IMG/VR virus record: IMGVR_UViG_3300024358_000009
Span: 1-64,000 of that record
DNA: 64,000 nt
Reading direction: 5' to 3' (one strand)
In this document: in pieces, positions 1 to 64,000 of the stretch
Position numbering within the stretch: the stretch's first letter is position 1
Layout: each line of letters begins with the position of its first letter
Program-made: the position numbers and the translations under genes
The notes under the pieces: model-generated
The model's input: only the letters and a program-made list of their open reading frames with translations
What the model was told of the DNA's origin: nothing
Database searches by the model: none

Positions 1-93
1 CAAGTATACAACCCATTATCAGATGTTCTAATTCATATAGATGAAGATGATGACATTGAATATGTAAATAATAATTATTTTAAAATCTGTTAA
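1..93 (+). CDS. 3' end of hypothetical protein (partial)
   Basis: Frame 1 open from window start to TAA at 91-93 (QVYNPLSD...YFKIC*). Confidence 0.5.
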   Translation, partial: QVYNPLSDVLIHIDEDDDIEYVNNNYFKIC

Positions 94-118
94 TATTTTT
101 TAGTAAACTGCGAATAAA
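90..118 (+). promoter_or_regulatory. variant of repeated bipartite promoter motif (TTAA-N17-CGAATAAA)
   Basis: Intergenic, same spacing as other copies, followed by GGAG RBS and ATG 140. Confidence 0.55.
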
Positions 119-139
119 TATATAGGACAGGAGAATACC

Positions 140-298
140 ATGACTAATGAACAAATTGAAACCCGATTGACCACTCTAGAAAAGATGATGGCTACCGCTA
201 ACCCAAAAGATTTACCAGCGTTAAATGCTAGTTATCAAAAGCTTATGGAAAAACTTGCGGATTCAGATGCCTCAGTTGCCTTCATAAAGGGAAAATAA
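140..298 (+). CDS. hypothetical protein (52 aa)
   Basis: Hand-translated MTNEQIETRL...FIKGK*; GGAG RBS at 130-133. Confidence 0.65.
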   Translation: MTNEQIETRLTTLEKMMATANPKDLPALNASYQKLMEKLADSDASVAFIKGK

Positions 299-299
299 C

Positions 300-581
300 A
301 TGAAGATTAAAGTATCAGATCGGGCGATGTATGGATATATACCTACAGAAAATCCAGATGTATTTAATAGAAAAAGCGTAGTATTTATAAAGGGCAAAGG
401 TTATTACTTCCAAGAAATTTTAGTAAAGATCATTAAACAAACATTGGACGGCATAGTATATGAAATAGAAGAATCAGCACCATATAACAATGTAATAACT
501 ATTAACTTGGAAAACCCAAGAAGGTTTAGCAAGAAAAGGTTAGGCGAACTTTTTGACATTCATGTTAAATGGATTAAATAA
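300..581 (+). CDS. hypothetical protein
   Basis: ORF abutting previous stop; no recognised motif. Confidence 0.6.
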   Translation: MKIKVSDRAMYGYIPTENPDVFNRKSVVFIKGKGYYFQEILVKIIKQTLDGIVYEIEESAPYNNVITINLENPRRFSKKRLGELFDIHVKWIK

Positions 582-593
582 GGGAGTTAATCA

Positions 594-776
594 ATGAAGG
601 AAATTAAATATACCTATGTAGTTGTAACAACTACTGTTTGTATATCTAGCTATGAAGACGATCAAGAAAATTCTATTCGTGGACTTAAACCAGATTTTGT
701 TTCTACAGTTGGTGATTGTTTGGAAGAACTTATGGAGTTTTTGATTTCTTTAGAAAAACAAGTGTGTACAAAGTAA
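594..776 (+). CDS. hypothetical protein
   Basis: GGGAG RBS upstream. Confidence 0.6.
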   Translation: MKEIKYTYVVVTTTVCISSYEDDQENSIRGLKPDFVSTVGDCLEELMEFLISLEKQVCTK

Positions 777-787
777 AGGAGTTAATA

Positions 788-979
788 ATGAATCGGCTAA
801 AAGAAAAGTTTGCATCGTCTAAAGTAAAACTTACCAAGCAAGAGACAAGAATATTATCTCTCCTGCTGTACTACTGTAATAGCCGTATAGGCGATGTTTA
901 TGAGACATTTGAGGATAAGATCAGAGAAGAAGACATAGCTGTAATAGCGAAAAAATTAGGGGCAGAAATACCAAAATAA
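788..979 (+). CDS. hypothetical protein
   Basis: In ORF 716..979; ATG 788 chosen because AGGAG lies just upstream. Confidence 0.6.
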   Translation: MNRLKEKFASSKVKLTKQETRILSLLLYYCNSRIGDVYETFEDKIREEDIAVIAKKLGAEIPK

Positions 980-994
980 CTGAAAGGAAAGATA

Positions 995-1168
995 ATGTAT
1001 GTATATGAGCTAATAGAAAAACTCAAAAAATATCCACAAGATATGTATTTGGAATTTAATGGGGCATATGTCTTTGGTTATATCAAAGATGAGGTAATAA
1101 ACATATGTTACAACCATGATGATAAAGGATGGATTTCTCCAGAAGAAATAAGCGAAAAAATAAAATAA
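995..1168 (+). CDS. hypothetical protein (57 aa)
   Basis: Hand-translated MYVYELIEKLKKYPQD...; AAGGA RBS. Confidence 0.6.
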   Translation: MYVYELIEKLKKYPQDMYLEFNGAYVFGYIKDEVINICYNHDDKGWISPEEISEKIK

Positions 1169-1178
1169 AAAAATTTTG

Positions 1179-1207
1179 TAAATAAAAAGTGGTTACTTAC
1201 GAATAAG
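1179..1207 (+). promoter_or_regulatory. repeated bipartite promoter motif TAAA-N16-ACGAATAAG
   Basis: Intergenic; followed by TATATAG, AAGGAGG RBS and ATG 1249. Confidence 0.75.
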
Positions 1208-1248
1208 TATATAGAGAAGGCAATAACACTATTCAAAGGAGGTTGGTC

Positions 1249-1620
1249 ATGGGTTTGGATAACTACTGGAAAGATCAGCATGGCAAAGAAGGATATGTAG
1301 AAGGATATTTTCGAGTTGTAGGCGGTCTTTGTTCTGGCAATGGCAATGATTCATTCCGTGGAAAAGTTTACAACGAAATAGTTCATGAACTTACAGGAGA
1401 GTCTTTATACCAAGACAAAATCTCAAGCGAGACTGTTAAGGAAATGAACGAAGCTATTCAAGAATGTGAATTTGAAAGAATGAGAAAGCTTACCTGTTGG
1501 GAAATAGAAGAAAATGAGTGGACAGACTTTAAGAGAATGTGGCAAGCACATTCAAACGCACATCATCATTTAGTTAGTTGGTGGTGTGGATGGCTTTTAA
1601 TTAATTGCTGGTTTCAATGA
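1249..1620 (+). CDS. hypothetical phage protein
   Basis: AAGGAGG RBS then ATG 1249; GLDNYW...FRGKVY...SWW pattern resembles phage hypotheticals. Confidence 0.65.
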   Translation: MGLDNYWKDQHGKEGYVEGYFRVVGGLCSGNGNDSFRGKVYNEIVHELTGESLYQDKISSETVKEMNEAIQECEFERMRKLTCWEIEENEWTDFKRMWQAHSNAHHHLVSWWCGWLLINCWFQ

Positions 1621-1647
1621 AATAAAAATAGTTTTAAAACGAATAAG
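1619..1647 (+). promoter_or_regulatory. repeated promoter motif (GAAA-N16-ACGAATAAG)
   Basis: Intergenic; followed by AAGGAGG and ATG 1667. Confidence 0.7.
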
Positions 1648-1666
1648 AATATATAAGGAGGACAAG

Positions 1667-1837
1667 ATGAAAACTGTAACAGTAAAGTTTGTAGTTAATG
1701 ATAATGACGAAGCTGGATTTTTGCTTAATGAAGTAGCAGAAAGTATTGGTAATGGTACTGGTTATCCTTTTATTTTTAGTCTTATTGAAAATAGTACCGA
1801 AGATGAGATTAAATTTTTTACAGAGGTAAACTCATGA
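1667..1837 (+). CDS. hypothetical protein (56 aa)
   Basis: Hand-translated MKTVTVKFVV...; AAGGAGG RBS. Confidence 0.65.
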   Translation: MKTVTVKFVVNDNDEAGFLLNEVAESIGNGTGYPFIFSLIENSTEDEIKFFTEVNS

Positions 1838-1992
1838 AAATAACAATGGAAGAATATACGCTATTGGCTCAAATTTTATTTTATGCCCATGATGACACAA
1901 ACAGAATGAATGAAGAACTAGGACTTAACTATACAACTGAGCAAGTAAATGATCTTGGTAAAAAACTTGGAATTCATATAAATAAAAACTAA
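1834..1992 (+). CDS. hypothetical protein (52 aa)
   Basis: ATGA overlap with previous gene; GAGG RBS. Confidence 0.6.
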   Translation: MKITMEEYTLLAQILFYAHDDTNRMNEELGLNYTTEQVNDLGKKLGIHINKN

Positions 1993-2007
1993 CTATCTAC
2001 GAATAAG
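1979..2007 (+). promoter_or_regulatory. repeated promoter motif TAAA-N16-ACGAATAAG
   Basis: Ends 5 nt before the methyltransferase ATG. Confidence 0.7.
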
Positions 2008-2012
2008 AGTAC

Positions 2013-2915
2013 ATGAGCATGAAAGTTTATGATATGTTTTCTGGGATTGGTGGCTTCTCTCTTGCATTTCAGCAAGAAGGATATGAAGTAACTGCCCAAG
2101 CTGAGATAGATAAATATCCATCTTTGGTTCTACAAAAGAACTTTCCGAACATACCAAACTATGGAGATGTTACTAAGATCAACTATGAAGAAGGTCAGTT
2201 TGATGTAATCATCGGTGGGTTTCCTTGTACAGATATATCCATAGCGAGCAAGACAAAGAAAGGCATTTATGGCGAACGATCTATCTTGTGGAAAGAATTT
2301 TTACGGGCAATCAAAGAAGTCAAGCCAAAATACTGTGTCGTTGAAAATGTCCAAATGCTCGTTAGAAGGGGGCTTAACACAATTCTCGCAGACCTTGCCG
2401 AAGTCGGGTACGATGCGTCTTACACGACCCTTGATGCCCAATTCTGCGGAACCCCACAACGAAGACGCAGAATTTATATTCTGGGAGTGCGTGACGGAAT
2501 CCCCGCAGAAGCCGATCCCTTCCACTTTGCAGAGCGTAGTACAGATGAATGTGGACGAGAAGTACAATCTGTCAAACAGAGCTTTGATTGGAATTTTAAA
2601 GCGGAACACGAAGGGCAAAAAGACTTTGCCTACTTTACTAGACAACGCTCTGATGAATTTACTGGGTGCGGAGTATCATCTACATTGATGAAAAGAGACT
2701 ATAAAGATTTTACCGATGTCATTCTAATAGATGGAAAAGTAAGAAGGGTAACGCCAACAGAAAGACTTCGCCTCATGGGCTTTCCAGATCATTGGCATTT
2801 GGATAACGCCAAAGATACAGACAAGTACAAATATTGTGGAATGGATGTTCATTCAGTTAGATATGTAGCTAGATGTTTAAAGGAATATGACCAATGTTTC
2901 AGTTTGAAAAAATAG
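2013..2915 (+). CDS. C5 DNA cytosine methyltransferase family protein (alpha-type chain)
   Basis: Motif I DMFSGIGG, motif IV GGFPC, motif VI ENV, motif VIII QRRRRIY, RVTPTERLRLMGFPD; motif X divergent (YCGMDV instead of GNxV). Confidence 0.93.
   Translation: MSMKVYDMFSGIGGFSLAFQQEGYEVTAQAEIDKYPSLVLQKNFPNIPNYGDVTKINYEEGQFDVIIGGFPCTDISIASKTKKGIYGERSILWKEFLRAIKEVKPKYCVVENVQMLVRRGLNTILADLAEVGYDASYTTLDAQFCGTPQRRRRIYILGVRDGIPAEADPFHFAERSTDECGREVQSVKQSFDWNFKAEHEGQKDFAYFTRQRSDEFTGCGVSSTLMKRDYKDFTDVILIDGKVRRVTPTERLRLMGFPDHWHLDNAKDTDKYKYCGMDVHSVRYVARCLKEYDQCFSLKK
2269..2688 (+). CDS. putative methyltransferase beta polypeptide (M.EcoHK31I beta-like), nested in +1 frame
   Basis: 139-codon ORF inside the MTase; AAAGG 5 nt before ATG; C-terminus TLQSVV...YNLSNRALIGILKR..KGKKTLPTLLDNAL fits the recalled beta-chain pattern SLSDIL..LS..AC.GILRR...GK.LP..L..AL. 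Confidence 0.65.
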   Translation: MANDLSCGKNFYGQSKKSSQNTVSLKMSKCSLEGGLTQFSQTLPKSGTMRLTRPLMPNSAEPHNEDAEFIFWECVTESPQKPIPSTLQSVVQMNVDEKYNLSNRALIGILKRNTKGKKTLPTLLDNALMNLLGAEYHLH

Positions 2916-3529
2916 CCGATCAGTTTGACGACCATTTAAAAGGCCAATTGTTTTGGCACAAAGATTTTGTCAACCACTTCTTGCCAGAGATTGCATCTGT
3001 ATACATGGAGAAAGATTCTTATGTATATGATTTTGGTGCTAGTACAGGCAATGTAGAAATTGCTTTATCAAACATGATTGAAGAAAGGTGTGTAAACTTT
3101 ACACCAATCGAAAAATGTGTTGAGATGGCAGACAGGTACAAGGGTAATCAAGAAAGACTTATTATTGGAGACTTTTTACATATACCAATTCAAGAGTATT
3201 CTTTTGCTACAAGTATTTTAGCTTTATGTTTTGTTCATCCATCTAAAAGAAAAGGCTTTATTGAAAAGATCAAATCTAAATGCAAAGTTGGTGGGGCGTT
3301 TATCATCCTAGAAAAGATGATTAATTTTGAAGGATATCTTGGTACTGCACTCAGTAGAGTAACTTGGCGAAATAAACTTGAGCAAGGAGAATCTATTAAA
3401 CAAGTTGTGAACAAAGAACTTTCCTTGAGCGGTGTTCAATATCCACTACAAGAGAGTGAACTAGAAGGATTTAGACTTGTATGGGCATATGGTAACTTCA
3501 GATCATATATTTACACAAACGGATTTTAA
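2894..3529 (+). CDS. CmoA-like class I SAM-binding protein (carboxy-SAM synthase family)
   Basis: F..IADQFDDH, VYDFGASTG, GGAFIILEK, W.YGNF align with the recalled E. coli CmoA; overlaps MTase 3' end. Confidence 0.75.
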   Translation: MFQFEKIADQFDDHLKGQLFWHKDFVNHFLPEIASVYMEKDSYVYDFGASTGNVEIALSNMIEERCVNFTPIEKCVEMADRYKGNQERLIIGDFLHIPIQEYSFATSILALCFVHPSKRKGFIEKIKSKCKVGGAFIILEKMINFEGYLGTALSRVTWRNKLEQGESIKQVVNKELSLSGVQYPLQESELEGFRLVWAYGNFRSYIYTNGF

Positions 3530-3534
3530 TTCAG

Positions 3535-3563
3535 TAAATATTTTTTAACTTTCAACGAATAAG
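3535..3563 (+). promoter_or_regulatory. repeated promoter motif TAAA-N16-ACGAATAAG
   Basis: Intergenic; followed by ATTATATAG and AAGGAG. Confidence 0.75.
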
Positions 3564-3586
3564 ATTATATAGAAAAGGAGTTAATC

Positions 3587-3775
3587 ATGCTTGAAGAATT
3601 TAAATGTGAAAATGGTCATTTTGTTATGAATGATAATGTGATGTACATGGTGTTGGACGAAAACATATCGCTTGGAGATTTGATTTGGAATAATGACGGA
3701 GATGTTTTTGAAGTTGGTGAAGATGATGATCTGGTTTATGTAAATGAATACTATTTGAAAGTAAAAAAACTTTAG
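3587..3775 (+). CDS. hypothetical protein
   Basis: AAGGAG RBS. Confidence 0.65.
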   Translation: MLEEFKCENGHFVMNDNVMYMVLDENISLGDLIWNNDGDVFEVGEDDDLVYVNEYYLKVKKL

Positions 3776-3789
3776 AAAAGGAATTAATC

Positions 3790-4194
3790 ATGAAGACTGT
3801 AAACTGCTATGACTATTGCACAACTGAAGATAAGAAGTTTATTTGCATGGCTAATGATATGCTTGAACTTCAATCAAGTATGGAGAAAGGCGATTACGAA
3901 TTTGCCTATTCTGTTTTAAGTGGTAACGGATTTGAACAATACAAATCACTTTCTAGCAAAGAAGTTGATGAACAATACGATGCAATCTCGGACTCTATAG
4001 ATTTTGAAGTAGTGATTAGCATTGCAGAAAATCTAAAAGACAATCTAATAACTCCTCTGCTATATCAAGACAGGGCTATGCAATCAATGTTTGAGGATTT
4101 GGTAAACAAACAACCATTTGTAAAATCTGAAAGGCGAATTAAAAACGCAAGGCAAGAAGTTGCTAGAAGGTTTGGCGAGTACGACAACGATTAA
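3790..4194 (+). CDS. hypothetical protein
   Basis: AAGGA RBS; acidic protein. Confidence 0.65.
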   Translation: MKTVNCYDYCTTEDKKFICMANDMLELQSSMEKGDYEFAYSVLSGNGFEQYKSLSSKEVDEQYDAISDSIDFEVVISIAENLKDNLITPLLYQDRAMQSMFEDLVNKQPFVKSERRIKNARQEVARRFGEYDND

Positions 4195-4199
4195 TACAA

Positions 4200-4272
4200 G
4201 GGCTACTAGCTTAAATAGTAAAGCTCCGAACTCATAATTCGGTGAGTGAAAGTGCAAGTCTTTCGTAGCCCA
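4200..4272 (+). tRNA. tRNA with CAU anticodon (elongator Met or Ile2)
   Basis: Acceptor GGGCTAC/GTAGCCC, D stem GCTT/AAGC, anticodon stem CCGAA/TTCGG with loop CTCATAA, T stem GAAAG/CTTTC with loop TGCAAGT, discriminator A, no encoded CCA; G1:C72 pair argues against initiator. Confidence 0.88.
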
Positions 4273-4286
4273 CTAATTTAGAGGCA

Positions 4287-4481
4287 ATGATGATTACTGT
4301 AATAGATTCTTCAAATCAGTATACTCATAACGAATTTAAAAAAGTAATTATCAATCTATCTAATGATGATGGAAAGGAAGATGTTCTTATAACTATACTT
4401 CCAGACGAATGTTCTATTACGATTGAACACTATTCTTCTGGACAGGAAGAACCATACGAAAAAAGAAAAATAAATTGGTAA
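4287..4481 (+). CDS. hypothetical protein
   Basis: GAGG RBS. Confidence 0.55.
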   Translation: MMITVIDSSNQYTHNEFKKVIINLSNDDGKEDVLITILPDECSITIEHYSSGQEEPYEKRKINW

Positions 4482-4495
4482 ACAAAACGAATAAG
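4467..4495 (+). promoter_or_regulatory. repeated promoter motif (AAAA-N16-ACGAATAAG)
   Basis: At gene junction; followed by AATATAG, AAGGAG and ATG 4526. Confidence 0.65.
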
Positions 4496-4525
4496 AATAT
4501 AGACCTGTCAAGAAAAGGAGTTGCT

Positions 4526-4747
4526 ATGGTAGATGTTTTTATTGTTCGATTGAAGAATCGTGACCATTTTACGATGATGTCGAAAATGGACAAGGCAGAC
4601 TTTTGGGATGGCATTCGTCAGTATTCTAAGAAACTAATATTTGACACTAAAGAAGAAGCATTGCGAATTAGCAAGTATCTTGCAGAAAGAACTTGGCTTG
4701 ATTGGGAAGTTTGCAGTGTTCTTGAGTCTAACTATTGGGAGCAATAA
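4526..4747 (+). CDS. hypothetical protein
   Basis: In ORF 4475..4747; ATG 4526 follows AAGGAG. Confidence 0.6.
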   Translation: MVDVFIVRLKNRDHFTMMSKMDKADFWDGIRQYSKKLIFDTKEEALRISKYLAERTWLDWEVCSVLESNYWEQ

Positions 4748-4989
4748 TGATTGACATGGGCGATGGATGGATTGTTACTTTATCAGATAAATCTTTCCTT
4801 AATGATATGGGTATTAAAGAAAGATATGACTGGTGGAATGATATAAAGAAGGTTACTCGTCTTGAGTTTACCGATAAGGCTAGGGCAGAAGAAACTTGTT
4901 CTATGCTAAATAAAAGAACTGGAATGAAGTGGAAGATTGAAAATAGTTTGTTTACTGGCTTTTATCATGAAAAGAGGCAGCGATCATGA
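4747..4989 (+). CDS. hypothetical protein
   Basis: TAATG overlap with previous stop; GGGAG RBS. Confidence 0.6.
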   Translation: MIDMGDGWIVTLSDKSFLNDMGIKERYDWWNDIKKVTRLEFTDKARAEETCSMLNKRTGMKWKIENSLFTGFYHEKRQRS

Positions 4990-5216
4990 AGATAGACCAA
5001 GCAATCAATATGCTTCAAGAAGCAAAAGCTAATGGATCAAAGAATATTATCTTTGCCTTTTGGGAAGCTAATGTCTTTGAAAGAAAGGCTGGCAAGACTT
5101 TTAAAGATAATGAAACATGGGCAAACATAGCTAACTTTATTGATGAGAATATGGATTGGGCTTATGTTCATGAAAGCTTACAGGAAATTATCAGCGAAAA
5201 CTATGTAAAGGATTAG
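4986..5216 (+). CDS. hypothetical protein
   Basis: ATGA coupling. Confidence 0.6.
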   Translation: MKIDQAINMLQEAKANGSKNIIFAFWEANVFERKAGKTFKDNETWANIANFIDENMDWAYVHESLQEIISENYVKD

Positions 5217-5218
5217 CA

Positions 5219-5428
5219 ATGAGCAAAGACGATATACTTCATTATCTAAATGCCAAGAGTGAGTATACTGCAAATGTCAATCTTCGTAATTATACAGATC
5301 AACAATGGTCTATATCATTTGATGAAGATAGTGTAACTATTAGTACGAAAGCTATAAAGAAAAAGCTTAAGTATAATTCTTTTACTAAAAAAGATTTTGA
5401 TGAAATTTTTGAAACATCAAACGAATAA
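5219..5428 (+). CDS. hypothetical protein
   Basis: Packed ORF. Confidence 0.55.
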   Translation: MSKDDILHYLNAKSEYTANVNLRNYTDQQWSISFDEDSVTISTKAIKKKLKYNSFTKKDFDEIFETSNE

Positions 5429-5429
5429 T
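5401..5429 (+). promoter_or_regulatory. variant promoter motif (TGAA-N16-ACGAATAAT)
   Basis: At gene junction before GAGGA RBS. Confidence 0.45.
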
Positions 5430-5443
5430 AAATAGAGGATGTT

Positions 5444-5707
5444 ATGACAACATTTGAAGAACAGCCAAAAACAAAGAAGCCAAGGATGAGCGAAGATAAA
5501 ATCTTAAATGAAGTTTTTATTCAAATGGGAAAACCAGATAATATTAATATTATCAAGGCAACTGCCGTTAATGTATTTGCTAATAGATATAGAGTTAATA
5601 TTTGGCAAAGCATTAACAATCCTTTTTTGCCTAAAGCTGGCAAGATTGTCGCTAGTTATTTTGTAATTGTTTACGATAGTGGAGAGGTGGTTATCAATAA
5701 TGATTGA
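5444..5707 (+). CDS. hypothetical protein
   Basis: GAGGA RBS; NVFANRYRVNIW pattern. Confidence 0.65.
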   Translation: MTTFEEQPKTKKPRMSEDKILNEVFIQMGKPDNINIIKATAVNVFANRYRVNIWQSINNPFLPKAGKIVASYFVIVYDSGEVVINND

Positions 5708-5972
5708 GTCTTACAGAATGCTTTTAAATTATTTTGCAGCAGAAAATACCCAATCAAAAAATGGCGAAGTACAAATAAACTGTAATAACTTTGATAGTGG
5801 ATTAATTATAAAAAATATTGATGATAGAAGCGTACTTATAAAAGTAAAAGATAGAACAGAACCTCAAAATATGAGAGTTCTTTTTTATCCAATCAAGTAT
5901 AATGTATTGGAGAAGGCTTTAAGTTCTTTAGAAAAGGAAATTAAAAATGGTATGGTGGGAAATCAAATCTAA
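5700..5972 (+). CDS. hypothetical protein
   Basis: In ORF 5667..5972; ATG 5700 follows GGAGAGG. Confidence 0.55.
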   Translation: MIESYRMLLNYFAAENTQSKNGEVQINCNNFDSGLIIKNIDDRSVLIKVKDRTEPQNMRVLFYPIKYNVLEKALSSLEKEIKNGMVGNQI

Positions 5973-6180
5973 TACCCTATCTTTAGCTAGATGGCTTAAA
6001 GAAGAAGGCGAATGGGATAACGCAGGAAACACAGAACTTCCAAGCGGAGAAGTTGTTGACGATGATCCAATCGCAAGACTTATTTATTATTTTGAAAAGC
6101 CTTGGAAGTATGAAAGTGAATGGAATAAATATCAAAATTTTTTAAATAAAAAATCTTTACAAACGAATAAGATTATATAG
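5947..6180 (+). CDS. hypothetical protein
   Basis: Packed ORF. Confidence 0.55.
   Translation: MVWWEIKSNTLSLARWLKEEGEWDNAGNTELPSGEVVDDDPIARLIYYFEKPWKYESEWNKYQNFLNKKSLQTNKII
6143..6171 (+). promoter_or_regulatory. repeated promoter motif TAAA-N16-ACGAATAAG
   Basis: Shares ACGAATAAGATTATATAGAAA with the 3555 copy; followed by AAGGAG. Confidence 0.75.
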
Positions 6181-6193
6181 AAAGGAGAAACAA

Positions 6194-6388
6194 ATGATTA
6201 TTCGCACTCATAAGAAATTTGAACTGTGGACAAAAGTTGGTGATAGCTTTGTGAAAGCTAACTATCTTGTTACAGATATGAACTCACAAATTGTAGGTGC
6301 TTATATCACTAAGCGAGAAGCAGAAGCACAACAAAGGATTGTCAATGATGAAATTCTTGCTAATGATCTTACCGCTCCTCGTGATTAG
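6194..6388 (+). CDS. hypothetical protein
   Basis: AAGGAG RBS. Confidence 0.65.
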   Translation: MIIRTHKKFELWTKVGDSFVKANYLVTDMNSQIVGAYITKREAEAQQRIVNDEILANDLTAPRD

Positions 6389-6503
6389 TAGTGGATGCGG
6401 AACTGTAGAGCAAACTGTATCAACAAGTATATCTCCTTATGATTCTAGGGAGATAGACAAAATAAATGTAAGTTTAAGATATACATATACATTTCCAAAA
6501 TAG
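6345..6503 (+). CDS. putative small lipoprotein
   Basis: MMKFLLMILPLLVISSGC: basic N-terminus, hydrophobic core, lipobox-like SSGC. Confidence 0.55.
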   Translation: MMKFLLMILPLLVISSGCGTVEQTVSTSISPYDSREIDKINVSLRYTYTFPK

Positions 6504-6514
6504 GAGGAATAAAA

Positions 6515-6724
6515 ATGAAGATGTACCTTGTTAAAGGTTACAAAGACAATACTCTTAGGGCTGGTTTTCTTGAAAGAGAGTGGGTTTCTAAGAGTGGCAA
6601 ACCACTTGTAACGCTAAAGATTGTAGATCACTACAAAGAACATAAAACAGTTTTTAGGACTTATCATCGTGATAAGCTGGCTGTAATGAAGGTTCTTAAT
6701 GTTGATGATGAATTGTTGGCATAA
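6515..6724 (+). CDS. hypothetical protein
   Basis: AGGAGG RBS. Confidence 0.65.
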   Translation: MKMYLVKGYKDNTLRAGFLEREWVSKSGKPLVTLKIVDHYKEHKTVFRTYHRDKLAVMKVLNVDDELLA

Positions 6725-6745
6725 CTTAGAAAGGAAGATTTTAAA

Positions 6746-7009
6746 ATGGCTACTAAAGGACAGACTTGGAAGCAAAATAGAGACATTACTCCGGAGGAAT
6801 TCGTAAAAGTATTTACCGAAAAAGACTCTGTTGAAGAAGTCGCTGAACACTTTAAAATTAGTGTTTCTTCTGTAAGAAATAGGGCTTATTCATTAAAGCG
6901 TTCTGGAGTCAATCTTAACACTAAAAAGAAGAATTCTAATTCTTTCTTTGGCACTTCTAAATTTGATGTAGATGCCCTAAATAAAATTGTGCAGAAAGCG
7001 AATAAGTAG
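6746..7009 (+). CDS. helix-turn-helix DNA-binding protein
   Basis: SVEEVAEHFKISVSSVRNRAYSLKR is an HTH pattern. Confidence 0.6.
   Translation: MATKGQTWKQNRDITPEEFVKVFTEKDSVEEVAEHFKISVSSVRNRAYSLKRSGVNLNTKKKNSNSFFGTSKFDVDALNKIVQKANK
6978..7006 (+). promoter_or_regulatory. repeated promoter motif (TAAA-N16-GCGAATAAG)
   Basis: At end of HTH gene, exact spacing. Confidence 0.6.
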
Positions 7010-7100
7010 TCATGCCACTAAAACCTACAGCTGGATTTGATTGGTTTGTCTTTTTGTCTTGTTTGCTTGGATTCATTGGTGGTTTTATAAGGAGATAATT

Positions 7101-7337
7101 ATGTACAGAAGGTTTTTTCTAACTACTGGGCTTTCACTCTTAACAGTTGGATTTGCTTTTGCAAAAAAGAAAGTTCGCAATACTGTGACTGGCTTTGGTA
7201 AAACTTTGTCAGAAGCTATGAACGACTGTTATCGTAATGCCAGACTTATTTCAACTTCATATCAAACTATTAGTCGTAGTTCTTCTGGAAGCGGTTCTTC
7301 TTGGACTTACACTATGGTAATTGAATATGAAGACTAA
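7101..7337 (+). CDS. small exported protein with Tat-like signal
   Basis: AAGGAG RBS then MYRRFFLTTGLSLLTVGFAFA (twin-arginine-like RRFFL, hydrophobic core, AFA cleavage site). Confidence 0.6.
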   Translation: MYRRFFLTTGLSLLTVGFAFAKKKVRNTVTGFGKTLSEAMNDCYRNARLISTSYQTISRSSSGSGSSWTYTMVIEYED

Positions 7338-7542
7338 GTATGAAAAATGGGTACTTCCTAGATCAGACTGGACAAGATATGTTATCCATGTTTGTTCTAG
7401 GAAGATGCCTGAACAAATCTGGGTTGAGCGTACAGGAAAAGAAATTAGATTAATGTTTGGTCAAGGCAACGCAGGAAAAAGAGGTGATTTATTAACGGAA
7501 TCCAGTCTTACGAGTATGGGATACAAAATATTAAAAAAATGA
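7321..7542 (+). CDS. hypothetical protein
   Basis: Packed ORF. Confidence 0.55.
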   Translation: MNMKTKYEKWVLPRSDWTRYVIHVCSRKMPEQIWVERTGKEIRLMFGQGNAGKRGDLLTESSLTSMGYKILKK

Positions 7543-7775
7543 AAGTTGTTGTTTTTAATGAACACAACGAAGTTTTTTCTAAAGTTGATAATACTCAGTT
7601 TTCTCCAGACTTTAAAAAAGCTTTTATTTTTAATTGCTTAAATACAGAACACGCCAATATAGTAGTCGAGAAGACTAGAGAGTTTACAGGAAGTCAGAAC
7701 TTGCGATGGAGAGCATATGAATCGCCAAAAGAAAGCCGAAAGAACAGCGATCAAAATAGCCAAAGCAATGGCTAG
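7539..7775 (+). CDS. hypothetical protein
   Basis: ATGA coupling. Confidence 0.55.
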   Translation: MKVVVFNEHNEVFSKVDNTQFSPDFKKAFIFNCLNTEHANIVVEKTREFTGSQNLRWRAYESPKESRKNSDQNSQSNG

Positions 7776-7902
7776 AGAATTGGGCGAAAAAACTAGAAAT
7801 ATAAATCTAGAACAAGCCGATGATATAAGAGAGTTGTACTCTCAAGTATATGGAAATGATAGACTTACAAGAAGATATGATTTGGTTAGTATTGTGGCTT
7901 GA
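7717..7902 (+). CDS. hypothetical protein
   Basis: GGAGAG RBS; overlaps previous ORF tail. Confidence 0.5.
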   Translation: MNRQKKAERTAIKIAKAMARELGEKTRNINLEQADDIRELYSQVYGNDRLTRRYDLVSIVA

Positions 7903-7926
7903 AATTTTTTTTGTGATTTGTACAAT
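7899..7926 (+). promoter_or_regulatory. possible sigma70-type promoter TTGAAA-N16-TACAAT
   Basis: Intergenic, upstream of AAGGAG RBS of 7956. Confidence 0.4.
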
Positions 7927-7955
7927 AATTAAAACTTTAACCGAAGGAGAATATC

Positions 7956-8384
7956 ATGGATAATCTTAAGAAGTTTTTTGGAGTAGCTCTTTTCTTTTCT
8001 TTCACTTACATTTTCTTTTCTACTGCATACATTGTTTATCAAAACTATAGATATGGATTTATGATTAGTGTTTTCAATGCTGAATCACGCATTCTGAGAG
8101 ATGAATTACAGGAACAGCGTTATAAGCCATCTTACGATGATGGATATCGTGATGCTATTATTAGAATGGGAACTCCATCAACTCCGGGTGCTTATACAGA
8201 TGGATTTATGGCAGCAGCAAAAGTCTATCAAAATTCTAGTTATGCAGAAGGATATCACAATGCTATTAAGCAATTTGGCTATCACGAAATTCCAAATGCT
8301 AACACTAAACTTCCTTTAGATGATGTAAAAACATCTAGCATTAAGACTAAAGAAGTTCCTATTAGACTAGCAGAAGAAAAATAA
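7956..8384 (+). CDS. membrane-anchored protein with YxxG(Y/F)xxA repeats
   Basis: N-terminal TM segment; SYDDGYRDA, AYTDGFMAA, SYAEGYHNA. Confidence 0.6.
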   Translation: MDNLKKFFGVALFFSFTYIFFSTAYIVYQNYRYGFMISVFNAESRILRDELQEQRYKPSYDDGYRDAIIRMGTPSTPGAYTDGFMAAAKVYQNSSYAEGYHNAIKQFGYHEIPNANTKLPLDDVKTSSIKTKEVPIRLAEEK

Positions 8385-8408
8385 TTTATGCAATCAAATT
8401 TAACACAC

Positions 8409-8446
8409 AAAACCATTATCTATAATAGATATTGGTTTTTTGTTTT
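8409..8446 (+). terminator. possible intrinsic terminator
   Basis: AAAACCATTATCTA / TAGATATTGGTTTT inverted repeat followed by T-run. Confidence 0.45.
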
Positions 8447-8459
8447 ATAGGACATAAAA

Positions 8460-9221
8460 ATGAATTTAAAGCATTTTGTAATTACTAGATTTTTAAATCA
8501 AAAAAATATGAGATTTAGAAAGTTTTTATTAGATGAAATCGTTATTGAATACAGAATGAAATTAATGACTAAGTATTTATATCCATCTTTAAATAATCAA
8601 TCAAATTTAAATTTTACACATATAATATTAATACATGAAAAATTACCTAAAAAATATATAGATCAAATTAATAAAATTGATTGCAATTTTAAAAAAATAA
8701 TTATGACTTCAGAACAGTTAAAAGATTTTATAAAAAATGAATATACTAAATGTGATTTTTTAATAACATCCAGAATAGATGATGATGATATGATATATTA
8801 TAATGCAATTGATGATATACAAAAGTCTATCAATGACAATACAATTATAAATGTATATGGTTATAAAAAAGGTTGCACAATGATAGATGGGGAAACTAAA
8901 AAATTTAAATATAAAACAAACATTAATCATGGAATGATAGCTATATTATTAACATTAATAATAAATACAAAAAAAGTAACAAATCCAATAACTATATACG
9001 ATTTAGGAAATCATACCAAAATTAAAGATCAACTGATTAAAAACCATAAGATGTTAGGAATTGATAATTTACCGGATGATTTCTGGAAACCAAATGTTAC
9101 AGTTGATCCAGCTTGGATATACATTAGACATGAAAAATCTGATAGCGGAACAAAACACAGAAGTGATAAAATAGTTAAATTTGGTAAATTTAAAACAAAT
9201 AAATTTTTTGGCTTAGAATAA
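8460..9221 (+). CDS. putative glycosyltransferase (putative rhamnosyltransferase-like, GT-A)
   Basis: HFVITRF, YPSLNNQS, ITSRIDDDD. Confidence 0.7.
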   Translation: MNLKHFVITRFLNQKNMRFRKFLLDEIVIEYRMKLMTKYLYPSLNNQSNLNFTHIILIHEKLPKKYIDQINKIDCNFKKIIMTSEQLKDFIKNEYTKCDFLITSRIDDDDMIYYNAIDDIQKSINDNTIINVYGYKKGCTMIDGETKKFKYKTNINHGMIAILLTLIINTKKVTNPITIYDLGNHTKIKDQLIKNHKMLGIDNLPDDFWKPNVTVDPAWIYIRHEKSDSGTKHRSDKIVKFGKFKTNKFFGLE

Positions 9222-9223
9222 AT

Positions 9224-9856
9224 ATGTACACAGTAATAATACCAACAATGTGGGTTAATGTTACTTTATTAGAAAAAATGATATGTATATATAATCAGTC
9301 TAACTACATCAATGAAATTATAATAATAGACAATAATCCAATCGATAAAATAAAACTTGATTTTAAAAAAGTAAAAATACTTACAAAAAATAAAAATATA
9401 TATGTTAATCCAGCATGGAATTGGGGCGTGTCTGAATCTAACAACGAAAAAATTATAATAGCCAATGATGATATTTTAATAGAAAATTTTGAAAACATAA
9501 TTATAAAAATTGATGAATTTTTAAAAGATAAAATTGTAATAGGTTTAAAAACCAAATTATTAGAAAATGAAAAGCAACAAGTCTCTATAATAAAATGCCA
9601 AAAAAGACCTTATGGATGGGGTACTTTTATGGCTATGAATAAAAAATCATATATTTATGTTCCAGAATATTTAAAAATTTGGGCTGGAGATGATATTCAG
9701 TTTAATAATAATGATCCTTATATAATTTTAGGAGCAGATATAAAAACAAAAATGTCTGAAACTGTAAAAAAATATAATCTTAGAGTTATGGCAAAAAGAG
9801 ATTCTCGTCTTTACAGAACAAAATGTAATCCAGACGGATCTCTTAAACAATTGTAA
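9224..9856 (+). CDS. glycosyltransferase family 2-like
   Basis: TVIIPT, IIIIDN, YVNPAWNWG, IANDDI. Confidence 0.75.
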   Translation: MYTVIIPTMWVNVTLLEKMICIYNQSNYINEIIIIDNNPIDKIKLDFKKVKILTKNKNIYVNPAWNWGVSESNNEKIIIANDDILIENFENIIIKIDEFLKDKIVIGLKTKLLENEKQQVSIIKCQKRPYGWGTFMAMNKKSYIYVPEYLKIWAGDDIQFNNNDPYIILGADIKTKMSETVKKYNLRVMAKRDSRLYRTKCNPDGSLKQL

Positions 9857-9899
9857 CTGCAAATCGAAAAAGTTAATGTAACAACAAAAGGAGTTAATA

Positions 9900-10292
9900 A
9901 TGAATATTAAAATTGATAATGATAACTATATCATGTTTGCAAGTGAATCTGTTAAGAGATGTTTATTGCGTAATAAGATTTCTGCTATTGATCTTTTAAC
10001 TCCATACACGAAAAAGATTTTTAGCAAAAAAGGAAATTGCAGTATTAAAAAGATAGGCGAAGAAAATATAAGCATTACAAATATATCTGTTTATGATTTT
10101 GACGAAGAAAAAATTACTAAGTGTTTTATTTTGCACAGTGTTGGTAATTATACAGAACTCAAGCCTGTTCTTGATAATAAATGGTCTGTAAAATTAGAGT
10201 GTGGACACAACGCCATTATTGATGATACTGTAGATACAATCTGTAAGGATCATAAAGTTAAATGTTTTTTGTGCGAGAAAGCAAATGCTTAA
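9900..10292 (+). CDS. hypothetical Zn-binding protein (WxxKLECGH...CxxC)
   Basis: WSVKLECGH and KCFLC; paralog of 16121..16555. Confidence 0.6.
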   Translation: MNIKIDNDNYIMFASESVKRCLLRNKISAIDLLTPYTKKIFSKKGNCSIKKIGEENISITNISVYDFDEEKITKCFILHSVGNYTELKPVLDNKWSVKLECGHNAIIDDTVDTICKDHKVKCFLCEKANA

Positions 10293-10782
10293 AAGACTTG
10301 TAGACATTGTTTTTATAATAGCTGATTTTTCAATTTGGTTTCTTGGTATTGGATGTTTATTTATACTCAAAGCCACTTATTTAAAAATATGTGACAATGA
10401 CGATTGGAAATTTACTGGAATGATAGGCGTTGGACTTTGTTCTGCTTCAACATTCTTTTCTTTACTAGGTTTATATTTAGCAGAAAAAGAAAGGATTAAG
10501 ACAAAAAAACTAAGCACTATAGATTTTTATTCAATATTTTTTAGATGGTCAGATGCTCCAACATTACAAAAATGGAATTGTGCTAGAGTTAAAGATGGTT
10601 GGGAAATATTCATATATCACAATGGAGAAAGAAAGCGTTTAATGTTTATTGATCATACAGAAGAATATGGCGAAAATTTAGCTAAGTTTATTGTTGAATG
10701 TCCTGTAGATGTAATTAGATTATTAGATTCATATCGTTCTGAATGTGAATGTGAGTATCCAGATGAAAAACAAAGAAAGTGA
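10285..10782 (+). CDS. hypothetical membrane protein
   Basis: Two N-terminal hydrophobic segments. Confidence 0.6.
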   Translation: MLKRLVDIVFIIADFSIWFLGIGCLFILKATYLKICDNDDWKFTGMIGVGLCSASTFFSLLGLYLAEKERIKTKKLSTIDFYSIFFRWSDAPTLQKWNCARVKDGWEIFIYHNGERKRLMFIDHTEEYGENLAKFIVECPVDVIRLLDSYRSECECEYPDEKQRK

Positions 10783-10936
10783 AGTAATAGCTAAACTTCT
10801 AGCTGCTTGCAAACGAGCTTTTGATTTTGTAGATGATGAGTTCAATAATAAGACTGTTGTAGAAATGAATGGATCATTCGGATTGTGGCTCGATTTAAAA
10901 CAAGCGATAGATTTTGCTGAAAAAAATAAAACATGA
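10745..10936 (+). CDS. hypothetical protein
   Basis: Packed ORF; start uncertain. Confidence 0.5.
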   Translation: MNVSIQMKNKESEVIAKLLAACKRAFDFVDDEFNNKTVVEMNGSFGLWLDLKQAIDFAEKNKT

Positions 10937-10941
10937 AAACA

Positions 10942-11003
10942 TTAGTAAAGACTTCTTTACTAGCAATAGAAGTTAGTAAAGTTTTCTTTACTAGCAATAA
11001 AAA
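10942..11003. repeat. two tandem 31-bp repeats, each with 8-bp inverted repeat TAGTAAAG-N4-CTTTACTA
   Basis: TTAGTAAAGACTTCTTTACTAGCAATAGAAG then TTAGTAAAGTTTTCTTTACTAGCAATAAAAA. Confidence 0.85.
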
Positions 11004-11008
11004 AGAAA

Positions 11009-11269
11009 TTGAAAATGACTAGAGAAGAAGTTGAACAAATCTGTAAAGAGACTGGCATAACTGTTTTATTTGCAGATGGATTTGATGATGCAATTATGGG
11101 AATTGGAAGATCATTTCAAGATTATAAAGTCGTATATAGTAGAGATAAAGTTATTGAGATATTAATGGAAGAACACGATATGGACATTACAGAAGCCGAA
11201 GAATATTATGAATATAATATAGCCGGAGCATATGTGGGCGACAGCACTCCTGTATTTATGGAGTTTTAA
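11009..11269 (+). CDS. conserved phage hypothetical protein
   Basis: LFADGFDDAIMG...VVYSRDKVIEIL...EYNIAGAYVG..TP pattern familiar from aquatic phages. Confidence 0.7.
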   Translation: MKMTREEVEQICKETGITVLFADGFDDAIMGIGRSFQDYKVVYSRDKVIEILMEEHDMDITEAEEYYEYNIAGAYVGDSTPVFMEF

Positions 11270-11482
11270 ATGAATGCCAAAGAAGCTGATTTTAAAGGAA
11301 AAACAAAACTAAATCAAATTAGAGTTGGAACGAAAGAGAATATAGGGGTTTCCGTAAGTCCAAGAAACGATAATATGTTTCTTTGGTTAAACGGAGACTT
11401 GTATTATCAAAACAATGAAGGTCGATTGTTTATTATTGATTTTATAGAAGTGCCTATTAAGAGAAAAGAGAGCGAAGAGTAG
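11270..11482 (+). CDS. hypothetical protein
   Basis: Abuts previous stop. Confidence 0.55.
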   Translation: MNAKEADFKGKTKLNQIRVGTKENIGVSVSPRNDNMFLWLNGDLYYQNNEGRLFIIDFIEVPIKRKESEE

Positions 11483-11483
11483 T

Positions 11484-11759
11484 ATGTTTCAGTGTCATAA
11501 GAAAGATGGAAATGGTTTTAGGATCGGTTTTAGAAATGGATATCAAGTATCAGTAAGATTTGGTGGACAAAATTATTGTGAAAACAGCGGTCTAGATAAA
11601 AAATTTATGGCAAGCAAAGACGCTGAAATAGCAATCGTTAACCCTAAAGGCGAACTTGTTCAACTATCGGAAAGCGATACAGTTCTTGCTAATCAATCAG
11701 CTGAAGATTTAGTGGAACTTATGTATAAATATGTCAGGATGAAAAATGCATCCAATTAA
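11484..11759 (+). CDS. hypothetical phage protein
   Basis: GFRIGFRNGYQVSVRFG.QNYC...AEIAI pattern. Confidence 0.6.
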   Translation: MFQCHKKDGNGFRIGFRNGYQVSVRFGGQNYCENSGLDKKFMASKDAEIAIVNPKGELVQLSESDTVLANQSAEDLVELMYKYVRMKNASN

Positions 11760-11991
11760 AGTTTTTATATTGGTAATGTTGGCTTTAATAGGAAGTCATT
11801 ATAAAAATTATGTTTCTCATAAAGAAACTGGCGAAAAAATAATGGCTAGACTTTACGATTTAGAACTAAGAATTTTGCCAGAAAGTTTAGAAAATGGAGT
11901 TCCAATTTATTCAGAGCGTGGATATGCAAAAATTAGAGGTATACATGATTGTCAACAAATAATATATGAGGAGTTTGAACTATGGAAATGA
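11746..11991 (+). CDS. hypothetical protein with N-terminal hydrophobic segment
   Basis: IKVFILVMLALIG. Confidence 0.55.
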   Translation: MHPIKVFILVMLALIGSHYKNYVSHKETGEKIMARLYDLELRILPESLENGVPIYSERGYAKIRGIHDCQQIIYEEFELWK

Positions 11992-12161
11992 CAGAAGACG
12001 AACTTTTGCAAATAGAAAACGACATGAAGTCTAATAATGGCTCTTGGGTTAGCAACGAAAGTGTTATTAAATTAATCAAAGAAATTAGATACTTGAAAGA
12101 AATTATCAAGGAAATAAAACCATGTCGATCAGTATGTCAGAAGAAGAACTTAGAGAAATAG
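11982..12161 (+). CDS. short Ead/Ea22-like protein (59 aa)
   Basis: Hand-translated MEMTEDELLQIEN...GSWVS...VIKLIKEIRYLKE; GAGGAG RBS; resembles the next gene. Confidence 0.55.
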   Translation: MEMTEDELLQIENDMKSNNGSWVSNESVIKLIKEIRYLKEIIKEIKPCRSVCQKKNLEK

Positions 12162-12460
12162 AAAATAGATTTTACAGAGCAACGCCTGGACCTTGGGTGT
12201 CTTCAAGCTGTGATAAGGGCGGTTCATTTATATATTCAGAAAGTCCAGAAAGGGCGTATTTTTATCACGGAGAATGGGTTGCACATATAGCTACAAGTGA
12301 AGACACAAGATTTATTGCACACGCAATAGAAGATATACCAAAACTATTGACTGAAGTAAAAAGACTTAGAAAACTCTTAGATAAAAGTATGTATAATGAA
12401 ATTATGAATGCATATTGTAAAAAATTTGGAGTAGAAGTTGACAAAGAACGAAATATTTAA
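12122..12460 (+). CDS. Ead/Ea22-like protein
   Basis: EIE...RATPGPW...TRFIAHAIEDIPKLLTEVKRLR. Confidence 0.7.
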   Translation: MSISMSEEELREIENRFYRATPGPWVSSSCDKGGSFIYSESPERAYFYHGEWVAHIATSEDTRFIAHAIEDIPKLLTEVKRLRKLLDKSMYNEIMNAYCKKFGVEVDKERNI

Positions 12461-12752
12461 AAGGCTAGAATCTTTAAATGTCTCTAAAATATATATAACA
12501 TTCTTTTGCGAAAAAGATAAAATAGATATTATAAGCAATATAGTTATTATGACAGATGGAAGATATTCTGTTGATTGGAATGATGATATTTATAAAGACA
12601 AATCTTATATAACAGAACCAATTTTTCATTATGATAAAAAAGATTGGATTAATATAGATGGTCTATTAACTTGGGATGTTGTTAATAAAAAATTAATTAT
12701 TTCTGGCGAAAAAGAAAAATGTCTAAAAGAGAAGTTCTCCGAAGAAATATAA
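12438..12752 (+). CDS. hypothetical protein
   Basis: Packed ORF; GGAG upstream. Confidence 0.55.
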   Translation: MTKNEIFKRLESLNVSKIYITFFCEKDKIDIISNIVIMTDGRYSVDWNDDIYKDKSYITEPIFHYDKKDWINIDGLLTWDVVNKKLIISGEKEKCLKEKFSEEI

Positions 12753-12881
12753 TGGCGTATTTATATACGCTATGGAAATAAACATAATTGATAATGCTAG
12801 GCCGTATATTGAATTATTTTTTTGGTTTCTTATATATAATTTGATAATCTTTACTATGAAAGAAGTTTTGAAAGATTCTGA

Positions 12882-12910
12882 TTAATTTTTTGACGATTGT
12901 GACGAATAAG
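12882..12910 (+). promoter_or_regulatory. repeated promoter motif (TTAA-N16-ACGAATAAG)
   Basis: In 180-bp intergenic gap; followed by AAGGAGG. Confidence 0.7.
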
Positions 12911-12936
12911 ATGATATACAACTCAAGGAGGTAAGT

Positions 12937-13170
12937 ATGATTAGTTTTTTCAAAAAGTTTTTTGTTAAGTCTGAAGATCAATTGAAAGTTTTAGAACTTC
13001 AAAATGAAATAAGTTCATTAAAAAGAATAGTTCAAGATTTAGAAATTGAAAATTCTGATTTTGAAATAGCAAAATTTAATCTTATTGATGAAAATAAGGA
13101 ACTAGAAAGACAGATTAGAGAACTAAATAAAAAGATAGATTCTATAAAAATTATACTGGAATATAAATGA
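12937..13170 (+). CDS. coiled-coil hypothetical protein
   Basis: AAGGAGG RBS; heptad pattern. Confidence 0.65.
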   Translation: MISFFKKFFVKSEDQLKVLELQNEISSLKRIVQDLEIENSDFEIAKFNLIDENKELERQIRELNKKIDSIKIILEYK

Positions 13171-13175
13171 TAAAA

Positions 13176-13244
13176 GGGCGGTATTGCAATTTTCATAGTT
13201 CGGTGGGATGAAGTTGCATTTTTGGCTTGTTGTCAAAACCGCCC
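13176..13244 (+). other. predicted three-way-junction RNA structure upstream of csrA-like gene
   Basis: GGGCGGT/ACCGCCC closing stem; TGCAATTTTCAT/ATGAAGTTGCA and TTTGGC/GTCAAA inner stems. Confidence 0.5.
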
Positions 13245-13263
13245 CTCTTATTTTGGAGATGAA

Positions 13264-13464
13264 ATGGAAAACGGAAATTTAGTTTTTACTAGGAATTTTG
13301 GCGAATCTTTTACTGTTTATACGCCAAATGGAAATGTAGTAATAACACTATTATCAAATAAATTTAGTACTAATCAGGTTAAAGTATCTGTTAGTGCTCC
13401 TAAAAACTTTAAGATAATGAGAAATGAGATAATTAATACCACAAGAGACAAAAGCCATGAATAG
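13264..13464 (+). CDS. csrA: carbon storage regulator CsrA/RsmA family RNA-binding protein
   Basis: LVFTRNFGESFTV...QVKVSVSAPKNFKIMRNEI matches LVLTRK.GESI.I...QVRIGI.APK...I.R.E; GGAG RBS. Confidence 0.8.
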   Translation: MENGNLVFTRNFGESFTVYTPNGNVVITLLSNKFSTNQVKVSVSAPKNFKIMRNEIINTTRDKSHE

Positions 13465-14737
13465 AAGACATTTTTTACAGCATACTACTGAGTTTGCTTC
13501 TCTTGCACTATTATCAAATCTTCATGCTCAGCAAGAAACAATAAAGAAAAAGGGCAAAAGATTAATAGTTCTTTGGATGAGCGGTGGCCCAAGTCATATG
13601 GACTTGTGGGATCTAAAGCAGGGAGAATCTACTGGTGGAGATTTTAAGCCAATCAACACTTCGGCAAACGGAGTGCAGATTAGTGAAGTTCTTCCAACGA
13701 TTGCTTCACAATTCCACAACTTGGTGGCTATTCGATCTTTGGTTACTAATGAAGGTAGCCATGAGCGTGGCACATACTTAATGAATACGGCTAAACAGCC
13801 TAATCCAGTAGTACAGTATCCAGCTATGGGTGCTGTAGTTTCTTCTTTGATTGGTTCTAAAGAGTTAGCTTTACCAAACTTTATAGGGATTGGTGGTACT
13901 GCTCAAAGAGTTGGCCCAGGTTTTCTTGGAGCTATGTACACACCATTTGTTGTGCAGAATCCTGGTGTTCCACCAGAAAACATTAAAGCACCAGCATCGC
14001 TTGGAGATGACGATGAAAGACTACGCAGAAGACAAAGATTGTTCTATGGAATAGAAGATGAATTTGCCCAAAAAGTAATGCCTCATATTAAAAAGGCTAA
14101 AGATAGAGAAAATTTAGGCAATGTGGCTGAATCTCACTCGTCTATTTATGGTAAAGCCTTTGATCTTACCATATCGCCACTTAGGACAGTATTTGAGATT
14201 AAAAACGAAAACACCGCCACTATTGAAGCTTATGGCGGTAGAATGAACCAATTTGGCATGGGATGCCTTCTTGCTAGAAAACTTGTCGAGAAGGGAGTTA
14301 GTTGTGTTCAAGTCGATCTCGGCGGATGGGATAATCATAATAATATCTTTTCTACTATTAGGAATGGTAATGGCCCTCGGCTTGATAAAGGTTTTGGAAA
14401 CTTGGTAAAAGAACTTAATGATATTGGTTTATGGAAAGATACAGTAGTTCTTTGGATGGGCGAATTTGGTCGTACTCCTAAGATTAATCAAAATGGTGGG
14501 CGTGACCATTGGGCTAGATGTTGGTCTGTTGTCGTTGGCGGTGGTGCAATTAAGGGCGGTCAAGCGTATGGATCAACAAGTAAAGATGGGTTAGATATTA
14601 AAGATAAGCCATGTACCATTGGCGATATTTACGCAACTGTTTATAAAGCTTTAGACATGGATCTTTCTGCTCAAATTAGAGATAACATCGGAAGACCTAT
14701 GAATATTGCAGAAGGAAAACCTTTAGATATTTTTTAA
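13457..14737 (+). CDS. DUF1501 domain protein with Tat signal
   Basis: MNRRHFL; LWMSGGPSHMDLWDLK; GGWDNH; GEFGRTPKIN...GRDHW. Confidence 0.9.
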   Translation: MNRRHFLQHTTEFASLALLSNLHAQQETIKKKGKRLIVLWMSGGPSHMDLWDLKQGESTGGDFKPINTSANGVQISEVLPTIASQFHNLVAIRSLVTNEGSHERGTYLMNTAKQPNPVVQYPAMGAVVSSLIGSKELALPNFIGIGGTAQRVGPGFLGAMYTPFVVQNPGVPPENIKAPASLGDDDERLRRRQRLFYGIEDEFAQKVMPHIKKAKDRENLGNVAESHSSIYGKAFDLTISPLRTVFEIKNENTATIEAYGGRMNQFGMGCLLARKLVEKGVSCVQVDLGGWDNHNNIFSTIRNGNGPRLDKGFGNLVKELNDIGLWKDTVVLWMGEFGRTPKINQNGGRDHWARCWSVVVGGGAIKGGQAYGSTSKDGLDIKDKPCTIGDIYATVYKALDMDLSAQIRDNIGRPMNIAEGKPLDIF

Positions 14738-14748
14738 AAGGAGTTTTT

Positions 14749-14910
14749 GTGCTTAAAAAATACGCAGGAAAAGTAAAATGTTTGGGATGGTGCAATAAAG
14801 AATTTATATCTCCAAACAAAGTTTATGTTCGTTTGTGTCATGAGTGTAAAGAGAAAAGCAATAATCTCAGAGCAAGAAGAAATTCTAAATATCTAGAAGT
14901 TAAAGATTGA
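14749..14910 (+). CDS. small Zn-finger protein (53 aa)
   Basis: GTG start after AAGGAG; KCLGWCNKEFISP...LCHEC; paralog of 28157..28339. Confidence 0.65.
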   Translation: MLKKYAGKVKCLGWCNKEFISPNKVYVRLCHECKEKSNNLRARRNSKYLEVKD

Positions 14911-14932
14911 TAAAATAATTTAAATTGTTATG

Positions 14933-14961
14933 TTAAGTTTTCGTCAGCGTTGACGAATAAG
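14933..14961 (+). promoter_or_regulatory. repeated promoter motif (TTAA-N16-ACGAATAAG)
   Basis: Intergenic; overlaps inverted repeat CGTCA-N4-TGACG. Confidence 0.7.
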
Positions 14962-14969
14962 TGAGTAGG

Positions 14970-15000
14970 AAGTTGGTGTGTTGCCAACTTAGTTTTTGTT
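14970..15000 (+). promoter_or_regulatory. leader hairpin with T-tract (attenuator- or terminator-like)
   Basis: AAGTTGG/CCAACTT stem then AGTTTTTGTT, between promoter motif and RBS. Confidence 0.45.
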
Positions 15001-15014
15001 GAAGGAGGATAGTT

Positions 15015-15254
15015 ATGTTGAGTTTCATTATGGCGATTGCCATTGCTACCAGTTCTGAATCTGTGGACGGAATCAGACTGCGTGGTGGTTCTTCTTGTTC
15101 TAATGGTTCATGCAGTGTTGCTGCTGCACCAGTAGCAGAGAAGAAAGTTGAAGCTCCAGCAAAGCAGGAAGCAGTAGCTACTTGCGGATCTGGAAACTGC
15201 GGAAGTGCTAAATCTCATCATAGATTTGGTATTATTCGTGGTCGATGCCGTTAA
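15015..15254 (+). CDS. small secreted Cys/Gly-rich protein
   Basis: AAGGAGG RBS; signal-like MLSFIMAIAIA; CSNGSC and CGSGNC motifs; basic C-terminus. Confidence 0.7.
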   Translation: MLSFIMAIAIATSSESVDGIRLRGGSSCSNGSCSVAAAPVAEKKVEAPAKQEAVATCGSGNCGSAKSHHRFGIIRGRCR

Positions 15255-15267
15255 TAATGCGGTATAT

Positions 15268-15302
15268 AAAGAAGGGGGGCTTTATGCTCCCCTTTTCTTT
15301 TT
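15268..15302 (+). terminator. intrinsic terminator
   Basis: AAGAAGGGGGGC / GCTCCCCTTTTCTT stem with T-run. Confidence 0.7.
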
Positions 15303-15317
15303 GAGGTTAATATCAAA

Positions 15318-15557
15318 ATGAAATTTTGTCAGTCATGTGATTGTGAACTACCAGATTATTTAGAATCAGAAATAGATCTTTGTTTTAGCTGTATGTTTAA
15401 TAACTCAAATTGTTGCGAAGTCTGTAGTGAAGTTATTAATATAAATGATATAGATAAAGCAAATTTCATGCTTGGTGATGACTGGATTGAAATGTGCGAT
15501 AAATGTGCGAAAGAATTTTATGAGAATAGGAAGACTAACGATATTAGAAGAAGTTGA
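15318..15557 (+). CDS. Cys-rich (Zn-finger) hypothetical protein
   Basis: Four CxxC pairs. Confidence 0.6.
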   Translation: MKFCQSCDCELPDYLESEIDLCFSCMFNNSNCCEVCSEVININDIDKANFMLGDDWIEMCDKCAKEFYENRKTNDIRRS

Positions 15558-15876
15558 ACCAAAAGTAATGCCTTCTGGTCAAATCTGTAAAAGAGTCAAG
15601 GTTAAATGCGATTGCGGTAAAGAAAAAATTGTTTATTTAAATAATATACATAACGGAAGAACTATTAGTTGCGGGTGTTTTAAAAAAGACTTTATAATAA
15701 AATGGAATAAGCAAGATTTAGACACAAATCTTTTAATAGAATATAAAAATGAAATAATGACATTGGCTGAATTTTGCAGAAGAACTAATTTAGATTATAG
15801 TTTTGCTAGAAATAGATATATAATGGGATGGGAGCCAGAAGATATTGTAAACAAACCAAAAAGACATAAAAAATGA
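15520..15876 (+). CDS. HNH-associated DNA-binding module protein, nuclease core apparently absent
   Basis: GRLTIL...KCDCG...G.TISCGC N-module and EYKNEIMTLAEF...RNR...GW C-module; no HNH core between them. Confidence 0.55.
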   Translation: MRIGRLTILEEVEPKVMPSGQICKRVKVKCDCGKEKIVYLNNIHNGRTISCGCFKKDFIIKWNKQDLDTNLLIEYKNEIMTLAEFCRRTNLDYSFARNRYIMGWEPEDIVNKPKRHKK

Positions 15877-16124
15877 CAACTGAGTTATTGTTTTTTAATG
15901 TTTGGCTTGAATACATAGGTGCTGATAAGAAAAAAAAGAGAAAGCTCGTTTTTAAAACAAACGATTTTAATGAAGCTGCCACAAAATTAATAACGAATGA
16001 ATATTTAAAAGAATATCTTTTTATGCCAAAATGCGTTGTAATACTTGAAGACACATTTGGTAATGATTTGAGAACAAAACCAGTTTTTAAAAATGACAAA
16101 TTCTTTTTATTACCAGAAAAATGA
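15873..16124 (+). CDS. hypothetical protein
   Basis: ATGA coupling. Confidence 0.55.
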   Translation: MTTELLFFNVWLEYIGADKKKKRKLVFKTNDFNEAATKLITNEYLKEYLFMPKCVVILEDTFGNDLRTKPVFKNDKFFLLPEK

Positions 16125-16555
16125 AAAAAGTATTTTTTACATACAATGATGAGAAATATTATATAATTGCTGGGAAAACAGCAAAAAAACAAAAAGATTT
16201 ACTTCGGTGCGGATGGAAAACACTACTCAGTGTTTTATGTAGAGAATCATTTCCAAATATAGAAAAAGTAACAGAAAAAACAAACAATAATCATATAATA
16301 ACAGTTCCAAATTTTGAAGAATTAGTTTTTTTTGTTATAAATCTAAAGATAGATGGTAAAAAAGTATTTGTAGTTACATCTAATGAAAAAGTATTATCTA
16401 TAAAAATGAAAAAATTTGGTAAATGGATTGCCAAATTAGAATGTGGTCATGTTTTTTTAATGGATAGCTCTGTAGATGATTATAGGTTTGTAAAAAGAGT
16501 ATTTTGTCCAACATGCATGGAGCAAACAGATGATTCAATTTTTGAACAACCTTAA
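16121..16555 (+). CDS. hypothetical Zn-binding protein (WxxKLECGH...CxxC)
   Basis: WIAKLECGH and FCPTC; paralog of 9900..10292. Confidence 0.6.
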   Translation: MKKVFFTYNDEKYYIIAGKTAKKQKDLLRCGWKTLLSVLCRESFPNIEKVTEKTNNNHIITVPNFEELVFFVINLKIDGKKVFVVTSNEKVLSIKMKKFGKWIAKLECGHVFLMDSSVDDYRFVKRVFCPTCMEQTDDSIFEQP

Positions 16556-17105
16556 AAAATTCTTAGAAAATAAAGATAGTTGCTGTGAGTTAAATCCAGT
16601 ATTAAATATTAACAACGAAAGAGTTGTTTTTATAACATCTAACAATTATTTAATTTCAAAGTATTTTTTTAATATAGTTAAAACTTATGCCATAGAACAA
16701 GATATGGATATACTAGAAAATTCAAAAAATTTTATGAGTATGGAAAAGTCATTAGATAATTTAATGGCACTAATAAAAGAGTCATGCAATAACAATAAAA
16801 AACATATAATTATGTTGAACAACTTTGATGTTTTTTTTGATGACGAGACTTGTTTGGGTGTTGCAAAAGAACTTATTGACTATATTAAAAATCCATCTGA
16901 TGATTTTTGTGGTATAGTTTTTTTAACGAATAGGTCAAAATCAATAGAACCATTTTTAATGGAATCTCCTTCTCATTTAAAAATCAATCAAGTTTGGTGT
17001 CTTGGTGAATATGTTTGTCGCAAAATCGAAGAAAAGAGTATGGAGAAGTTATTGGCTGAGTCAATTGATGCTGTTAATAAAACTCTTGCTTGTAAATATT
17101 TTTAA
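16530..17105 (+). CDS. hypothetical protein, possibly degenerate AAA+ fold
   Basis: IIMLNNFDVFF Walker-B-like and IVFLTN sensor-1-like; no Walker A. Confidence 0.35.
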   Translation: MIQFLNNLKKFLENKDSCCELNPVLNINNERVVFITSNNYLISKYFFNIVKTYAIEQDMDILENSKNFMSMEKSLDNLMALIKESCNNNKKHIIMLNNFDVFFDDETCLGVAKELIDYIKNPSDDFCGIVFLTNRSKSIEPFLMESPSHLKINQVWCLGEYVCRKIEEKSMEKLLAESIDAVNKTLACKYF

Positions 17106-17168
17106 GGGAATTTTTATAGGCATTACTATTTATATCCTTATAAAAACTTTTAAGTTGAGGAATTTTTT

Positions 17169-17585
17169 ATGAAGTCTGTTCGTTCTGATCTAAACAGTGA
17201 GATGTATTGTAAAAGCGGTTGCCTTATAGTTATGCCTTTGGAAAACTTTCAAGAACTTGTTGGTTACTCAGATGATGAAGATCCAGAAATTGTATCTACA
17301 ATTATTAATAATGGTGGCGATATCGTTACTATAGATGGATATGTAAATATAGAAATAAGAAAAAAATTCACATTGAATGAAGACGGAACAAATAATACCA
17401 TAGTTCAAATTGCTCCAAAAACAGAACATAAAGAATTTGTAAGAATGTTAAACAAGAATGAAAAGACTCTAGAGGAATATGCATTACAACGAAAGAAAGA
17501 GCATAATCTTTCTACTGAAGAAATGATAAGCACTTTTACTGATATTAAAAATCAATACATAGAAGAGATGAACTTAAATGATTAA
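17169..17585 (+). CDS. hypothetical protein
   Basis: GAGGA RBS. Confidence 0.65.
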   Translation: MKSVRSDLNSEMYCKSGCLIVMPLENFQELVGYSDDEDPEIVSTIINNGGDIVTIDGYVNIEIRKKFTLNEDGTNNTIVQIAPKTEHKEFVRMLNKNEKTLEEYALQRKKEHNLSTEEMISTFTDIKNQYIEEMNLND

Positions 17586-18189
17586 GACAGAAAACATAAA
17601 AGATCGAATTGAAAAAGGCAATTTATTAGCAGATCAAGTTGCAAAATATTTAAATCATAGATTTGGATATAACTTTCAAAAATGCAGCTTAGAAGAAGAT
17701 AGAAATCTAATGATAGATTATAAATGTTTAAAGCACAATAAAACCGCTCAATTTAAGTGTCGTGATAATCAATCCGATATTATATATGAATACATGAAAT
17801 TTATTCCTAGAAATGAAAGTTTTGAAACTGTTCATGGTAGAGATGTAAGAACCAAGTCAGATTTTTATGTATGTTTGTCTTCAGATAAACAAACCATAGT
17901 TGTTTCTAGTACTGAAAAAATCAAAGAAATCGCTAATAAATCTGTTAATCAAGAAATTATTAATGATGTGCAAAAAATATATAATGAAGCAAAAAAGAAA
18001 AATAACAAAAGCAAATTTTTAAAATCTAATTCAAAACATTCAGAGATATGTTTTAAAATAGACGAAGGTAGAGACACTAAAGAATATGGAAAGTTATTAA
18101 TTTTTATTCCTTATAAATCCATACCAAATGCTATAGTAATTGAATTACAAGACGGCGAAAACATCTTAGAAGAAAGCAGTTGGAAATAA
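17578..18189 (+). CDS. putative PD-(D/E)xK nuclease-fold protein
   Basis: EEDRNLMIDY...AQFKCR resembles the D...(Q/E)xK core. Confidence 0.45.
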   Translation: MIKTENIKDRIEKGNLLADQVAKYLNHRFGYNFQKCSLEEDRNLMIDYKCLKHNKTAQFKCRDNQSDIIYEYMKFIPRNESFETVHGRDVRTKSDFYVCLSSDKQTIVVSSTEKIKEIANKSVNQEIINDVQKIYNEAKKKNNKSKFLKSNSKHSEICFKIDEGRDTKEYGKLLIFIPYKSIPNAIVIELQDGENILEESSWK

Positions 18190-19430
18190 TGCCATACTTT
18201 TCTATAACAACACCAACAAACAATGGCCAGTATTTACCTAGATTGTCTAGGTCTTTAGCAGAACAAACATTTAAAGATTTTGAATGGATTGTTTTGCCAA
18301 ATGGAAATGCAAAAATAGATATGGAATCTTTGGCTGTTAAGCCAAGAATAATAAAATCTTCTAAGCCAGATTCAAAGTTAATAGGTTTATTTAAAAAAGA
18401 AGCTTCTATGGCTGGAAATTGCCATGTAGTCGTTGAAGTTGATCATGACGATGAGTTAACGCCTGATTGTTTGCAAGAACTTTATAACGCATTTAATAAA
18501 GACCAAGACATTGATTTTGCATACTCTAATTGTGCTGAAATTGATTTTAACGACAGACCATTTGTATATTCTGACTATTTTGGCTGGAGGAACAGACCAT
18601 TTAATTATAAAGGCAGAGAAATATTAGAACTAATATCATTTGAGCCTTCAGCAGCTTCTTTTTCTAAGATTTGGTTTTCTCCAAACCATGTTAGGGCATG
18701 GAAAAAATCATTTTATGAAAAGATAGGCGGTCATAATGACAAGATGGAAGTTTTAGACGACCATGAAATCCTTTGCAGAACATATATTCAAGGAAAAGTG
18801 CATTTTATAGACAAGTGTTTATATATTTATTACAGACATAAAGATAATACATGCTACGGAGAAAAGAATGCATTTATTCAGGAAGAAACGCTAAACATTC
18901 ATGATAAGTATATTTATCAACTAGCTGAAAAGTGGTGCGATTTAAACGGATTATTAAAAATAGATTTGTGTGGAGGTTTTAGCAAACCAAATGGGTATAA
19001 GTCTATCGATCTTTTAAATGGTGATATTATTCATGACCTTAATTCTCCGTGGCCTTTTAAAAATGAAGAAGTTGGTCTTATAAGAGCACATGATGCACTA
19101 GAACATCTTAAAGACCCAATTCATGTTATGAAAGAGGCTTATAGATGTTTAAAGCCACTGGGATGGTTTTTAACGCAAACTCCATCAACTGACGGAAGAG
19201 GTGCTTTTCAAGATCCAACACATATTAGTTTTTGGAACAGTAATAGCTTTTGGTATTACACTAAAGCAGAAACAGCTAAATACATTGGAACTCCAGTAAG
19301 ATTTCAATTAAATAGAATTAAAAACTTCTTTCCAAATGAATATTGCAAAACACATAATATTCTTTATGTAAAAGCCGATCTTGTTAAAGTTTCAAATGAT
19401 ATTAGAATACCAGGAGAAGTTTCTATTTAG
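18189..19430 (+). CDS. GT2 glycosyltransferase fused to class I methyltransferase domain
   Basis: FSITTPT, VEVDHDD; C-terminal IDLCGG...HDLNSPWPF...HDALEHL. Confidence 0.85.
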   Translation: MPYFSITTPTNNGQYLPRLSRSLAEQTFKDFEWIVLPNGNAKIDMESLAVKPRIIKSSKPDSKLIGLFKKEASMAGNCHVVVEVDHDDELTPDCLQELYNAFNKDQDIDFAYSNCAEIDFNDRPFVYSDYFGWRNRPFNYKGREILELISFEPSAASFSKIWFSPNHVRAWKKSFYEKIGGHNDKMEVLDDHEILCRTYIQGKVHFIDKCLYIYYRHKDNTCYGEKNAFIQEETLNIHDKYIYQLAEKWCDLNGLLKIDLCGGFSKPNGYKSIDLLNGDIIHDLNSPWPFKNEEVGLIRAHDALEHLKDPIHVMKEAYRCLKPLGWFLTQTPSTDGRGAFQDPTHISFWNSNSFWYYTKAETAKYIGTPVRFQLNRIKNFFPNEYCKTHNILYVKADLVKVSNDIRIPGEVSI

Positions 19431-19866
19431 CTATTTTTAAAAATTTCTCTTGTTGATCTTTTGGACCAGCAAACTTAATTGAGTTTGATCCAAATTTTCT
19501 TATTAATACCAACATATGTTTTGCTATGTAATTAATTACTGATCTTCCTAGTTCAGAGTCAGAAGCATTTTCCCAAACTTCTTGACCAAGCATATGGGCA
19601 AATCCTAAATCATTTTGTTTAGGTGCTGGATAAAACATTAATCCTAAATTATTTGGTCTTATGCTTTCATCGCCAGGGAGTATTCCAAGAACCCATGAGC
19701 AAGACCATTTTCTACAAATATCTGGCCTTGTATCATAAATCATACATCCTTTGTTTTGATGATGACAACTTGTATATTCTGGTTTATTTAATTCTTGAAC
19801 AATCAAAATTGTGCAACAAACATCGCATTCTCCACAGTGTCTATCTGCCAAAGGCAAGTTAATCAT
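19423..19866 (-). CDS. YkgJ-like CxxCxxCC metal-binding protein
   Basis: RHCGECDVCC, C.H...GC.IYDTRPDICRKWSC. Confidence 0.75.
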   Translation of the reverse strand: MINLPLADRHCGECDVCCTILIVQELNKPEYTSCHHQNKGCMIYDTRPDICRKWSCSWVLGILPGDESIRPNNLGLMFYPAPKQNDLGFAHMLGQEVWENASDSELGRSVINYIAKHMLVLIRKFGSNSIKFAGPKDQQEKFLKIAK

Positions 19867-19867
19867 C

Positions 19868-20383
19868 TTATTCTCCTGACCATATTTTTTCTTCTGGGCC
19901 TAATAATCTAGCTAAAGTAAATAAAAAATCGCTTAATCTATTTATGTATATAACAATGTTTTTAAGATATTGGTGAACTTCCATTAATTTAACTAAATCA
20001 ATTTCAACCCTACGACATACTGCTCTAGCAAGATGAATTTCGCAATGATTAAATGGTATAATAAAATTTTTAAGTGGCTTTAAATGTTTTGTCATCTCAT
20101 CAATTTTTTGCTCAAGTTGTTTAATGTGATCTTCTTTAATTCTTTCTTTTCCGGTAGCTATTTCAGCACCTATATCAAATAAATGTTTCTGTGTTTCAAC
20201 AATAAAATCGTAAATGTTTTGAACTTTAAGTTCTAATATATATCTTTGATTTACAAGACCTATTGAAGCATTAAGCTCATCCACGCTTCCAAGAAGTTGA
20301 ATATGTGGATCGGTTTTTGGAACACGCCCAACTTTTGGCAAAAGAGTTGTTCCATCATCTCCAGTTTTAGTATAAACCTTCAT
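19868..20383 (-). CDS. pduO: ATP:cob(I)alamin adenosyltransferase, PduO/MMAB type
   Basis: KVYTKTGDDGTT, GSVDELNASIG, LFDIGAEIA, HLARAVCRRVE, YINRLSDFLFTLAR. Confidence 0.92.
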   Translation of the reverse strand: MKVYTKTGDDGTTLLPKVGRVPKTDPHIQLLGSVDELNASIGLVNQRYILELKVQNIYDFIVETQKHLFDIGAEIATGKERIKEDHIKQLEQKIDEMTKHLKPLKNFIIPFNHCEIHLARAVCRRVEIDLVKLMEVHQYLKNIVIYINRLSDFLFTLARLLGPEEKIWSGE

Positions 20384-21023
20384 TTTTGCTCCAATCTAAG
20401 ATTTTTATCTTTGATTCCATACCTATTTTTGTAAAAGGAAATCCATGAAAGCCAAATGGTTTTTCATTATATTCTTCTGTTTTATGTTCTATTGAAAATT
20501 CAAAAGCCGTTCTTAAATCTGGAAATTTAAACTCGTTTTTTATTAATTCATCATAAGAGTGATAACATATTTCTAAATCTTCATTAAATATGATTGGTTT
20601 ATTTTGATATTTATTTGATATATGTTCCATTAATTTTTTTGACCTTAGACTAAAACCGCCATTGCCAACTTTATTTACATGATCATGATTTTTCCAAGGA
20701 GCACCAATATAATCATACTGTAAAAATTTTTCTGACCAAGAATCTGGATTAATTACAAATCCATCATATTGAATTAATAAAACATATTCTGTATTTATAT
20801 ATTTCACTAAATCACGCAAAATAAAAGCACTATATTCTTCCTTGCTATTTATTTTTTTTACTTGTATGAATTCTATTCTGTCTGTTTTTAGTTCATTTTT
20901 ATCAGATATAAATATACATCTTTTAAAATTTATACTTTGCATACTATATAACATGGCAGAAATTGCTTTTTTATGATTTAAGCAATCAACAGCACACAAA
21001 GTAATATTATTTAGTGAAATCAT
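20367..21023 (-). CDS. DUF5672-like protein (GT-A-like)
   Basis: LLIQYDGFVINP..W...FLQYDYIGAPW, VGNGGFSLRS, NED. Confidence 0.75.
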   Translation of the reverse strand: MISLNNITLCAVDCLNHKKAISAMLYSMQSINFKRCIFISDKNELKTDRIEFIQVKKINSKEEYSAFILRDLVKYINTEYVLLIQYDGFVINPDSWSEKFLQYDYIGAPWKNHDHVNKVGNGGFSLRSKKLMEHISNKYQNKPIIFNEDLEICYHSYDELIKNEFKFPDLRTAFEFSIEHKTEEYNEKPFGFHGFPFTKIGMESKIKILDWSKNEGLY

Positions 21024-21507
21024 AAAGACATATTAATCTTTTTGTATTAGAGTCAATAGCTATTTTTTCTAATATTGGTATTTCTTCAAACCATTCAAAT
21101 AAAGTTTCCTCACTTATATTATGATGACAATCATTTGGTCTATTCCACTTGTATGGAACTGATACTATGAGTTTATTAACTATTTTTTTAAGTTCATTAA
21201 ATACATTTTTTTGTCTTCCTTCAAAATGTTCAAATGCTTGTAAGCATATAGCTAAATCAAACTTATGATTGAATGTCCAAGGTGTAATTGTACAATCAAA
21301 TACATAATTTATATGTTTGTTATGTTGTTTTTCTATTCTTACGGAATTTAAACACAACGGAAAATATGAACATCCTAATTCTAAAATAGACAGTGGATTT
21401 AAATTTTTTGCAATTTCTATTACTTCTTTATAATAATTCCATCTTTTAACAAAATATTTGTCTTCTTTACATTTTTTATCATAATCTTCTTTTGTAACAA
21501 ATTTCAT
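21007..21507 (-). CDS. class I SAM-dependent methyltransferase-like
   Basis: ILELGCS, FDLAICLQAFEHF, LIVSVPY. Confidence 0.7.
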   Translation of the reverse strand: MKFVTKEDYDKKCKEDKYFVKRWNYYKEVIEIAKNLNPLSILELGCSYFPLCLNSVRIEKQHNKHINYVFDCTITPWTFNHKFDLAICLQAFEHFEGRQKNVFNELKKIVNKLIVSVPYKWNRPNDCHHNISEETLFEWFEEIPILEKIAIDSNTKRLICLYDFTK

Positions 21508-21899
21508 TTTTTAGGACTTTTTGTTTTTATTCCTAATTGCTTATATACATTTCTTGCTTTTGGATTGTCATCTATTGCTAATATAACTTTGTCCTTAATG
21601 CTTTCTGCGTGTTTCTTTTTTGATTCTAATTGTTGTTCTTTATTGTTTCCAATATTATTCATCATTAGTCTATTATATTTAATTCCTGATTTTTTTAAAA
21701 CTTTTGTTGTTTCTGATCTATCTGATTCTGGTCTTCCTGTAACTATATAAATTTTATTTGTTTTTGCTAATTCATTAACATAATCAATCATTTTTTTAAT
21801 TGGATATATACCATTACGAATAATAGTGTTATCTATATCAACAATAACTACTGTTGATTTGCTAAAGAATTTCTCAACTTGTTGGTAAAGGTTCAGCAT
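21504..21899 (-). CDS. HAD-superfamily phosphatase (PseT C-terminal-like)
   Basis: VDIDNT, IVTGR, AIDDN. Confidence 0.8.
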   Translation of the reverse strand: MLNLYQQVEKFFSKSTVVIVDIDNTIIRNGIYPIKKMIDYVNELAKTNKIYIVTGRPESDRSETTKVLKKSGIKYNRLMMNNIGNNKEQQLESKKKHAESIKDKVILAIDDNPKARNVYKQLGIKTKSPKK

Positions 21900-22095
21900 T
21901 GTATCGCCCCATTGTAATATTCTTTGTTGCAACAACATCCTTATTAGTAAATTCCCATATTAATCCATTATTAAGAATAACAGTAAATACTTTCTCTATT
22001 TCAGTGCCATATTCAGTAACTAACCAAATTCTTCCCCTACCTTTTGGAGTTTCTACTTCTAATTCTTGTCTTGGTTCATATATCACAATTGGCAT
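21874..22095 (-). CDS. conserved phage hypothetical protein
   Basis: ETPKGRG...EYGTE...IWEFTN.D.....NITMGR pattern. Confidence 0.65.
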   Translation of the reverse strand: MPIVIYEPRQELEVETPKGRGRIWLVTEYGTEIEKVFTVILNNGLIWEFTNKDVVATKNITMGRYNAEPLPTS

Positions 22096-22756
22096 TTTTA
22101 ATCTCTATCGCAGAATCTCTTCTGCATAAATCTTGATATAATTTTTTATCTTTCGACCATTCTTTGCCTGTCCACCACTCAAATCCATTCAATTCACTTT
22201 TATAAATACAGCATTCTTCGTAACCACCCATCATATAATAATAAATACACCCAGATTTTTTAGCTAAAGTAGTTTCAATTAGCGTACTAACATTTCCTAA
22301 AGAAAGTTGTGGTTTTTTATAATCCCACGCAAATTGAACTCCGACAAAAGATTTTTTAAAAAGCTTATAACAAACAAACCCTATCAATTCTGATTCATAA
22401 AAATATTGAATTGAATTTTCTAACATAAGCTCATTATCAAAAACATGTTCGCTAAGAAAACCTCTTTTTGTTTGATAACACTTTGATATTCTTTCAACAT
22501 CTTCCTTAGATGGTTTTCCTAATTGATATTCTATCTTTTTGCTTATTTTTTTTGTTTTTTTATGGCATTCTAGTTCTGACAAGTTATACCTTATTGATCT
22601 TGCTTGAAACCAATAATCGTTCCAAGGTAACCAACCATTTTCTAATAAATTATCTAAATCGTCATTAATTTCTGGGTATCCAAAAACACCACAGTGAATT
22701 AAATCTTGATTAGATATTTTTCCAAAACCATTTATATGATCAAAAAATATTTTCAT
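22076..22756 (-). CDS. arginyl/leucyl-tRNA-protein transferase-like (ATE1/Bpt family)
   Basis: LLENGW, C-terminal FAWDY....SLG....LIE...AK..G..YYYMMGGY..C.IYK...GFEW. Confidence 0.65.
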   Translation of the reverse strand: MKIFFDHINGFGKISNQDLIHCGVFGYPEINDDLDNLLENGWLPWNDYWFQARSIRYNLSELECHKKTKKISKKIEYQLGKPSKEDVERISKCYQTKRGFLSEHVFDNELMLENSIQYFYESELIGFVCYKLFKKSFVGVQFAWDYKKPQLSLGNVSTLIETTLAKKSGCIYYYMMGGYEECCIYKSELNGFEWWTGKEWSKDKKLYQDLCRRDSAIEIKNANCDI

Positions 22757-22757
22757 G

Positions 22758-22786
22758 TAAATATTTACACTTAATTAACGAATAAG
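22758..22786 (+). promoter_or_regulatory. repeated promoter motif TAAA-N16-ACGAATAAG
   Basis: Fills the divergent gap between 22756(-) and 22807(+). Confidence 0.75.
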
Positions 22787-22806
22787 TATAAAAAACAGGA
22801 GTTTAT

Positions 22807-23280
22807 ATGAATATTTTTGCATTAGATTTAAACACCAAACAAGCTGCTGAATGGCATGTAGATAAACATGTAGTCAAAATGCCATTAGAAAGTGCCCAAA
22901 TGCTTTGTACAGTTCTTAATCAACTTGGAGTTAAAACACCATATAAATCAGCTTATGCAAAACATCCATGCACTATTTGGGCAGGAGAAAGCATGGATAA
23001 TTTTATTTGGTTATGTGAACTTGGATTAGAACTTTGTAAAGAGTATACTTATCGTTATGAAAAAGAACATAAGTGTGAAGCTATTATTAAAGAGTGTTTA
23101 ACATATTCTTGTAAAGTTCCAAATAAAGGACTTACAAAATTTGCTCAAGCTATGCCAGAAGAATTAAAAAAAGACAATCCAATAGATGGTTATAGAGAAT
23201 ATTACATAAGGTGTAAATATCATATAGCATCTTGGAAAAAAAGAAATATTCCTTTTTGGTTTATAAAATATGAAACTTAA
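22807..23280 (+). CDS. pyrimidine dimer DNA glycosylase / DenV family protein
   Basis: MNIFALD...HVDKHVVKMPLESAQML, HPCTIW, YREYY. Confidence 0.85.
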   Translation: MNIFALDLNTKQAAEWHVDKHVVKMPLESAQMLCTVLNQLGVKTPYKSAYAKHPCTIWAGESMDNFIWLCELGLELCKEYTYRYEKEHKCEAIIKECLTYSCKVPNKGLTKFAQAMPEELKKDNPIDGYREYYIRCKYHIASWKKRNIPFWFIKYET

Positions 23281-23866
23281 CATCGTTACTGTTCTATGGA
23301 GAAAAAACTATATATTAGAACAGTATAAAACAATACCTAAAAAACCAGACATTAATTGGATTTTATGTAAAACAAATTTGTGGGGAAAGATACCAAATCA
23401 AATTTTATTTAATACAGAATTAAATACAATTGTTTTAGAAACTAAAATTAAAACTAAAAATAAAACAGAGCATATAACAGATTTTGTTTTAAAAATTAAC
23501 CATGGATTAAAAAATGTAGAACATGGTTTTTTTTATATTTTAGATGATGATAATTCATTTAATAATGAAATTTATAATGTATTTAATGAATATAAAAATT
23601 CTAATTATAAAATGATAATAGGAAATCAAATAAGAAATAAAAGAGGAAAAATTCTTTCGGCTCAATATCCAAAGCATGGATGTATAGATATGGGAAATGT
23701 TATTTGTTCAACAGATATTTTTAATAAAGTAGATTATTTTAATAACATAAACAAAAAAAATCGTTTATATGATTGGCAATTTTGGTTAGAATGTTTTAAT
23801 TCTATATCAAAAGATGATGTTTTGCTTTTACATAAAAATATTTTTAATTATAATGGATTAAGATAA
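23270..23866 (+). CDS. glycosyltransferase family 2-like
   Basis: FYILDDDN, IDMGN, DWQF. Confidence 0.6.
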   Translation: MKLNIVTVLWRKNYILEQYKTIPKKPDINWILCKTNLWGKIPNQILFNTELNTIVLETKIKTKNKTEHITDFVLKINHGLKNVEHGFFYILDDDNSFNNEIYNVFNEYKNSNYKMIIGNQIRNKRGKILSAQYPKHGCIDMGNVICSTDIFNKVDYFNNINKKNRLYDWQFWLECFNSISKDDVLLLHKNIFNYNGLR

Positions 23867-24516
23867 TGTCAGCTATAGGTGCTCACAAAATAACTGAAGA
23901 TTTTGAAAAAAAACTATGTGATTATACTGGTTCTCCATACGCAGTTGCTCTTGATAATATGAGCAATGCTTTATTTTTATCTCTTTATTTTGAAAAAAAT
24001 ATAAAAAAATCAATAAAAGAAGATTATATAATTATTCCATCAAGAACATATCCTTCTGTTCCTTGTGAAATAATTCATGCTGGACTTAAAGTTAAATTTG
24101 AAAATACTAATGAAAAAATGTTAAAAGGTGCTTACCAATTAAAAAATTCTAATGTTTGGGATTCGGCATTAAGATTTACAGCTGATATGTATATACCTAA
24201 TTCTTATATGTGCATATCTTTTACTGGTCCATATAAAATATTAAAATTAAGTAAGGGTGGTGCTATTTTAACAGATGATATAGAAGCTGTTAAATGGTTT
24301 AAAAGGGCTAGGTTTAGCGGAAGAAGAGAATGTTCTTATCATGAAGATAATTTTGATATGCTTGGTTGGAATTTTTATATGATGCCAGAATTAGCAGCAA
24401 GAGGATTATTACTTATGTCTGGCTTTTATAATAGTGATAATACAAAAAAACATATTGAAGATTTAGAATTGCCGTATCCAGATTTAAGCAATTTTAAAAT
24501 ATATAGCGAAAAATAA
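23866..24516 (+). CDS. DegT/DnrJ/EryC1/StrS PLP-dependent aminotransferase-like (short form)
   Basis: FEKKLC.YTG..YAVA..N.SNAL.LSL, WDSA, SFT..YKIL..SKGGAILTDD, GWNFYM. Confidence 0.8.
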   Translation: MSAIGAHKITEDFEKKLCDYTGSPYAVALDNMSNALFLSLYFEKNIKKSIKEDYIIIPSRTYPSVPCEIIHAGLKVKFENTNEKMLKGAYQLKNSNVWDSALRFTADMYIPNSYMCISFTGPYKILKLSKGGAILTDDIEAVKWFKRARFSGRRECSYHEDNFDMLGWNFYMMPELAARGLLLMSGFYNSDNTKKHIEDLELPYPDLSNFKIYSEK

Positions 24517-24517
24517 A

Positions 24518-25216
24518 ATGATACATATTTATGGTTTATGTTATAGGATATTAAAATATCCAGATGAAACTATAAAAAGACTAAGGGAAACTGCATCAGA
24601 AGACTTTCATTTAACATGTATTGAATCACGATCTTGTAACTCTGATAAATTTTTTGAATGGGGAATGGAATGTTTAAAAAATAAAAAAATTCAAAGATTT
24701 ATAACATCGAGCACAAATTCTAGAGGATATGGATTTAATTGGTCTATAAAAAATTTTCCGCCAGATAATTCTGAAGATTTTTTTATTATTACAGATTTAG
24801 ATTTGCTAGTTCCAAAAGATTTTGACTGGATAAAAGAAATAAGAGAAAAAATGAAAGAAAATGTTATATGCGGTTTTACATTAAGCAATGAAAACTATAT
24901 AAGTCCTAATTCTGGATGGCATGAAAAATATGTTAAAAAACATAAACTTTTTGGAATGTGGTTAACATCAGTTAAAACACTGTGTTTTATGGAAATATTA
25001 TCTAAAACAAGTTGTAATATACAAGATGTTATTTTAATAAAAGATATGGAAAAATATGGAAAAAGAGATATAATAGACAAAAAATTATATCATTTTGGAT
25101 GGGATTCATATAAAGATGATCCAGATTATTGGAAAGATAAAAAACCATTAGCTTGGCAACAAAAATCAGATAAAAATGATTTAGACAAAATTCCTGTATT
25201 TAAGGTTTATGAATAA
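24518..25216 (+). CDS. putative glycosyltransferase (GT-A-like)
   Basis: FIITDLDLLV DxD motif; sugar-gene context. Confidence 0.5.
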   Translation: MIHIYGLCYRILKYPDETIKRLRETASEDFHLTCIESRSCNSDKFFEWGMECLKNKKIQRFITSSTNSRGYGFNWSIKNFPPDNSEDFFIITDLDLLVPKDFDWIKEIREKMKENVICGFTLSNENYISPNSGWHEKYVKKHKLFGMWLTSVKTLCFMEILSKTSCNIQDVILIKDMEKYGKRDIIDKKLYHFGWDSYKDDPDYWKDKKPLAWQQKSDKNDLDKIPVFKVYE

Positions 25217-25818
25217 TGATTACTGAAAATTCTTTAAATATAGTAAAAAAAATAACTGAAAAAATTCCAAGTTTTCATCATCATTATCATATTCTATACG
25301 ATATTGCAAATAATATAAAAAAAGATACTATAAATTATGTTGAAATTGGTGCTTATGCTGGAGCTTCGGCAATATTAATGCTTCACAATAAAAATGTTAA
25401 AGTTATATCTATAGACATAGGAAAACCAATAGGAAAACAAAAAGTATTAAACAATATAAACATTTTTTTTAGTGAAGAAAGATTTAAATATATACAAGGA
25501 AATTCACAAAATCAAAAAACTATAGATGAATTATTGAAAATAACAAATGAAATAGATATTTTATTTATAGATGGAGATCATTCATTTGAAGGCGTAATCA
25601 AGGATTTTGAAAACTATTCAAATTTTGTATCAAAAAATGGTTTTATAGTTTTTGATGATTATAGGTGTCCTATATGCGTACAAGTAAAACCAGCAGTTGA
25701 TAAAATAGTTAAAGATTTAGACAAAAATAAATTTGAAGTGATTGGTGCAATGGAAAATATATATGGAGCACATCCTAAAAAAAATAAAGGAAATTGTTTT
25801 ATAGTTAAAAAAATATGA
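25216..25818 (+). CDS. class I SAM methyltransferase (Methyltransf_24-like)
   Basis: VEIGAYAGAS, DILFIDGDHSFEGV..DF, IVFDDY. Confidence 0.85.
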   Translation: MITENSLNIVKKITEKIPSFHHHYHILYDIANNIKKDTINYVEIGAYAGASAILMLHNKNVKVISIDIGKPIGKQKVLNNINIFFSEERFKYIQGNSQNQKTIDELLKITNEIDILFIDGDHSFEGVIKDFENYSNFVSKNGFIVFDDYRCPICVQVKPAVDKIVKDLDKNKFEVIGAMENIYGAHPKKNKGNCFIVKKI

Positions 25819-27086
25819 ATAAAATAAATATACTTATATTTCCATGCGGATCAGAAATAGGATTAGAAATTTTTGAATCTTTAAAATTTTTAAAAAACAT
25901 AAATATTATTGGTGGAAGCAGTATTGATGATCATGGAAAATTTGTTTTTAAAAATTATTATAAAAATTTTCCTTTTATAAATAAAAAAAACTTTATTCCG
26001 TTTGTAAAAAAATTTGTTAAAAATAAAAAAATAGATTTTATTTACCCTTGTATGGATTCGGTTTTATTTATATTAAAAAAATATGAAAAAAAAATTGGCT
26101 GTAAAGTATTGACATCTGATTTTAAAACAACAGAAATTTGTTTGTCAAAAGAAAAAACATATTTAAAATTAAAAAATGTAATAGATGTTCCAAAAATTTA
26201 CAAAAACATAAATGATGTTAAAAAGTATCCTGTATATTTAAAGCCAAAAATAGGATATGGATCAAGAAATCATTTTATAGCATATTCAAAAAAAGAAGCA
26301 AAAATTTTCTTAAAAAAAAGAAAAAATTATTTAATTTTAGAATTTTTAAACGGAAAAGAATATACAATAGACTGTTTTACAGATAAAAATAAAAATTTAA
26401 TTTTTGTAAACGCAAGACAAAGAGCAAGAATTTCAAATGGTATTAGCACAAATATAAAATTAATTAATAAAAAAATATTTTATAGTATAGCGAAAAAAAT
26501 AAACAAAACAATAAATTTAAATGGATCTTGGTTTTTTCAATTAAAAGAAGATTATAATAAAAAATTAAAACTTTTAGAAGTAGCACCGAGAATAGCAGGG
26601 TCTTCTGCAATATGTAGATATTTAGGAATAAATCTTTCAGAATTAACAATAATGAATGAAATTTATGACAATTTAAAAATTATAAAAAATAATTTAAAAA
26701 TAGAAACAGACAGATCTTTACAAACAAAACAAAAAGTAAATATAAAATTTAAATATGTTTACATAGATTTAGATGATACAATAATTTTAAATAATAAAAT
26801 AAATGAAAATATAATTGAATTGATATTTAATTTTATAAACAGAAACAAAAAAATAATTTTAATTTCAAGACATAAAAAAAATATAAATAAAACATTAAAA
26901 AAATTTAAAATAAATCATCTTTTTGATAAAATTATACATATTAAAAACAATGAAAAAAAAAGTAAATATATAAAAAACAAAAATTCTGTTTTTATAGATG
27001 ATTCTTTTTCAGAAAGACTGGATGTAAGTATCAATAAAAAAATAAATGTTTTTTGTGTTAATAGTTGTATGTGTTTAAAAGAATAA
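25815..27086 (+). CDS. ATP-grasp protein with C-terminal HAD-like domain
   Basis: YLKPKIGYGSR, EFLNGKEYTID, LLEVAPRIAG; C-terminal IDLDDT...FIDDSFSER. Confidence 0.85.
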   Translation: MNKINILIFPCGSEIGLEIFESLKFLKNINIIGGSSIDDHGKFVFKNYYKNFPFINKKNFIPFVKKFVKNKKIDFIYPCMDSVLFILKKYEKKIGCKVLTSDFKTTEICLSKEKTYLKLKNVIDVPKIYKNINDVKKYPVYLKPKIGYGSRNHFIAYSKKEAKIFLKKRKNYLILEFLNGKEYTIDCFTDKNKNLIFVNARQRARISNGISTNIKLINKKIFYSIAKKINKTINLNGSWFFQLKEDYNKKLKLLEVAPRIAGSSAICRYLGINLSELTIMNEIYDNLKIIKNNLKIETDRSLQTKQKVNIKFKYVYIDLDDTIILNNKINENIIELIFNFINRNKKIILISRHKKNINKTLKKFKINHLFDKIIHIKNNEKKSKYIKNKNSVFIDDSFSERLDVSINKKINVFCVNSCMCLKE

Positions 27087-27089
27087 CAT

Positions 27090-27638
27090 TTAAAAATTTT
27101 TTTTAATTCCGTAAAAATATAAATCTTTTGAATTGTAATTTGTTTCAAAACAATACTCTTTAAACATCAAATTTATATCAATTTGTTCTAAAAAATCTTT
27201 TTCTTCTAAATTTTTATAATAATCCCAATTTGCCAATGGAGAAGCTGCTTTATCATTTCTTTTTGTTCCATGTTCTGGTCTTCCTATTGTTGCACATGTA
27301 AAAAATAAAAGCCCATTAGGTTTTGTCATTCTGTACATATTAACAAATGTTTCTAACCAAAATGGATTGTGTTCAAAGCATTCACAAGAAGCTGTTGTAT
27401 CAAAAATATTGTCTAAATAATTTAACTTTTGCCCCTCACAAACTACATCAACACATTTTCCTTCTCCAACATCAACTCCAGTATAATCGCATTTTTCAAA
27501 AAAAACTCTTATTGTTCCATTTATATTTAAACTTCCTATTTCTAATACTTTTGAATGGATGAAATAATTAGGAAATTTATTTTTTATTTTTTTAACAAAG
27601 CTCATTTGTTCTGAATGAGACATAATTCTCTTTCGCAA
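27090..27638 (-). CDS. class I SAM methyltransferase
   Basis: VLEIGSLNING, YTGVD, CECFEHNP, TKPNG. Confidence 0.85.
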   Translation of the reverse strand: MRKRIMSHSEQMSFVKKIKNKFPNYFIHSKVLEIGSLNINGTIRVFFEKCDYTGVDVGEGKCVDVVCEGQKLNYLDNIFDTTASCECFEHNPFWLETFVNMYRMTKPNGLLFFTCATIGRPEHGTKRNDKAASPLANWDYYKNLEEKDFLEQIDINLMFKEYCFETNYNSKDLYFYGIKKNF

Positions 27639-27693
27639 AAATATTAGTTCATGGGGTATTTACTTTTTAGTTACTTTAATTAGGTAATGCAAC

Positions 27694-28200
27694 ATGAAAA
27701 ATAATGCAGAAACAAAAATTGCACTAAAACGCAATATAAAAGACTTAATAAGAATAGAAAGTGATTCAAATCTTATAGAAGATCCAGACTTTGGGGTTTT
27801 AAAAACAGATATTGGCTGGAAAGAAGAAGACTTTGTTGCATATGTAAGAAAAAAGAACACATCTATATACATATGTCAAATAAGTAATAGTATAATTGGA
27901 TATATAGCTTTCTCAAAAGAAAACGACATTTTAACAATAGATAAATTAGTTATTGATCCAGTTTTAAGAAAAAATGGATTTGGATCAACTTTATTGAACT
28001 TTGTTGAAAATTTAAACTTTTCAAAAATAATTGCTTATGTTAGAGAAAATGATGATGAAAGCATTTTGTTTTTTAAAAACAGAGGTTTTATTGCAAGACT
28101 ACAAAAAAATCATTATGGTTCTTCTATAGACGCTATAGTTTTTGAGAGAAATAAAAATGAAGAAAAAAAATATAAACCAACCAAAAGGAAAACTCGTTAA
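27694..28200 (+). CDS. GNAT acetyltransferase (RimI-like)
   Basis: IDKLVIDP.LRKNGFG..LL, VREND...LFFK.RGF, HY....DA. Confidence 0.8.
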   Translation: MKNNAETKIALKRNIKDLIRIESDSNLIEDPDFGVLKTDIGWKEEDFVAYVRKKNTSIYICQISNSIIGYIAFSKENDILTIDKLVIDPVLRKNGFGSTLLNFVENLNFSKIIAYVRENDDESILFFKNRGFIARLQKNHYGSSIDAIVFERNKNEEKKYKPTKRKTR

Positions 28201-28339
28201 TTGTCTTGGTTGGTGCAATAAAACATTTATTTCTCCAGACCCAACATCAATAAGGTTTTGTCCTAAGTGCAAAGACAAAAAAAGAGATATGTGTTTATCT
28301 AAATTTGAAACAAAAGAATTAAAAGTGAATTATGATTAG
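28157..28339 (+). CDS. small Zn-finger protein
   Basis: NCLGWCNKTFISP...FCPKC; paralog of 14749..14910. Confidence 0.65.
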   Translation: MKKKNINQPKGKLVNCLGWCNKTFISPDPTSIRFCPKCKDKKRDMCLSKFETKELKVNYD

Positions 28340-28637
28340 TTTTTTTAAAAATTTATTTTTTGGAGAACCAAGGTCAAATAAATGGCCAGCACTTAGAGAT
28401 AAAATAATAAAAGAAAACTGTGAATGTTTAGCCTGTGGAACAAAAAAAGAATTAACTTGTCACCATATAATACCTTTTAGCAAAAATAAAAAGTTAGAAC
28501 TTGAAGAATCTAACTTAGTAGTATTATGTAATACATGTCATTTTGTTTTTGGGCATTTGAAAAGCTGGAATTCATATAATAAAAATGTTATAAAAGACTG
28601 TAGAGAATATAGATTAAAAGTGGAGTATAGACCATGA
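28332..28637 (+). CDS. HNH endonuclease
   Basis: CLACG, TCHHIIP, NLVVLCNTCH..FGH. Confidence 0.85.
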   Translation: MISFFKNLFFGEPRSNKWPALRDKIIKENCECLACGTKKELTCHHIIPFSKNKKLELEESNLVVLCNTCHFVFGHLKSWNSYNKNVIKDCREYRLKVEYRP

Positions 28638-29002
28638 GCGACCCTGTTCCTGGAATATTTCAAAAAGCTGTAAATTTTACCAAAGCAGTTGTAAAACATG
28701 CTGCTACTGGTTTTCAGCGTGTTCCATTAAATGTATTCCATGACAGAATGAATACTTGCAATACATGTGAAAACAAAACAAACGAAGGCACATGCAAATT
28801 GTGTGGTTGTTTTTTAAACATTAAAAATACTTGGGCTTCTGAAAAATGTCCTGCCGGAAAATGGGATATATTTGTAAGTCCAACTCAGCCAGAAAATATT
28901 AATCCAAGTCAACCAAATACCATAACTTTTGATCAAGTTAGAAATAGCCCACAAAATCAACAAGGTGGTTGTGGGTGTGGCAAAAAAAATAATCCCACAT
29001 GA
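28634..29002 (+). CDS. Cys-rich hypothetical protein (DUF6171-like)
   Basis: R..TCNTC...TCKLCGCFL..K..WASEKCP..KW. Confidence 0.65.
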   Translation: MSDPVPGIFQKAVNFTKAVVKHAATGFQRVPLNVFHDRMNTCNTCENKTNEGTCKLCGCFLNIKNTWASEKCPAGKWDIFVSPTQPENINPSQPNTITFDQVRNSPQNQQGGCGCGKKNNPT

Positions 29003-29601
29003 TAGAAAAGTCATCAAATTTTAAAAATCTATTAAATATGAAATTTGGAAGATTAAAAGTTATAAAATTATCTAATAAAAAAAGTACAAATAGATCATAT
29101 ATATGGGAATGTAAATGTTCTTGCGGAAAAATTACTAATGTTATTACATATTCTTTGCTTTCAAAACGAACAAGAAGCTGTGGTTGCTTAAGAAATAAAG
29201 CTGCTCATAATAGAAATTATTTAGGTCAAATAACCGGAACAATTTGGAGCAATATTTTAAGGGGAGCCAGACAAAGAGGTATAAAGTTTTTTTTAACAAG
29301 GGAAGAAGCTTGGGAATTATTTATAAAACAGAAAAAAAGGTGTGCTTTAACAAACCAAAGACTTAGATTTAGAAGATATGTTAAAAAACAAAACGGAAAA
29401 GATATTTATTCAACTGGAACAGCTTCGTTAGATCGAATAAATAGTAAACTTCCGTATCAAAAAGACAATGTTCAATGGGTACATAAAGATATAAATTGGT
29501 TGAAAAACAAATTTTCGCAGGATAAATTCATAAATATGTGTCGATTAGTATATACTAATTCTAGGAGAAATAAAAATGCCACTAAAAGAATGTCAAAATA
29601 A
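28999..29601 (+). CDS. HNH-type homing endonuclease-like protein
   Basis: FGRL...WECKCSCG...SCGC, RCALT, SLDRINS...Y.KDNVQWV..IN..K. Confidence 0.8.
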   Translation: MIEKSSNFKNLLNMKFGRLKVIKLSNKKSTNRSYIWECKCSCGKITNVITYSLLSKRTRSCGCLRNKAAHNRNYLGQITGTIWSNILRGARQRGIKFFLTREEAWELFIKQKKRCALTNQRLRFRRYVKKQNGKDIYSTGTASLDRINSKLPYQKDNVQWVHKDINWLKNKFSQDKFINMCRLVYTNSRRNKNATKRMSK

Positions 29602-30055
29602 TGGTGTCAATGGTTGGAAATGGGGAGATCAAGGACATTGCTACACCGGTAAAGACGGTAAAAAACAAGCTATTAGACAAGGAGTGGCGATTGAAGGTCC
29701 AAAGAAATTTGCCGAAATAATGAAAACTGAATCGAATGAATGGGCTGGTAAATCTTTATATGATCAATTATCAAGCGATGAAAAATCTTTAGCCGATTCT
29801 TTGCTTGAACTGACTAAAAAAATTGGCCCTTTAGATAAATCAGAAGGAATTTGGGTTGGATATGAAAATTCAGAAAAAAATGAAAACAAAGATATTGGTG
29901 TTAAGTGTGCTAATTGTGCATTGCATGTTTCAGAAAATGTCTGTTCTATTTTAGACAACGCAATCGAGTCAGAAGGTGCTTGCAGATTTGCCGTAATTCC
30001 AGATGGATATGTATCTGCTAAAGTTAAAAAAGATATAAAGGATTTTTATTCTTAA
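29576..30055 (+). CDS. hypothetical protein with C-terminal HiPIP-like four-Cys motif
   Basis: KCANC...C...ACRF; N-terminal GWKWGDQGHCY module. Confidence 0.55.
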   Translation: MPLKECQNNGVNGWKWGDQGHCYTGKDGKKQAIRQGVAIEGPKKFAEIMKTESNEWAGKSLYDQLSSDEKSLADSLLELTKKIGPLDKSEGIWVGYENSEKNENKDIGVKCANCALHVSENVCSILDNAIESEGACRFAVIPDGYVSAKVKKDIKDFYS

Positions 30056-30546
30056 TGAAAATAGACAACACAAATAATTTAATTAGAACTCATTGCAATA
30101 AAGTGTCTCTTGATTATGGTAGAAAGATTGCAAGAAGAATGGTATCTTTTTTGCAAAATTATAATAAAAAACATAATTTAAGAGCAGCTGGATTAGCAGC
30201 TAATCAGTTAGGAATTAATGCTTCTGTTGCTGTTTTATTAATTAAATCAAAACCATTGATTTTAATTAATCCTGAAATATTAGACTTTTCAAAATCAAAA
30301 TTTGCTCATACAGAACAATGCTTGAGTTTTCCAGATGAGTCATTAACTGTACATAGACATGATTGGATTGTTATAAGATCTGACTACTCAAAAGAAGAAA
30401 TGTTTTTTGGGCAAAAACAAAATTCAGATTTAAATCAAAATAGTTTATTTGAATCAGCTTTAGTACAACATGAAATTTCACATCTATTTGGCAAAACAAT
30501 TCATGATTTTCAGTGGGAAAATTCTCCATCTCCAAAGGATTGGTAA
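30055..30546 (+). CDS. def: peptide deformylase
   Basis: GLAANQLG, EQCLS, QHEISHLFG (HExxH). Confidence 0.9.
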   Translation: MKIDNTNNLIRTHCNKVSLDYGRKIARRMVSFLQNYNKKHNLRAAGLAANQLGINASVAVLLIKSKPLILINPEILDFSKSKFAHTEQCLSFPDESLTVHRHDWIVIRSDYSKEEMFFGQKQNSDLNQNSLFESALVQHEISHLFGKTIHDFQWENSPSPKDW

Positions 30547-30722
30547 TGATTAATTTTAATGTTCAAGCAGAAGAAAACAGCGATAGTGTTTTAATTTTTA
30601 TAAATAAACACAAATTTAAATTTAATCTTTCTGATTTATATGAACTTATAACAGACTTAAATAAAGTAAAGTTTCAAATAATGAAGAAAAAACAAAACAA
30701 CGAAATAGACAACTCTCACTAA
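30546..30722 (+). CDS. hypothetical protein
   Basis: TAATG coupling. Confidence 0.55.
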   Translation: MINFNVQAEENSDSVLIFINKHKFKFNLSDLYELITDLNKVKFQIMKKKQNNEIDNSH

Positions 30723-30759
30723 ATTTTTATATAATGTCGTTATCCATAAGGAGATCGAC

Positions 30760-31038
30760 ATGAAAACGCATTACGCAAAAAGAAATGGAAAACCAGGACA
30801 AAGGTTTGAAACTTCTATAGAAAGTATTGTTTATCAAATATTTCCAGACGATTGTTTGTTAACGAAAAACGAAATACAAGAAAAAATAGCTTCGTATATA
30901 AAACAGAAGCCTTTTGAAGTTAATGGAAGAGTTGGCTCAAAAGAAATAGATTCTTGTATAGTCAATCTATGTCAAAAAGGTTATTTAAAGGAAATATTTG
31001 GAGTTAAACTAGAAAAGTTCATTAAAACTCTACCTTAA
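30760..31038 (+). CDS. hypothetical protein, possible winged helix
   Basis: AAGGAG RBS; LTKNEI...EID..I.NL...GYL. Confidence 0.55.
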   Translation: MKTHYAKRNGKPGQRFETSIESIVYQIFPDDCLLTKNEIQEKIASYIKQKPFEVNGRVGSKEIDSCIVNLCQKGYLKEIFGVKLEKFIKTLP

Positions 31039-31082
31039 AAAATAGTGTATTTAATAGCAGTAACTCTCTCAAAGGTGCTGCT

Positions 31083-31253
31083 ATGGCAATATATTATGAG
31101 ATATGGGGAATACTCCCTGATAAAAAGAAACGATCTCTCATAATGACTTATGAGGAAGATAAATGGCAACGAGCAGAGAAAAAAGCTGCCAGACTGATTG
31201 AAATGCAAATGTCTGGCGTTGTTCTCTTAGAAAAGCACTCTGGAAATGAATAA
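31083..31253 (+). CDS. hypothetical protein (56 aa)
   Basis: Hand-translated MAIYYEIWGILPDKK...; AAGGTG RBS. Confidence 0.55.
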   Translation: MAIYYEIWGILPDKKKRSLIMTYEEDKWQRAEKKAARLIEMQMSGVVLLEKHSGNE

Positions 31254-32307
31254 ATTAAATGTAGTTGCACCGATTAATCAACTTGGTTATGGAATAGTTT
31301 CAATAAATATAATTAAAGAACTAAACAAAAAATTAGATCTTTATTTATGGACTATTGGTGGAATAAATTGCAAACAAGAAGATATAAAACTTTTTAATCA
31401 TCTCGTTAAAAAAAATCAATTTTATGATCATACAATACCAAGTTTAAAAATTTGGCATCAAAATGATCTATCTATGCATCCTTCAGTTCAAAATAGATGT
31501 GCTTTTCCTATATTTGAACTTGAACCATTAACTAAACAAGAAGTCCATCATATGAATTCGATGGATAAAATTTTCCTAGCTACAGATTGGGCTGTTGACA
31601 TAGCCATTAAATCCGGTATTGATAAAGAAAAAATATACAAAACACCTTTAGGAGTTGATCAAAAAATCTTTTTTGCAAAACCAAAACAAGCTAAGGAAAA
31701 AATAACTTTCTTAAATATAGGAAAATGGGAAATAAGAAAAGGTCATGACATATTAATTAAAGCTTTTCAAAAGGCTTTTCCGTCAGATGATCAAGTTGAA
31801 TTAATAATGCATTGCGAAAACCCTTTTTTAACACCTCAAGAAAAAAATAATTGGGAATCTTATTATGCATCTGATAAAAGAGTAAAAATTAGTAATAGAT
31901 TTGAAACGCAAGAAGAATTATCTAATTTAATGAGTTATGCAGATTGTGGAGTTTTTCCTGCTAGAGCAGAAGGTTGGAATATGGAATTGGCAGAAATGCT
32001 TTCCATGGGCAAGTTTTGCATAGCAACAAATGCAACTGCTCATAAAGAATTTATAAATAAAGATATTTGCGAATTAGTCGAAGTTGGTCAGCTTGTAAGA
32101 GCATATGATAATAAATGGTTTCATGGACAAGGATATTGGCCTAACTTAGATGAAAAAACAATAAATCAAATTGCACAAAAGATGATAGTGATAAAAAACA
32201 AAATAGTGTCTGGCGAAAAAGGAAATCAAAAAGCTTCAGAGCATATGAAAAATTATACTTGGGAAAAAACAGCCGATTTAATTGTAAAGGCTATTTATGC
32301 AAATTAA
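31246..32307 (+). CDS. GT4 (GT-B) glycosyltransferase
   Basis: FLNIGKWEIRKGHD, ADCGVFPARAEGWNMELAEML. Confidence 0.88.
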   Translation: MNKLNVVAPINQLGYGIVSINIIKELNKKLDLYLWTIGGINCKQEDIKLFNHLVKKNQFYDHTIPSLKIWHQNDLSMHPSVQNRCAFPIFELEPLTKQEVHHMNSMDKIFLATDWAVDIAIKSGIDKEKIYKTPLGVDQKIFFAKPKQAKEKITFLNIGKWEIRKGHDILIKAFQKAFPSDDQVELIMHCENPFLTPQEKNNWESYYASDKRVKISNRFETQEELSNLMSYADCGVFPARAEGWNMELAEMLSMGKFCIATNATAHKEFINKDICELVEVGQLVRAYDNKWFHGQGYWPNLDEKTINQIAQKMIVIKNKIVSGEKGNQKASEHMKNYTWEKTADLIVKAIYAN

Positions 32308-32713
32308 ATCTTTGGAAGAACAGGATATTTTCAATGGTTATTCGGAATGCCTTAAAGAAATTGGTGTTTTTTTTATTTCAAGAGTAGAAGTCTTAAGATA
32401 TGTCGAAAGCCAATTAAAAACAGGTAATAAAATATTTTGTGCCATAGAAAATAAATCTGTTGTTGGAACAATAACAATTAATATTTACACTCAAAAAGAA
32501 CTTAAAAAAGGATATATAACAAATCTAGGTGTTGTTAAAAAATTTAGAGGTTATGGAATAGCATCTAATTTAATAGAACATGTTTATAATTACGCAAAAG
32601 AAAATTCATGTATTGAAATATCATTAAATTGTGAATCAGATATGATTTCTTTTTATGAAAAATTTGGATTTAATATTAGCGGTACATGCATGAGGAGAAA
32701 GATAGATGTCTGA
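32297..32713 (+). CDS. GNAT acetyltransferase
   Basis: GYITNLGVVKKFRGYGIA..LI, FYEKFGF. Confidence 0.85.
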   Translation: MQIKSLEEQDIFNGYSECLKEIGVFFISRVEVLRYVESQLKTGNKIFCAIENKSVVGTITINIYTQKELKKGYITNLGVVKKFRGYGIASNLIEHVYNYAKENSCIEISLNCESDMISFYEKFGFNISGTCMRRKIDV

Positions 32714-33038
32714 TAAATTGTCTTCAATAACATTTTTTTTAGAAAATGACGAAGTGTTTTGTAAGGTCGATTTAGAACAAACGGCTAATAACAATGAAGA
32801 CATTGATTTATCAAAAAGACTTGGAGATTTTTTAGCATTACTAAGTTTAGGCAGTCTTTCTCCGGTTATTACACATGGAATTGCTGAGTATGGAGTTTTA
32901 TCTAACAGAAAAAGACTTACGGAAATGATATTGATAATTTGGGAGCAATCATTAAAAAATCTTTCTGGAAATAAAGAAAAGAAAGAAAGACCAGTTATAA
33001 CTCCTACTGAAGCATTTTTAATAAAGGAAAAACAATGA
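32706..33038 (+). CDS. hypothetical protein
   Basis: GAGGAG RBS. Confidence 0.6.
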   Translation: MSDKLSSITFFLENDEVFCKVDLEQTANNNEDIDLSKRLGDFLALLSLGSLSPVITHGIAEYGVLSNRKRLTEMILIIWEQSLKNLSGNKEKKERPVITPTEAFLIKEKQ

Positions 33039-33859
33039 TTTCTGCTGAAATAGTAGCTGACTCTGTAAGTCCCTCAAATCAAAGAATTACAAGTTTTGTT
33101 TGTACTTTTCCAAGATTTATTTTGGCTGAATTCAATACTCATAGAATGTTATCAAGAAATGCTGCTAGTAGTCGTGCAATACCTACTAAAAAATTTATAG
33201 ATCAAGTTTTAAATAATCCTGCTATGCCTATTTATTGGGGAAAAAATCAATCTGGAATGCAATCATTCTCTGAACTTTCTCCTTCAGATATTCCTGTGGC
33301 AGAGGAAATATGGATTCAAGCAAGAAACAAAATGATTGATTGTGTAAAGGAAATGATGTCTATTGGAGTTCATAAACAAATAGTTAATAGATTATTAGAA
33401 CCTTGGTTTAATGTTACAGTAATTGTAACAGCAACTGATTATGAAAACTTTTTTAAACTTAGAATTAGCAAAAATGCCCAGCCAGAAATATTTGAATTAG
33501 CAAGTTTAATGAAAAAAGAAATGGATAAATCAATACCAAAAAAAATAGACATTGGTTGTTGGCATATACCATTTGCAGACAAACATATAAACAATGTTGC
33601 AGAAGAAGACAAGTTGTTAAAAATAGGCGTTGCAAGATGTGCTAGAGTAAGCTATTTAACTTTTGAAGGTGTAATAGATTATGAAAAAGATTATGCTCTG
33701 CATGATCAATTAAAAGCAGATGGTCATTGGAGTCCTTTTGAACATTGTGCAACTCCATGTTCTTCCGCTGACAGATCATACGGAAACTTTACTGGCTGGA
33801 AACAATATAGAAAGTTCTTTAAAGAAGAAAACGGTAAATGCGAAAAATCCAATGGTTAA
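33035..33859 (+). CDS. thyX: FAD-dependent thymidylate synthase
   Basis: RFILAEFNTHRMLSRNAASSRAIP (HRxxSxxxxSxR), HWSPFEH. Confidence 0.92.
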   Translation: MISAEIVADSVSPSNQRITSFVCTFPRFILAEFNTHRMLSRNAASSRAIPTKKFIDQVLNNPAMPIYWGKNQSGMQSFSELSPSDIPVAEEIWIQARNKMIDCVKEMMSIGVHKQIVNRLLEPWFNVTVIVTATDYENFFKLRISKNAQPEIFELASLMKKEMDKSIPKKIDIGCWHIPFADKHINNVAEEDKLLKIGVARCARVSYLTFEGVIDYEKDYALHDQLKADGHWSPFEHCATPCSSADRSYGNFTGWKQYRKFFKEENGKCEKSNG

Positions 33860-34407
33860 AGTGGGAAGATCCACTAGAACCTAAAAAAAGATTAAAAGCT
33901 GAATTCTCTGAAGAGCAAGAACAAAAAGACAGCTTTGATTATGAAGAAGACGAAAACGCAAAGCATGTGCGTTTAATATCTGGACCATATGGTCTTATAC
34001 CACTAAATGAACATGGCTTATCTAATAAACTATATAAACTATGGGTTGGTCATACAAACTTTGACATAACGCCTAAAATTGTTTCTGCTATAGAACAAAT
34101 AAATGGAGTTGAAATTTTAAGGGTTTGGACTAGATATAGATTTTGGATTGGTATAGGAAACATGTTTGATGTTGAAATAGTACAAAAACAAATAGAAGAT
34201 AAAATTTGTAATAAAAACAAAAAATCAAATTTATTAGTTATAAAAAATTTAACAGATACAATTAAAACAAAAAATAATTCTTGGGCTATTTGTTGCAATA
34301 AAAAAGGTGTGCTTGAAACTTTTATAGGTAATAGTGATCTAGATGTTAAAAAACAAATCATAAAGAAAAATTTACATATATTAAAATCTAGTTGGATTAT
34401 TGAATAA
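33838..34407 (+). CDS. hypothetical protein
   Basis: LWVGHTNFDIT...GVEIL...TRYRF.IGIG. Confidence 0.65.
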   Translation: MRKIQWLKWEDPLEPKKRLKAEFSEEQEQKDSFDYEEDENAKHVRLISGPYGLIPLNEHGLSNKLYKLWVGHTNFDITPKIVSAIEQINGVEILRVWTRYRFWIGIGNMFDVEIVQKQIEDKICNKNKKSNLLVIKNLTDTIKTKNNSWAICCNKKGVLETFIGNSDLDVKKQIIKKNLHILKSSWIIE

Positions 34408-34411
34408 TTGC

Positions 34412-34439
34412 TTGATATTGAAAATCTTTCTGATAGAAT
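34412..34439 (+). promoter_or_regulatory. possible sigma70-type promoter TTGATA-N16-TAGAAT with extended -10
   Basis: Intergenic; TGn precedes TAGAAT. Confidence 0.45.
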
Positions 34440-34465
34440 TTCTTTAGTCTTTTTAGGAGAAAGTC

Positions 34466-34726
34466 ATGTCTGACATTGCAAAAACGGTTAGTCCAGAACA
34501 AGTAGAAAAGTCTGTTCGCTTAATTGTATCTACTTTAAAGTGGGTTACTGCAATTATTCCTGGCGAAACAGATGACAAGATTGTAACTTCTTTGGTCAAA
34601 TTGACTGAAGAGCCTTGGTTTGTTTCTGCTATCACTTTCCTAATTAATAAATTTGATGGCGATACGAACAAGATTACAGCTGAAGATTTTATTCTTGCTG
34701 TAAAGAAGGCTCAAGGCCAAGCTTAA
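34466..34726 (+). CDS. hypothetical protein
   Basis: AGGAG RBS; amphipathic. Confidence 0.7.
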   Translation: MSDIAKTVSPEQVEKSVRLIVSTLKWVTAIIPGETDDKIVTSLVKLTEEPWFVSAITFLINKFDGDTNKITAEDFILAVKKAQGQA

Positions 34727-34872
34727 TGAAAAAAGCTTTGCTTAATATTCTATTTGATTTTTTAACTGTAGCTGCTTTTATGGCAGCTATAGTTGCGTTA
34801 ATGTATATATCAAATAAAATGCAACCGCATAAACATACCGATAAGTGCTTAATTGAGGAAAAATTAAAATGA
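34726..34872 (+). CDS. small single-TM protein (48 aa)
   Basis: Hand-translated MKKALLNILFDFLTVAAFMAAIVALMYII...; TAATG and ATGA couplings. Confidence 0.6.
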   Translation: MKKALLNILFDFLTVAAFMAAIVALMYISNKMQPHKHTDKCLIEEKLK

Positions 34873-35678
34873 AAATTATATATTCTTTGATTATTTTTTT
34901 AGCCTTTAGCTTAAATGTTTTTGCAGAAAAATTTGTAATCCCAGATCAAAAAATTGTTGGTGCTGAAACACCTATTCCTTTGGGTGAACTTGTAGATTTA
35001 TCTGTAAGTCCAATTAAAAGTCCACCACAGTATTTAGTAGAAACTACTTATACTTGGAAAGTATTGGATGGATATACAGAAAAAAGAGTTCGCCCATATG
35101 ATGGCGGGGTTTTCTTTGGTGCTGGTATTCAACCCAAAAAACTTAAAGCTTTTGTTGCTGTAACATATCTTTATATAGTTAAAGAACAGGATAAAATTGT
35201 TGAGTCTGCTGCAAAAACAGCATTTCTTTCAACTGATGTGTTGATTGGCACTGAGATTCCACCAGAGCCTGATCCAAATGTTCCAACACCAACTCCAAAT
35301 CCAGAACCTGATCCTACTTTTCCTGAAGGTAAGTACAACTTATCTAAATTTATTCATGAAATTACAAAAAATAAAATAAATCTTTCAAAGTCAGATAAAG
35401 CAAAACAAGCAAATGCTTTGGCCAAATCTTTTGATGGAATAGCTGCTGCTATTGCTGCTGGAACTATTGACGACCAAGAAGATATACTTAAAAAAACAGC
35501 AGAGGCTAATAGGTCTTCTATTCAAGCTGTTGGTGGTGATAAAATAAAATGGGAGCCAGTATTTACCGATATTCAAGAAAAACTTTTCGGTCTTTATAAA
35601 GATAACAAAATGGTAAGTAAGCAAGACTTTGCTATCGCTTGGCGTGAAATTGCTACCGGATTTAAATCTTTTAAATAA
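34869..35678 (+). CDS. secreted two-domain protein with Pro-rich linker
   Basis: Signal peptide MKIIYSLIIFLAFSLNVFA; PPEPDPNVPTPTPNPEPDP linker. Confidence 0.75.
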   Translation: MKIIYSLIIFLAFSLNVFAEKFVIPDQKIVGAETPIPLGELVDLSVSPIKSPPQYLVETTYTWKVLDGYTEKRVRPYDGGVFFGAGIQPKKLKAFVAVTYLYIVKEQDKIVESAAKTAFLSTDVLIGTEIPPEPDPNVPTPTPNPEPDPTFPEGKYNLSKFIHEITKNKINLSKSDKAKQANALAKSFDGIAAAIAAGTIDDQEDILKKTAEANRSSIQAVGGDKIKWEPVFTDIQEKLFGLYKDNKMVSKQDFAIAWREIATGFKSFK

Positions 35679-35689
35679 GGTGAATTAAA

Positions 35690-36640
35690 ATGTCTAGTAT
35701 TTCAGAACTTTATACAAATGGAAATGTTAATGGTTGGGCAGGAAAAGATAATCCAGAGTTTGTTAAAAATCAATTTGACTTAATCAAAGATGATGGATCG
35801 TTTAAACCATTAAAGATTTTTAGTGCAAGTCGTGACACTAAGGGCAAGAAACTTATGCTTTACGAAGTAACTCGTAAAGTACTTGGCAAAGATACAGAGA
35901 ATTATCCTCAAGAAATTGGCGATTGTGTTTCTTTTGGGGCGAAGAATGCTTGTGAATATTTGATGGCTACCGAAAAGCTTATGAAGGGTGATAGAGAAGA
36001 GTGGCAACCAGTTTTTCCGCCTTATCTTTATGGAACTGGAAGAGTGTTTATTGGAAGAGGGCAGTTAAATGGTAGCGATGGATCACTGGGAAGTTGGATG
36101 GCTGATGCTGTTATCAAGTATGGTGTTCTTCGTGCAAATTTTTCTGATGTACCGAAGTACTCAGGACGAGTAGCAAGTAAATGGGGTGACACTCCAGGCC
36201 CAGATAAAAAGTTTGTTGAAGAAGGAAAGCTTCATCCAGTAAAATCTGCTGCTCAAATTAAAAACTGGGATGATCTTCGTGATGCAATTATAAATGGATA
36301 TCCATGTACTACAGCTAGTGATATCGGTTATAGTATGGAACCATCATCTGACGGATTCCATCGCCAGACAGATAGTTGGGGTCATCAAATGTGTGTTATA
36401 GGTATTGATGATGGATACAAAAACGGTTCAGATCCTTATGCAATTATCCTCAATAGTTGGGGAGATTGTCATGGTCATCTTAAAGATTTTGATAATGGCG
36501 ATTCTCTTCCAGTTGGTGTTCTTCGTGTTCGCCGCAAGGACATGGAAAAACATATCAGACAAGAGGAAACATTTGCGTACTCAAACTTTGATGGATTCCC
36601 AGAACAGTTAATTGACAAAAAACTTTTCATGCTTATTTAA
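35690..36640 (+). CDS. papain-like (C1 family) cysteine peptidase
   Basis: QEIGDCVSFG (Gln, Cys), WGHQMCVIG (His), IILNSWG (Asn). Confidence 0.85.
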   Translation: MSSISELYTNGNVNGWAGKDNPEFVKNQFDLIKDDGSFKPLKIFSASRDTKGKKLMLYEVTRKVLGKDTENYPQEIGDCVSFGAKNACEYLMATEKLMKGDREEWQPVFPPYLYGTGRVFIGRGQLNGSDGSLGSWMADAVIKYGVLRANFSDVPKYSGRVASKWGDTPGPDKKFVEEGKLHPVKSAAQIKNWDDLRDAIINGYPCTTASDIGYSMEPSSDGFHRQTDSWGHQMCVIGIDDGYKNGSDPYAIILNSWGDCHGHLKDFDNGDSLPVGVLRVRRKDMEKHIRQEETFAYSNFDGFPEQLIDKKLFMLI

Positions 36641-36649
36641 GGAATTAAT

Positions 36650-37552
36650 ATGTCAGACAAAACAGAAGGTTTGCAATATGGTCGTCCAAAAAAAGATGAC
36701 CCAAGAAAAACACCAGCAAAGCCAGAAGATAAAAAGAAAGGTTCAAAAAAGAACCCTAAAGATTCTGCTAGTAAGCCAAATAAAAACATAAAAATGTCTT
36801 CTGACACAGAAGATAAAATTAGAAAATTAATGGAAGAACATAATAAAAAAGACCCAAAATTTAAAGCTAATATGGCACAGCTTAAAGCTGTATTTAGAAG
36901 AGGTGCTGGTGCTTTTTCTAGCAGTCATGCACCAGGAATGGATAGAACCAGATGGGGATTAAATAGAATTAAGGCTTTTCTTTATTTGCTTCGTAATGGT
37001 CGCCCATCAAATCCAAATTATAAACAAGACAATGATCTTTTGCCAGAAGGTCATCAAAGAAGTTCTAAAAAAGCAAAATCTGGGTATTTATATGAGTTGG
37101 TAGATTTTTCTGAAGTTTTACAATCAGTTAAGGAATCTTTAGATATGTATGATAATGAACAAAAAAAACATACCTCAAAAGCAAAATCTGACATTGAAAA
37201 TTATTATTCTAAATCCGCTGAATCATATGATGCTCCTCAAGCAGCAAGAAATAATGCAAGAAAAGTGTTAGAATGGAAAAGAAAATACGGAAAAGAGTGC
37301 AAGGGCATGACTCCTGTTGGTTGGGCTAGAGCTAGAGATTTAGCTGGTGGTGCTAAATTATCCGCTGATACTGTAAAAAGAATGGCTCAATTTAATCGTC
37401 ATCGTGGAAATTACGAAAAGGCTAAATCAAAACCAGAATATAAAACCAAACCTTGGACAATTCCAGCTGTAGTAGCATGGTTGGGATGGGGTGGAAATAC
37501 TGGTGTTGATTGGGCAATTCGTGTAAGCGAATCCCTTAGTAAGAAAAAATAA
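36650..37552 (+). CDS. two-domain conserved phage hypothetical protein
   Basis: LKAVFRRGAGAF...RWG..RI.AF and T.VGWARA..LA....LS..TVKRM...AW..WGG modules. Confidence 0.65.
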   Translation: MSDKTEGLQYGRPKKDDPRKTPAKPEDKKKGSKKNPKDSASKPNKNIKMSSDTEDKIRKLMEEHNKKDPKFKANMAQLKAVFRRGAGAFSSSHAPGMDRTRWGLNRIKAFLYLLRNGRPSNPNYKQDNDLLPEGHQRSSKKAKSGYLYELVDFSEVLQSVKESLDMYDNEQKKHTSKAKSDIENYYSKSAESYDAPQAARNNARKVLEWKRKYGKECKGMTPVGWARARDLAGGAKLSADTVKRMAQFNRHRGNYEKAKSKPEYKTKPWTIPAVVAWLGWGGNTGVDWAIRVSESLSKKK

Positions 37553-38214
37553 TGCATGTATATTATAGACTGAGCGATAATAGCTATAAAAAGCCAAAAA
37601 TGTGTGGTAAAGACAAGTGTTTGTCTAATTTCATGCATTTGTTTAAGAAATGTTCTAAAACTTTTTTAGCTGATAATGTTAAAGATGAAGATACATTTTC
37701 TTTGCTAAAAGATGTACCTTATCAAAATACATCTCTTGGAAATGCCGGTTCTTTTATGGCTTGTGTAGAAGACGCTATATCTAGATTTAGCGATGATAAA
37801 GTTGTTTATTTTTTAGAAGACGACTATTTGCATAATGGAAATGTAATAGAGGCATTAGAAGAAGGTTTAAGCATAGCCGAATATGCAACTTTATATGATC
37901 ATCCAGATAAATATAGTCAACTGTACGAATTCGGAGAAATAACTAAGGTTTTAAGAAAGAAGTATCATTGGAAATATACTATATCTACAACAATGACTTT
38001 TGCTACTAAAGTAGGAACTTTAAAAGATGATTATGAATGTTTTTTTAAGTGGACTAGACAGTTTCATCCTTTTGACCATCAAATATTCTTAGATATTAAT
38101 AAGAAGTCGAAAAAACTCGTAAGTTGTATCCCAGGAATGTCTATTCATACAGACTTAACAGTGTATAGTAATATAGATAAGTCGTACATAGACAACTGGG
38201 TGCATCATGTATGA
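37552..38214 (+). CDS. putative glycosyltransferase (GT-A)
   Basis: GNAGSF, VYFLEDDYLH, YDHPDKY. Confidence 0.7.
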   Translation: MHVYYRLSDNSYKKPKMCGKDKCLSNFMHLFKKCSKTFLADNVKDEDTFSLLKDVPYQNTSLGNAGSFMACVEDAISRFSDDKVVYFLEDDYLHNGNVIEALEEGLSIAEYATLYDHPDKYSQLYEFGEITKVLRKKYHWKYTISTTMTFATKVGTLKDDYECFFKWTRQFHPFDHQIFLDINKKSKKLVSCIPGMSIHTDLTVYSNIDKSYIDNWVHHV

Positions 38215-38380
38215 AGTAATACTTTCTTTTGCGATAGCACTAAGTAAAGATTCTTTCAATTTAATAGAAGACAAAAAAATTTTTATAAAACAAGAAGAAA
38301 TAAAATCAAACAGTCGTGAATGGATTTATGACAGGAACAAAAATACTTGGAAAGTATTTAGAGATAGGTGTTTTACCTGA
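38207..38380 (+). CDS. hypothetical protein (57 aa)
   Basis: Hand-translated MYEVILSFAIAL...; fills gap. Confidence 0.45.
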   Translation: MYEVILSFAIALSKDSFNLIEDKKIFIKQEEIKSNSREWIYDRNKNTWKVFRDRCFT

Positions 38381-38393
38381 AGGTAAGTGAATC

Positions 38394-38756
38394 ATGCGGT
38401 CGCATGAAAAACTAAAAGAAATTTATTTAAAATCTGATATTATAAAAAAATATGATGCCATTGGCATTATAACAATACTTACTATTATAAGTTTGACGAT
38501 ACAAGCAATAAAAATACTAAAGGCTTGTCAATCTCCAAAAGGAGTGGCATTAATTATTAAAGCTGGCGGTCCTTTAGTTCGTTTATTTGTAAGAAGAAAT
38601 ATATATAAATCAATGATAAAGTCTGGTGTTTCTGCTGAAGATGCTAAAATACTATCTGAAAACATGACAGATCTTATACAAGAATTAAGTTTAGAAGAAT
38701 TAGAAGATTTAATCACAATTGTTTTTGAAGAAAATGAAGAGATTGAAAATGAATGA
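38394..38756 (+). CDS. hypothetical membrane protein
   Basis: IGIITILTIISLTIQAI hydrophobic segment. Confidence 0.6.
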   Translation: MRSHEKLKEIYLKSDIIKKYDAIGIITILTIISLTIQAIKILKACQSPKGVALIIKAGGPLVRLFVRRNIYKSMIKSGVSAEDAKILSENMTDLIQELSLEELEDLITIVFEENEEIENE

Positions 38757-38928
38757 TTATTATATTTTTAATAGATATGCACCAGTAAATAAAGTTAGTG
38801 TTAAGTGTTCTTTTTGCAAATTATCTCATTTTATTGATAAAGAAATATTTGAAAAAAAAGAAGAAATAAATTGTGTTCATTGTAATTCTAAATTAACTTT
38901 TTTCTCTAAAGACAATTCTGTAAATTAG
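38749..38928 (+). CDS. Zn-ribbon protein
   Basis: CSFC and CVHC. Confidence 0.6.
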   Translation: MNDYYIFNRYAPVNKVSVKCSFCKLSHFIDKEIFEKKEEINCVHCNSKLTFFSKDNSVN

Positions 38929-39031
38929 TTAAGAATTTTCTGATTTCTTAATTGCCATCTTTAAAGAGATGGTGTAAAAATTCCAGTCCAAACTTATTGT
39001 CGAAAACCACATTTAAGGTGAGTGTCTTATC

Positions 39032-41320
39032 ATGTCAACAAAAGAGTTGCAAAAGTATACCGCTGTTTCTAAGTATGCAAGATGGATTGAAAAAGAACAA
39101 CGCAGAGAAACTTGGGAAGAAAGTGTTGATCGTGTTAAAAACATGATGATTGAAGCTTACCCACTTCTTGCAAAAGACATTGAAAAATATTATGGAATGA
39201 TCAAAGATCAAAAAATATTAGGTTCTCAACGAGCTTTGCAGTTTGGCGGAAAACCAATTTTTAAGCATAATGCCAGAATATACAACTGTTCAGCAAGCTA
39301 TTGTGATAGATTACGCTTTTTCCAAGAGTGTTTTTATTTGCTTTTATGCGGTTCTGGTACTGGTTTTAGCGTTCAAAAACATCATGTTGAGCTACTACCG
39401 TCTTTTTCAGAATTAAGGCTTAATAACTCAATTATTAAGCACCAAACCTATATTGTAGAAGATTCTATTGAAGGATGGGCGAACGCTCTCGGTGTCTTGT
39501 TATCATCTTATTTTGAAAAACCTGTTAAAGAATTTGATCAATTTAAAGACATTAATATTCATTTTGATTACTCAAAAATTAGAAAAAAGGGCGAACCTTT
39601 AGGTTTTGGTATAGGCAAAGCTCCTGGCCATGAACCTCTTCAAAAAGCCATTGAAAATATAAAAAACTTACTTGATAGATGCATAGCTGATAAACAATCA
39701 AAATTAAGAACTATTGACGCTTTTGATATAGTTATGCACTCGGCAGACGCTGTTATTAGTGGCGGTGTTCGTAGATCAGCCACTATTGCTCTTTTCTCTG
39801 CTGATGATGAATTGATGATTAATGCAAAAACAGGAGATTGGTTTTTTACTAATCCACAAAGAGGAAGGGCAAACATATCCGCTCTACTTCATCGTAAACA
39901 CACAAGTAAAGAAACTTTTGATAATTTATTTAAAGCAACAAAAGAGTTTGGTGAGCCAGGATTCTTTTGGGCGGATTTGTACGATGCTTTGTGTAATCCT
40001 TGTGTTGAAATTAGTTGGGTAACTAGATCTTATTATAAGAAAGATAGCGATGAACTTAAGCTTGCATTACTTGATTATGATGGTCCAATCACTACAAAAG
40101 AAAATTGCAAAGATGAAATGTCAGATAGCGATGTTGGCCTTTCAGGTTGGGGTTTTTGCAATTTGTCTACTATTAATGGCAAGACTATAACTTCAGTTGA
40201 AGATTTTTACCAAAGATGTGAAGCTGCTTCTTTTATTGGCACTCTTCAAGCCTCTTTTACAAACTTTCCATATCTAGGTAAAGTAACTGAAAATATTGCA
40301 AGAAGAGAGGCGTTGTTGGGCGTTTCTATTAATGGAATGCAGCACCACGCTGATATTTTATTAAATCCAGAAATTCAACAAAATGGTGCAAAAATAGTCA
40401 GACAGACAAATGAGAAGTACGCAAAAATATTAAATATTAATCCAGCAGCTAGAACTACATGCGTAAAACCAGAAGGTAATTCTGCTTGTTTACTTGGTTC
40501 TACTTCCGGCATTCATCCAGATCATAGTAAAAGATATTTTAGAATTGTTCAAGCAAACAAAGGCGAAGCACCTTATCAGTTTTTTAAATCTAAAAATCCA
40601 CAGGCTTGCGAAGAGTCTGTTTGGTCTGCAAACAAGACTGATGATTGCATAAGATTTTGTGTAGATAGTCAAGATGGCACAAAACTTAAGAGTCAAATAA
40701 ATGCAATTAATATGCTGGATACAGTTGTGTCTACATATAATAACTGGGTTGTTCCAGGCAAAAACGATGACCTTTGTGTTAGAAAAGAAATTAATCACAA
40801 TGTTTCAAACACAATTCATGTAGATTCTCATGAGTGGGAAAGTGTTTGCGATTATATTTTTAACAATAGGAATTATTTGGCTGGTATTTCTTTAATAGCT
40901 TCTAGTGGCGACAAAGATTACGAACAAGCTCCTTTTACAGCTGTTTATACATACGAAGAACAAGAAGAGATGTATGGCAAAGAAGCTGTTTCTGTTGCTA
41001 GAGAAATACAAGATAAGTTTTCGGATTATGGTTTTCCATCTTTATGGACTGCTTGCTCTTGTGCTTTAGGATATTTTGATCCGAAAACAGAAAGCGAAAA
41101 AAGTTATAAAAATATAATTATAAATTTTTCTAATTCTCATTTTAATGGTGATATAAAAAAGACTACATATGCTCTTAAAGATTCTTATAACATTGTTCTT
41201 TGGAATTCTTTAAAAGAAAGTTATATTAATGTAGAATATAAAGACATGTATGAAGAAAGTTCTACAATAAATGTTCAAAGCGAACTAGCTTGTGCTGGTG
41301 GTTCTTGCTTAACTCAATAG
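39032..41320 (+). CDS. nrdJ: class II adenosylcobalamin-dependent ribonucleotide reductase (RTPR type)
   Basis: GGVRRSA, NPCVEI, CNLSTI, TTCVKPEGN, GIHP, C-terminal ACAGGSC. Confidence 0.93.
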   Translation: MSTKELQKYTAVSKYARWIEKEQRRETWEESVDRVKNMMIEAYPLLAKDIEKYYGMIKDQKILGSQRALQFGGKPIFKHNARIYNCSASYCDRLRFFQECFYLLLCGSGTGFSVQKHHVELLPSFSELRLNNSIIKHQTYIVEDSIEGWANALGVLLSSYFEKPVKEFDQFKDINIHFDYSKIRKKGEPLGFGIGKAPGHEPLQKAIENIKNLLDRCIADKQSKLRTIDAFDIVMHSADAVISGGVRRSATIALFSADDELMINAKTGDWFFTNPQRGRANISALLHRKHTSKETFDNLFKATKEFGEPGFFWADLYDALCNPCVEISWVTRSYYKKDSDELKLALLDYDGPITTKENCKDEMSDSDVGLSGWGFCNLSTINGKTITSVEDFYQRCEAASFIGTLQASFTNFPYLGKVTENIARREALLGVSINGMQHHADILLNPEIQQNGAKIVRQTNEKYAKILNINPAARTTCVKPEGNSACLLGSTSGIHPDHSKRYFRIVQANKGEAPYQFFKSKNPQACEESVWSANKTDDCIRFCVDSQDGTKLKSQINAINMLDTVVSTYNNWVVPGKNDDLCVRKEINHNVSNTIHVDSHEWESVCDYIFNNRNYLAGISLIASSGDKDYEQAPFTAVYTYEEQEEMYGKEAVSVAREIQDKFSDYGFPSLWTACSCALGYFDPKTESEKSYKNIIINFSNSHFNGDIKKTTYALKDSYNIVLWNSLKESYINVEYKDMYEESSTINVQSELACAGGSCLTQ

Positions 41321-41330
41321 AAAGATAATT

Positions 41331-42353
41331 ATGGACATTAAACAATCGATTAGAAATGATCTTAGAAAATGGAAAATAGAACAAGCCCAAATAGATCCAT
41401 TTGGATATTGTAATGCAAAATGCTGGTTTTGTCCTGTTAGATATTCTCCAAATCCATCTGAAGGAAAAGTTCAGATGCCGATTGAATTATTTGAAAAAAT
41501 AATCTTGGAAATAATATCAGAAAGATCAAGGCCAGACGGAATAATCTCTCCAAAGTTTAATGGTTTATATACAGCACATTACAACGAAGTGTTGTTGTAT
41601 AAACATTTTGAGCAAATGTTAGATATTTTAAGCAGACATAATTTATACACAATGATTTTGTCAAATGGTATAAATTTAACTCCAAACAAAACAGATATAA
41701 TCAAAAAATACCAAAGAATAATTAGCGGTATATGTTTAAACATACCAGCTTTTGAGCCTGATCTATGGGAAAAAAGATCTGGTATTAATAAAGAGAAGTT
41801 TCCACAACTATTAGAGAATATAAATTACGCAAGAGAAAATTTAAAAAATATGGTTACTAACAAAGCTTTTTCTATTCAAATAAATGGTATAGATGAAACA
41901 AGTAAATTTCAAAATAATGGATGGCTTGAGATTGGGTTTGATGCACCTGATTTTAGACCAAACGAAAATGAAGAACAACTTAGATTGGCACAAAGACTTT
42001 TTCCAGAAGTAAACTCTTTTAAAGTTCCTCATTTAATTGATCGTGCCGGAAAATTACATCAGCTAGGAATTATTTCTAATAAAAAGGCTATAGACAGACA
42101 TTTAAAAAAGAAGCGTGTAGTTGGATGTTTTCATGGTGGTGAAATAGGCGGAAGACCATTTGGTTATTTGCATGTAAACGCTGCTGGAAATTTATTTTTA
42201 TGTTGTCATGATTATGATTTTGATACAGTTTTCGGAAATTTAAATGAAAATTCTATGAGAGAAATATGGTTCTCTGAAAGACATGTTGATGTAATTGAAA
42301 ATTCGTTTAATAAGTTTTGTACCAATTGTGCTTCATCAAAATGGTCGGAGTAG
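41331..42353 (+). CDS. radical SAM protein with SPASM/twitch domain
   Basis: CNAKCWFC; GC...HVNAAGNLFLCCHD...FGNL...EIW...CTNC. Confidence 0.9.
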   Translation: MDIKQSIRNDLRKWKIEQAQIDPFGYCNAKCWFCPVRYSPNPSEGKVQMPIELFEKIILEIISERSRPDGIISPKFNGLYTAHYNEVLLYKHFEQMLDILSRHNLYTMILSNGINLTPNKTDIIKKYQRIISGICLNIPAFEPDLWEKRSGINKEKFPQLLENINYARENLKNMVTNKAFSIQINGIDETSKFQNNGWLEIGFDAPDFRPNENEEQLRLAQRLFPEVNSFKVPHLIDRAGKLHQLGIISNKKAIDRHLKKKRVVGCFHGGEIGGRPFGYLHVNAAGNLFLCCHDYDFDTVFGNLNENSMREIWFSERHVDVIENSFNKFCTNCASSKWSE

Positions 42354-42356
42354 TTT

Positions 42357-42593
42357 ATGGAAAAATCATTTTCTATTGGCGATATAGTAGTTTTAAAATC
42401 TGGTGGATTGCCAATGACTGTATTAAATATACATCCTGAATCTCAAGAAGTTTTGGTTGCTTATTTTGATTTGGATGGTAATGTTATGCGTGATGGTTTT
42501 CCTCCAGAATCAATTGAATTAAGCGAAACACGATGGGATATAAATTTTTGTGTTGATGTAGATCAAGATGAAGATGAAAATGAGTGGGAATAA
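42357..42593 (+). CDS. YodC / DUF2158 family protein
   Basis: FSIGDIVVLKSGGLPMTV...FP.E.I. Confidence 0.8.
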   Translation: MEKSFSIGDIVVLKSGGLPMTVLNIHPESQEVLVAYFDLDGNVMRDGFPPESIELSETRWDINFCVDVDQDEDENEWE

Positions 42594-42595
42594 AT

Positions 42596-42976
42596 ATGCC
42601 TACATATGAATATAAATGCGATGCTTGTCAACACTCTTTTGAAATAGAACAAAGCATTCATTCAAAACATAAAAAAACATGCCCTAAATGCAAGAAGAAG
42701 AAATTATATCAAGTATTTGGAACTCCCTATGTTTATTGTTATAATGTTACTACAATAGGACAATGGGCAGAAAAAAACGCAAAAACCAAAGGAAAAGGAA
42801 AAGACCAAAAATCAATGCGAGAAAAAATCGCAGACGCTGGAATACAAAAAAAAGAAAGCGTAGGAAATAAACCTTGGTGGAGATCTGGTGAAGTTAAAGG
42901 ATTGCAAAAAATGGATAAGCCATTAGATTTAAAAAAAGTTAAAGATACAAAAAAATATATAGAGGAAGGAAAATGA
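42596..42976 (+). CDS. FmdB-family Zn-ribbon protein
   Basis: MPTYEYKCDAC.H.FE..Q......CPKC. Confidence 0.85.
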   Translation: MPTYEYKCDACQHSFEIEQSIHSKHKKTCPKCKKKKLYQVFGTPYVYCYNVTTIGQWAEKNAKTKGKGKDQKSMREKIADAGIQKKESVGNKPWWRSGEVKGLQKMDKPLDLKKVKDTKKYIEEGK

Positions 42977-43215
42977 ATAACAATCCATTTAAAATGCCAA
43001 AACCAGAAAGTGATCCAACCAAACCACATACAGCTATGATTATTGTTTATTATTCAACACATCAAAAAGATGAACAAAATAGAGTTAGTGGAATTCCTAT
43101 AGAATATCAACACAAAGAATTTTATATTAACGCAGAAGATAAGTCTATTTGTGATAGAAAAGTTGGCGAACTACTAGAAATGATTGGTGGACTATGCTCA
43201 AAAGAACCGAAATAA
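42973..43215 (+). CDS. hypothetical protein
   Basis: ATGA coupling. Confidence 0.6.
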   Translation: MNNNPFKMPKPESDPTKPHTAMIIVYYSTHQKDEQNRVSGIPIEYQHKEFYINAEDKSICDRKVGELLEMIGGLCSKEPK

Positions 43216-43523
43216 ATATTGGGTCAGAACCAGTACTAAGTGACAATGGACATGTATATTTAAGCTGCTCTTCTTGCAATAAGAAGTTAGTAGATTTATT
43301 TATTGTTAAAAAAGACGACACCTTGAATTGGAAAACAGTAGCAAAATGTTGTTACTGTGGCGATAAATCTTTTATTACAGAAGTAAGCGGTATGTTTAGA
43401 CCTTGTGGAATAATGGAAATATCAGAAAAAGATCCAGACGAATCAAAAATGATAACAGAATTAACAAATGTAAAAACAGAAAATGACATAATTGTTTTTT
43501 ATACAGTAAAGGCTAAAAAATGA
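43194..43523 (+). CDS. Zn-binding hypothetical protein
   Basis: CSSC and CCYC. Confidence 0.6.
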   Translation: MLKRTEINIGSEPVLSDNGHVYLSCSSCNKKLVDLFIVKKDDTLNWKTVAKCCYCGDKSFITEVSGMFRPCGIMEISEKDPDESKMITELTNVKTENDIIVFYTVKAKK

Positions 43524-43864
43524 ACGAAGAATATATAGATCACAAAACAAATGTTACTGGTGTTAACTTTGAAAATAAAGAAGTTAATCCACAAGATTGG
43601 TCTTGTGTTGCTAAAGTATCTACAACTGAACCAAGTAATCTAACAAGATTCTTTATTCGTGTTTGCACAGACGGACCAGATAATGGTTTGTTTTATAATC
43701 CTTTAGTGCATCCACAATCAGATTTAAAAAGATTTGATGCTTTTAAGGGCAGAAAGAGATTTGATTTCAAATCAGTTAATAAAGAATCTTACGACTTATA
43801 CCTAGACTTCTTACAAACTAAAAATCCAAGTTTGTTAAAAAACGCAGAAAGGATGAGTGTTTAA
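43520..43864 (+). CDS. hypothetical protein
   Basis: ATGA coupling. Confidence 0.65.
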   Translation: MNEEYIDHKTNVTGVNFENKEVNPQDWSCVAKVSTTEPSNLTRFFIRVCTDGPDNGLFYNPLVHPQSDLKRFDAFKGRKRFDFKSVNKESYDLYLDFLQTKNPSLLKNAERMSV

Positions 43865-44157
43865 TGGCTAAGAAAAAAAGTTTACAATTAAATGATGTGC
43901 AAAAAATTATCATAGAAAAGTGTTGTGATCAACTAACATTAGAACAACTTTCAGAAGTATTTAATTTTCATCCAGATGTTATAAAAGATTTTTATGATAA
44001 ATCGAATAAGAAGAAAAGTCTTAAATTTGATGAAAAAAATGGATCTGTTTCTATGACACAGGCACAATCTATGAATGACGATGCAATAAAGCATGAAAAT
44101 CATAGCATTTTTAATTCGCCTAAATACAAAGATTGCATTCACAGGACTGATCAATGA
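43864..44157 (+). CDS. hypothetical protein
   Basis: TAATG coupling. Confidence 0.6.
   Translation: MAKKKSLQLNDVQKIIIEKCCDQLTLEQLSEVFNFHPDVIKDFYDKSNKKKSLKFDEKNGSVSMTQAQSMNDDAIKHENHSIFNSPKYKDCIHRTDQ
43982..44010 (+). promoter_or_regulatory. intragenic copy of promoter motif TAAA-N17-CGAATAAG
   Basis: Exact spacing; upstream of recombination genes. Confidence 0.45.
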
Positions 44158-44600
44158 TAACATTTGTAGAAGATGATTACATACAGCACCAAAACATTGT
44201 AAGTGCTCAATGGATAGCTGAATTAAGCGATGGAACTACAGTTTATCAAGATGATGGACATCCAGAAAGAAGCAATCAATCATCTTGGTTAAGACTTTCA
44301 ATGTATTTAAAGCAAACTAGATTAAATATAGTTTCTTTAAAACTAAGATACAGATCAAATATAGCAGACACATTACCAAAAAATGCTGAAGGTTATTTTT
44401 TTTCTAATATGATGTACTCTGTATTTGGATCTCATAGTGGAAGCTGTTATGTAATTGGTTATAAAGATGGCAATATAATTAAAACAGAAGACTGGCTTGT
44501 GCCGAACTTGACTTTGTTAAAAACAGATCAAAGAGAACTTATATTTAATGATTTTTTAATAGTGAATAATCATGGAAGACCAATACAACAAGAGAACTGA
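44154..44600 (+). CDS. hypothetical protein
   Basis: WIAELSDG..VYQDDG...SW.RL..YL. Confidence 0.65.
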   Translation: MITFVEDDYIQHQNIVSAQWIAELSDGTTVYQDDGHPERSNQSSWLRLSMYLKQTRLNIVSLKLRYRSNIADTLPKNAEGYFFSNMMYSVFGSHSGSCYVIGYKDGNIIKTEDWLVPNLTLLKTDQRELIFNDFLIVNNHGRPIQQEN

Positions 44601-45012
44601 AAAAAGATCATTTGAATCAAGATTTGGTGGCGGTTGGATTTCTGCTGCACAATATCTAGCAGAAACAATGTGTGCGAGAAACGCAAAGTTTAACCGCACA
44701 GAATTACCACCAAGATTTTGGAATGATAAACCTTGGAAAAGTTATTATCTTTATCAGATAAAGCTTGCTAATTCTTTGTTGAAGAACTACTCTCATCAAA
44801 TAATTTTTCAGGCATTGAGAACGCCAAATGGCGTAAAAGTTATATCATTAAAATCTCCATACTTGAAAAGGGAAATACAATTCATAGAAAAGAAAAATAG
44901 CCAACAGCAAATAACCAAAACAGAAGCTTCTGAAATGGAACAGAAATCAACTTTTGTGCAAAAGAAATCTCTTAAAAGAAAGCTAGAGGAATTAGATGGC
45001 AAAGAAGAGTGA
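44572..45012 (+). CDS. hypothetical protein
   Basis: Packed ORF before recombinase. Confidence 0.65.
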   Translation: MEDQYNKRTEKRSFESRFGGGWISAAQYLAETMCARNAKFNRTELPPRFWNDKPWKSYYLYQIKLANSLLKNYSHQIIFQALRTPNGVKVISLKSPYLKREIQFIEKKNSQQQITKTEASEMEQKSTFVQKKSLKRKLEELDGKEE

Positions 45013-46048
45013 AAAAATAGATAGCAAAAGCGAAGACTATCTTGAAAGAGTAATGGCCGAAGTTAATAAGCAATATGCTGATGGAGTGGCTATTACTGCT
45101 GACAATTTATTAGATAATCCACCAGAAGTTGTTCCTGTAAGTCCTGCATTGGATTTAGGGCTACACGGAGGAATTCCAGAAGGTTCTTGGGTTACATGCA
45201 GTGGTCATCCAAAAACAGGCAAGACTCTAACCTCGTTATCTTTTGCTGCTGAATGTCAAAAACAAGGAAGGCATGTTTATTATTTAAATATTGAAGGCCG
45301 TTTAAAGTCCATGAACATTCATGGAATTGATGGTTTAGACCCAAAGAAATTAACTATATACCGTTCTGTTCCTGAGAAGATTCTTACGGCCAAAGATTAT
45401 TTAAATCTTGCCATGAAAGCCATTCAGACACATCCAAGATCATTGATTATCATTGACTCTGTAAGTTCGCTTTGTGATGAACGAGAAATGGATGAAGGTA
45501 TTGGTTATGAAAATCGTGGTTCTGGAAATAAAATGTTTGCTGGTTTTTGTAGACAGGCATCAAATTTAGTTCCGATTCAAAAAGTTATAGTCTGGTCTAT
45601 TATGCACTTGACTCAAAACCAAGGTATGTTTGGTGGATTTATAGAAAAAGGATCAAGAGCATTGCAATATCAAGCAGATGTACAATTGAGGGTGAAATAC
45701 GATAAAGCTTGGAATGTAAATCAAGAAGGCAAAGAAGTTCAAATTGGTCAGCAAGTACATTGGCTAATTGAATCTTGTGCTTTAGGATCTCCAGGCATGG
45801 AGATAGACAGTTATATTAGATATGGTGTTGGCATTGATAAAACATTTGAAATCATAAATTTAGGCATGGAACTTGGGCTTATAATCAAGTCTGGTGCTTG
45901 GATGAATATGGACTTCTTAAAAAGACATATTAAAGAAGATGAAATACCAAAAGTTCAAGGTGCTGAAAAACTTTACAAGTTGTTAAAAGAAAAGCCAGAG
46001 TGGCTATCTCTTTTGCAAAAAGAAATCAATGACATACTAAGACCATGA
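44996..46048 (+). CDS. RecA/UvsX-family recombinase
   Basis: LDLGLHGGIPEG, Walker A GHPKTGKT, Walker B IIIDSV, IRYGVGID. Confidence 0.88.
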   Translation: MAKKSEKIDSKSEDYLERVMAEVNKQYADGVAITADNLLDNPPEVVPVSPALDLGLHGGIPEGSWVTCSGHPKTGKTLTSLSFAAECQKQGRHVYYLNIEGRLKSMNIHGIDGLDPKKLTIYRSVPEKILTAKDYLNLAMKAIQTHPRSLIIIDSVSSLCDEREMDEGIGYENRGSGNKMFAGFCRQASNLVPIQKVIVWSIMHLTQNQGMFGGFIEKGSRALQYQADVQLRVKYDKAWNVNQEGKEVQIGQQVHWLIESCALGSPGMEIDSYIRYGVGIDKTFEIINLGMELGLIIKSGAWMNMDFLKRHIKEDEIPKVQGAEKLYKLLKEKPEWLSLLQKEINDILRP

Positions 46049-46446
46049 AAGTAATTGGACTAGATGGCAAAGAATATTCTTGGTCTATATGGGGAAAATC
46101 TTCTGATTCTCAGCAAAAATCTTCCTATCATTTAAAGGCAAGAGATTTGTTAAAAAAGCTTTTTCCTATAGATAGAATTTTAGAAGAAGTATATTTGCCG
46201 GGCTGTGATAGTTTATATGCCGACTTCTTTCTTCCTTTACGGAAGTTAATAGTTGAGGTTCATGGAGAACAACACTATAAATACATACCATTTTTTCATG
46301 GTAATAAATTAAACTTTGCTAAGTCTCAACTAAGAGATAGAAATAAAAAGCTTTTTTGTGAACAGAATGGAATTAAATATATAGATTTACCATACGAAGA
46401 GAGCGAAGATGAGTGGAGAAACAGAATTTTGGAACATAAACTGTAA
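46045..46446 (+). CDS. PD-(D/E)xK endonuclease (DUF559/Vsr-like)
   Basis: LYADFFLP...IVEVHGEQHY...RDRNK...C..NGI. Confidence 0.8.
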   Translation: MKVIGLDGKEYSWSIWGKSSDSQQKSSYHLKARDLLKKLFPIDRILEEVYLPGCDSLYADFFLPLRKLIVEVHGEQHYKYIPFFHGNKLNFAKSQLRDRNKKLFCEQNGIKYIDLPYEESEDEWRNRILEHKL

Positions 46447-46918
46447 TAAAGAATTTTTTGATTCTTTGTATAATCCTTTTGAAGAATCTTTGGGTTTAAA
46501 TTACACTCCAGACTCTCCAAATGAATGTATGAAATTATTAAACATACCTTTAGAAAAGTTAAGGGTTATGTCTTCTGAGCAGTGTGGCGAAGCAGCTTTG
46601 CTTTTGCACAATTTTTCTTTTAGACTTACAAAAGAAATCAGTTCTAAAAAAGCTTTATTGAATTATTATAAAGAATGTTTTTTTAAAACCATAGGCAAAT
46701 ATGTCGGTGAAATTAGATATTTATCTACAGAAGAAAGACTTGCAATAGCAGCTGATCAAGATGATTTTGCCAAGAAATTAAAATTTCAAATGGCCAAATT
46801 ACAATATATTATTGATAGAGTAGAATATCTGCCGATGAAAGTTGATAAAGTTGCAGACATGTTTAACAGTTTACAAATAGCTAGGAGAAATAGAAATGAC
46901 AATAATCGATCTTCTTAA
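46409..46918 (+). CDS. helical hypothetical protein (possible UvsY-like mediator)
   Basis: Helical pattern and position after recombinase only. Confidence 0.35.
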   Translation: MSGETEFWNINCNKEFFDSLYNPFEESLGLNYTPDSPNECMKLLNIPLEKLRVMSSEQCGEAALLLHNFSFRLTKEISSKKALLNYYKECFFKTIGKYVGEIRYLSTEERLAIAADQDDFAKKLKFQMAKLQYIIDRVEYLPMKVDKVADMFNSLQIARRNRNDNNRSS

Positions 46919-47300
46919 CAAGGCAATACAAGAACAAGACTTTATATATGTTGAACAAGCGTTATCAACATTAATCGGAACTAATGTTTCGGAAAAACCG
47001 GTAAAGAAAAAAACAGTAAAGAAAACTAAAGTTGAGTCGAATAAGAGTTCTGGAAGTGATTTTGTTAATAAATTTGTGGATGATTTAAGCATTCATCCAG
47101 AATTAATAAGCAAAACACCAAAGAAGATTAAAAAGCAGCACAGACCTGAATTTGTTCCAAATACTGTAGATGCTAGTTGCAGTAAATGTGGAGCAAAAGA
47201 AATTGTAGATAAAGATGAAATTAATTCTTTATCAAGGTTGGCCGAAGGTCAATACGCATTTACATGTGCTAAATGTCTTAAAAGGAATATATCAAGATGA
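46896..47300 (+). CDS. hypothetical protein with Zn ribbon
   Basis: CSKC and CAKC. Confidence 0.6.
   Translation: MTIIDLLNKAIQEQDFIYVEQALSTLIGTNVSEKPVKKKTVKKTKVESNKSSGSDFVNKFVDDLSIHPELISKTPKKIKKQHRPEFVPNTVDASCSKCGAKEIVDKDEINSLSRLAEGQYAFTCAKCLKRNISR
47017..47045 (+). promoter_or_regulatory. intragenic copy of promoter motif TAAA-N17-CGAATAAG
   Basis: Exact spacing; about 250 bp upstream of helicase. Confidence 0.45.
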
Positions 47301-48778
47301 TGCATGATCCAGCAGCTGAAAGGGCGGTTTTATCTTCTTATTTTCAACATGGCAAAGATGCCTATATTGAATCTTGCGATATCATTGACGATGAATGTTT
47401 TTTAATAGACTCTAATAAAATAGTTTTTAAATGCTTAAAACATTATTATCAAGATGAAAATAGCAAAATAGATATTCCAACTTTTTTATCTATAGCCAAT
47501 TCACTTGGTTATAAAGATTTTTTTGAATCTAAAGACGAAAAAAAGTATTTAAACAGTCTTACTATACTTCCTGTAGAATTAAAAAATACAAGAAAATTAG
47601 CTTCTAAATTAGCTAAGCTAAAAATAGCTAATAATCTTAAAAAAGAAATAGATATTGCAAGTACAGAATTACAAACTGTTACTGGCGATGAAACGCTTTC
47701 TTCAATACTTGGAATAGCAGAACAAAGAATATTTGAGTTTACGCTAAATCTTTCAAACTCTGAAGATTCTACGCCAAAAGTTATTGGCGATGGATTAGAT
47801 GAATATGTTGAACACTTAGAAAATAACCCAATTACACAAATAGGTATACCAAGTGGTTTTCCTATATACGATCAATGTATTGGAGGTGGGTTCAGGCCAG
47901 GAAGCGTAAATGTTATAGGTGCTAGAATGAAGACAGGAAAATCATTCTTTGGAGATGCAGTTGCCTTAAATGTTGCAGATAAAAATATTCCTGTTTTAGT
48001 TTTAGATACAGAAATGTCAAATAAAGATCATTGGCATAGAATGCTGGCTTGCCTCTCTGGAGTTAAAATAAATGATATTGAAAGTGGTAAATATTCTCAA
48101 ATAGCAGAATCTAAAAACAGAATTCATCAAGCAAAAGAAAAGCTAAAGTCTATTCCTTATTTTTACAAATCAATAGCTGGACAACCTTTTGAAGAAACAT
48201 CTTCTATTATGAGAAGGTGGATAATGCAAAAAGTTGGTTTAGATGAAAATGGATTAGCAAAACCATGTTTAGTTATTTTTGATTACATTAAACTAATGAG
48301 CGATGATTCTATATCTAAAAACATAGCTGAATATCAAGCTTTAGGATTTTTGATGACTTCTTTGCATAACTTCTGTGTAAAATATGGAGTTCCATGTTTA
48401 GCTTTTACTCAATTAAATCGTGATGGTATAAACAGAGAAGATACCGATGTAGCTTCTGGATCAGACAGAATATTATGGTTATGTAGTAATTTTTCTATAT
48501 ATAAAAGAAAATCTGAGGAAGAATTAGCCGAAGAAGAAGCTGCTGTTAATGGCAAAAGGTATAATTTAAAACTCATACCAATTGTCAGTAGGCATGGCAG
48601 TGGATTATCGCAAGGCGATTATATTAATGTTTTGGCTGAGTATGAATTTGGCAGAATTAAAGAAGGCCCAACAAGAAACAACTTCCATTCTTTGAGAAAT
48701 ACAAATACTGGATTTACTGTTTCTGAAGAGGTATTAAGAAATGAACCAATTGACTTTTTTGGATCAGACGAAGATTAA
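47297..48778 (+). CDS. dnaB: DnaB-family replicative helicase
   Basis: AERAVL, GARMKTGKS, DTEMS, IFDYI, QLNR, SGSDRI. Confidence 0.92.
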   Translation: MMHDPAAERAVLSSYFQHGKDAYIESCDIIDDECFLIDSNKIVFKCLKHYYQDENSKIDIPTFLSIANSLGYKDFFESKDEKKYLNSLTILPVELKNTRKLASKLAKLKIANNLKKEIDIASTELQTVTGDETLSSILGIAEQRIFEFTLNLSNSEDSTPKVIGDGLDEYVEHLENNPITQIGIPSGFPIYDQCIGGGFRPGSVNVIGARMKTGKSFFGDAVALNVADKNIPVLVLDTEMSNKDHWHRMLACLSGVKINDIESGKYSQIAESKNRIHQAKEKLKSIPYFYKSIAGQPFEETSSIMRRWIMQKVGLDENGLAKPCLVIFDYIKLMSDDSISKNIAEYQALGFLMTSLHNFCVKYGVPCLAFTQLNRDGINREDTDVASGSDRILWLCSNFSIYKRKSEEELAEEEAAVNGKRYNLKLIPIVSRHGSGLSQGDYINVLAEYEFGRIKEGPTRNNFHSLRNTNTGFTVSEEVLRNEPIDFFGSDED

Positions 48779-49853
48779 CTTCATATCTGAAAAGATTTTT
48801 GAAAATATTCAAGTCTTTTTAGAAATGTTTGATGTTAAATATAAGAATATTAATAATTATATTTCTGGTCCATGTCCAATACATGGCGGAGATAATCCTA
48901 CTGCATTTTGTATGTATTTAGATGGAAACACATTAAAAGGTAATTGGTGTTGTTACACACATCATTGCGAAGAAGTTTTTAAACCAACTCCATTTGGTTT
49001 TATTCGTGGTGTTTTATCTAACAGAGAAAATAATTGGACTGGCCAAGCAAAAGATATCAAATACAGTTTTGGTAAAACATATGATTTTTGCCAATCTATT
49101 TTAAAAATAAATGAATCAGATATTCCAGAGCTTAGCGATATTGAAAAAAAGAAGTTTTGTAATGACATGAAAATTTTTGAAAAGAAAAAGAAGCATTTTA
49201 AAGGCTGGAATCTTCATAATGTAATTTCAAGTATGATAATTCCATCTCCATATTTTTTAAGTCGTGGATATAAACAAGAAACATTGGAACATTTTTCAGT
49301 AGGTGTTCCTAAGAATAATGATGGCATATTTAAAGATAGATCAATTGTTCCTGTAATAGATAGAGATGGAATACATGTTGTCGGTTTTACCGGCAGATCA
49401 AACTACGAGAAATGCGATAAATGCAATCAATATCATCAGGCTTCATGCAATTCTAAAAATCCTAAATATATATATTCAAAATGGGCAAATAACAGTGGTT
49501 TTGCAAAAGAAAGGTATTTATACAACTTACATAATGCTTTGAACGCAGCTAAGTTCAATAAAACGCTTATTATATGCGAAGGGCCAGGAGATGTTTGGTC
49601 TTTGCACGAAAAAGGTATAGAAAATGCGGTTGCTATCTTTGGTATATCTTTAACGGATTCTCAACAAATTATCCTAGAAACATGTGATATAACAAAGATT
49701 ATCTTGTTGTTAGATAATGATGAAGCTGGTATAAATGCTAAACAAAAGATTAAGTCTTTGCTCAGTAGATTTTTTAATGTTACTATTCCTATTTATGAAG
49801 GCAAAGACCCTGGATCTACCACATCAGATTTAAGGAATATTTGTAATGTGTAA
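48741..49853 (+). CDS. DnaG-type DNA primase
   Basis: CPIHGGDNP...WCC.THHC Zn finger; TOPRIM CEGPGD, LDNDEAG, KDPG. Confidence 0.88.
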   Translation: MNQLTFLDQTKINFISEKIFENIQVFLEMFDVKYKNINNYISGPCPIHGGDNPTAFCMYLDGNTLKGNWCCYTHHCEEVFKPTPFGFIRGVLSNRENNWTGQAKDIKYSFGKTYDFCQSILKINESDIPELSDIEKKKFCNDMKIFEKKKKHFKGWNLHNVISSMIIPSPYFLSRGYKQETLEHFSVGVPKNNDGIFKDRSIVPVIDRDGIHVVGFTGRSNYEKCDKCNQYHQASCNSKNPKYIYSKWANNSGFAKERYLYNLHNALNAAKFNKTLIICEGPGDVWSLHEKGIENAVAIFGISLTDSQQIILETCDITKIILLLDNDEAGINAKQKIKSLLSRFFNVTIPIYEGKDPGSTTSDLRNICNV

Positions 49854-50508
49854 AATACTTGGAATAAGTGGCAAAAAAGGTGCTGGAAAAGATACTTTAG
49901 CTAATTCTTTTTATAATCATTGTAAATTTGTTTTGGGCAAAAAAGTTGAAATTATTCCTTTTGCTTCTGCTTTAAAAGAAACATGTTGTAATTTATTTAG
50001 CATAAAAAAACAAAATATCTATGGATCAGAAGAGGATAAAAACAAAAAAACTGCATATAAATGGTCTGATATGCCGGGATTTATTGCTAAAGATATGTAT
50101 TTTAAGCTAGAAAAAAGTGGAATTTATCCAGAAGAATTAAATCTCTTTACAAGAGAAGATTCCGAAATGTCAGCTAGAGAATTTTTGCAATTTTTTGGAA
50201 CAGAAGTTTGCAGAAAAATTAAAGATCAAGTTCATATACAATCTGTATTTAATAAAATAAATTCATCTAAGAAAGATTTTTTTATTATACCAGATGTTAG
50301 ATTTGAAAACGAAGTTAAATCTATTCAACAAAACGGTGGCATAGTAGTTAGATTAAAAAGAGAAATATCAGAAGATAACCATTCTTCAGAAAAAGTCTTA
50401 GATACATTCAATGAATTTGATTTAGTTATAGACAATTCAAAGTTGAGTGTAGAAAAAGAACTTGCATTGCTTAATAAATTTTTAAGCAAAAAAGGTTGGT
50501 TTAAATGA
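49846..50508 (+). CDS. deoxynucleoside monophosphate kinase
   Basis: GISGKKGAGKD, REFLQFFGTEVCR, IPDVRFENE. Confidence 0.88.
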   Translation: MCKILGISGKKGAGKDTLANSFYNHCKFVLGKKVEIIPFASALKETCCNLFSIKKQNIYGSEEDKNKKTAYKWSDMPGFIAKDMYFKLEKSGIYPEELNLFTREDSEMSAREFLQFFGTEVCRKIKDQVHIQSVFNKINSSKKDFFIIPDVRFENEVKSIQQNGGIVVRLKREISEDNHSSEKVLDTFNEFDLVIDNSKLSVEKELALLNKFLSKKGWFK

Positions 50509-51521
50509 TAATAACTTATCTTAGGTCTTCTTCAGCTGGCTCATTTGAATGGTGTCAGCATAAATACTTTTTGACTTATTGTCTTGGATTTAAAGATGAT
50601 TCAAACAAAAAAGCTGTTAAGGGTAATATAGTTCATAAAGCTTTAGAACTATTAGCCAATAAACAACTTTGTTTGCAAACTAAAACTAAAACTTTTTCTG
50701 ATGATGAATTAAGTTTAGAGTTTGACACTTTGCAAATATGTCCAGAAAAAGCAATTAAATCAGCTTTTGAATTTTACAGTTTAAAAGAATCTTCTTTTGA
50801 ATGGACCGAAAAAGATTATAAGGAATGCGATAAATGGATGTGGGATACTTTATTATTTAATGACGGAATGTTTTCCCCTCTTAAAAGAAATATAGTTGAG
50901 CCAGAAAAGTATTTTGATATAGAGGTTGATAAACCTTGGGCTAAATATGATTTTCGTTTAATGAATGGAGAAACCGTAACTGGTAATTTAAGATTAAAAG
51001 GTACGATGGATTTAATAACTAGAATAGATTCAAAAACAATAGAATATATAGATTGGAAAACCGGAGAGAGAAAAAACTGGTCAACAGGAAAAGAAAAAGG
51101 ATACGAAGATCTTTTTGACGATTTTCAACTTCGTTTATATCACTATGCATTAAGTAAAGTTTATCCAAACGAAGAAACTATTATAGTTACAATCTTTTTT
51201 GTTAAGGCTGGAGGCCCATTCACTATATGTTTTCATAAAGAAGATTTAGAGCAAACCGAAGAAATGATTAGAAAAAAGTTTGAATCTATAAAAAGATGTA
51301 AAACCCCAGTTAGAATATTAGATATGGGTAGGGATAAATGGAAATGCGATAGATTATGTAAATTTTACAAAGACGATTTTGATAATACTGGAATATCAAC
51401 TTGTCGAAAAATACACGAAGAAATCATTGAGTTAGGTCTTGAAAAAGTATATGCTAAGTATGCTGATTTTTCTGCTGTAAAACAATATGGTAGTGGTGGT
51501 GGTAAAACTAATAGGGAGTAA
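50505..51521 (+). CDS. PD-(D/E)xK Cas4/RecB-like exonuclease
   Basis: SS...FEWC, GNIVHKALE, LKGTMDLI, IDWKTG, QLRLY, C..C. Confidence 0.85.
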   Translation: MIITYLRSSSAGSFEWCQHKYFLTYCLGFKDDSNKKAVKGNIVHKALELLANKQLCLQTKTKTFSDDELSLEFDTLQICPEKAIKSAFEFYSLKESSFEWTEKDYKECDKWMWDTLLFNDGMFSPLKRNIVEPEKYFDIEVDKPWAKYDFRLMNGETVTGNLRLKGTMDLITRIDSKTIEYIDWKTGERKNWSTGKEKGYEDLFDDFQLRLYHYALSKVYPNEETIIVTIFFVKAGGPFTICFHKEDLEQTEEMIRKKFESIKRCKTPVRILDMGRDKWKCDRLCKFYKDDFDNTGISTCRKIHEEIIELGLEKVYAKYADFSAVKQYGSGGGKTNRE

Positions 51522-51523
51522 TC

Positions 51524-52273
51524 ATGAGCGAAGAAAAAATTAACAGCCTTGATAAATTATTAAGTCTTTTTTCAAAACAAGATGTAGAGATTGCATCTGA
51601 AAAAGAAACAGAAAAAAATGAAGTAGTCGTAAACGATAAGTCAATAGATAACACTCCTAGTCCAGAAATATTAGTTTTTAAAACATCTTTACTTGATTCG
51701 TTGGGTAAATTTCAAGGATTATTAAAGGGCGAAGATTGTGAACTTTATGTAAATGAAATTTTACAACCAGAAAATTTTGAATGGATTCCAAGAAATTTAG
51801 CAGAAAAAGACCCATCGTATAAACAAATCATTCCATATTGCGTAATTGTTTGTGCAAATAAAACATTTACATATTCACGCAATAAAAACGGAAATGAAAA
51901 TAGATTACATGGAAAGAAGTCTTTAGGTGTTGGCGGTCACATTGAAAAAGAAGATTCTATAAATTCAGAAAATTTTTATGAAAATGCTGTTAAAAGAGAA
52001 CTAAAAGAAGAAATTTCTTTAGATTTAGGGGCAATTAAATCGAATAAGATTATAGGCATCATTAATGATGACAGTAACGATGTAGGAAAAGTTCATTTTG
52101 GTATTGTTCACAAAATAACTGTTTCTACAACCCACTGCATAGAACAGATTGAAAATAAGTTAAGTGAAGCCGGATGGGAGTTTACTGGCTTTTTAAATAA
52201 AGGAATTGATCAATGGGAAAATTGGTCATTCTTTGTAATCTCTGAACTTTTAAGCGAATTAAAGAAAAAGTAA
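51524..52273 (+). CDS. NUDIX-family phosphoesterase
   Basis: AEKDPSYKQIIPY, RLHGKKSLGVGGHI, RELKEE, IND.....GKVHFG. Confidence 0.85.
   Translation: MSEEKINSLDKLLSLFSKQDVEIASEKETEKNEVVVNDKSIDNTPSPEILVFKTSLLDSLGKFQGLLKGEDCELYVNEILQPENFEWIPRNLAEKDPSYKQIIPYCVIVCANKTFTYSRNKNGNENRLHGKKSLGVGGHIEKEDSINSENFYENAVKRELKEEISLDLGAIKSNKIIGIINDDSNDVGKVHFGIVHKITVSTTHCIEQIENKLSEAGWEFTGFLNKGIDQWENWSFFVISELLSELKKK
52020..52048 (+). promoter_or_regulatory. intragenic near-copy of promoter motif (TAGA-N17-CGAATAAG)
   Basis: CGAATAAGATTATA shared with the 3555 and 6163 copies; upstream of dnaE-N. Confidence 0.35.
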
Positions 52274-52309
52274 AAGTTTATTTATGGAAGTTTTATTAGA
52301 AAGTATGAA

Positions 52310-54223
52310 ATGTCAAAGTGGATTCCTTTGCATGTACATTCACAATATTCTTTGCTCGATGGATTATCTTCTGCTGAAAAAATAGCAGATAGATTATCTG
52401 AACTAGAATTAAAGGCTTGTGCTTTAACAGATCATGGCACATTATCTGGTTTGATTTCTTTTTATAAGAAATTAAAATCTAAATCTATTAGTCCGATTCT
52501 TGGTTGCGAATTTTATATTTGCGAACAAGACCCAACTATTAAGAATGACGAGAATAAAAAACTCAGTCACTTATGTGTTCTTGCAAAGAAAGATGCTGGA
52601 TGGTCAAGTTTAGTCAAAGCGAGTTCGGTATCTAACTCTGTTGATAACTTTTATAGAAAACCAAGACTTGATCTAAAAACATTGTCATCAATTGCAAATG
52701 GCAATTTTATAGTTTTTTCTGGGCATCCAGGGTCTGATCTTGGAAACTGTCTATTCACAGATTTAAATGAAGCTTATAGGGCAGAGACATACGAAATAGC
52801 GAAGTCTTTAGTTCATAAAGATTGGGAAAAAAGAGCAACTGATCTTGCATATAAATATGCAGATTTATTTGGTAAAGAAAATTTTTTCTTAGAAATACAA
52901 CTTATAGATTCTGAAAATATTCCGGCAACAAAGATTATATCTAAAGCATTAAGGCATATTGCTAAAAAGCATGGTTTTAAAACTGTAGCAACTCCAGATG
53001 CTCATTATGCAAGAAAAGAAGATGCTATAGACCAAAGAGTATTATTAGCCTGTTCTATGAAGAAAACTTTAACGGAAATTAGAAACCATATAAACAACGA
53101 TGAAGACTTTGGTTTTTCTGGATTTTTTAAATCAAACAATTATCATATTCCGTCTGTAGAAGAAATTTCTGCTTTAAATCAACCAGAAGAGTTAGAAGCC
53201 ACTTTAGAAATATTTGAGAAGTGCAAAGATTACAATCTATTGCGTAATCCGATGCTTCCAAAAATTGCTGGAGAAACATCTTCTTCTGCTGAAATTAAGA
53301 GGCTTTGTAGAGAAGGTTGGAAAAAAAGATTCTCTTTCAAAAAAGAAGATTCAAGATTTAATCAATATGGTGATCGTGTTACCAAAGAGCTAGAAGTTAT
53401 AACAGGTGCTGGGTTAGAAGATTATTTTTTAATTGTTTATGATTATTGTAATTGGGCAAAACAACAAGGCTGGTTAGTTGGAAAAGGTCGTGGTTCCGGT
53501 GCTGGATGTATGGTTAGTTATTTATTAGGAATAACAGAAATTAATCCAATTGAAAACGGATTGCTTTTTGAAAGATTTTATAACTCAGGTAGAAATGCAC
53601 CAGGTCGTATATCATTGCCAGATATTGATTGTGATTTTCCAATATCGAAAAGAGAAGAAATTATAACTTATATCAAAAACAAATATGGTTCTGATAAAGT
53701 TTCTCAGATATCTGTATTTACTAGAATGCAGGGTCGTGGTGCTTTAAAAGATGTGTTAAGAATACACGCAGCTTGTTCTTTTGAAGAAAGTAATTTAATT
53801 ACTAAACACATTCCAGATGAAGCTGAAATATCAGAAGAATTACAAGAAATGCGTGATGAAGGACAAGAACCATCAATTATTAAGTGGGCTTTAGAAAATT
53901 GCCAAAAAGAACTTGAACCTTATTGCAAATTAAAAGATGATGGCAAACTTGAAGGCGAATATGCAAAGTTTTTTGCTCAAGCCATAAGAATGGAAGGCAC
54001 AAAAAGATCTCAAAGCAAACATGCTGCTGGAATAGTCATAGCTTCTCAGAATTTACAAGATATATGTCCTATGATTTATGATAAAACATCTCATGAAAGC
54101 ATAGCTGGTCTTGAAATGTCAGACTTAGAATCTATTGGACTTGTTAAGTTTGATATACTTGGAGTAGCTGTTTTGGACAAACTTATGGGAGTTCAAAAGC
54201 TTCTTGCTGGAGAAGATTTATGA
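52310..54223 (+). CDS. dnaE: DNA polymerase III alpha, N-terminal part (PHP + catalytic core)
   Basis: LHVHSQYSLLDG, LTDHG, GRGSGAG, LPDIDCDF, SKHAAGIVI, KFDILG then stop. Confidence 0.92.
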   Translation: MSKWIPLHVHSQYSLLDGLSSAEKIADRLSELELKACALTDHGTLSGLISFYKKLKSKSISPILGCEFYICEQDPTIKNDENKKLSHLCVLAKKDAGWSSLVKASSVSNSVDNFYRKPRLDLKTLSSIANGNFIVFSGHPGSDLGNCLFTDLNEAYRAETYEIAKSLVHKDWEKRATDLAYKYADLFGKENFFLEIQLIDSENIPATKIISKALRHIAKKHGFKTVATPDAHYARKEDAIDQRVLLACSMKKTLTEIRNHINNDEDFGFSGFFKSNNYHIPSVEEISALNQPEELEATLEIFEKCKDYNLLRNPMLPKIAGETSSSAEIKRLCREGWKKRFSFKKEDSRFNQYGDRVTKELEVITGAGLEDYFLIVYDYCNWAKQQGWLVGKGRGSGAGCMVSYLLGITEINPIENGLLFERFYNSGRNAPGRISLPDIDCDFPISKREEIITYIKNKYGSDKVSQISVFTRMQGRGALKDVLRIHAACSFEESNLITKHIPDEAEISEELQEMRDEGQEPSIIKWALENCQKELEPYCKLKDDGKLEGEYAKFFAQAIRMEGTKRSQSKHAAGIVIASQNLQDICPMIYDKTSHESIAGLEMSDLESIGLVKFDILGVAVLDKLMGVQKLLAGEDL

Positions 54224-54468
54224 AAAAGAAAGAAGACTTATTGGAAGAAATCAAAGCACTGGAAGAAATGCTTGAGTCAAAAGATGTAATAATAAAAGAA
54301 TCAATTAATATTATGAAAGCTTTGGTTTTCAAATTTGGCGGTAAAGTTCTGTTAAAACCTGAGTTTATTCAAGCAGCAAAAAGTAAGGATAATTATGTAG
54401 ATATAAAATATGACGAATCTGGGCGTTTGAAACTTGAAGTTAAAGAAGTAGATGAATTAAGAAAGTAG
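54220..54468 (+). CDS. hypothetical protein between dnaE halves
   Basis: ATGA coupling, GGAG RBS. Confidence 0.65.
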   Translation: MKKKEDLLEEIKALEEMLESKDVIIKESINIMKALVFKFGGKVLLKPEFIQAAKSKDNYVDIKYDESGRLKLEVKEVDELRK

Positions 54469-54475
54469 GAACATT

Positions 54476-55141
54476 GTGAATAATTCGACTATATTAGTTT
54501 TTGATTTTGAAACTGGTAGTGTCAATCCAGAAACTTGTGAAGTTATTCAAGTAGCTGCTATGGCACTGCATCCAAGAAGTCTTGCTGAGTTAGGGCAATA
54601 CACAAGTCTAATTAAGCCAAGAGACTTTTCTAAGCTTGAAAAAGAAGCTTTAGAAATTAATAAAAAGAGCATAGAAGAACTTGAAAAAGCACCAGATTTA
54701 TCTATTGTTTGGAAATCTTTTACATCTTTTATTAAAAAATATAACCCAAAACCTGGCAATACATTTTTTGCACCTATTGCTGCCGGAAAAAACATAAGAC
54801 ACTTTGACATGATTATCATTAATCGTTTAGCTAGAGAATTTGGCGATTGTGATAAATATGGAAAACAAAACTTATTTAATAAAAGAAGCGTTTTTGATTT
54901 GGATGATTTTGTTTTTTATTGGTTTGATAATTCAAATGAGTTGCGTGATCACAAGATGGACACTCTTAGAGAGTATTTTGGTATGTCTACTGAGAATGCA
55001 CATGATGCTTTAGTAGATGTTAAGCAAACAGCAACGCTATTGAAAAACTTTATACAGCTTCATAGAAAAGTAGCTGCCAAAGTTAATTTTAAAAACTCAT
55101 TAAGTGATAACATAGAAAGAACTAAGGGTTTCTCTGCTTAA
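54476..55141 (+). CDS. DEDDh 3'-5' exonuclease (DnaQ/epsilon-like)
   Basis: FDFETG (ExoI), NIRHFD (ExoII), HDALVD (ExoIII); GTG start after AGGA. Confidence 0.88.
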   Translation: MNNSTILVFDFETGSVNPETCEVIQVAAMALHPRSLAELGQYTSLIKPRDFSKLEKEALEINKKSIEELEKAPDLSIVWKSFTSFIKKYNPKPGNTFFAPIAAGKNIRHFDMIIINRLAREFGDCDKYGKQNLFNKRSVFDLDDFVFYWFDNSNELRDHKMDTLREYFGMSTENAHDALVDVKQTATLLKNFIQLHRKVAAKVNFKNSLSDNIERTKGFSA

Positions 55142-55150
55142 AGGATATTT

Positions 55151-56776
55151 ATGGAAGATTTTTATAAATTTGATTGTGGCTGTAAATGGCCAATACTTAA
55201 AAATTCTGAAAACGGCAAGATGCCAAAATTAAAAATAGATTTACAAAATCTACCAGATTGTGATTTAGCTTGGAAAATTTTTGCTAATGGTGACACAAAA
55301 GGCATTTTTCAATTAGAATCCCATCTTGGTAAACAATGGTCTAAAAAACTAAGACCCAAAAATATGGAGCATCTTTCTGCTCTTGGAGCACTTTTAAGGC
55401 CAGGTTGCCTTCGAGCATTAGACGAAGAAGGCGTTTCAATGACGGAGCATTATTGCAAAAGAGTAAATGGTTTTGAAAAAGTTCCAAGTTATCATGCGTC
55501 AGTAGATAATATCTTAAAACCTACATATGGTGCTTTAGTTTTTCAAGAACAGGCAATGCAAATTGCACAAGCTGTTGCAGGATTTAATCTGCAAGAGGCT
55601 GATGTTTTAAGAAAAGCAATTGGCAAGAAGAATACTCAAGAAATGGCCAATTGCAAAAAAATGTTTATTGATGGTGCTAAAAAAGCAGCTGTTATCTCTG
55701 ATGAACAAGCAGAGGAATTATTCGGTTGGATTCAAGCAAGCCAAAGATATTCGTTCAACAAAAGTCACAGTTCAGCGTACGGATATACAGGATATGACAC
55801 GGCTTATTTAAAAAGTCATTTTCCAGTATATTTCTTTACGAGTTGGCTTTATTACGCAAAAGACAAAGCTGATAGTTCACAAGAAGTTGCAGATCTTATA
55901 GACAATGCAAAACTTTATAACATAAATGTATATCCACCAGACATTAGGATGTTAAAGTCTAATTTTTATACTGACGGTGAATCTATATGGTTTGGCCTAT
56001 CTGATATTAAAGGTATAGGTACATCACAAATCAATAAACTTATTAACTGCTTTAACTCTCAGTCAGAAAAGATTGATAGTTGGATAAAATTTTTAATAAA
56101 TTGTTCTGATTCTATTTCTTCTACATCAGTATCTAAAATAATAGCAGTAGGCGGTTTTGATTGGACTGGTGAATACAGGCAAAAGTTAATAGCAGAATTA
56201 GAAACATGGAATCAATTAACTCAAAAAGAAAAAGAATGGATTAGAGAAAATTGCAAAGATTATAAAAATATAAAAGACTGTATACTTCTTCTTGCTAAAC
56301 CGAAAAAAGAAGGTGGTGGTTGCAGTAATAAAAATCGTGTTTCATTAGTTAACGATTTGTATAATATGTTAGAAAATCCACCAACTACTTATAATGATCC
56401 AGTCACTTGGAAAGTATGGGCAGAAAGAGAAAGTTTAGGCATAGCTCTGTCCTGTTCATTAACCGATGGTTCAGATAATCAATCTGCAAATACAACATGT
56501 AAGGAATTTTATTTTGGAAAAACTGGATTTATGGTATTGTCAGTTGAAATATTAGATGTTAAAGAAATAATTACTAAAAAAGGAAAAGATCCCGGTAGAA
56601 AAATGGCTAGATTAACAGTTTCTGATTCTAGCTGTAAAATAGATAATGCGATTATCTTTCCAGATGCTTATGAGCTATTTGTAGACAAAATTTTTGTAGG
56701 AAACACTGTTTTAATTCGTGTCGAGCGTGACAGAAAAACAGATGCTATGGTTCTCAAAGATATTAACCAACTGTAA
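55151..56776 (+). CDS. dnaE: DNA polymerase III alpha, C-terminal part (fingers, HhH, OB)
   Basis: GDTKGIFQLES, LLRPG, FQEQAM, LRKAIGKK, YSFNKSHS, PPDI, FGLSDIKGIG, OB fold MA..T..D. Confidence 0.92.
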   Translation: MEDFYKFDCGCKWPILKNSENGKMPKLKIDLQNLPDCDLAWKIFANGDTKGIFQLESHLGKQWSKKLRPKNMEHLSALGALLRPGCLRALDEEGVSMTEHYCKRVNGFEKVPSYHASVDNILKPTYGALVFQEQAMQIAQAVAGFNLQEADVLRKAIGKKNTQEMANCKKMFIDGAKKAAVISDEQAEELFGWIQASQRYSFNKSHSSAYGYTGYDTAYLKSHFPVYFFTSWLYYAKDKADSSQEVADLIDNAKLYNINVYPPDIRMLKSNFYTDGESIWFGLSDIKGIGTSQINKLINCFNSQSEKIDSWIKFLINCSDSISSTSVSKIIAVGGFDWTGEYRQKLIAELETWNQLTQKEKEWIRENCKDYKNIKDCILLLAKPKKEGGGCSNKNRVSLVNDLYNMLENPPTTYNDPVTWKVWAERESLGIALSCSLTDGSDNQSANTTCKEFYFGKTGFMVLSVEILDVKEIITKKGKDPGRKMARLTVSDSSCKIDNAIIFPDAYELFVDKIFVGNTVLIRVERDRKTDAMVLKDINQL

Positions 56777-56788
56777 GGAGTTTTTTAA

Positions 56789-57175
56789 ATGAATGAGTGT
56801 ATCTTTTTGGGTAATTTCGTTCGTGATCCAAGGCTTGTACAAACAAGTAATGGAGAAACGGTAGTTAATTTTACATTAGCTGTTAATCCTCCTTATAAGC
56901 GTGAAAAGGGAGATAAAAAGGGAACTGCATATATTGATTGTGAAGCATGGGAAAAAACAGCCGAATTAATTAATAAAAATTTTTCTAAAGGTTCAAGAAT
57001 TTTAGTACAGACATTTGCTAAGAGTGATTCTTGGAAAGATGAAACAACTGGAGCTAAAAGGAATAGAATTAAGTTTGTAGTAACAAGATTCCATTGGCCA
57101 GCACCAACAAGTCGTCAAGAACGAGAAGAAAAAGAAGAAGATGTTTTAGCAGAAACTAATTGGTATCCTGTTTAA
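56789..57175 (+). CDS. ssb: single-stranded DNA-binding protein
   Basis: LGNFVRDP, V.NFTLAVN, IDCEAWEKTAE...FSKG..ILV. Confidence 0.88.
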   Translation: MNECIFLGNFVRDPRLVQTSNGETVVNFTLAVNPPYKREKGDKKGTAYIDCEAWEKTAELINKNFSKGSRILVQTFAKSDSWKDETTGAKRNRIKFVVTRFHWPAPTSRQEREEKEEDVLAETNWYPV

Positions 57176-57176
57176 A

Positions 57177-58736
57177 ATGAAAAAACATAAATTACTCCTT
57201 GTCAATGATAGCACATCCTTATCAACAGGATATTCTGTCTATGGCAAGGAGATTTTTTATAGACTTTTAAAAACTGATCAATTTGAATTAGCAGAACTTT
57301 CTAGTTATACAGATTCTATTGATCAATCTATACCTTGGAAAATATATCCAGCTGTTCCAGCTAATTTAGCAGATGAACAATTAAAAGATTTTATATCAGA
57401 TCATGAAAATTCATTTGGAAAATATGTTTTTGAAAATGTTCTTCTTGATTTTAAGCCAGATACAGTAATATCTTTCCGTGATCCTTGGATGGATTCTTTT
57501 ATATCAAATTCTCCATTGAGATCATACTATAACTGGATATATATGCCTCCAGTAGATGGAGTTGGACAAACAAAAGAATGGATTTCTTTATATTCTTGTG
57601 CAGACTATATTTTAACATATTCAAAATGGGCCAAAAACCTGTTGTCAAGTTATCCAAATATAAATGTTAATGCTATAGCACCACCTTCAGCAGATAATTG
57701 TTTTGTTCCTTTAGAAGATAAAAAACAGTTAAAAGTTGAATTTGGCATACCAGAAAATGCATTTATTATTGGCTCTGTAATGAGAAATCAAAAAAGAAAA
57801 CTTTTCCCAGATTTGATATTCTCATTTGCTAAACTGATAAGTTTATTGCCAATAGAAGTTTCTTCAAAAACATTTTTATACTTACATACTTCATATCCAG
57901 ATCTTGGATGGGATATACCAAGATTATTAATAGAGTCTGGAGTATCTAATAAAATTTTATTTACATACACATGTGATAGTTGTGGTTGCAATTTTCCATC
58001 TGTGTGGAAAGGAAACTGCATTTACTGCATTCAATGTAGAAATCAAAGTTGTTTTACAGCAGGAACAAAAAATGGTGTTTCAAAAGAACAGATGGCAAAA
58101 ATTTATGGAATATTTGATTGTTTAGTTCAATATTCAATATGCGAAGGTTTTGGAATGCCACAAGTTGAAGCTGCTTATTGTGGAGTTCCAGTATTTTCAG
58201 TTAATTATTCTGCTATGCAAGATATGCCAGAAACAATATTAGCTACTCCAATTAATTTTTCGCTTCAGATAGAATCCGAAACTCATAGAGGAATTGCAAA
58301 TCCAGATAAAAACGATTTAATCAATAAGCTTAAGGAACTAATATTAACTCCAGAATTTATTAGAGAAAATAAAAAATACGAAATAGCTTCTTTGGCCAGA
58401 GAATCATATGACTATAATGTTTCTGCGAATACTTGGATCAATGCTATATTTTCATTAAAATCTGCTAAATCTTGGAATTCAGAACAGATTATTCTTAATG
58501 AAGAAAAATTTGATTATACAAATTTAAATGACGGCGAGTTTTTAGAAAAAGCATTTGAAAAAATTATTAAAATAAAAAACAAAAATATTTATCAAGTAAA
58601 AGGATCTTTCAAAAAAAGACTGTTTAATAAATTTGAAAAAAATAGAACTGAAACTACCAGAGAAAGCATAATTACAACTTTAAATAATATAAGAAAATCT
58701 ATAAATCATTGGGAAGAAAAGAGAGTTTCTAAATGA
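57177..58736 (+). CDS. GT4 (GT-B) glycosyltransferase with Cys-rich insertion
   Basis: STGY, RNQKRKLFPDL, EGFGMPQVEAAYCG; CDSC..CIQC insert. Confidence 0.88.
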   Translation: MKKHKLLLVNDSTSLSTGYSVYGKEIFYRLLKTDQFELAELSSYTDSIDQSIPWKIYPAVPANLADEQLKDFISDHENSFGKYVFENVLLDFKPDTVISFRDPWMDSFISNSPLRSYYNWIYMPPVDGVGQTKEWISLYSCADYILTYSKWAKNLLSSYPNINVNAIAPPSADNCFVPLEDKKQLKVEFGIPENAFIIGSVMRNQKRKLFPDLIFSFAKLISLLPIEVSSKTFLYLHTSYPDLGWDIPRLLIESGVSNKILFTYTCDSCGCNFPSVWKGNCIYCIQCRNQSCFTAGTKNGVSKEQMAKIYGIFDCLVQYSICEGFGMPQVEAAYCGVPVFSVNYSAMQDMPETILATPINFSLQIESETHRGIANPDKNDLINKLKELILTPEFIRENKKYEIASLARESYDYNVSANTWINAIFSLKSAKSWNSEQIILNEEKFDYTNLNDGEFLEKAFEKIIKIKNKNIYQVKGSFKKRLFNKFEKNRTETTRESIITTLNNIRKSINHWEEKRVSK

Positions 58737-59860
58737 ATTTACTGTATATAAGTGATTATAGATCATTTAGTGGTTATGGAAAAGCTGCAATAGAATATAT
58801 CAGAAGTTTATCGACAACTGAATTCAATGTATTTTGTCGCCCATTAATATTCAACGCAATTGATTTAACAGAAATACCAGAAGATATAAAAAAAATAGAA
58901 GATAAAGAACCAAAAAACATAGATGTTGTTATTCAACACACAATACCCGCTCATATGCAGTATGCATCAAAATATTGCAATATAGGAATGTTTGCTTGGG
59001 AAACAGATAGTTTTGTGTGTTCTGGATGGAAAGATAATTTAAATTCAATGGATTCGGTATTTGTTTTTAACAGGCAAATGGTTGATGCGTGTAAAAAAAG
59101 TGGCGTTACCAAAGAATTAAAAGTAATTCCACATGCAACAAATACAGATAAATATTTTAAAAAATATAAAATCCCTAATTTTATGTCTGAAATAAAAACA
59201 AATGACAAATTTATTTTTTATACAATAGGAGAATTTAATAAAAGAAAAAACATGGCATCTCTTTTAATGTCATATTTTTTAGAGTTTGGCAAAGACGAAA
59301 ATGTATGCTTACTAATAAAGTCTAATTGTTCTCAGGAAGAATTTTTTACTTTTTGTGATCAAATTTCAAATTCTTTAAAATGTAAATACATACCAGAAGT
59401 TATTTTAATAAATGAAAAAATATCAGAAGATGAAATATGTTCAATACACTATTATTCAGATTGTTTTGTTCAAACATCGCATGGAGAAGCATGGTCTATT
59501 CCAGCTTTTGAAGCTATGTGTTTTGGAAAAACCCCAATCGTACCGGCTTCTTCGGGGTATTTAGATTATATGGATGATAGTTGTGGTTGGTTTATACCAG
59601 TAACAGAATCGCAAGTATTTTCTATGTTTAAGGATAGTCCTGGATTATATAGAGGGGATGAAATTTGGTGGCAAGTTGATATTTCAAAAACTAGACAACT
59701 AATGAGAGAGGCTTACTCAAATGAAAAAATCAGATTACAAAAAAGCGAAAATGGTATAGAAAAGTCTTTTAGTTTTTCCCATGCCGAAATAGGCAAATTA
59801 CTCTCAGAGAATATAAAATGGGCAATCGAAAGAAAATCGTTAAGTGGAAAGACTTTGTAA
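58733..59860 (+). CDS. GT4 (GT-B) glycosyltransferase
   Basis: SGYG.AA, FAWET, FNKRKN, SHGEAWSIPAFEAM. Confidence 0.88.
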   Translation: MNLLYISDYRSFSGYGKAAIEYIRSLSTTEFNVFCRPLIFNAIDLTEIPEDIKKIEDKEPKNIDVVIQHTIPAHMQYASKYCNIGMFAWETDSFVCSGWKDNLNSMDSVFVFNRQMVDACKKSGVTKELKVIPHATNTDKYFKKYKIPNFMSEIKTNDKFIFYTIGEFNKRKNMASLLMSYFLEFGKDENVCLLIKSNCSQEEFFTFCDQISNSLKCKYIPEVILINEKISEDEICSIHYYSDCFVQTSHGEAWSIPAFEAMCFGKTPIVPASSGYLDYMDDSCGWFIPVTESQVFSMFKDSPGLYRGDEIWWQVDISKTRQLMREAYSNEKIRLQKSENGIEKSFSFSHAEIGKLLSENIKWAIERKSLSGKTL

Positions 59861-60552
59861 ATCAAGAGGAAAAAGAAAAACAAAAAGAAGAAAACTGGAA
59901 AGAAGAAAGAAACAAGGATGTTGCAAATAAAAAAAGAATAAAGCCAAAAACACCAAATCAAAGCATATTTTTTGATGCTATAAATCAATCTACTCTAACA
60001 ATTTGTACAGGGCCAGCCGGAACTGGAAAAAGTTATCTATCTTGTGGTGTTGCTATCGGTTATTTGCTGGATGGTAAAATAGATAAAATTATCGTAAGCA
60101 GACCAATAGTAGAATGCGGTGATGGACTAGGTTATTTACCTGGTGATATTGAGCAAAAAACAGATCCTTTTATGGTTCCTATATTTGATTCTTTTTCTGA
60201 CTTTATAAGTAAAGCAGAAATTAAAAAGTTAAAAGATGCTGGTGCTATAGAAGTTTGTCCATTAGAAACAATGAGAGGTAGAACTTTCCATAATTCTTTT
60301 ATAATTTTAGACGAAGCTCAAAACGCCACTAAGAAACAAGTAAAAATGTTTTTAACTAGACTTGGTTTAAATTCTAAAATGATTGTTTGTGGTGATAAAA
60401 GCCAAAGCGATTTACCTCATGCCGATGGAAATCCACTAGATTGGATTATTAAAAAACTAGAGCATCCAGAAATATCTAAAGTATATTTAACATCAGAGGA
60501 TGTTCAAAGACACGGACTTGTAAGATATATCGTAGAAAAAATTGGAGAATGA
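59818..60552 (+). CDS. phoH: PhoH family protein
   Basis: GPAGTGKSY, RP.VE.G..LGYLPG, MRGRTF, ILDEAQN, TRLG. Confidence 0.92.
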   Translation: MGNRKKIVKWKDFVNQEEKEKQKEENWKEERNKDVANKKRIKPKTPNQSIFFDAINQSTLTICTGPAGTGKSYLSCGVAIGYLLDGKIDKIIVSRPIVECGDGLGYLPGDIEQKTDPFMVPIFDSFSDFISKAEIKKLKDAGAIEVCPLETMRGRTFHNSFIILDEAQNATKKQVKMFLTRLGLNSKMIVCGDKSQSDLPHADGNPLDWIIKKLEHPEISKVYLTSEDVQRHGLVRYIVEKIGE

Positions 60553-60602
60553 TTTGATTTAGATAAGACACTTGCTACAATATTTTAATTGTAGGAGTTC
60601 TT

Positions 60603-61436
60603 ATGCCAAATCAAATTAATAGTATATTATGGAAGTTGAGAGAAAATAAGAAAACTCTCAATATTGTTACTGAATTTTATGACGAAAAAACATTATTTGA
60701 TTTATCTAAAACTAATCATAATTTTTTTATACTTCCAAAAAATAATCAAAATGGATGGAATAATTTTTTCAGAAAAAAACCAGATAATATATCAGTATTA
60801 AAGAATTACGAAGAATGTTTTTTTAGTTTATCTGAATATGCTTTTGATGTTTTTTTGTCATTTACTGGAAAATGGGATTATTTATCACTGCATTTTGGAA
60901 TACCAAAAATAAAACCTTTGAAAACAATTGGAATAGATGAAGATCTTTTTTTGCCAAATGAGATTAAGAGTGAAGTGTTTTTATATGTAAATGGTAGTTC
61001 AAAAATAAATTTAGAAGATGTAAGATATATAACAAAAGGATTAAACTTTGTTAGTTTAGATGATAATAATAGAAGAAAATTTGAAGACTTATTAAATTTG
61101 TATAAGTCATCAATGGTTTATATAAATTTTTCAAAAACAAACAAACTTTCTCAATCAATGTTAGAAGCTATGTCCTGTGCTTGTTGTCCATTAGCATTTG
61201 ATAGCGAAGAAAATAGGAAAATAATAAAACATGGAGAAAATGGGTTTTTGTTTAACAGTAAAGAAGAAGCTAGGGTTATATGCGAAAAGTTACTTGTTTC
61301 AAAAGATTTTTTGAAATCTATATGTAATAATGCAAGAAAAACAATAGTTGAAAAATTTTCATTTTCATCTTTTATAAACGAATGGAATGATCATATTAAA
61401 AATTCATTGAATTTAAAATGGTGGGAAACTATATGA
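60603..61436 (+). CDS. GT-B glycosyltransferase-like protein
   Basis: SMLEAMSCAC, IIKHGENGFL, RKTIVEKFS. Confidence 0.75.
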   Translation: MPNQINSILWKLRENKKTLNIVTEFYDEKTLFDLSKTNHNFFILPKNNQNGWNNFFRKKPDNISVLKNYEECFFSLSEYAFDVFLSFTGKWDYLSLHFGIPKIKPLKTIGIDEDLFLPNEIKSEVFLYVNGSSKINLEDVRYITKGLNFVSLDDNNRRKFEDLLNLYKSSMVYINFSKTNKLSQSMLEAMSCACCPLAFDSEENRKIIKHGENGFLFNSKEEARVICEKLLVSKDFLKSICNNARKTIVEKFSFSSFINEWNDHIKNSLNLKWWETI

Positions 61437-61912
61437 AATTAAACTTGCTTATAAATCAAAAACATTTAGCTAAAGATGGATATTTAAATATAGATCCAAC
61501 TGCTTTACCAGAAGAAGCACCTTTAATAGTTGAAGGTAATCCAACCATTTTAGAAAAACATGTTGAAGATGGAGAAGCAGAAGAAATTATAGCAATAAAT
61601 GTTATTGATTATGTAGCTCATACAAAAGTATTTGATGTTTTGAAACAGTGGGCAGGAAAACTTGGTCATAAAGGTAAATTAATTGTAGGATTTACAGATA
61701 TATTTTCTGTTTCTAGAAGATTTTATATAGGACAAATTGACAAAAAAGAAATCGCAAATATTCTATATGGAAAATGTTTAGAGGGTTGGGATGTTAAAAA
61801 AGCATGTCTATCTATAGATGATATGAAACAAAAATTTTTAGAATGTGGATTAACTATTAAAAACATTAAATTTTTAGAACATTTTATTGTTATAGAAGGA
61901 GAAAGACCTTGA
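61433..61912 (+). CDS. divergent class I methyltransferase-like protein
   Basis: GYLNID, EEIIAINVIDYV, W..KL..KGKL. Confidence 0.5.
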   Translation: MKLNLLINQKHLAKDGYLNIDPTALPEEAPLIVEGNPTILEKHVEDGEAEEIIAINVIDYVAHTKVFDVLKQWAGKLGHKGKLIVGFTDIFSVSRRFYIGQIDKKEIANILYGKCLEGWDVKKACLSIDDMKQKFLECGLTIKNIKFLEHFIVIEGERP

Positions 61913-62739
61913 GCGAAAATGACAAATTCATGGATACAGCTTGTAAATACTGTATCTTTTCAGAAAAACAAGGTAATTTACAAACAGGTTGTAAATATGG
62001 AAATTTAGAAAAATTTAAAAATGCCGGTTGTGAAATTATAGAAGCTGAAGATCAAGATGAACAGTTTTTTGTCATTAAAAATAGATTATGTATGGCTTTA
62101 AGAAGAAGTCCGTGGGGTGAATCTTTATCGGATGAAGAAAAGATAAACAAAGTTAGAAAAGATATAACTACCAGAATAACATGCATTTTGGTAGTTAAAG
62201 AAACAGAAAACAACATTGAAAACATTGTTAAAACTTTTAAATCTGCTATAGCACAAAAGATAAAGTTTCAAAATATACATTTTATTTTGGAAAAAAAATC
62301 TAGTATTAAAATTGGCTCATTAATGAATGCTATTAAACCTATTGAGTGCGATATTCAATGGTTTGTTAAACAAATGGTTCATGACGACTTTTCTTTTAAG
62401 GATGGAATAGATGAAATAGTTGAAAAAGAAAAGAGCGTATTTTCTGCTATATTCTTTTCTGGTTTTTCTATTCCAGAAGATTTTGTTCAATCTATAGATA
62501 AAAGCATTAATGATGATTTAAACAGATTTATTATGCTTAAACCATACAAAGAAAATGGGTTAGTTTTTCAAAACAAATCTTTTAAAATCTTTGGTGGAAA
62601 CAAAGACGCTATTAATGAAGAATTAAAAGTTAATTTTTCTTCGATTTTAGAAAAAGTTGATTTTATAGCAAAAGATCAAAATTTAACCAATTTGATTGGA
62701 GACATAGAATCAATATGTCATTCGATAAAACAAGCGTAG
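61909..62739 (+). CDS. hypothetical protein (Cys-rich N-terminus, possible degenerate GT-A)
   Basis: TACKYC.F...TGC; context only. Confidence 0.5.
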   Translation: MSENDKFMDTACKYCIFSEKQGNLQTGCKYGNLEKFKNAGCEIIEAEDQDEQFFVIKNRLCMALRRSPWGESLSDEEKINKVRKDITTRITCILVVKETENNIENIVKTFKSAIAQKIKFQNIHFILEKKSSIKIGSLMNAIKPIECDIQWFVKQMVHDDFSFKDGIDEIVEKEKSVFSAIFFSGFSIPEDFVQSIDKSINDDLNRFIMLKPYKENGLVFQNKSFKIFGGNKDAINEELKVNFSSILEKVDFIAKDQNLTNLIGDIESICHSIKQA

Positions 62740-63365
62740 GTATATTTGTGTGTTTGGAAGAACGATCTTTATTTATAAAAGATTTTATCAAAAGTTTGTC
62801 TCTAGCAGCAAATGATAACACTCATTTGCACATTGTAGATATAGATTCATCTTCTGATATAGATGAAAATATATTAGAGATGATTGGAGATATTCAATTT
62901 GAAGATACTAAAGAAGAATTTGTTTCATCGAAAGGTAAGCATGGAAAATTAAATATAACTTTAACAAAGATGTGCAAGCGTAAAAAAGATATAGTTAAAA
63001 ATTATTATTTTTACGAATACATGACTAACTATGATTTAATAGGATTTTTTGAATCAAATGTAGTTTTTTACCCAGAAATATTAAAAAAGGCAGCTTCTTT
63101 ATTAAATAATGACAGCTTTATTTTTGGTTCTTGTTATTTTGATAATGATGTTTTAACTAAAAGTAATTTCAGGTATACAAATTATCAAAAGTCTTTTACA
63201 GTAGACACTTGTATCAATACGAATTTTTTTATAAATAAACTAGCAGCAGAAAGTATAAAGCCAGTTGAGTTTTTTCAAAAACAAAAGAACCCAATTTCAA
63301 TAATCGGCGAAAACTTTCTTTGCTATAAATTTTATGAAAAAGGCTTTATGGTAAAAGAACAATGA
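62715..63365 (+). CDS. hypothetical protein (possible degenerate GT2 fold)
   Basis: Context and alternating beta/alpha pattern. Confidence 0.45.
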   Translation: MSFDKTSVGIFVCLEERSLFIKDFIKSLSLAANDNTHLHIVDIDSSSDIDENILEMIGDIQFEDTKEEFVSSKGKHGKLNITLTKMCKRKKDIVKNYYFYEYMTNYDLIGFFESNVVFYPEILKKAASLLNNDSFIFGSCYFDNDVLTKSNFRYTNYQKSFTVDTCINTNFFINKLAAESIKPVEFFQKQKNPISIIGENFLCYKFYEKGFMVKEQ

Positions 63366-64000
63366 GTATATGCGTTATAATACCAGCTGCCGGTATAGGC
63401 AAGCGTATGAAATCTCATGGTCCAAAAGCCAATATTCAAATAGATAAAAATAATACTGTAATAGATAGAATATTTTCTATTGTTAAAAGAAATTTTGAAA
63501 AAACAGAAAACATTGTTGTTGTTGGTTTTCAAAAAGAAAAATTAAATTTTAAAAATCAATCTGCAAAAATAGTATTTAATGAAAATTTTGAAAATACTAA
63601 TGTATCTAAATCAATTAATTTGGGAATATCTAATTCAAAAAGCAAAGATTGTTTGATTATATATGGCGATATAGTGTTCGATAAAAATATATTTAAAAAC
63701 TTTGATTCATCAACAAGTTGTATTTGGGTTGAAAAAAGCGAAAAAAGAAGTTCTGAGGTTGGAATAAATTTTGAAAATGGTATTGTTGAACACTTTAGTT
63801 ATGGAGTTTATCCAAAGTGGGCACACATAGTTTTTCTAAAAGAAAAAGACAAAGACATTTTTTTAAACATATCTAATAATGAAAAGACAAACAAATGGTT
63901 TGGTTTTGAGATTTTAAATAAGATGATAGATATGGGAGTTAAGTTTTCAATAAAAACAATAGAAGAAGTTGTTGAAATAGATACATATTTAGATATAAAC
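63362..64000 (+). CDS. nucleotidyltransferase (NTP_transferase / LicC-like), partial
   Basis: Hand-translated VIIPAAGIGKRMKSHGPKA, IIYGDIVF, EIDT..D; runs off window end. Confidence 0.85.
   Translation, partial: MSICVIIPAAGIGKRMKSHGPKANIQIDKNNTVIDRIFSIVKRNFEKTENIVVVGFQKEKLNFKNQSAKIVFNENFENTNVSKSINLGISNSKSKDCLIIYGDIVFDKNIFKNFDSSTSCIWVEKSEKRSSEVGINFENGIVEHFSYGVYPKWAHIVFLKEKDKDIFLNISNNEKTNKWFGFEILNKMIDMGVKFSIKTIEEVVEIDTYLDIN

What the first reader, a model, noticed from the sequence alone, without database searches (positions are those of the whole stretch)
90..22786. Twelve-copy bipartite promoter with sigma28 (FliA/SigD)-like geometry
Seen: ACGAATAAG at 1199, 1639, 1999, 3555, 4487, 6163, 12902, 14953 and 22778, with variants at 110, 5421 and 6998, all at or near gene junctions and most followed by an RBS. 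TAAA sits exactly 17 nt before CGA in six copies and TTAA in three. Established: the sigma28 consensus TAAA-N15-GCCGATAA has the same 17-nt TAAA-to-CGA distance. Inference: early genes use the host flagellar sigma, tying infection to a motile stage, or a phage-encoded group 3 sigma outside this window.
Basis: partly seen in the sequence, partly recalled or inferred. Interest (0 to 1): 0.75.

Follow-up and report, generated by a model that had tools for sequence, protein, structure and literature searches.

The report
Promoter set for a phage-encoded sigma
The repeated ACGAATAAG motif is a real two-part promoter present about 35 times in an uncultivated 149-kb river phage, and it is most likely read by a small ECF-type sigma factor that the phage itself encodes just upstream, not by the host's flagellar sigma.

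Summary
All nine exact ACGAATAAG copies lie on the + strand (0.4 expected by chance), and two of the three proposed variants are good copies; the 5,421 copy fails. The full motif is tgTAAATA-N15-rrCGAATAAG-N2-TATAtA. The window has 17 strong copies and the 149.3-kb genome has 35, against one strong antisense copy; 26 of the 35 are intergenic. The block starts 430 nt after a phage gene for a 162-aa two-domain ECF-like sigma at 137,557-138,045, outside the window. That gene has its own conserved sigmaA-like promoter. Relatives with other alleles of this sigma use retuned promoters with the same spacing: CGAATAGA where the sigma is 34% identical, and TGAATA...CGAATAAT where it is 27-32% identical. 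No cellular genome among 185,579 species holds more than one copy of the composite motif. All 35 copies differ from the sigma28 consensus at 3-5 of 12 positions. The sigma28-like spacing is real, but use of the host FliA is not supported. This is a new member of a known kind and of moderate interest.

The parts
90..126 (+). Promoter copy (C of CGA at 111; TTAATA-N15-CGAATAAA); start codon 29 nt after C
   Evidence: PWM 32.6 bits, intergenic; lies in the 140-bp stretch shared with genome B
1179..1215 (+). Promoter copy (C at 1200), upstream of a 123-aa gene
   Evidence: PWM 34.7 bits, intergenic
1619..1655 (+). Promoter copy (C at 1640; GAAATA -35 variant)
   Evidence: PWM 27.3 bits, intergenic, SD and ATG 27 nt after C
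1979..2015 (+). Promoter copy (C at 2000); the DNA methyltransferase ORF opens with ATG at C+13 (2013), a probable leaderless mRNA
   Evidence: PWM 27.5 bits; ORF 2013-2915; methyltransferase; ATG at +13 with no room for an SD
3535..3571 (+). Promoter copy (C at 3556)
   Evidence: PWM 35.2 bits, intergenic
4467..4503 (+). Promoter copy (C at 4488; AAAATA -35 variant)
   Evidence: PWM 26.6 bits, intergenic
6143..6179 (+). Promoter copy (C at 6164), overlapping the last 16 nt of the upstream gene
   Evidence: PWM 31.5 bits
6978..7014 (+). Promoter copy (C at 6999); ATG at C+13 (7012) opens a 28-aa hydrophobic peptide conserved in genome B
   Evidence: PWM 28.8 bits; orthologous copy at 154,932 in B; peptide comparison
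9844..9880 (+).
   Evidence: PWM 18.6 bits, intergenic; the orthologue in B at 157,677 is a better copy at 27.1 bits
11310..11346 (+). Candidate internal copy (C at 11331; CGAAAGAG), the least certain of the set
   Evidence: PWM 20.6 bits, 151 nt inside a small gene; no orthologue examined
12882..12918 (+). Promoter copy (C at 12903; TTAATT -35 variant)
   Evidence: PWM 23.3 bits, intergenic; orthologue in B at 162,785
14933..14969 (+). Promoter copy (C at 14954), followed directly by a hairpin and T-run at 14970-14990
   Evidence: PWM 23.6 bits; orthologue in B at 164,871; terminator-like hairpin
17006..17042 (+). Weak internal copy (C at 17027; CGAAGAAA)
   Evidence: PWM 11.1 bits here but 25.3 bits at the orthologous place in B, 166,921
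22758..22794 (+). Promoter copy (C at 22779) in the 50-nt gap between divergent genes
   Evidence: PWM 28.6 bits; orthologue in B at 172,670
34644..34680 (+). Internal copy (C at 34665; CGAACAAG), 61 nt before the next gene
   Evidence: PWM 24.5 bits; conserved place in B at 180,257
43982..44018 (+). Internal copy (C at 44003), 151 nt before the gene at 44154
   Evidence: PWM 18.4 bits; the orthologue in B at 190,109 is a better copy at 25.7 bits
47017..47053 (+). Internal copy (C at 47038), 259 nt before the DnaB-like helicase gene
   Evidence: PWM 21.8 bits; orthologue in B at 193,141 scores 26.4 bits; helicase
52020..52056 (+). Internal copy (C at 52041), 287 nt before the DNA polymerase gene
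   Evidence: PWM 19.6 bits; orthologue in B at 198,102 scores 27.2 bits; polymerase

Best explanation
The motif is the promoter class of a sigma factor that the phage itself encodes. The window is the first 64 kb of a phage genome of about 149.3 kb. At 137,557-138,045, outside the window, lies a gene for a 162-aa sigma-70-family protein with only a sigma2 and a sigma4 domain, so it is ECF-like. Inferred sequence of events: after infection, host RNA polymerase with its primary sigma transcribes this gene from a dedicated promoter (A/T tract, TTGnnn-N17-TAnnnT) that occurs once in the genome. The new sigma binds host core polymerase. Its sigma4 domain reads the -35 block (tgTAAATA, about -34 to -29) and its sigma2 domain reads the -10 block (rrCGAATAAG, about -13 to -6). 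Transcription starts at the conserved purine 13 nt after the C of CGA. This switches on about 35 promoters in one continuous block that begins 430 nt after the sigma gene. Eighteen sit in 8.7 kb of tiny genes and short ORF-less RNAs, 13 more in window 1-23 kb, and four weaker internal ones lie in the replication module (34.7-52 kb), two of them just before the helicase and DNA polymerase genes. The genes served are therefore middle or delayed-early. The late structural block on the opposite strand carries none of these sites; it has a different short motif. Shown here: the motif, its strand and position bias, its bipartite conservation, the sigma gene and its fold class, and the co-variation across relatives. 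Inferred: who reads the motif, the start site and the timing.
For: 1) The signal is real and directional: 48 copies of at least 12 bits on the + strand of the record against 2 on the - strand, with 0.35 expected. Of the 35 strong copies in genome A, 26 are intergenic in a genome that is 6.8% intergenic. 2) The footprint is bipartite. At 10 orthologous sites in the co-assembled relative B, the -35 block is 83% and the -10 core 96% identical, against 59% for the spacer and 54-60% for the flanks. 3) The phage encodes a sigma: Sigma70_r2 30.3 bits, Sigma70_r4 25.2 bits, TIGR02937 sigma70-ECF 53.5 bits (cut-off 42.9). The best PDB sequence match is ECF SigH. The AlphaFold model (pLDDT 85.6) has two helical domains joined by a disordered linker, and the top 11 Foldseek matches are ECF sigmas. 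4) Position: no copy lies upstream of the sigma gene or of the first + strand genes, and the first copy comes 430 nt after the sigma stop. The same order holds in L026, L084, L086 and L087. 5) Co-variation: sigma 100% and 59% identical go with TAAATA/CGAATAAG (25/26 and 14/14). L033 has a close backbone (terminase 83%, portal 80%) but a 34% sigma, and it uses mostly CGAATAGA. Sigmas of 27-32% go with TGAATA (42/42) and CGAATAAT (39/42). The L086 backbone (terminase 64%) is as far from A as that of L026, which keeps CGAATAAG, so promoter type follows the sigma allele and not overall distance. 6) The motif is not a cellular signal: 24 single scattered hits in 185,579 species, and multi-copy viral contigs belong only to this phage. 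7) No phage RNA polymerase was found. 8) The sigma gene has a separate conserved sigmaA-like promoter, unique in the genome. 9) The start-codon geometry requires the start site to lie at or before the TATA block; ATG sits exactly at C+13 at two sites. 10) There is precedent: the sigmas of phages phiEco32 and 7-11 read phage-specific promoters (PMC4331800).
Against: The -35 block is the same (TAAATA) in L033 although its sigma4 recognition helix is very different (STATISLRWNII against SPGYVSQQLSRA), which is unexpected if sigma4 reads that block base by base. Near-constancy of the CGAATA core while the sigma falls to 27% identity would also fit a conserved host-encoded reader. The co-variation rests on about seven genomes and on two or three independent changes, and different hosts could produce the same pattern. 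The -35 block lacks the AAC typical of ECF promoters. In the distant subclade the motif can be read as TTGAAT-N18-AATAAT, which approaches a primary-sigma promoter. The host is unknown.
Confidence: 0.7

Rival explanations
1. The host's flagellar sigma (sigma28, FliA or SigD) reads the motif, tying expression of these genes to motile host cells.
For: The TAAA-to-CGA distance of 17 nt matches TAAA-N15-GCCGATAA, and both contain a CGA core. Some genuine E. coli FliA promoters tolerate CGAA, for example tsr with GCCGAAAA (table in PMC4203485). The CGAATA core stays constant while the phage sigma diverges to 27%, which would fit a conserved host reader.
Against: All 35 copies have 3-5 mismatches to the 12 consensus positions, and 34 of 35 have 3-4 in the -10 octamer: an extra A between CGA and TAA, and no GC before CGA. 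The canonical consensus is not enriched and never overlaps a copy. No cellular genome has more than one copy of the composite motif. Relatives shift the -35 block to TGAATA and the last -10 base to T or A, in step with the phage sigma allele. The phage carries its own sigma at the head of the block. It seems unlikely that about 35 of the strongest phage promoters would depend on a scarce, FlgM-controlled host sigma (inference).
Confidence: 0.06
2. The host's primary sigma reads the motif as an unusual early promoter, alone or after modification by a phage protein (sigma appropriation in the manner of T4 MotA/AsiA). The ECF-like sigma would then serve another promoter class.
For: In the distant subclade the motif reads TTGAAT-N18-AATAAT, which is close to TTGACA-N17-TATAAT. 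A/T tracts upstream resemble UP elements. In L033 a copy lies upstream of the sigma gene itself, so there the sigma would belong to the regulon.
Against: In this phage the base at the place of the near-invariant -7 T is G in 25 of 26 copies, and it is A in B and L033. The -35 block matches TTGACA at only 2 of 6 positions. The invariant CGA is not a primary-sigma feature. A separate sigmaA-like promoter class exists in the same genome for the sigma gene. Generic sigma70-type matches are at or below chance in these regions (33 against 52, and 98 against 101).
Confidence: 0.1
3. Another phage factor reads the motif: the second sigma-like protein (210 aa, - strand, about 135,140-135,772) or an unrecognised phage polymerase or activator.
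For: A second protein with weak sigma region 2 similarity exists (20.1 bits, below the cut-off). It is much better conserved than the ECF-like sigma (76% against 34% in L033), which would fit the constant CGAATA core. A 2,647-aa protein and many small proteins remain unannotated.
Against: The 210-aa protein has no detectable sigma4 domain, so it is a poor candidate for a promoter with a fixed -35 block. It heads the late, opposite-strand block, which has its own motif, GGTGTAA. No polymerase domain was found, and the giant proteins are a tape measure and fibres. This explanation does not account for the shifts in promoter sequence that accompany changes of the ECF-like sigma allele while this protein stays at 54-76%.
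Confidence: 0.1
4. The motif is not a promoter but another repeated signal, such as an operator for a repressor, an RNA processing or translation signal, or a recombination or replication site.
For: No transcript ends were mapped. The third block, TATAtA, and part of the motif would lie in or next to the transcript.
Against: Two conserved blocks at fixed spacing around a variable spacer, a one-strand orientation matching the genes, a position 19-60 nt before start codons, and A/T tracts upstream are the anatomy of a sigma-type promoter. Two ORFs begin 13 nt after the C without any Shine-Dalgarno sequence.
Confidence: 0.04

Closest known systems
Sigma28 (FliA/SigD) promoters, TAAA-N15-GCCGATAA
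   Same: Both are bipartite. The 17-nt distance from TAAA to CGA is the same, the -10 block has a CGA core, and the start lies a few nt after the -10 block.
   Different: The -10 block is rrCGAATAAG, with one extra base between CGA and TAA and no GC before CGA. That gives 3-5 mismatches at every copy. Relatives use TGAATA at -35. The candidate reader has no region 3 and scores 35 bits on the FliA/WhiG model, whose cut-off is 189.6.
ECF (group 4) sigma factors and their promoters, e.g. B. subtilis sigmaW/sigmaX and E. coli sigmaE
   Same: The protein has the two-domain sigma2-linker-sigma4 build of about 160 aa, and its best sequence and fold matches are ECF sigmas. The promoter has a -35 block, a spacer of 16-17 nt and a -10 block beginning with CG. 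From memory and not verified here, sigmaX is TGTAAC-N17-CGAC and sigmaW is TGAAAC-N16-CGTATA. L033 has a copy upstream of the sigma gene, as with ECF autoregulation.
   Different: There is no AAC in the -35 block. The protein scores far below every specific ECF subfamily model. No conserved anti-sigma partner is present, because the Cys-rich ORF after the gene occurs in only some relatives. It is viral and isolated: only 3 cluster representatives score below E = 1e-10 among 1.84 billion. In this phage the sigma gene is not autoregulated.
Sigmas of phages phiEco32 (gp36) and 7-11, with their middle and late promoters
   Same: In each case a phage-encoded sigma redirects host polymerase to conserved phage-specific promoters downstream of its own gene, after early transcription by the host sigma (PMC4331800).
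   Different: Those promoters are single-block -10-type elements (tAATGTAtA) without a -35 block and occur in low copy number. Here the promoter is bipartite with about 35 copies. No sequence relationship to those sigmas was tested.
Bacillus phage SPO1 gp28 middle-gene sigma cascade
   Same: Both are large low-GC phages in which host sigmaA expresses a phage sigma, which then reads a bipartite promoter class for the next set of genes; a further phage factor serves late genes (established knowledge; PMC13401047 abstract).
   Different: From memory, the gp28 consensus (AGGAGA...TTTnTTT) is unrelated. No homology to gp28 was shown. This phage clade is uncultivated and its host is unknown.

Membership tests
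Sigma28 (FliA/SigD)-dependent promoter | -35 element TAAA | tested here: met
   TAAA at -21 to -18 relative to the C of CGA in most copies (T 25/32, A 30-31/32). Relatives with another sigma allele have TGAA at 42 of 42 sites.
Sigma28 (FliA/SigD)-dependent promoter | Spacing of TAAA to the CGA core (15 nt plus GC, giving 17 nt) | tested here: met
   Fixed at 17 nt in all strong copies.
Sigma28 (FliA/SigD)-dependent promoter | -10 element GCCGATAA or GCCGATAT | tested here: not met
   34 of 35 copies have 3-4 mismatches in the octamer and none has fewer than 2. The consensus with up to 2 mismatches is not enriched (12 against 8.7) and never falls on a copy. Comparison set: E. coli FliA sites in PMC4203485.
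Sigma28 (FliA/SigD)-dependent promoter | Read by a group 3 sigma (sigma2+sigma3+sigma4), with the same motif in front of host flagellar genes | tested here: inconclusive
   The host is unknown. No genome of 185,579 species carries the composite motif more than once, but the strict pattern would miss a looser host regulon. The only complete sigma in the phage has no region 3.
ECF (group 4) sigma factor | Only sigma2 and sigma4 domains, joined by a short linker; no regions 1.1 or 3 | tested here: met
   162 aa. r2 covers residues 14-72 and r4 residues 126-159. The model has helices at 7-84 and 108-161 and a disordered stretch at 88-104. The top 11 fold matches are ECF sigmas aligned over their full length.
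ECF (group 4) sigma factor | Passes a curated ECF family model | tested here: met
   TIGR02937 sigma70-ECF superfamily: 53.5 bits against a cut-off of 42.9. All specific subfamily models score far below their cut-offs, so it belongs to the superfamily only.
ECF (group 4) sigma factor | Cognate promoter with AAC in the -35 block and CGT in the -10 block | tested here: not met
   The -35 block is TAAATA or TGAATA, with no C. The -10 block begins CGA, not CGT. The reference consensus is from memory; I could not retrieve it from the papers searched.
ECF (group 4) sigma factor | Co-transcribed anti-sigma factor and positive autoregulation | tested here: not met
   No CGAATAAG-type copy lies upstream of the sigma gene in A, L026, L084 or L086; only L033 has one. 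The Cys-rich 55-aa ORF after the gene is present only in A and L028.
Phage-encoded sigma with a cognate promoter class (SPO1 gp28 or phiEco32 gp36 type of system) | A sigma gene in the phage, and a conserved non-host-like promoter repeated in front of a block of phage genes, pointing the same way as them | tested here: met
Phage-encoded sigma with a cognate promoter class (SPO1 gp28 or phiEco32 gp36 type of system) | Sigma gene expressed from a different (host-type) promoter and placed ahead of its regulon | tested here: met
   A unique conserved TTGnnn-N17-TAnnnT element with an A/T tract lies 85 nt before the gene and is shared by 7 relatives. The first regulon copy comes 430 nt after the gene. 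Activity was not measured.
Phage-encoded sigma with a cognate promoter class (SPO1 gp28 or phiEco32 gp36 type of system) | The sigma confers specific initiation at the motif on host core polymerase | not testable with these tools
   This needs in vitro transcription or 5'-end mapping. Co-variation of sigma allele and promoter is indirect support only.

The most novel reading that the evidence does not exclude
This phage clade holds a natural series of matched sigma and promoter pairs. Exchange or rapid divergence of one small ECF-like sigma gene has been followed by retuning of tens of promoters across the genome, from CGAATAAG to CGAATAGA, CGAATAAA or CGAATAAT and from TAAATA to TGAATA. One case, L033, has a backbone about 80% identical but a sigma only 34% identical. 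If the pairs are truly cognate and mutually selective, they record regulon-wide co-evolution of promoter and sigma. They would also be a ready-made set of orthogonal, minimal sigma-promoter pairs that differ at one or two defined bases.
Probability: 0.5. Interest if true: 0.6.

Novelty: new member of a known kind. Interest (0 to 1): 0.45.

Why it matters
The result replaces an attractive but unsupported idea, a phage tied to its host's motility sigma, with a testable and more ordinary one: a three-tier transcription programme driven by the phage's own sigma factors. The phage is an uncultivated freshwater phage that is abundant in many river metatranscriptomes. It gives an annotated regulon of about 35 promoters with a predicted start site and graded strengths, a candidate reader protein of only 162 aa, and relatives whose promoters differ at defined positions. 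This is useful material for studying how minimal sigma factors read DNA, and possibly for orthogonal expression parts. It is also a reminder that matching spacing and a shared CGA core are not enough to assign a promoter to sigma28.

Tried and rejected
1) Direct transcript-start evidence. I did not resend that stretch. 2) Using the ends of short assembled contigs as a proxy for transcript ends. The contigs run across the predicted boundaries and are uninformative. 3) Nucleotide and protein searches of cultured-phage records. There is no close relative, so neither host nor taxonomy could be borrowed. PF00562 gave no match. PF00940 gave no match either, but its control also failed, so that result is inconclusive. 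The giant proteins are a tape measure and collagen-like fibres, and one 2,647-aa protein stays unannotated. 5) TATAtA as a sigmaA-type -10 box. Rejected because in several copies the Shine-Dalgarno sequence follows within 1-4 nt, and two ORFs start at C+13, so the start site must lie at or before that block. 6) Retrieving the ECF consensus from reviews. It was not found in the texts held, so the ECF promoter comparison rests on memory and is marked as such. 7) Rfam matches for the ORF-less transcripts. Only tRNAs and one sub-threshold hammerhead were found, and the folding z-scores are unremarkable (-1 to -2.2). 8) Simple residue-to-base rules between sigma alleles and promoter types. None emerged, and L033 is an exception for the -35 block. 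9) One Pfam batch failed on a coordinate I had mistyped and one translation was off by one base; neither was needed. 10) Host identification was not achieved.

Full report
WHAT THE WINDOW IS. The window is the first 64 kb of a 206,326-bp IMG/VR virus record. The record is composite. Positions 1-149,317 are one genome, which I call A. Positions 149,318-206,326 are a 57-kb piece of a related genome, B. It is colinear with 1-59 kb of A at 68-84% nucleotide identity and is joined to A through a 140-bp stretch that is 97% identical. Three independent contigs of the same phage run straight from about 139-149.3 kb into window position 1, so 149,317 and 1 are neighbours in the real genome. My own gene call gives a + strand block from 136,052 through the record start to 68,887. 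It holds tiny genes followed by a replication module with ribonucleotide reductase, DnaB-like helicase, UvsX-like recombinase and a DnaE-type polymerase. The - strand block, 69,049-135,869, holds late structural genes: large terminase, portal, head protein, a 3,976-aa tape measure and collagen-like fibres. There is no close cultured relative. The phage is found in many riverine metagenomes and metatranscriptomes. Its host is unknown. Genes carry strong Shine-Dalgarno sequences, and the G+C content is 31.7%.

THE OBSERVATION. Anchoring the 32 CGAATAAG copies of the record on the C of CGA (position 0) shows three conserved blocks: tgTAAATA at -23 to -16, rrCGAATAAG at -2 to +7, and TATAtA at +10 to +15. 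The 15 nt between the first two blocks are not conserved, and phased A/T tracts lie further upstream. An iterated matrix finds 48 copies of at least 12 bits on the + strand of the record and 2 on the - strand, against 0.35 in Markov controls. Genome A has 35 copies of at least 18 bits, 17 in the window and 18 at 138,475-147,163. Of these, 26 are intergenic although only 6.8% of the genome is, and 4 more lie in the last 20 nt of the upstream gene. In 24 of them a start codon follows within 65 nt. The one at 5421 has no -35 block and scores -1.0. The six TAAA and three TTAA counts are correct.

IT HAS THE ANATOMY OF A SIGMA-TYPE PROMOTER. At ten places where A and B are orthologous, the -35 block is 83% identical and the -10 core 96%, against 59% for the spacer and 54-60% for the flanks. 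At the five intergenic pairs the figures are 87% and 97% against 39-49%. Several copies are followed by the Shine-Dalgarno sequence within a few bases of the TATA block, for example 138,700, 146,939 and 1,640. TATAtA therefore cannot be a -10 box, and the start must lie at or before it. At two copies an ATG sits exactly 13 nt after the C with no room for a ribosome-binding site. One is the 300-aa DNA methyltransferase ORF (ATG at 2013). The other is a 28-aa hydrophobic peptide (ATG at 7012) that is conserved in B, where it has an ordinary leader. Position +13 is a purine in 46 of 48 strong copies. I therefore predict the start at C+13, which puts the blocks at about -34 to -29 and -13 to -6. 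This is an inference. By chance alone, one or two ATGs at +13 would be expected among 35 copies, so the argument rests on both being real gene starts without a Shine-Dalgarno sequence.

WHO READS IT. The genome encodes a sigma-70-family protein at 137,557-138,045 (L018:2558-3046), outside the window. It has 162 aa, scores 30.3 bits on Sigma70_r2 and 25.2 bits on Sigma70_r4, and reaches 53.5 bits on the sigma70-ECF superfamily model TIGR02937 (cut-off 42.9). On the FliA/WhiG model it scores only 35 bits against a cut-off of 189.6. Its best PDB sequence match is ECF SigH. The AlphaFold model (pLDDT 85.6) is a sigma2 domain, a disordered linker and a sigma4 domain. The top 11 Foldseek matches are ECF sigmas, and sigma28 ranks 23rd. 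No phage RNA polymerase was detected. There is no motif copy upstream of this gene or of the first + strand genes, and the first copy comes 430 nt after its stop codon. The gene instead has its own element: an A/T tract and then TTTTTGCTATTGnnn-N14-CGA-TAnnnT, which reads as TTGnnn-N17-TAnnnT and so looks like a primary-sigma promoter. It is conserved in A, L026, L028, L032, L034, L084 and L086 and occurs once in genome A. Generic sigma70-type matches are at or below chance in both promoter-rich regions.

COMPARATIVE TEST. The sigma family is small: only three cluster representatives score below E = 1e-10 among 1.84 billion. Contigs that carry its members keep the same gene order: terminase, a second sigma-like gene, the divergent junction, the sigma gene, then tiny genes. 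Downstream of each sigma the dominant repeated word is a version of the motif, found without using the matrix. L026 (sigma 59% identical) has TAAATA at 14/14 and CGAATAAG at 14/14. L033 (sigma 34%) has TAAATA at 9/10 and mostly CGAATAGA, and one copy lies 72 nt before the sigma gene itself. L084, L086, L087 and L089 (sigma 27-32%) have TGAATA at 42/42 and CGAATAAT at 39/42, with GTATGG at the start block. B, whose sigma is not in the record, uses CGAATAAA. L033 is the closest backbone to A (terminase 83%, portal 80%, second sigma-like protein 76%) but has the divergent sigma and a shifted -10 end. L026 and L086 are equally distant in backbone (terminase 64% in both), yet only L086, with the 32% sigma, has the altered promoter. 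So promoter type follows the sigma allele and not overall divergence. The sigma4 recognition helix and region 2.4 differ among the alleles. However, L033 keeps TAAATA with a very different helix, which is the main observation that does not fit.

THE SIGMA28 IDEA. The spacing argument is correct, but the -10 block is not GCCGATAA. Every copy has 3-5 mismatches to the 12 consensus positions, and 34 of 35 have 3-4 in the octamer (real FliA sites for comparison in PMC4203485). The consensus with up to 2 mismatches occurs 12 times in the window against 8.7 expected, and never at a copy. A scan of one genome for each of 185,579 prokaryote species for TAAATA-N15-CGAATAAG-NN-TATA gave 24 single hits scattered over unrelated taxa, archaea included, which is about what I estimate by chance. 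No genome has two. In IMG/VR only contigs of this same phage have several. That strict pattern could miss a looser host regulon, so sigma28 is disfavoured but not excluded.

MODEL. The host primary sigma expresses the phage sigma gene. The phage sigma then turns on about 35 promoters whose scores fall along the genome: about 30-40 bits at 138-147 kb, 23-35 bits for most copies in window 0-23 kb, and 18-25 bits for the four internal copies in the replication module, two of which lie before the helicase and polymerase genes. The late block has none of these sites. It carries a short motif, wwtGGTGTAa, in 4 of its 9 intergenic gaps and before about five further late genes. A second protein of 210 aa with only a sigma2-like region heads that block. 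This three-tier layout parallels SPO1 and phiEco32/7-11. What is shown: the motif statistics, the footprint, the sigma gene and its fold class, the gene order and the co-variation.

LIMITS. No transcript ends could be examined. The ECF promoter consensus used for comparison is from memory (searches did not supply it). Gene calls come from my own simple caller. The literature library holds no described promoter containing CGAATAAG.

VERDICT. This is a new member of a known kind of system. Interest is moderate, raised somewhat by the natural series of sigma alleles with retuned promoters.

Noticed in passing
window 1-140 and G000:C1:149,318-206,326: The 206-kb record is not one genome. It is a complete genome of about 149.3 kb followed by 57 kb of a related strain at 68-84% identity, joined at a 140-bp near-identical stretch. 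Three other contigs show that 149,317 is directly followed by position 1.
   Followed up: yes
G000:C1 - strand at 69,753; 76,723; 91,679; 95,084; 112,919; 122,419; 127,920; 130,768; window 38,971 (+): A different short motif, wwtGGTGTAa, lies just upstream of late structural genes, in 4 of the 9 intergenic gaps of the late block. One + strand copy at 38,971 is conserved in genome B (185,096). It is a candidate late promoter, and it loosely resembles the phiEco32/7-11 consensus (tAATGTAtA, tGATGTtata).
   Followed up: partly
L010:1129-1761 (-), i.e. G000:C1 about 135,140-135,772: A second sigma-like protein of 210 aa heads the late block. Its sigma region 2 match is weak (20 bits), it contains a Cys/His cluster, and no sigma4 domain is detectable. 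It belongs to widespread viral families and is far better conserved among relatives (54-76%) than the ECF-like sigma.
   Followed up: partly
L018:3046-3101 (G000:C1 138,045-138,100): A sub-threshold match to the type II hammerhead ribozyme (29.7 bits, gathering score 37, E = 0.013), with CUGAUGAG and GAAA cores, lies directly after the stop codon of the sigma gene.
   Followed up: no
L018:4681, 6803 and 8945 (G000:C1 139,680; 141,802; 143,944): Three promoter copies spaced about 2.1 kb apart each drive 50-90 nt without an ORF. Each of these ends in a shared module, GAGCCTGGA...GATAA..TTATC, a hairpin followed by an A/T tract and the next promoter. They may be a family of short non-coding RNAs. 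There was no Rfam match.
   Followed up: partly
L018:11075 (+) and 11251 (-) (G000:C1 146,074 and 146,250): The only strong antisense copy of the motif (27.1 bits) faces the copy at 146,074 across about 175 nt. The two would produce fully complementary RNAs from a G+C-rich, well-folding segment (z = -2.2), next to tRNA-Leu(TAA) at 145,869-145,942.
   Followed up: no
window 14,970-14,990: A hairpin followed by a T-run starts 3 nt after the predicted start of the 14,954 promoter. The orthologous place in genome B has a hairpin of different sequence, also followed by a T-run. It may be an attenuator or mark a very short transcript. A strong terminator-like hairpin follows at 15,270-15,296. Terminator-like sites are enriched in 1-20 kb (16 against 6.2 expected).
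   Followed up: partly
window 2,013 and 7,012: Two genes begin with an ATG exactly 13 nt after the C of the motif and have no Shine-Dalgarno sequence, so they are probably leaderless mRNAs. One is a DNA methyltransferase. The other is a 28-aa hydrophobic peptide, MPLKPTAG..., which my gene caller missed and which is conserved in genome B.
   Followed up: partly
window 52,328-56,776: The DnaE-type DNA polymerase is encoded as two ORFs (631 and 541 aa). A separate RNase_T/DnaQ-like exonuclease gene (54,476-55,141) lies between them.
   Followed up: partly
window 4,200-4,273: tRNA-Met(CAT) lies among the tiny genes (Rfam 62.6 bits, and also found by ARAGORN).
   Followed up: yes
L018:2240-2350 (G000:C1 about 137,240-137,350): A strikingly G+C-rich segment (GGGTGGGG...CCGCCCACCCCCCGGGGCCGGGCCGGG) in a 32% G+C genome lies between the 2OG-Fe(II) oxygenase gene and the promoter of the sigma gene. 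It is conserved in several relatives and may be an insulating terminator or a structured RNA.
   Followed up: no
L018:3128-3295 (G000:C1 138,127-138,294): A 55-aa Cys-rich ORF (CxxC...CCxC) lies between the sigma gene and the first promoter copy. It is shared with L028 but absent from L026, L033 and L086. It could be a zinc-ribbon regulator or an anti-sigma factor.
   Followed up: partly
L033:10001-10489 compared with G000:C1 137,557-138,045: In a relative whose neighbouring proteins are 70-83% identical, the ECF-like sigma is only 34% identical. That one gene has been exchanged or has diverged very fast.
   Followed up: yes
L029:64-11994 (-), i.e. G000:C1 79,663-91,593: The tape-measure protein has 3,976 aa, which implies an exceptionally long tail. 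Three large collagen-repeat fibre proteins are also present, one of them with a CBM_5_12 module.
   Followed up: partly
whole phage (runs X1-X24): More than twenty riverine metatranscriptome runs hold between a third and all of the sampled words of window 1-6000, and DNA runs from related samples also hold the phage. It is therefore common, and perhaps actively transcribed, in that river system.
   Followed up: no

Follow-up and report, generated by a model that had tools for sequence, protein, structure and literature searches.

Structure of the methyltransferase locus

The DNA analysed (hereafter the window) is the first 64,000 bp of a 206,326-bp virus record (IMGVR_UViG_3300024358_000009), from an AT-rich phage of about 32% GC whose sequence is found in DNA and RNA libraries labelled riverine metagenome. 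Within it, a C5 cytosine DNA methyltransferase gene contains a second ORF in the +1 frame. The features of the locus are as follows.

1999..2011 (+), copy of the promoter-like motif ACGAATAAGnnTA, ending 2 nt before the ATG of the large chain
2013..2915 (+), large chain (alpha), C5 cytosine DNA methyltransferase, 300 aa, with motifs I-X all in this frame
2245..2685 (+), stop-free run of the +1 frame, 147 codons
2258..2263 (+), Shine-Dalgarno-like GAAAGG, five bases before the nested ATG
2269..2688 (+), nested +1-frame gene, 139 aa, a small chain without motif IX
2322..2666 (+), core dual-coding stretch shared by every family member (alpha residues 104-218)
2736..2801 (+), motif IX (KVRRVTPTERLRLMGFPDHWHL), in the alpha frame downstream of the nested stop
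2894..3529 (+), neighbouring class-I SAM methyltransferase gene, 211 aa, overlapping the alpha 3' end by 22 nt and not part of the dual-coding unit

The alpha protein matches PF00145 (E 2e-55) over profile positions 1-310 of 324 in one stretch, so that motifs I-X are colinear in a single frame. The family profile aligns end to end with residues 13-318 of the monomeric M.HhaI (PDB 10mh and others; E 8e-36), including motifs IX and X. Motif X is atypical, since it reads CGMDV (about 2835-2849, alpha residues 275-279), and CGMHV in the paralog described below, where relatives have NGM[ST]VP and M.HhaI has GNSV. The nested ORF has an ATG start and a TGA stop, and its offset of 256 nt places it in the +1 frame, wholly inside alpha. 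The original prediction, that a 139-codon +1-frame ORF with its own ribosome-binding site lies wholly inside the methyltransferase gene, is exact as an observation.

The alpha ATG has no ribosome-binding site. The motif ACGAATAAGnnTA that precedes it occurs 10 times in the window where 1.6 are expected (1199, 1639, 1999, 3555, 4487, 6163 and 22778 on the + strand, with one-mismatch copies at 12902, 34664 and 52040), and in the whole genome 12 times exactly on the + strand against once on the - strand. It usually lies 20-50 nt upstream of a ribosome-binding site and ATG, and is probably a phage promoter. The neighbouring SAM methyltransferase gave only weak hits (PF08241 and PF13649) and its role is unknown. 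The two-gene cassette (window 2013-3529) is duplicated in the same phage genome, from position 161115 onward (1492-3038 of the paralog locus, L002), with 74% and 71% identity. The SAM methyltransferase also neighbours the C5 enzyme in the relatives L175, L009/L010 and L176/L178.

The nested frame against chance expectation

Synonymous-codon permutation of the host gene reaches the length of the stop-free run in about 0.2% of trials, whether codons are taken from the gene itself or from the genome, and P is about 0.002 in each paralog. Among 139 ORFs of at least 150 aa in this phage genome the test is well calibrated (4 at P<=0.05 where 7 are expected), and the two methyltransferase paralogs are two of its three strongest +1 signals. 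Apart from them, the only gene in the phage with a significantly long +1 open frame lies outside the window, at genome positions 113033-113545 (-), with 78 codons in a 170-aa ORF (P 0.002). GC content is 48% in 2301-2600 against about 32% around it, and the same stretch holds a 114-aa antisense ORF (2301..2645, -). We rejected this antisense ORF as a product of local composition (P about 0.3); it is only 89 aa long in the paralog.

Conservation among homologues

The paralog at 161115..162023 encodes an alpha chain 74% identical and carries a 139-aa nested ORF with the same start and stop positions, its stop-free run having the same length and the same ends. We collected full-length relatives from viral and metagenome contigs, together with four GenBank Vibrio phages. 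Seventeen distinct sequences, 43-74% identical to the window and with gene GC of 33-59%, form a clade with 100% support. Closure of the frame in homologues had been named in advance as an outcome that would refute the prediction. In all 17 the +1 frame has no stop across alpha residues 104-218 (about 115 codons), although +1 stops are common before and after that stretch. Codon usage outside the core predicts 2.2-7.8 stops per sequence (P of none 8e-2 to 4e-6 each). In the controls, the +2 frame in the core and the +1 frame outside it, observed counts are close to expected.

Suppressed synonymous variation, the comparative test proposed with the prediction, was also found. Where two family members share an alpha residue, they share the codon in 0.68 of cases in the core, against 0.40 upstream and 0.37 downstream. 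Identity at alpha third positions rises from about 0.35 to 0.5-0.77 within residues 101-220, and in residues 171-210 the least conserved position is alpha position 1, which is the wobble base of the nested frame. This is a protein-coding signature in the nested frame and not one of an RNA structure. Gene conversion between the two paralogs was considered as the cause of the synonymous conservation seen between them, and was rejected because the same constraint holds across 43-58% identical homologues from other phages.

The nested peptides of distant members are 0.42-0.53 identical, which equals the conservation of alpha over the same stretch and is about twice what alpha's conservation gives with random synonymous codons (0.19-0.27). 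None of 1000 resamples reaches the observed value. The first 18 residues of the window's version are poorly conserved, even between the paralogs. Ribosome-binding sites precede the nested ATG in many members, such as AAAGGAGGG in L175 or AGGAG eight bases before the nested ATG in L017, L009 and L176; in L017 this ATG directly follows two +1 stop codons.

Translation of the nested frame was not measured. The region 1-5800 is present at 100% of sampled words in six RNA-Seq libraries labelled riverine metagenome, with contigs spanning the methyltransferase gene, but DNA carry-over is not excluded, and these assemblies give presence only, with no transcript ends. They show neither transcription for certain nor translation. 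The nested ORF is missing from every annotation we saw. GenBank records of Vibrio phages S4-7, 1.233.A/B and 1.052.A and of Ruminococcus phage NatCom_2329 (L255 2363-2773; L012, L013, L014) carry the homologous ORF and annotate only the large chain over it.

Relationship to the small chains of two-chain methyltransferases

Pfam, one of the databases named with the prediction as a check, NCBIfam and PHROG scans of the nested ORF gave no significant hit; a Zot match at E 0.085 is noise. A PDB sequence search and a Foldseek search of the nested model found no solved structure. A single-sequence search of a 5.8-billion-protein set found nothing, and a profile search found only three 139-aa calls on short contigs, one frameshifted fusion and one weak motif-IX-type hit. 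On the other hand, a profile of the family's nested peptides, from an alignment that left out three GenBank phage rows, finds 3717 cluster representatives at E<=1e-3 among 1.84 billion. Their shared features are a stretch such as EDSPAKT, which is the +1 reading of alpha's motif IV (GGFPCQDIS), S.K[TM]S over motif VI (ENV), LPKSG.M over GYDA and, in the type found here, a C-terminal KY.LS.KA..GIL.RA..RGK.LP..L..AL. Among the top 150 hits, 79 have that C-terminal motif without motif IX, 33 have a motif IX, and 10 have both; the small chains among the hits include some with KY.LS..A..GIL.R...LP followed by a classical motif IX.

The locus L258, from a bacterial assembly, shows the archetype. Its alpha chain is 300 aa, with motifs I-VIII, a linker and motif X but no motif IX, and a wholly nested +1 ORF of 244 codons carries the same N-terminal domain, the KY.LS motif and a classical motif IX (VRRLTPTECEILQGFPPGWT). 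L257, a 787-bp contig that holds only part of its alpha gene, shows the same pairing, with a 191-codon +1 chain carrying the KY.LS-type motif and motif IX, and an alpha frame that runs from motif VI to motif X without a motif IX. This is the design described for M.EcoHK31I (Lee et al. 1995, PMC306636, as described in PMC2836561 and PMC3404938). The window's nested protein is homologous to the N-terminal two-thirds of these small chains (against L258, BLASTP 1e-8; hhalign 98%, E 1.4e-13).

In a wider sample of 234 relatives, a regex-based count gives 151 with a motif-IX-like sequence in the +1 frame and none in frame 0. Another 24, including this family, have motif IX in frame 0 and the KY.LS type in the +1 frame. 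Nearly all of them have a +1 ORF far longer than expected, while the +2 frame behaves as the null. At this locus alpha has its own motif IX (residues 242-263); it contains RRVTPTERLRLMGFPDHW, which aligns with motif IX of M.HhaI, and the motif is 59% identical to the one carried by the small chain of L258 (E 2e-6). The nested ORF has no PF00145 hit at E<=1 and no LQGFP-like motif.

The same layout also occurs elsewhere. L108 has motifs IX and X in frame 0 and a nested KY.LS-type ORF. In the Ruminococcus phage, an unannotated 136-aa +1 ORF lies inside a 656-aa methyltransferase CDS that matches PF00145 and ends in motifs IX- and X-like sequences. We first took the Firmicutes-phage matches for an in-frame domain of a single-chain enzyme, but translation of the annotated frame showed that the match is again a nested +1 ORF. 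The +1-frame small chains of some relatives fall into two PHROG families labelled 'DNA methyltransferase': L108 and the protein hits P0145, P0156 and P0173 match phrog_16143, while L020 and L030 match phrog_1008. The window's nested ORF matches neither at E<=0.01. Further arrangements of these modules were seen (P0181, P0199; L045, L047, L105, L113, L198, L234). Some long proteins have the nested-type domain, then a target-recognition region and motifs IX-X, and end in a motif-I-like stretch, and in other loci the +1 ORF has repeated PTPxA[SR]D and RDYKD but neither motif IX nor the KY.LS motif, with IX and X in frame 0.

Predicted complex of the two chains

A structure model predicts that the nested protein binds alpha, with ipSAE 0.89 (three runs, 0.88-0.90) against 0.02 for the best of three controls. 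That mark was reached by 58 of 80 solved complexes and 2 of 110 mismatched pairs. Partner pLDDT is at least 72 and the runs share at least 87% of contacts. The interface is large (about 218 contacts), covering alpha 114-148 (motifs VI-VIII), 162-222 (variable region) and 233-254 (motif IX), and residues 29-51 and 67-131 of the nested protein. The predicted contacts include alpha 134-138 with nested 47-50 and alpha 243-254 with nested 90-101. However, the alignments were our own and come from overlapping frames of the same DNA, and one top contact (alpha 134-138 with nested 47-50) joins residues encoded by the same nucleotides, so some artefact cannot be excluded. The model supports a heterodimer but does not show one, which leaves the association of the two chains undecided. 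Modelled alone, the nested protein is confident only in helices 103-115 and 122-138, with its first 80 or so residues predicted to be disordered, and alpha alone is poorly modelled at 183-233.

Discussion

We suggest, with a probability of roughly 0.7, that positions 2269..2688 are a real second gene overprinted in the +1 frame of the phage methyltransferase gene, and that its product is the N-terminal, alpha-binding part of the small chain of M.EcoHK31I-type two-chain methyltransferases (139 aa here, about 120 aa in more distant relatives). In this view both products are read from the same mRNA, the nested one from its own ribosome-binding site. The motif IX part of the small chain would now lie in the alpha frame, the simplest history being a shift of reading frame just downstream of the present nested stop, which left a small chain without motif IX that has nevertheless stayed under purifying selection. 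In the complex model the nested protein packs against alpha's motif VI-VIII strand and helix, the variable (target-recognition) region and motif IX, which would make it a structural or regulatory subunit that clamps the catalytic and target-recognition parts of alpha. Removing at least 42 N-terminal residues of M.EcoHK31I beta weakens its association with alpha (PMC2836561). Our data demonstrate the ORF, its conservation, the purifying selection on its protein sequence and its homology, while translation, binding to alpha, any effect on activity and the frame-shift history are inferences.

The interpretation first offered, that 420 bp are dual-coding and that the nested ORF encodes a beta subunit of a heterodimeric enzyme as in M.EcoHK31I, is only partly supported. 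Dual coding is strongly supported, the M.EcoHK31I precedent is as stated (PMC2836561, PMC3404938), and kinship with small chains of that design is supported. The defining job of the M.EcoHK31I beta chain is to supply the motif IX that its alpha lacks, and this does not hold here, so a beta subunit that completes the enzyme is supported only in part. The prediction also held that the C-terminus fits that family. It fits the widespread KY.LS.KA..GIL.RA..RGK.LP..L..AL motif that precedes motif IX in L258 and in other small chains found here; the sequence and chain lengths of M.EcoHK31I itself were not compared. Alpha has a full motif set and may be active alone; methylation was not assayed with or without the nested protein.

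Other systems differ in arrangement. [quoted passage not shown] In the window, however, all ten motifs are in alpha and the small chain lies wholly within it. M.HhaI, described as a monomer (PMC3404938), has motifs I-X in the same order as alpha; whether its gene has an open +1 frame was not examined. In E. coli, vsr overlaps the C5-methyltransferase gene dcm in another frame, but only by a few codons at the 3' end, and Vsr is an unrelated repair endonuclease and not a nested subunit.

It is possible, although we consider it unlikely, that the nested protein is real and selected but works on its own, for example as a small DNA-binding regulator of the methyltransferase cassette or as an anti-defence factor. 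The complete motif set of alpha, the pair of C-terminal helices as the only confidently folded part of the nested protein alone, and the lack of any known family giving it a function are consistent with this. However, it is homologous to the N-terminal part of small chains that carry motif IX and so must assemble with alpha, the complex model scores far above the controls, and every copy whose locus we examined lies inside a C5-methyltransferase gene. Still less likely is an untranslated relic of a former small chain, kept open only because the DNA is conserved for another reason, such as an RNA structure or a regulatory element. Motif IX has left the nested frame, so the ancestral function is no longer needed from it, and there is no expression evidence at the protein level. 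Nevertheless, 17 lineages have no stop despite low codon identity outside the core, variation in residues 171-210 concentrates on the nested wobble base, the nested peptide is as conserved as alpha, and start codons with ribosome-binding sites are kept. A chance ORF produced by the GC-richer stretch is refuted by the homologue data, in agreement with the permutation test, its genome-wide calibration and the +2 control.

Long same-strand overlapping genes with firm comparative support are rare in bacteria and phages. The arrangement described for M.EcoHK31I is not confined to that enzyme, since a family of modules is distributed between two frames in several ways, and here a small chain without motif IX is kept inside an alpha that carries every catalytic motif. 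This raises the question of why the small chain is kept. A broader reading, which we hold only tentatively and rate as slightly less likely than not, is that the +1 frame across motifs IV-VIII of a very large clade of phage and prophage C5-methyltransferase genes is an ancient, nearly universal second gene, which persists even where the large chain has regained a full motif set, as in this family and in the few other loci examined, L108 and the Ruminococcus phage. In our sample, 53 of 54 relatives at 40-50% GC have a significantly long +1 ORF. If so, many methyltransferases annotated as single-chain enzymes would really be heterodimers with an unannotated partner that is needed for, or tunes, activity or specificity. 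Phage methyltransferases cloned from the annotated ORF carry the second gene along unnoticed, codon-optimising such a gene would destroy the nested one, and methylome and anti-restriction studies may then misjudge activity or specificity.

What the first reader, a model, noticed from the sequence alone, without database searches (positions are those of the whole stretch)
2013..3529. C5 methyltransferase coupled to a CmoA-like SAM-modifying enzyme: candidate non-methyl DNA cytosine modification
Seen: a C5-MTase overlaps a CmoA-like gene behind its own copy of the repeated promoter. Established: CmoA makes carboxy-SAM from SAM and prephenate, and an engineered C5-MTase (M.MpeI N374K) uses Cx-SAM to make 5-carboxymethylcytosine. 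I also recall a natural phage CmoA-plus-MTase system of this type, which needs literature checking. Inference: this pair makes an altered SAM and transfers a non-methyl group to cytosine as anti-restriction. By eye, the Cx-SAM-binding Arg of E. coli CmoA (QKRSML, R199) aligns here with Glu (NKELSL), so the cofactor may differ from Cx-SAM.
Basis: partly seen in the sequence, partly recalled or inferred. Interest (0 to 1): 0.85.

Follow-up and report, generated by a model that had tools for sequence, protein, structure and literature searches.

The report
Phage carboxy-SAM synthase plus cytosine transferase
A large phage carries, as one small operon, a DNA cytosine-C5 transferase overlapping a CmoA-like gene, a pairing published in 2025 as the route to 5-carboxymethylcytosine, but the transferase here belongs to a different lineage that lacks the arginine said to define such enzymes.

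Summary
A 300-aa C5 cytosine methyltransferase-family gene (2013-2915) overlaps a 211-aa CmoA-like gene (2894-3529) by 22 nt. Copies of a repeated motif sit on either side of the pair.

CmoA plus CmoX (plus the ligase CmoY) of Synechococcus phage S-B43 makes 5-carboxymethylcytosine (PMC12783734, Dec 2025), so the basic idea is already known.

It was that Glu at E. coli Arg199 implies a different cofactor. The experimentally validated S-B43 CmoA has Glu at the same column. The clade that holds the window protein is paired in 29 distinct cases with Arg-bearing CmoX enzymes.

What is new is the transferase:
- It is not a CmoX as published. It has GFPC instead of SPPC, and no Arg, Lys or Asn at the cofactor-side position of motif X.
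- It belongs to a phage lineage with motif X reading x-N/C-G-M. That lineage lies next to a CmoA gene in about 15 of 19 lineages, with CmoAs of two distant clades.
- None of 143 canonical G-N relatives has a CmoA neighbour.

Best reading (about 0.5): a second, arginine-independent lineage of DNA carboxymethyltransferase. This is untested, and plain 5mC remains possible.

The parts
1979..2014 (+). Copy of the repeated intergenic motif (core ACGAATAAGAGTACAT at 1999-2014) directly upstream of, and touching, the MTase start.
   Evidence: Repeat family D1. The pattern search finds 7 + strand copies against 0.04 expected.
2013..2915 (+). C5 cytosine transferase gene (300 aa), possibly starting at the ATG at 2019. 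It has motifs I (FSGIGG), IV (GFPC), VI (ENV), VIII (QRRRR) and IX, and an atypical motif X (KYCGMDVH).
   Evidence: PF00145 at 2e-55. M.HhaI is the best solved relative by sequence and by fold.
2226..2231 (+). Codons for the catalytic Cys72 and for Thr73. Thr73 sits at the M.HhaI Gln82 position, which is one wall of the cofactor pocket.
   Evidence: At this position, Gln is found in 122 of 143 G-N type relatives, Ala or Ser in 27 of 29 Arg-type CmoX, and Thr in only 3 of 143 G-N type. The role of Q82 is described in PMC3526304.
2835..2843 (+). Codons for Cys275-Gly276-Met277, which replace the canonical G-N-[A/S] of motif X. No Asn, Arg or Lys is present at this site.
   Evidence: Three alignment registers were obtained. 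In all three the window protein lacks N, R and K at the cofactor-side position.
2894..2915 (+). The 22-nt overlap between the end of the MTase gene and the start of the CmoA-like gene, consistent with translational coupling.
   Evidence: ORF coordinates. Overlapping or abutting pairs are seen in homologous loci.
2894..3529 (+). CmoA-like gene (211 aa), the putative carboxy-SAM synthase. The residues that contact SAM are kept. Glu175 stands at the E. coli Arg199 position, Ser179 at Glu203 and His22 at Tyr39.
   Evidence: TIGR00740 scores 65 bits. A profile of the clade hits E. coli CmoA at 5e-25. The AF2 model has pLDDT 86 and TM 0.85-0.86 to 4gek, 4iwn and 1im8.
3535..3570 (+). The next copy of the repeated motif, directly after the CmoA-like stop codon and before the next gene (3587). 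It marks the end of the two-gene unit.

Best explanation
The two overlapping genes form one early-expressed DNA-modification module.

Step 1 (inferred from homology and partner genes): the CmoA-like enzyme converts SAM, with prephenate as carboxyl donor, into carboxy-SAM.

Step 2 (inferred from gene coupling and pocket residues): the C5 transferase attacks cytosine C6 with Cys72. It then transfers the carboxymethyl group to C5 at a still unknown target motif, giving 5-carboxymethylcytosine, which shields phage DNA from host restriction.

The transferase would do this without the Arg or Lys used by CmoX and by engineered M.MpeI/M.MedI. Its pocket has smaller residues at the two conserved wall positions: Thr73 for Gln, and C-G-M in place of G-N-A/S.

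What is shown: the gene anatomy, the family assignments, the conserved coupling and the residue differences. What is not shown: either enzymatic activity.
For: 1. The natural CmoA + C5-transferase route to 5cxmC is experimentally established in phage S-B43 (PMC12783734).

2. The CmoA-like protein is closest to CmoA by every measure:
- NCBIfam top hit.
- Clade profile versus PDB: 5e-25 for CmoA, 2e-8 for the next family.
- Fold TM 0.85-0.86.
- It keeps D62, G64, S66, the acidic residue at 89, D117, F137 and E164 (E. coli numbering).
- It scores like the CmoAs that sit beside Arg-type CmoX: 62.5 bits for L058 against 65.4 here. The validated S-B43 CmoA is also below the curated cut-off, at 115.6 against 193.3 bits.

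3. In the CmoA tree, partner types are interspersed. P0027 (Arg-type partner) falls inside the window's own 18-member subclade, whose internal branching is unresolved. An x-NGM-paired group is nested among Arg-paired ones.

4. x-NGM transferases also pair with CmoAs of the distant S-B43/E. coli-like clade, in L182-L186.

5. Coupling of the transferase family to CmoA:
- In a transferase-centred scan of viral contigs, 6 of 6 family members have CmoA abutting, against 0 of 74 G-N relatives (Fisher p = 3e-9).
- Four of six further clusters, at 36-48% identity to the window protein, also have it.
- None of 80 cellular relatives has it, and 78 of those are G-N type.

6. In M.HhaI, shrinking Q82 and N304 lowers methyl transfer and favours larger groups (PMC3526304). 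Arg-type CmoX also has Ala or Ser at the Q82 position.
Against: - No positively charged residue could be placed next to the transferable group. In SpCmoX the R350N mutant was dead with both cofactors, and wild-type Asn enzymes use Cx-SAM only weakly.
- Most members of the family keep an Asn immediately before the G-M, which may be the functional Asn.
- Some family members have no phage CmoA: Vibrio phages S4-7 and 1.052.A, and locus L262.
- The CmoA-like protein lacks Arg both at the E. coli R199 position and at the position where S-B43 CmoA has Arg. The E. coli 'HHDFK' stretch reads 'TWRNK'.
- The register of motix X is ambiguous, with three different alignments.
- No ligase that would use a carboxyl handle lies nearby.
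- Nothing was assayed.
Confidence: 0.5

Rival explanations
1. The transferase is an ordinary SAM-dependent 5-methylcytosine methyltransferase. The CmoA-like enzyme has a separate job, such as draining SAM or flooding the cell with Cx-SAM to blunt SAM-dependent host defences, or feeding host tRNA cmo5U synthesis. The genes are linked only by shared regulation.
For: All catalytic motifs of a normal C5-MTase are present. Most family members keep an Asn beside G-M. Some members occur without a phage CmoA. There is no cationic residue for a carboxylate. PMC12783734 itself raises SAM depletion as a possible side role. A SAM lyase gene sits next to the pair in L264.
Against: This does not explain why CmoA genes of two distant clades, in both gene orders, abut this one transferase lineage and the Arg-type CmoX lineage, but none of 143 G-N type relatives. 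It also does not explain why the near-invariant G-N is lost exactly in CmoA-coupled lineages. A second full pair in the same phage argues for unit-wise function.
Confidence: 0.22
2. The CmoA-like enzyme makes a SAM derivative other than Cx-SAM, or uses a donor other than prephenate, and the transferase installs a different non-methyl group on cytosine.
For: There is no Arg at either known carboxylate-binding position. Tyr39 is replaced by His, and the lid helix sequence differs from canonical CmoA. The transferase has neither Asn nor Arg/Lys. The clade sits on a long branch, with a stem length of 3.55.
Against: The Glu at the R199 position is shared with the validated Cx-SAM synthase of S-B43. 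The same clade partners 29 distinct Arg-bearing CmoX-type enzymes, including P0027, which lies in the window's own subclade. No extra biosynthetic gene accompanies the pair.
Confidence: 0.1
3. The CmoA-like protein is a conventional methyltransferase of the same fold, for example a small-molecule carboxyl O-methyltransferase like CysG/BelI, or a second nucleic-acid methyltransferase. On this view it is not a SAM-modifying enzyme at all.
For: Foldseek places the CysG/BelI O-methyltransferases close behind CmoA, at TM 0.75-0.81 (PMC11408123 listed). Pfam sees only generic Methyltransf_11/25 domains. The score is below the CmoA equivalog cut-off.
Against: Sequence profiles prefer CmoA by 17 orders of magnitude, and TM is highest for CmoA. 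The systematic pairing with DNA C5 transferases, including Arg-type CmoX, has no explanation under this view.
Confidence: 0.1

Closest known systems
CmoA-CmoX(-CmoY) of Synechococcus phage S-B43 (PMC12783734; PDB 8YF3)
   Same: A phage CmoA homologue lies next to a C5-MTase-family enzyme. The proposed chemistry is SAM to Cx-SAM to 5-carboxymethylcytosine. The presumed role is anti-restriction. Glu stands at the E. coli R199 column of the CmoA.
   Different: The transferase has GFPC rather than SPPC and no Arg350 equivalent. It is only 19-22% identical to SpCmoX (alignments A2, A3, A6), and 8YF3 ranks 28th in the fold search. The gene order is transferase first, with a 22-nt overlap. There is no CmoY-type ligase. 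The CmoA belongs to a separate, shorter clade (about 22% identity) that also lacks the Arg which SpCmoA has one helical turn later.
E. coli CmoA/CmoB tRNA cmo5U pathway (PDB 4GEK, 4IWN)
   Same: It is the best sequence and fold match for the CmoA-like protein, and the SAM-contacting residues are conserved.
   Different: There is no CmoB partner, and the acceptor enzyme is a DNA C5 transferase. Arg199 is Glu, Tyr39 is His, and the C-terminal segment is shorter.
Engineered carboxymethyltransferases M.MpeI N374K and M.MedI N377K (PMC12015181)
   Same: These are C5-MTases redirected to Cx-SAM by changing the motif X Asn.
   Different: Those gain a Lys for a salt bridge, whereas the window enzyme has Cys/Gly/Met there and no cation. 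One neighbouring MTase in locus L182 does have G-K.
Sterically engineered M.HhaI Q82A/Y254S/N304A (PMC3526304)
   Same: The two conserved pocket positions (Q82 and the motif X Asn) carry smaller residues. In M.HhaI this lowers methyl transfer and favours bulkier groups.
   Different: That is a laboratory construct used with synthetic propargylic cofactors. Here the changes are natural (Thr73 and C-G-M), and the Y254 equivalent is unknown.
CmoA homologues in natural-product pathways (TglE/TglF, MccS), and the CysG/BelI O-methyltransferases
   Same: They share the fold family. TglE and MccS make Cx-SAM for a dedicated partner transferase (PMC10491745).
   Different: Their acceptors are peptides or nucleotide antibiotics, not DNA. 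CysG and BelI are true methyltransferases and are only fold relatives.

Membership tests
CmoX (DNA cytosine C5-carboxymethyltransferase as defined in PMC12783734) | C5-MTase fold with a catalytic Pro-Cys nucleophile | tested here: met
   PF00145 at 2e-55. GFPC with Cys72. The fold matches M.HhaI and M.HaeIII, and 8YF3 at TMq 0.61.
CmoX (DNA cytosine C5-carboxymethyltransferase as defined in PMC12783734) | 'SPPC' form of motif IV | tested here: not met
   The window protein has G-F-P-C-T-D.
CmoX (DNA cytosine C5-carboxymethyltransferase as defined in PMC12783734) | Arg at the M.HhaI Asn304 position (R350), which binds the Cx-SAM carboxylate | tested here: not met
   Motif X reads K-Y-C-G-M-D-V-H. 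Under each of three alignment registers the residue is Cys or Met, or the position is deleted. The exact register is unresolved.
CmoX (DNA cytosine C5-carboxymethyltransferase as defined in PMC12783734) | Genomic association with a phage CmoA | tested here: met
   The pair overlaps in the window and is conserved in homologues.
CmoX (DNA cytosine C5-carboxymethyltransferase as defined in PMC12783734) | Transfers carboxymethyl from Cx-SAM and does not use SAM | not testable with these tools
   This needs an enzyme assay or LC-MS of nucleosides.
CmoA (carboxy-SAM synthase) | Passes the curated equivalog model (TIGR00740, cut-off 193.3 bits) | tested here: not met
   The window protein scores 65.4 bits. 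The validated S-B43 CmoA (115.6 bits) and CmoAs beside Arg-type CmoX (62.5 bits) also fail, so the cut-off does not discriminate phage members.
CmoA (carboxy-SAM synthase) | CmoA-type Rossmann fold with lid helices, closest to solved CmoA structures | tested here: met
   The AF2 model has pLDDT 86.2. TMq is 0.85-0.86 to 4gek, 4iwn and 1im8, ahead of CysG/BelI at 0.75-0.81.
CmoA (carboxy-SAM synthase) | Residues that contact the SAM moiety (E. coli Y39, D62, G64, S66, D89, D117, F137, E164) | tested here: met
   All are conserved except Y39, which is His, and D89, which is Glu (acidic character kept).
CmoA (carboxy-SAM synthase) | Arg199 salt bridge to the carboxylate (PMC3663124) | tested here: not met
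   Glu175 stands at that column. The same is true of the active S-B43 CmoA, so this feature does not define phage CmoAs. Unlike SpCmoA, the window protein also lacks Arg four residues later, where it has Ser179.
CmoA (carboxy-SAM synthase) | Makes Cx-SAM from SAM and prephenate | not testable with these tools
   This needs an enzyme assay.
Canonical SAM-dependent DNA C5-methyltransferase (PF00145) | Conserved G-N dipeptide of motix X lining the methyl side of the cofactor | tested here: not met
   143 of the 148 distinct relatives without a CmoA neighbour have G-N (3 more keep the Asn after S or R; 2 read GS), and the window protein does not.

The most novel reading that the evidence does not exclude
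This CmoA clade lacks Arg at both known carboxylate positions, and its partner transferase has no cationic pocket residue. Together they might make and transfer something other than a carboxymethyl group, for example a neutral or differently charged SAM-derived group, giving a cytosine modification not yet described. A milder version, which I rate at about 0.5, is that the product is 5cxmC made by a second, arginine-independent enzyme lineage.
Probability: 0.1. Interest if true: 0.85.

Novelty: new variant of a known kind. Interest (0 to 1): 0.55.

Why it matters
The only published definition of natural DNA carboxymethyltransferases selects them by SPPC plus Arg350 (PMC12783734), and so misses this lineage.

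If the x-N/C-G-M enzymes do use Cx-SAM, three things follow:
- 5-carboxymethylcytosine, or a relative of it, is more widespread in phages than the published census suggests.
- Cofactor selectivity can be reached without a salt bridge.
- A compact 300-aa enzyme with its own 211-aa cofactor synthase becomes a candidate tool for orthogonal DNA labelling and sequencing chemistry.

If instead they make 5mC, the strict coupling to CmoA would point to an unrecognised role of Cx-SAM or SAM depletion in infection.

Both outcomes can be tested with two synthetic genes in laboratory E. coli.

Tried and rejected
- Megablast of window 1-8000 against GenBank phages found nothing. The phage is known only from metagenomes: IMG/VR contigs of 206 and 221 kb.
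- I first read motif X as 'G-M replaces G-N', from the MAFFT and phmmer output. I then found that MAFFT had actually offset the columns. An ungapped, helix-anchored scan and an HMM of stacked G-N sequences put Cys275 (Asn in most of the family) on the Asn column. hhalign instead deletes the N-A dipeptide. I therefore claim only that the window protein has no Asn, Arg or Lys there.
- A specificity-position comparison on an automatic alignment failed, because the columns were misaligned, and it was dropped.
- I looked for a CmoY-like ligase near this and other x-NGM modules and found none. An ATP-grasp gene 22 kb away is too far to link.
- A scan of 185,579 species genomes found only G-N type relatives matching the N-terminal domain, and no cellular member of the family among the best 80.
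- The upstream 208-aa gene of Vibrio phage S4-7 is not CmoA-like.

Full report
**What is there.**
- The window holds, on the + strand, a 300-aa ORF at 2013-2915 and a 211-aa ORF at 2894-3529. They overlap by 22 nt.
- The first ORF is a full-length C5 cytosine methyltransferase-family protein: PF00145 at 2e-55 and TIGR00675 at 4.5e-52. M.HhaI is its best solved relative.
- The second ORF has only weak generic Pfam hits, but CmoA is its best match in every library:
  - TIGR00740 at 6e-18 (65 bits; the next family scores 18 bits).
  - E. coli CmoA structures 4iwn/4gek at 1.6e-9.
  - phrog_4752 at 6e-31.
- A motif ACGAATAAG-NN-TAYAT occurs seven times, all on the + strand, against 0.04 expected.
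- One copy ends at the MTase start and the next follows the CmoA-like stop. The pair therefore looks like its own two-gene unit.
- Whether the motif is a promoter is untested.
- Homologues start MKV/MLKV, so translation may begin at 2019.

**Literature.**
- In Synechococcus phage S-B43, CmoA makes carboxy-SAM and CmoX transfers the carboxymethyl group to cytosine C5 in GC motifs. CmoY then ligates glycine.
- The authors define CmoX by an SPPC motif and by Arg350, which replaces M.HhaI Asn304 and touches the Cx-SAM carboxylate. The R350N mutant is inactive.
- They count 5,615 such CmoX sequences and 4,257 CmoA sequences.
- A full-text search found no other paper on natural CmoX. The general idea in the finding is therefore already known.

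**Is the second gene a CmoA?**
- A profile of its clade hits E. coli CmoA at 5e-25 and H. influenzae YecO at 1.4e-21. The next family follows at 2e-8.
- An AlphaFold2 model (pLDDT 86, pTM 0.83) is closest to 4gek, 4iwn and 1im8, at TMq 0.85-0.86. The SAM- and metal-dependent O-methyltransferases CysG and BelI follow at 0.75-0.81.
- The residues that hold the SAM moiety in E. coli CmoA (PMC3663124) are kept, except that Tyr39 is His.
- The protein fails the curated CmoA cut-off. So does the biochemically validated S-B43 CmoA (115.6 against 193.3 bits), and so do clade members that sit beside Arg-type CmoX (62.5 bits).

**The R199 argument.**
E. coli K198-R199 aligns with K174-E175.
- The active S-B43 enzyme also has Glu at that column, in a gapless BLASTP alignment, and has Arg four residues later, where E. 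coli has Glu.
- Other phage CmoAs have Q, D, E or A at the column.
- The window protein belongs to a well-supported clade (100/100) with the signature K-E-L-S-L-S-G. It has Arg at neither position.
- This clade is partnered with 29 distinct Arg-bearing, mostly SPPC-type transferases. One of them, P0027, lies in the window's own subclade.
- The simplest reading is that the clade makes Cx-SAM and binds the carboxylate some other way. Arg155 is conserved in the clade and is a candidate, but that is inference only.
- The Glu therefore gives no support for a different cofactor.

**The transferase is the unusual part.**
- It has GFPC-T-D, not SPPC. Motif X reads K-Y-C-G-M-D-V-H instead of x-G-N-A/S-V or x-G-R-M/A-V.
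- The register against canonical enzymes is not settled. In none of the three registers does the window protein offer Asn, Arg or Lys at the site:
  - phmmer puts Met277 on Asn304.
  - An ungapped, helix-anchored scan and an HMM of stacked G-N sequences put Cys275 there.
  - hhalign deletes the N-A dipeptide.
- The family as a whole reads x-N-G-M, with Asn in 14 of about 15 clusters at 50% identity. The window phage and its closest relatives have Cys.
- The residue after the catalytic Cys, at the M.HhaI Gln82 position, is Thr. Across relatives it is:
  - Gln in 122 of 143 G-N type sequences.
  - Ala or Ser in 27 of 29 Arg-type CmoX.
  - Thr in 3 of 143 G-N type sequences.
- In M.HhaI, Gln82 and Asn304 line the pocket around the transferable group. 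Shrinking them lowers methyl transfer and favours larger groups (PMC3526304).
- By fold, the protein sits with M.HhaI and M.HaeIII. SpCmoX ranks 28th. It is therefore an independent lineage, not a diverged CmoX.

**Gene coupling.**
- Among 80 viral loci found through the CmoA-like protein, 70 have a same-strand C5 transferase. In most it abuts or overlaps the CmoA-like gene; in a few it lies up to about 1.4 kb away. Of the 10 without one, 6 are cut off at the contig edge and 4 (L074, L080, L096, L097) were not examined further.
- Searches that start from the transferase are unbiased with respect to CmoA:

| Set searched | With CmoA within 4 kb | Without |
|---|---|---|
| Viral contigs, x-N/C-G-M family | 6 | 0 |
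| Viral contigs, G-N type relatives | 0 | 74 |
| Closest cellular relatives (78 are G-N) | 0 | 80 |

- For the viral contigs, Fisher's exact test gives p = 3e-9.
- Six further family clusters, at 36-48% identity to the window protein, gave four with CmoA, one without, and one contig too short to tell.
- Both gene orders occur.
- The family pairs with CmoAs of two distant clades, including the clade of the validated S-B43 enzyme.
- The exceptions are Vibrio phages S4-7, 1.052.A and 1.233. Their hosts belong to a group that makes its own Cx-SAM (my own knowledge; PMC12783734 cites the Vibrio vulnificus CmoB structure). SpCmoX was shown to work on host Cx-SAM in E. coli.
- Other non-Asn partners of CmoA were also seen: G-K, C-S-G-I and possibly G-G.

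**Conclusion.**
- Best explanation, at about 0.5: this is a Cx-SAM synthase plus a DNA carboxymethyltransferase of a second, arginine-independent lineage.
- The main rival, at about 0.2, is an ordinary 5mC methyltransferase whose CmoA neighbour has another role.
- No activity was measured. The motif X register needs a structural superposition, which these tools could not provide.

Noticed in passing
L030 3090-4636 (contig IMGVR_UViG_3300024358_000009, about 161-163 kb; outside the window): The same phage contig carries a second transferase + CmoA-like pair. The transferase is 74% identical to the window's and also reads C-G-M; the CmoA-like protein is 71% identical (tblastn). Nearby is a 91% identical paralogue of the window's DUF1501 gene (13457-14737). 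The same arrangement appears in a second, 221-kb assembly. The repeated motif is absent there.
   Followed up: partly
window 1199, 1639, 1999, 3555, 4487, 6163, 12902 (+ strand): A 16-nt motif, ACGAATAAG-NN-TAYAT, often preceded by TAAATAAAAA, occurs seven times in the first 13 kb, always on the + strand and before gene starts. It is probably an early promoter or regulatory site of this phage.
   Followed up: partly
window 4200-4273 (+): A tRNA-Met (CAT) gene lies about 700 nt downstream of the module.
   Followed up: no
window 8460-32307: A large cluster resembling sugar or surface-polymer biosynthesis. It includes several glycosyltransferases, a DegT-type aminotransferase fragment, DUF5672, an ATE_C-like protein, a GT2-methyltransferase fusion and an ATP-grasp ligase (25815-27086). 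More glycosyltransferases lie at 57177-61436.
   Followed up: no
window 13457-14737 (+): A DUF1501 protein (311 bits) whose N-terminus looks like a twin-arginine signal (MNRRHFLQ...). This is unusual cargo for a phage. It is duplicated at 91% identity elsewhere in the genome.
   Followed up: partly
window 52310-56776 (+): A DNA polymerase III alpha-like gene is split into two ORFs (52310-54223 and 55151-56776). Between them is a 221-aa ORF that matches a polymerase exonuclease subunit family.
   Followed up: no
L017 75-2006; also P0032 and P0033: In some relatives the transferase gene is interrupted by an intein with a LAGLIDADG domain. Judging from the GFPC-F junction in P0032 and P0033, it is inserted right after the catalytic Pro-Cys.
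   Followed up: no
L264 3001-5239: In one relative the transferase + CmoA-like pair is followed directly by a SAM lyase gene (PF23780). This places SAM destruction and SAM carboxylation in one cluster.
   Followed up: no
L182 2193-6631; L185 4001-6520; L025 130-1792: Some CmoA genes are flanked by more than one DNA methyltransferase-family gene. These include a C5 type with G-K at motif X (mirroring the engineered N374K), a type reading C-S-G-I-P, and an N6/N4 methylase.
   Followed up: partly
L268 3453-5121 (Erwinia phage vB_EamM_Y3): The cultured Erwinia, Dickeya and Yersinia jumbo phages encode a CmoA-like protein. In Erwinia phage Y3, the only one whose neighbourhood was examined, it is followed by an asparagine-synthase-like (CmoY-type) gene, with no C5 transferase within 3.5 kb.
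   Followed up: no
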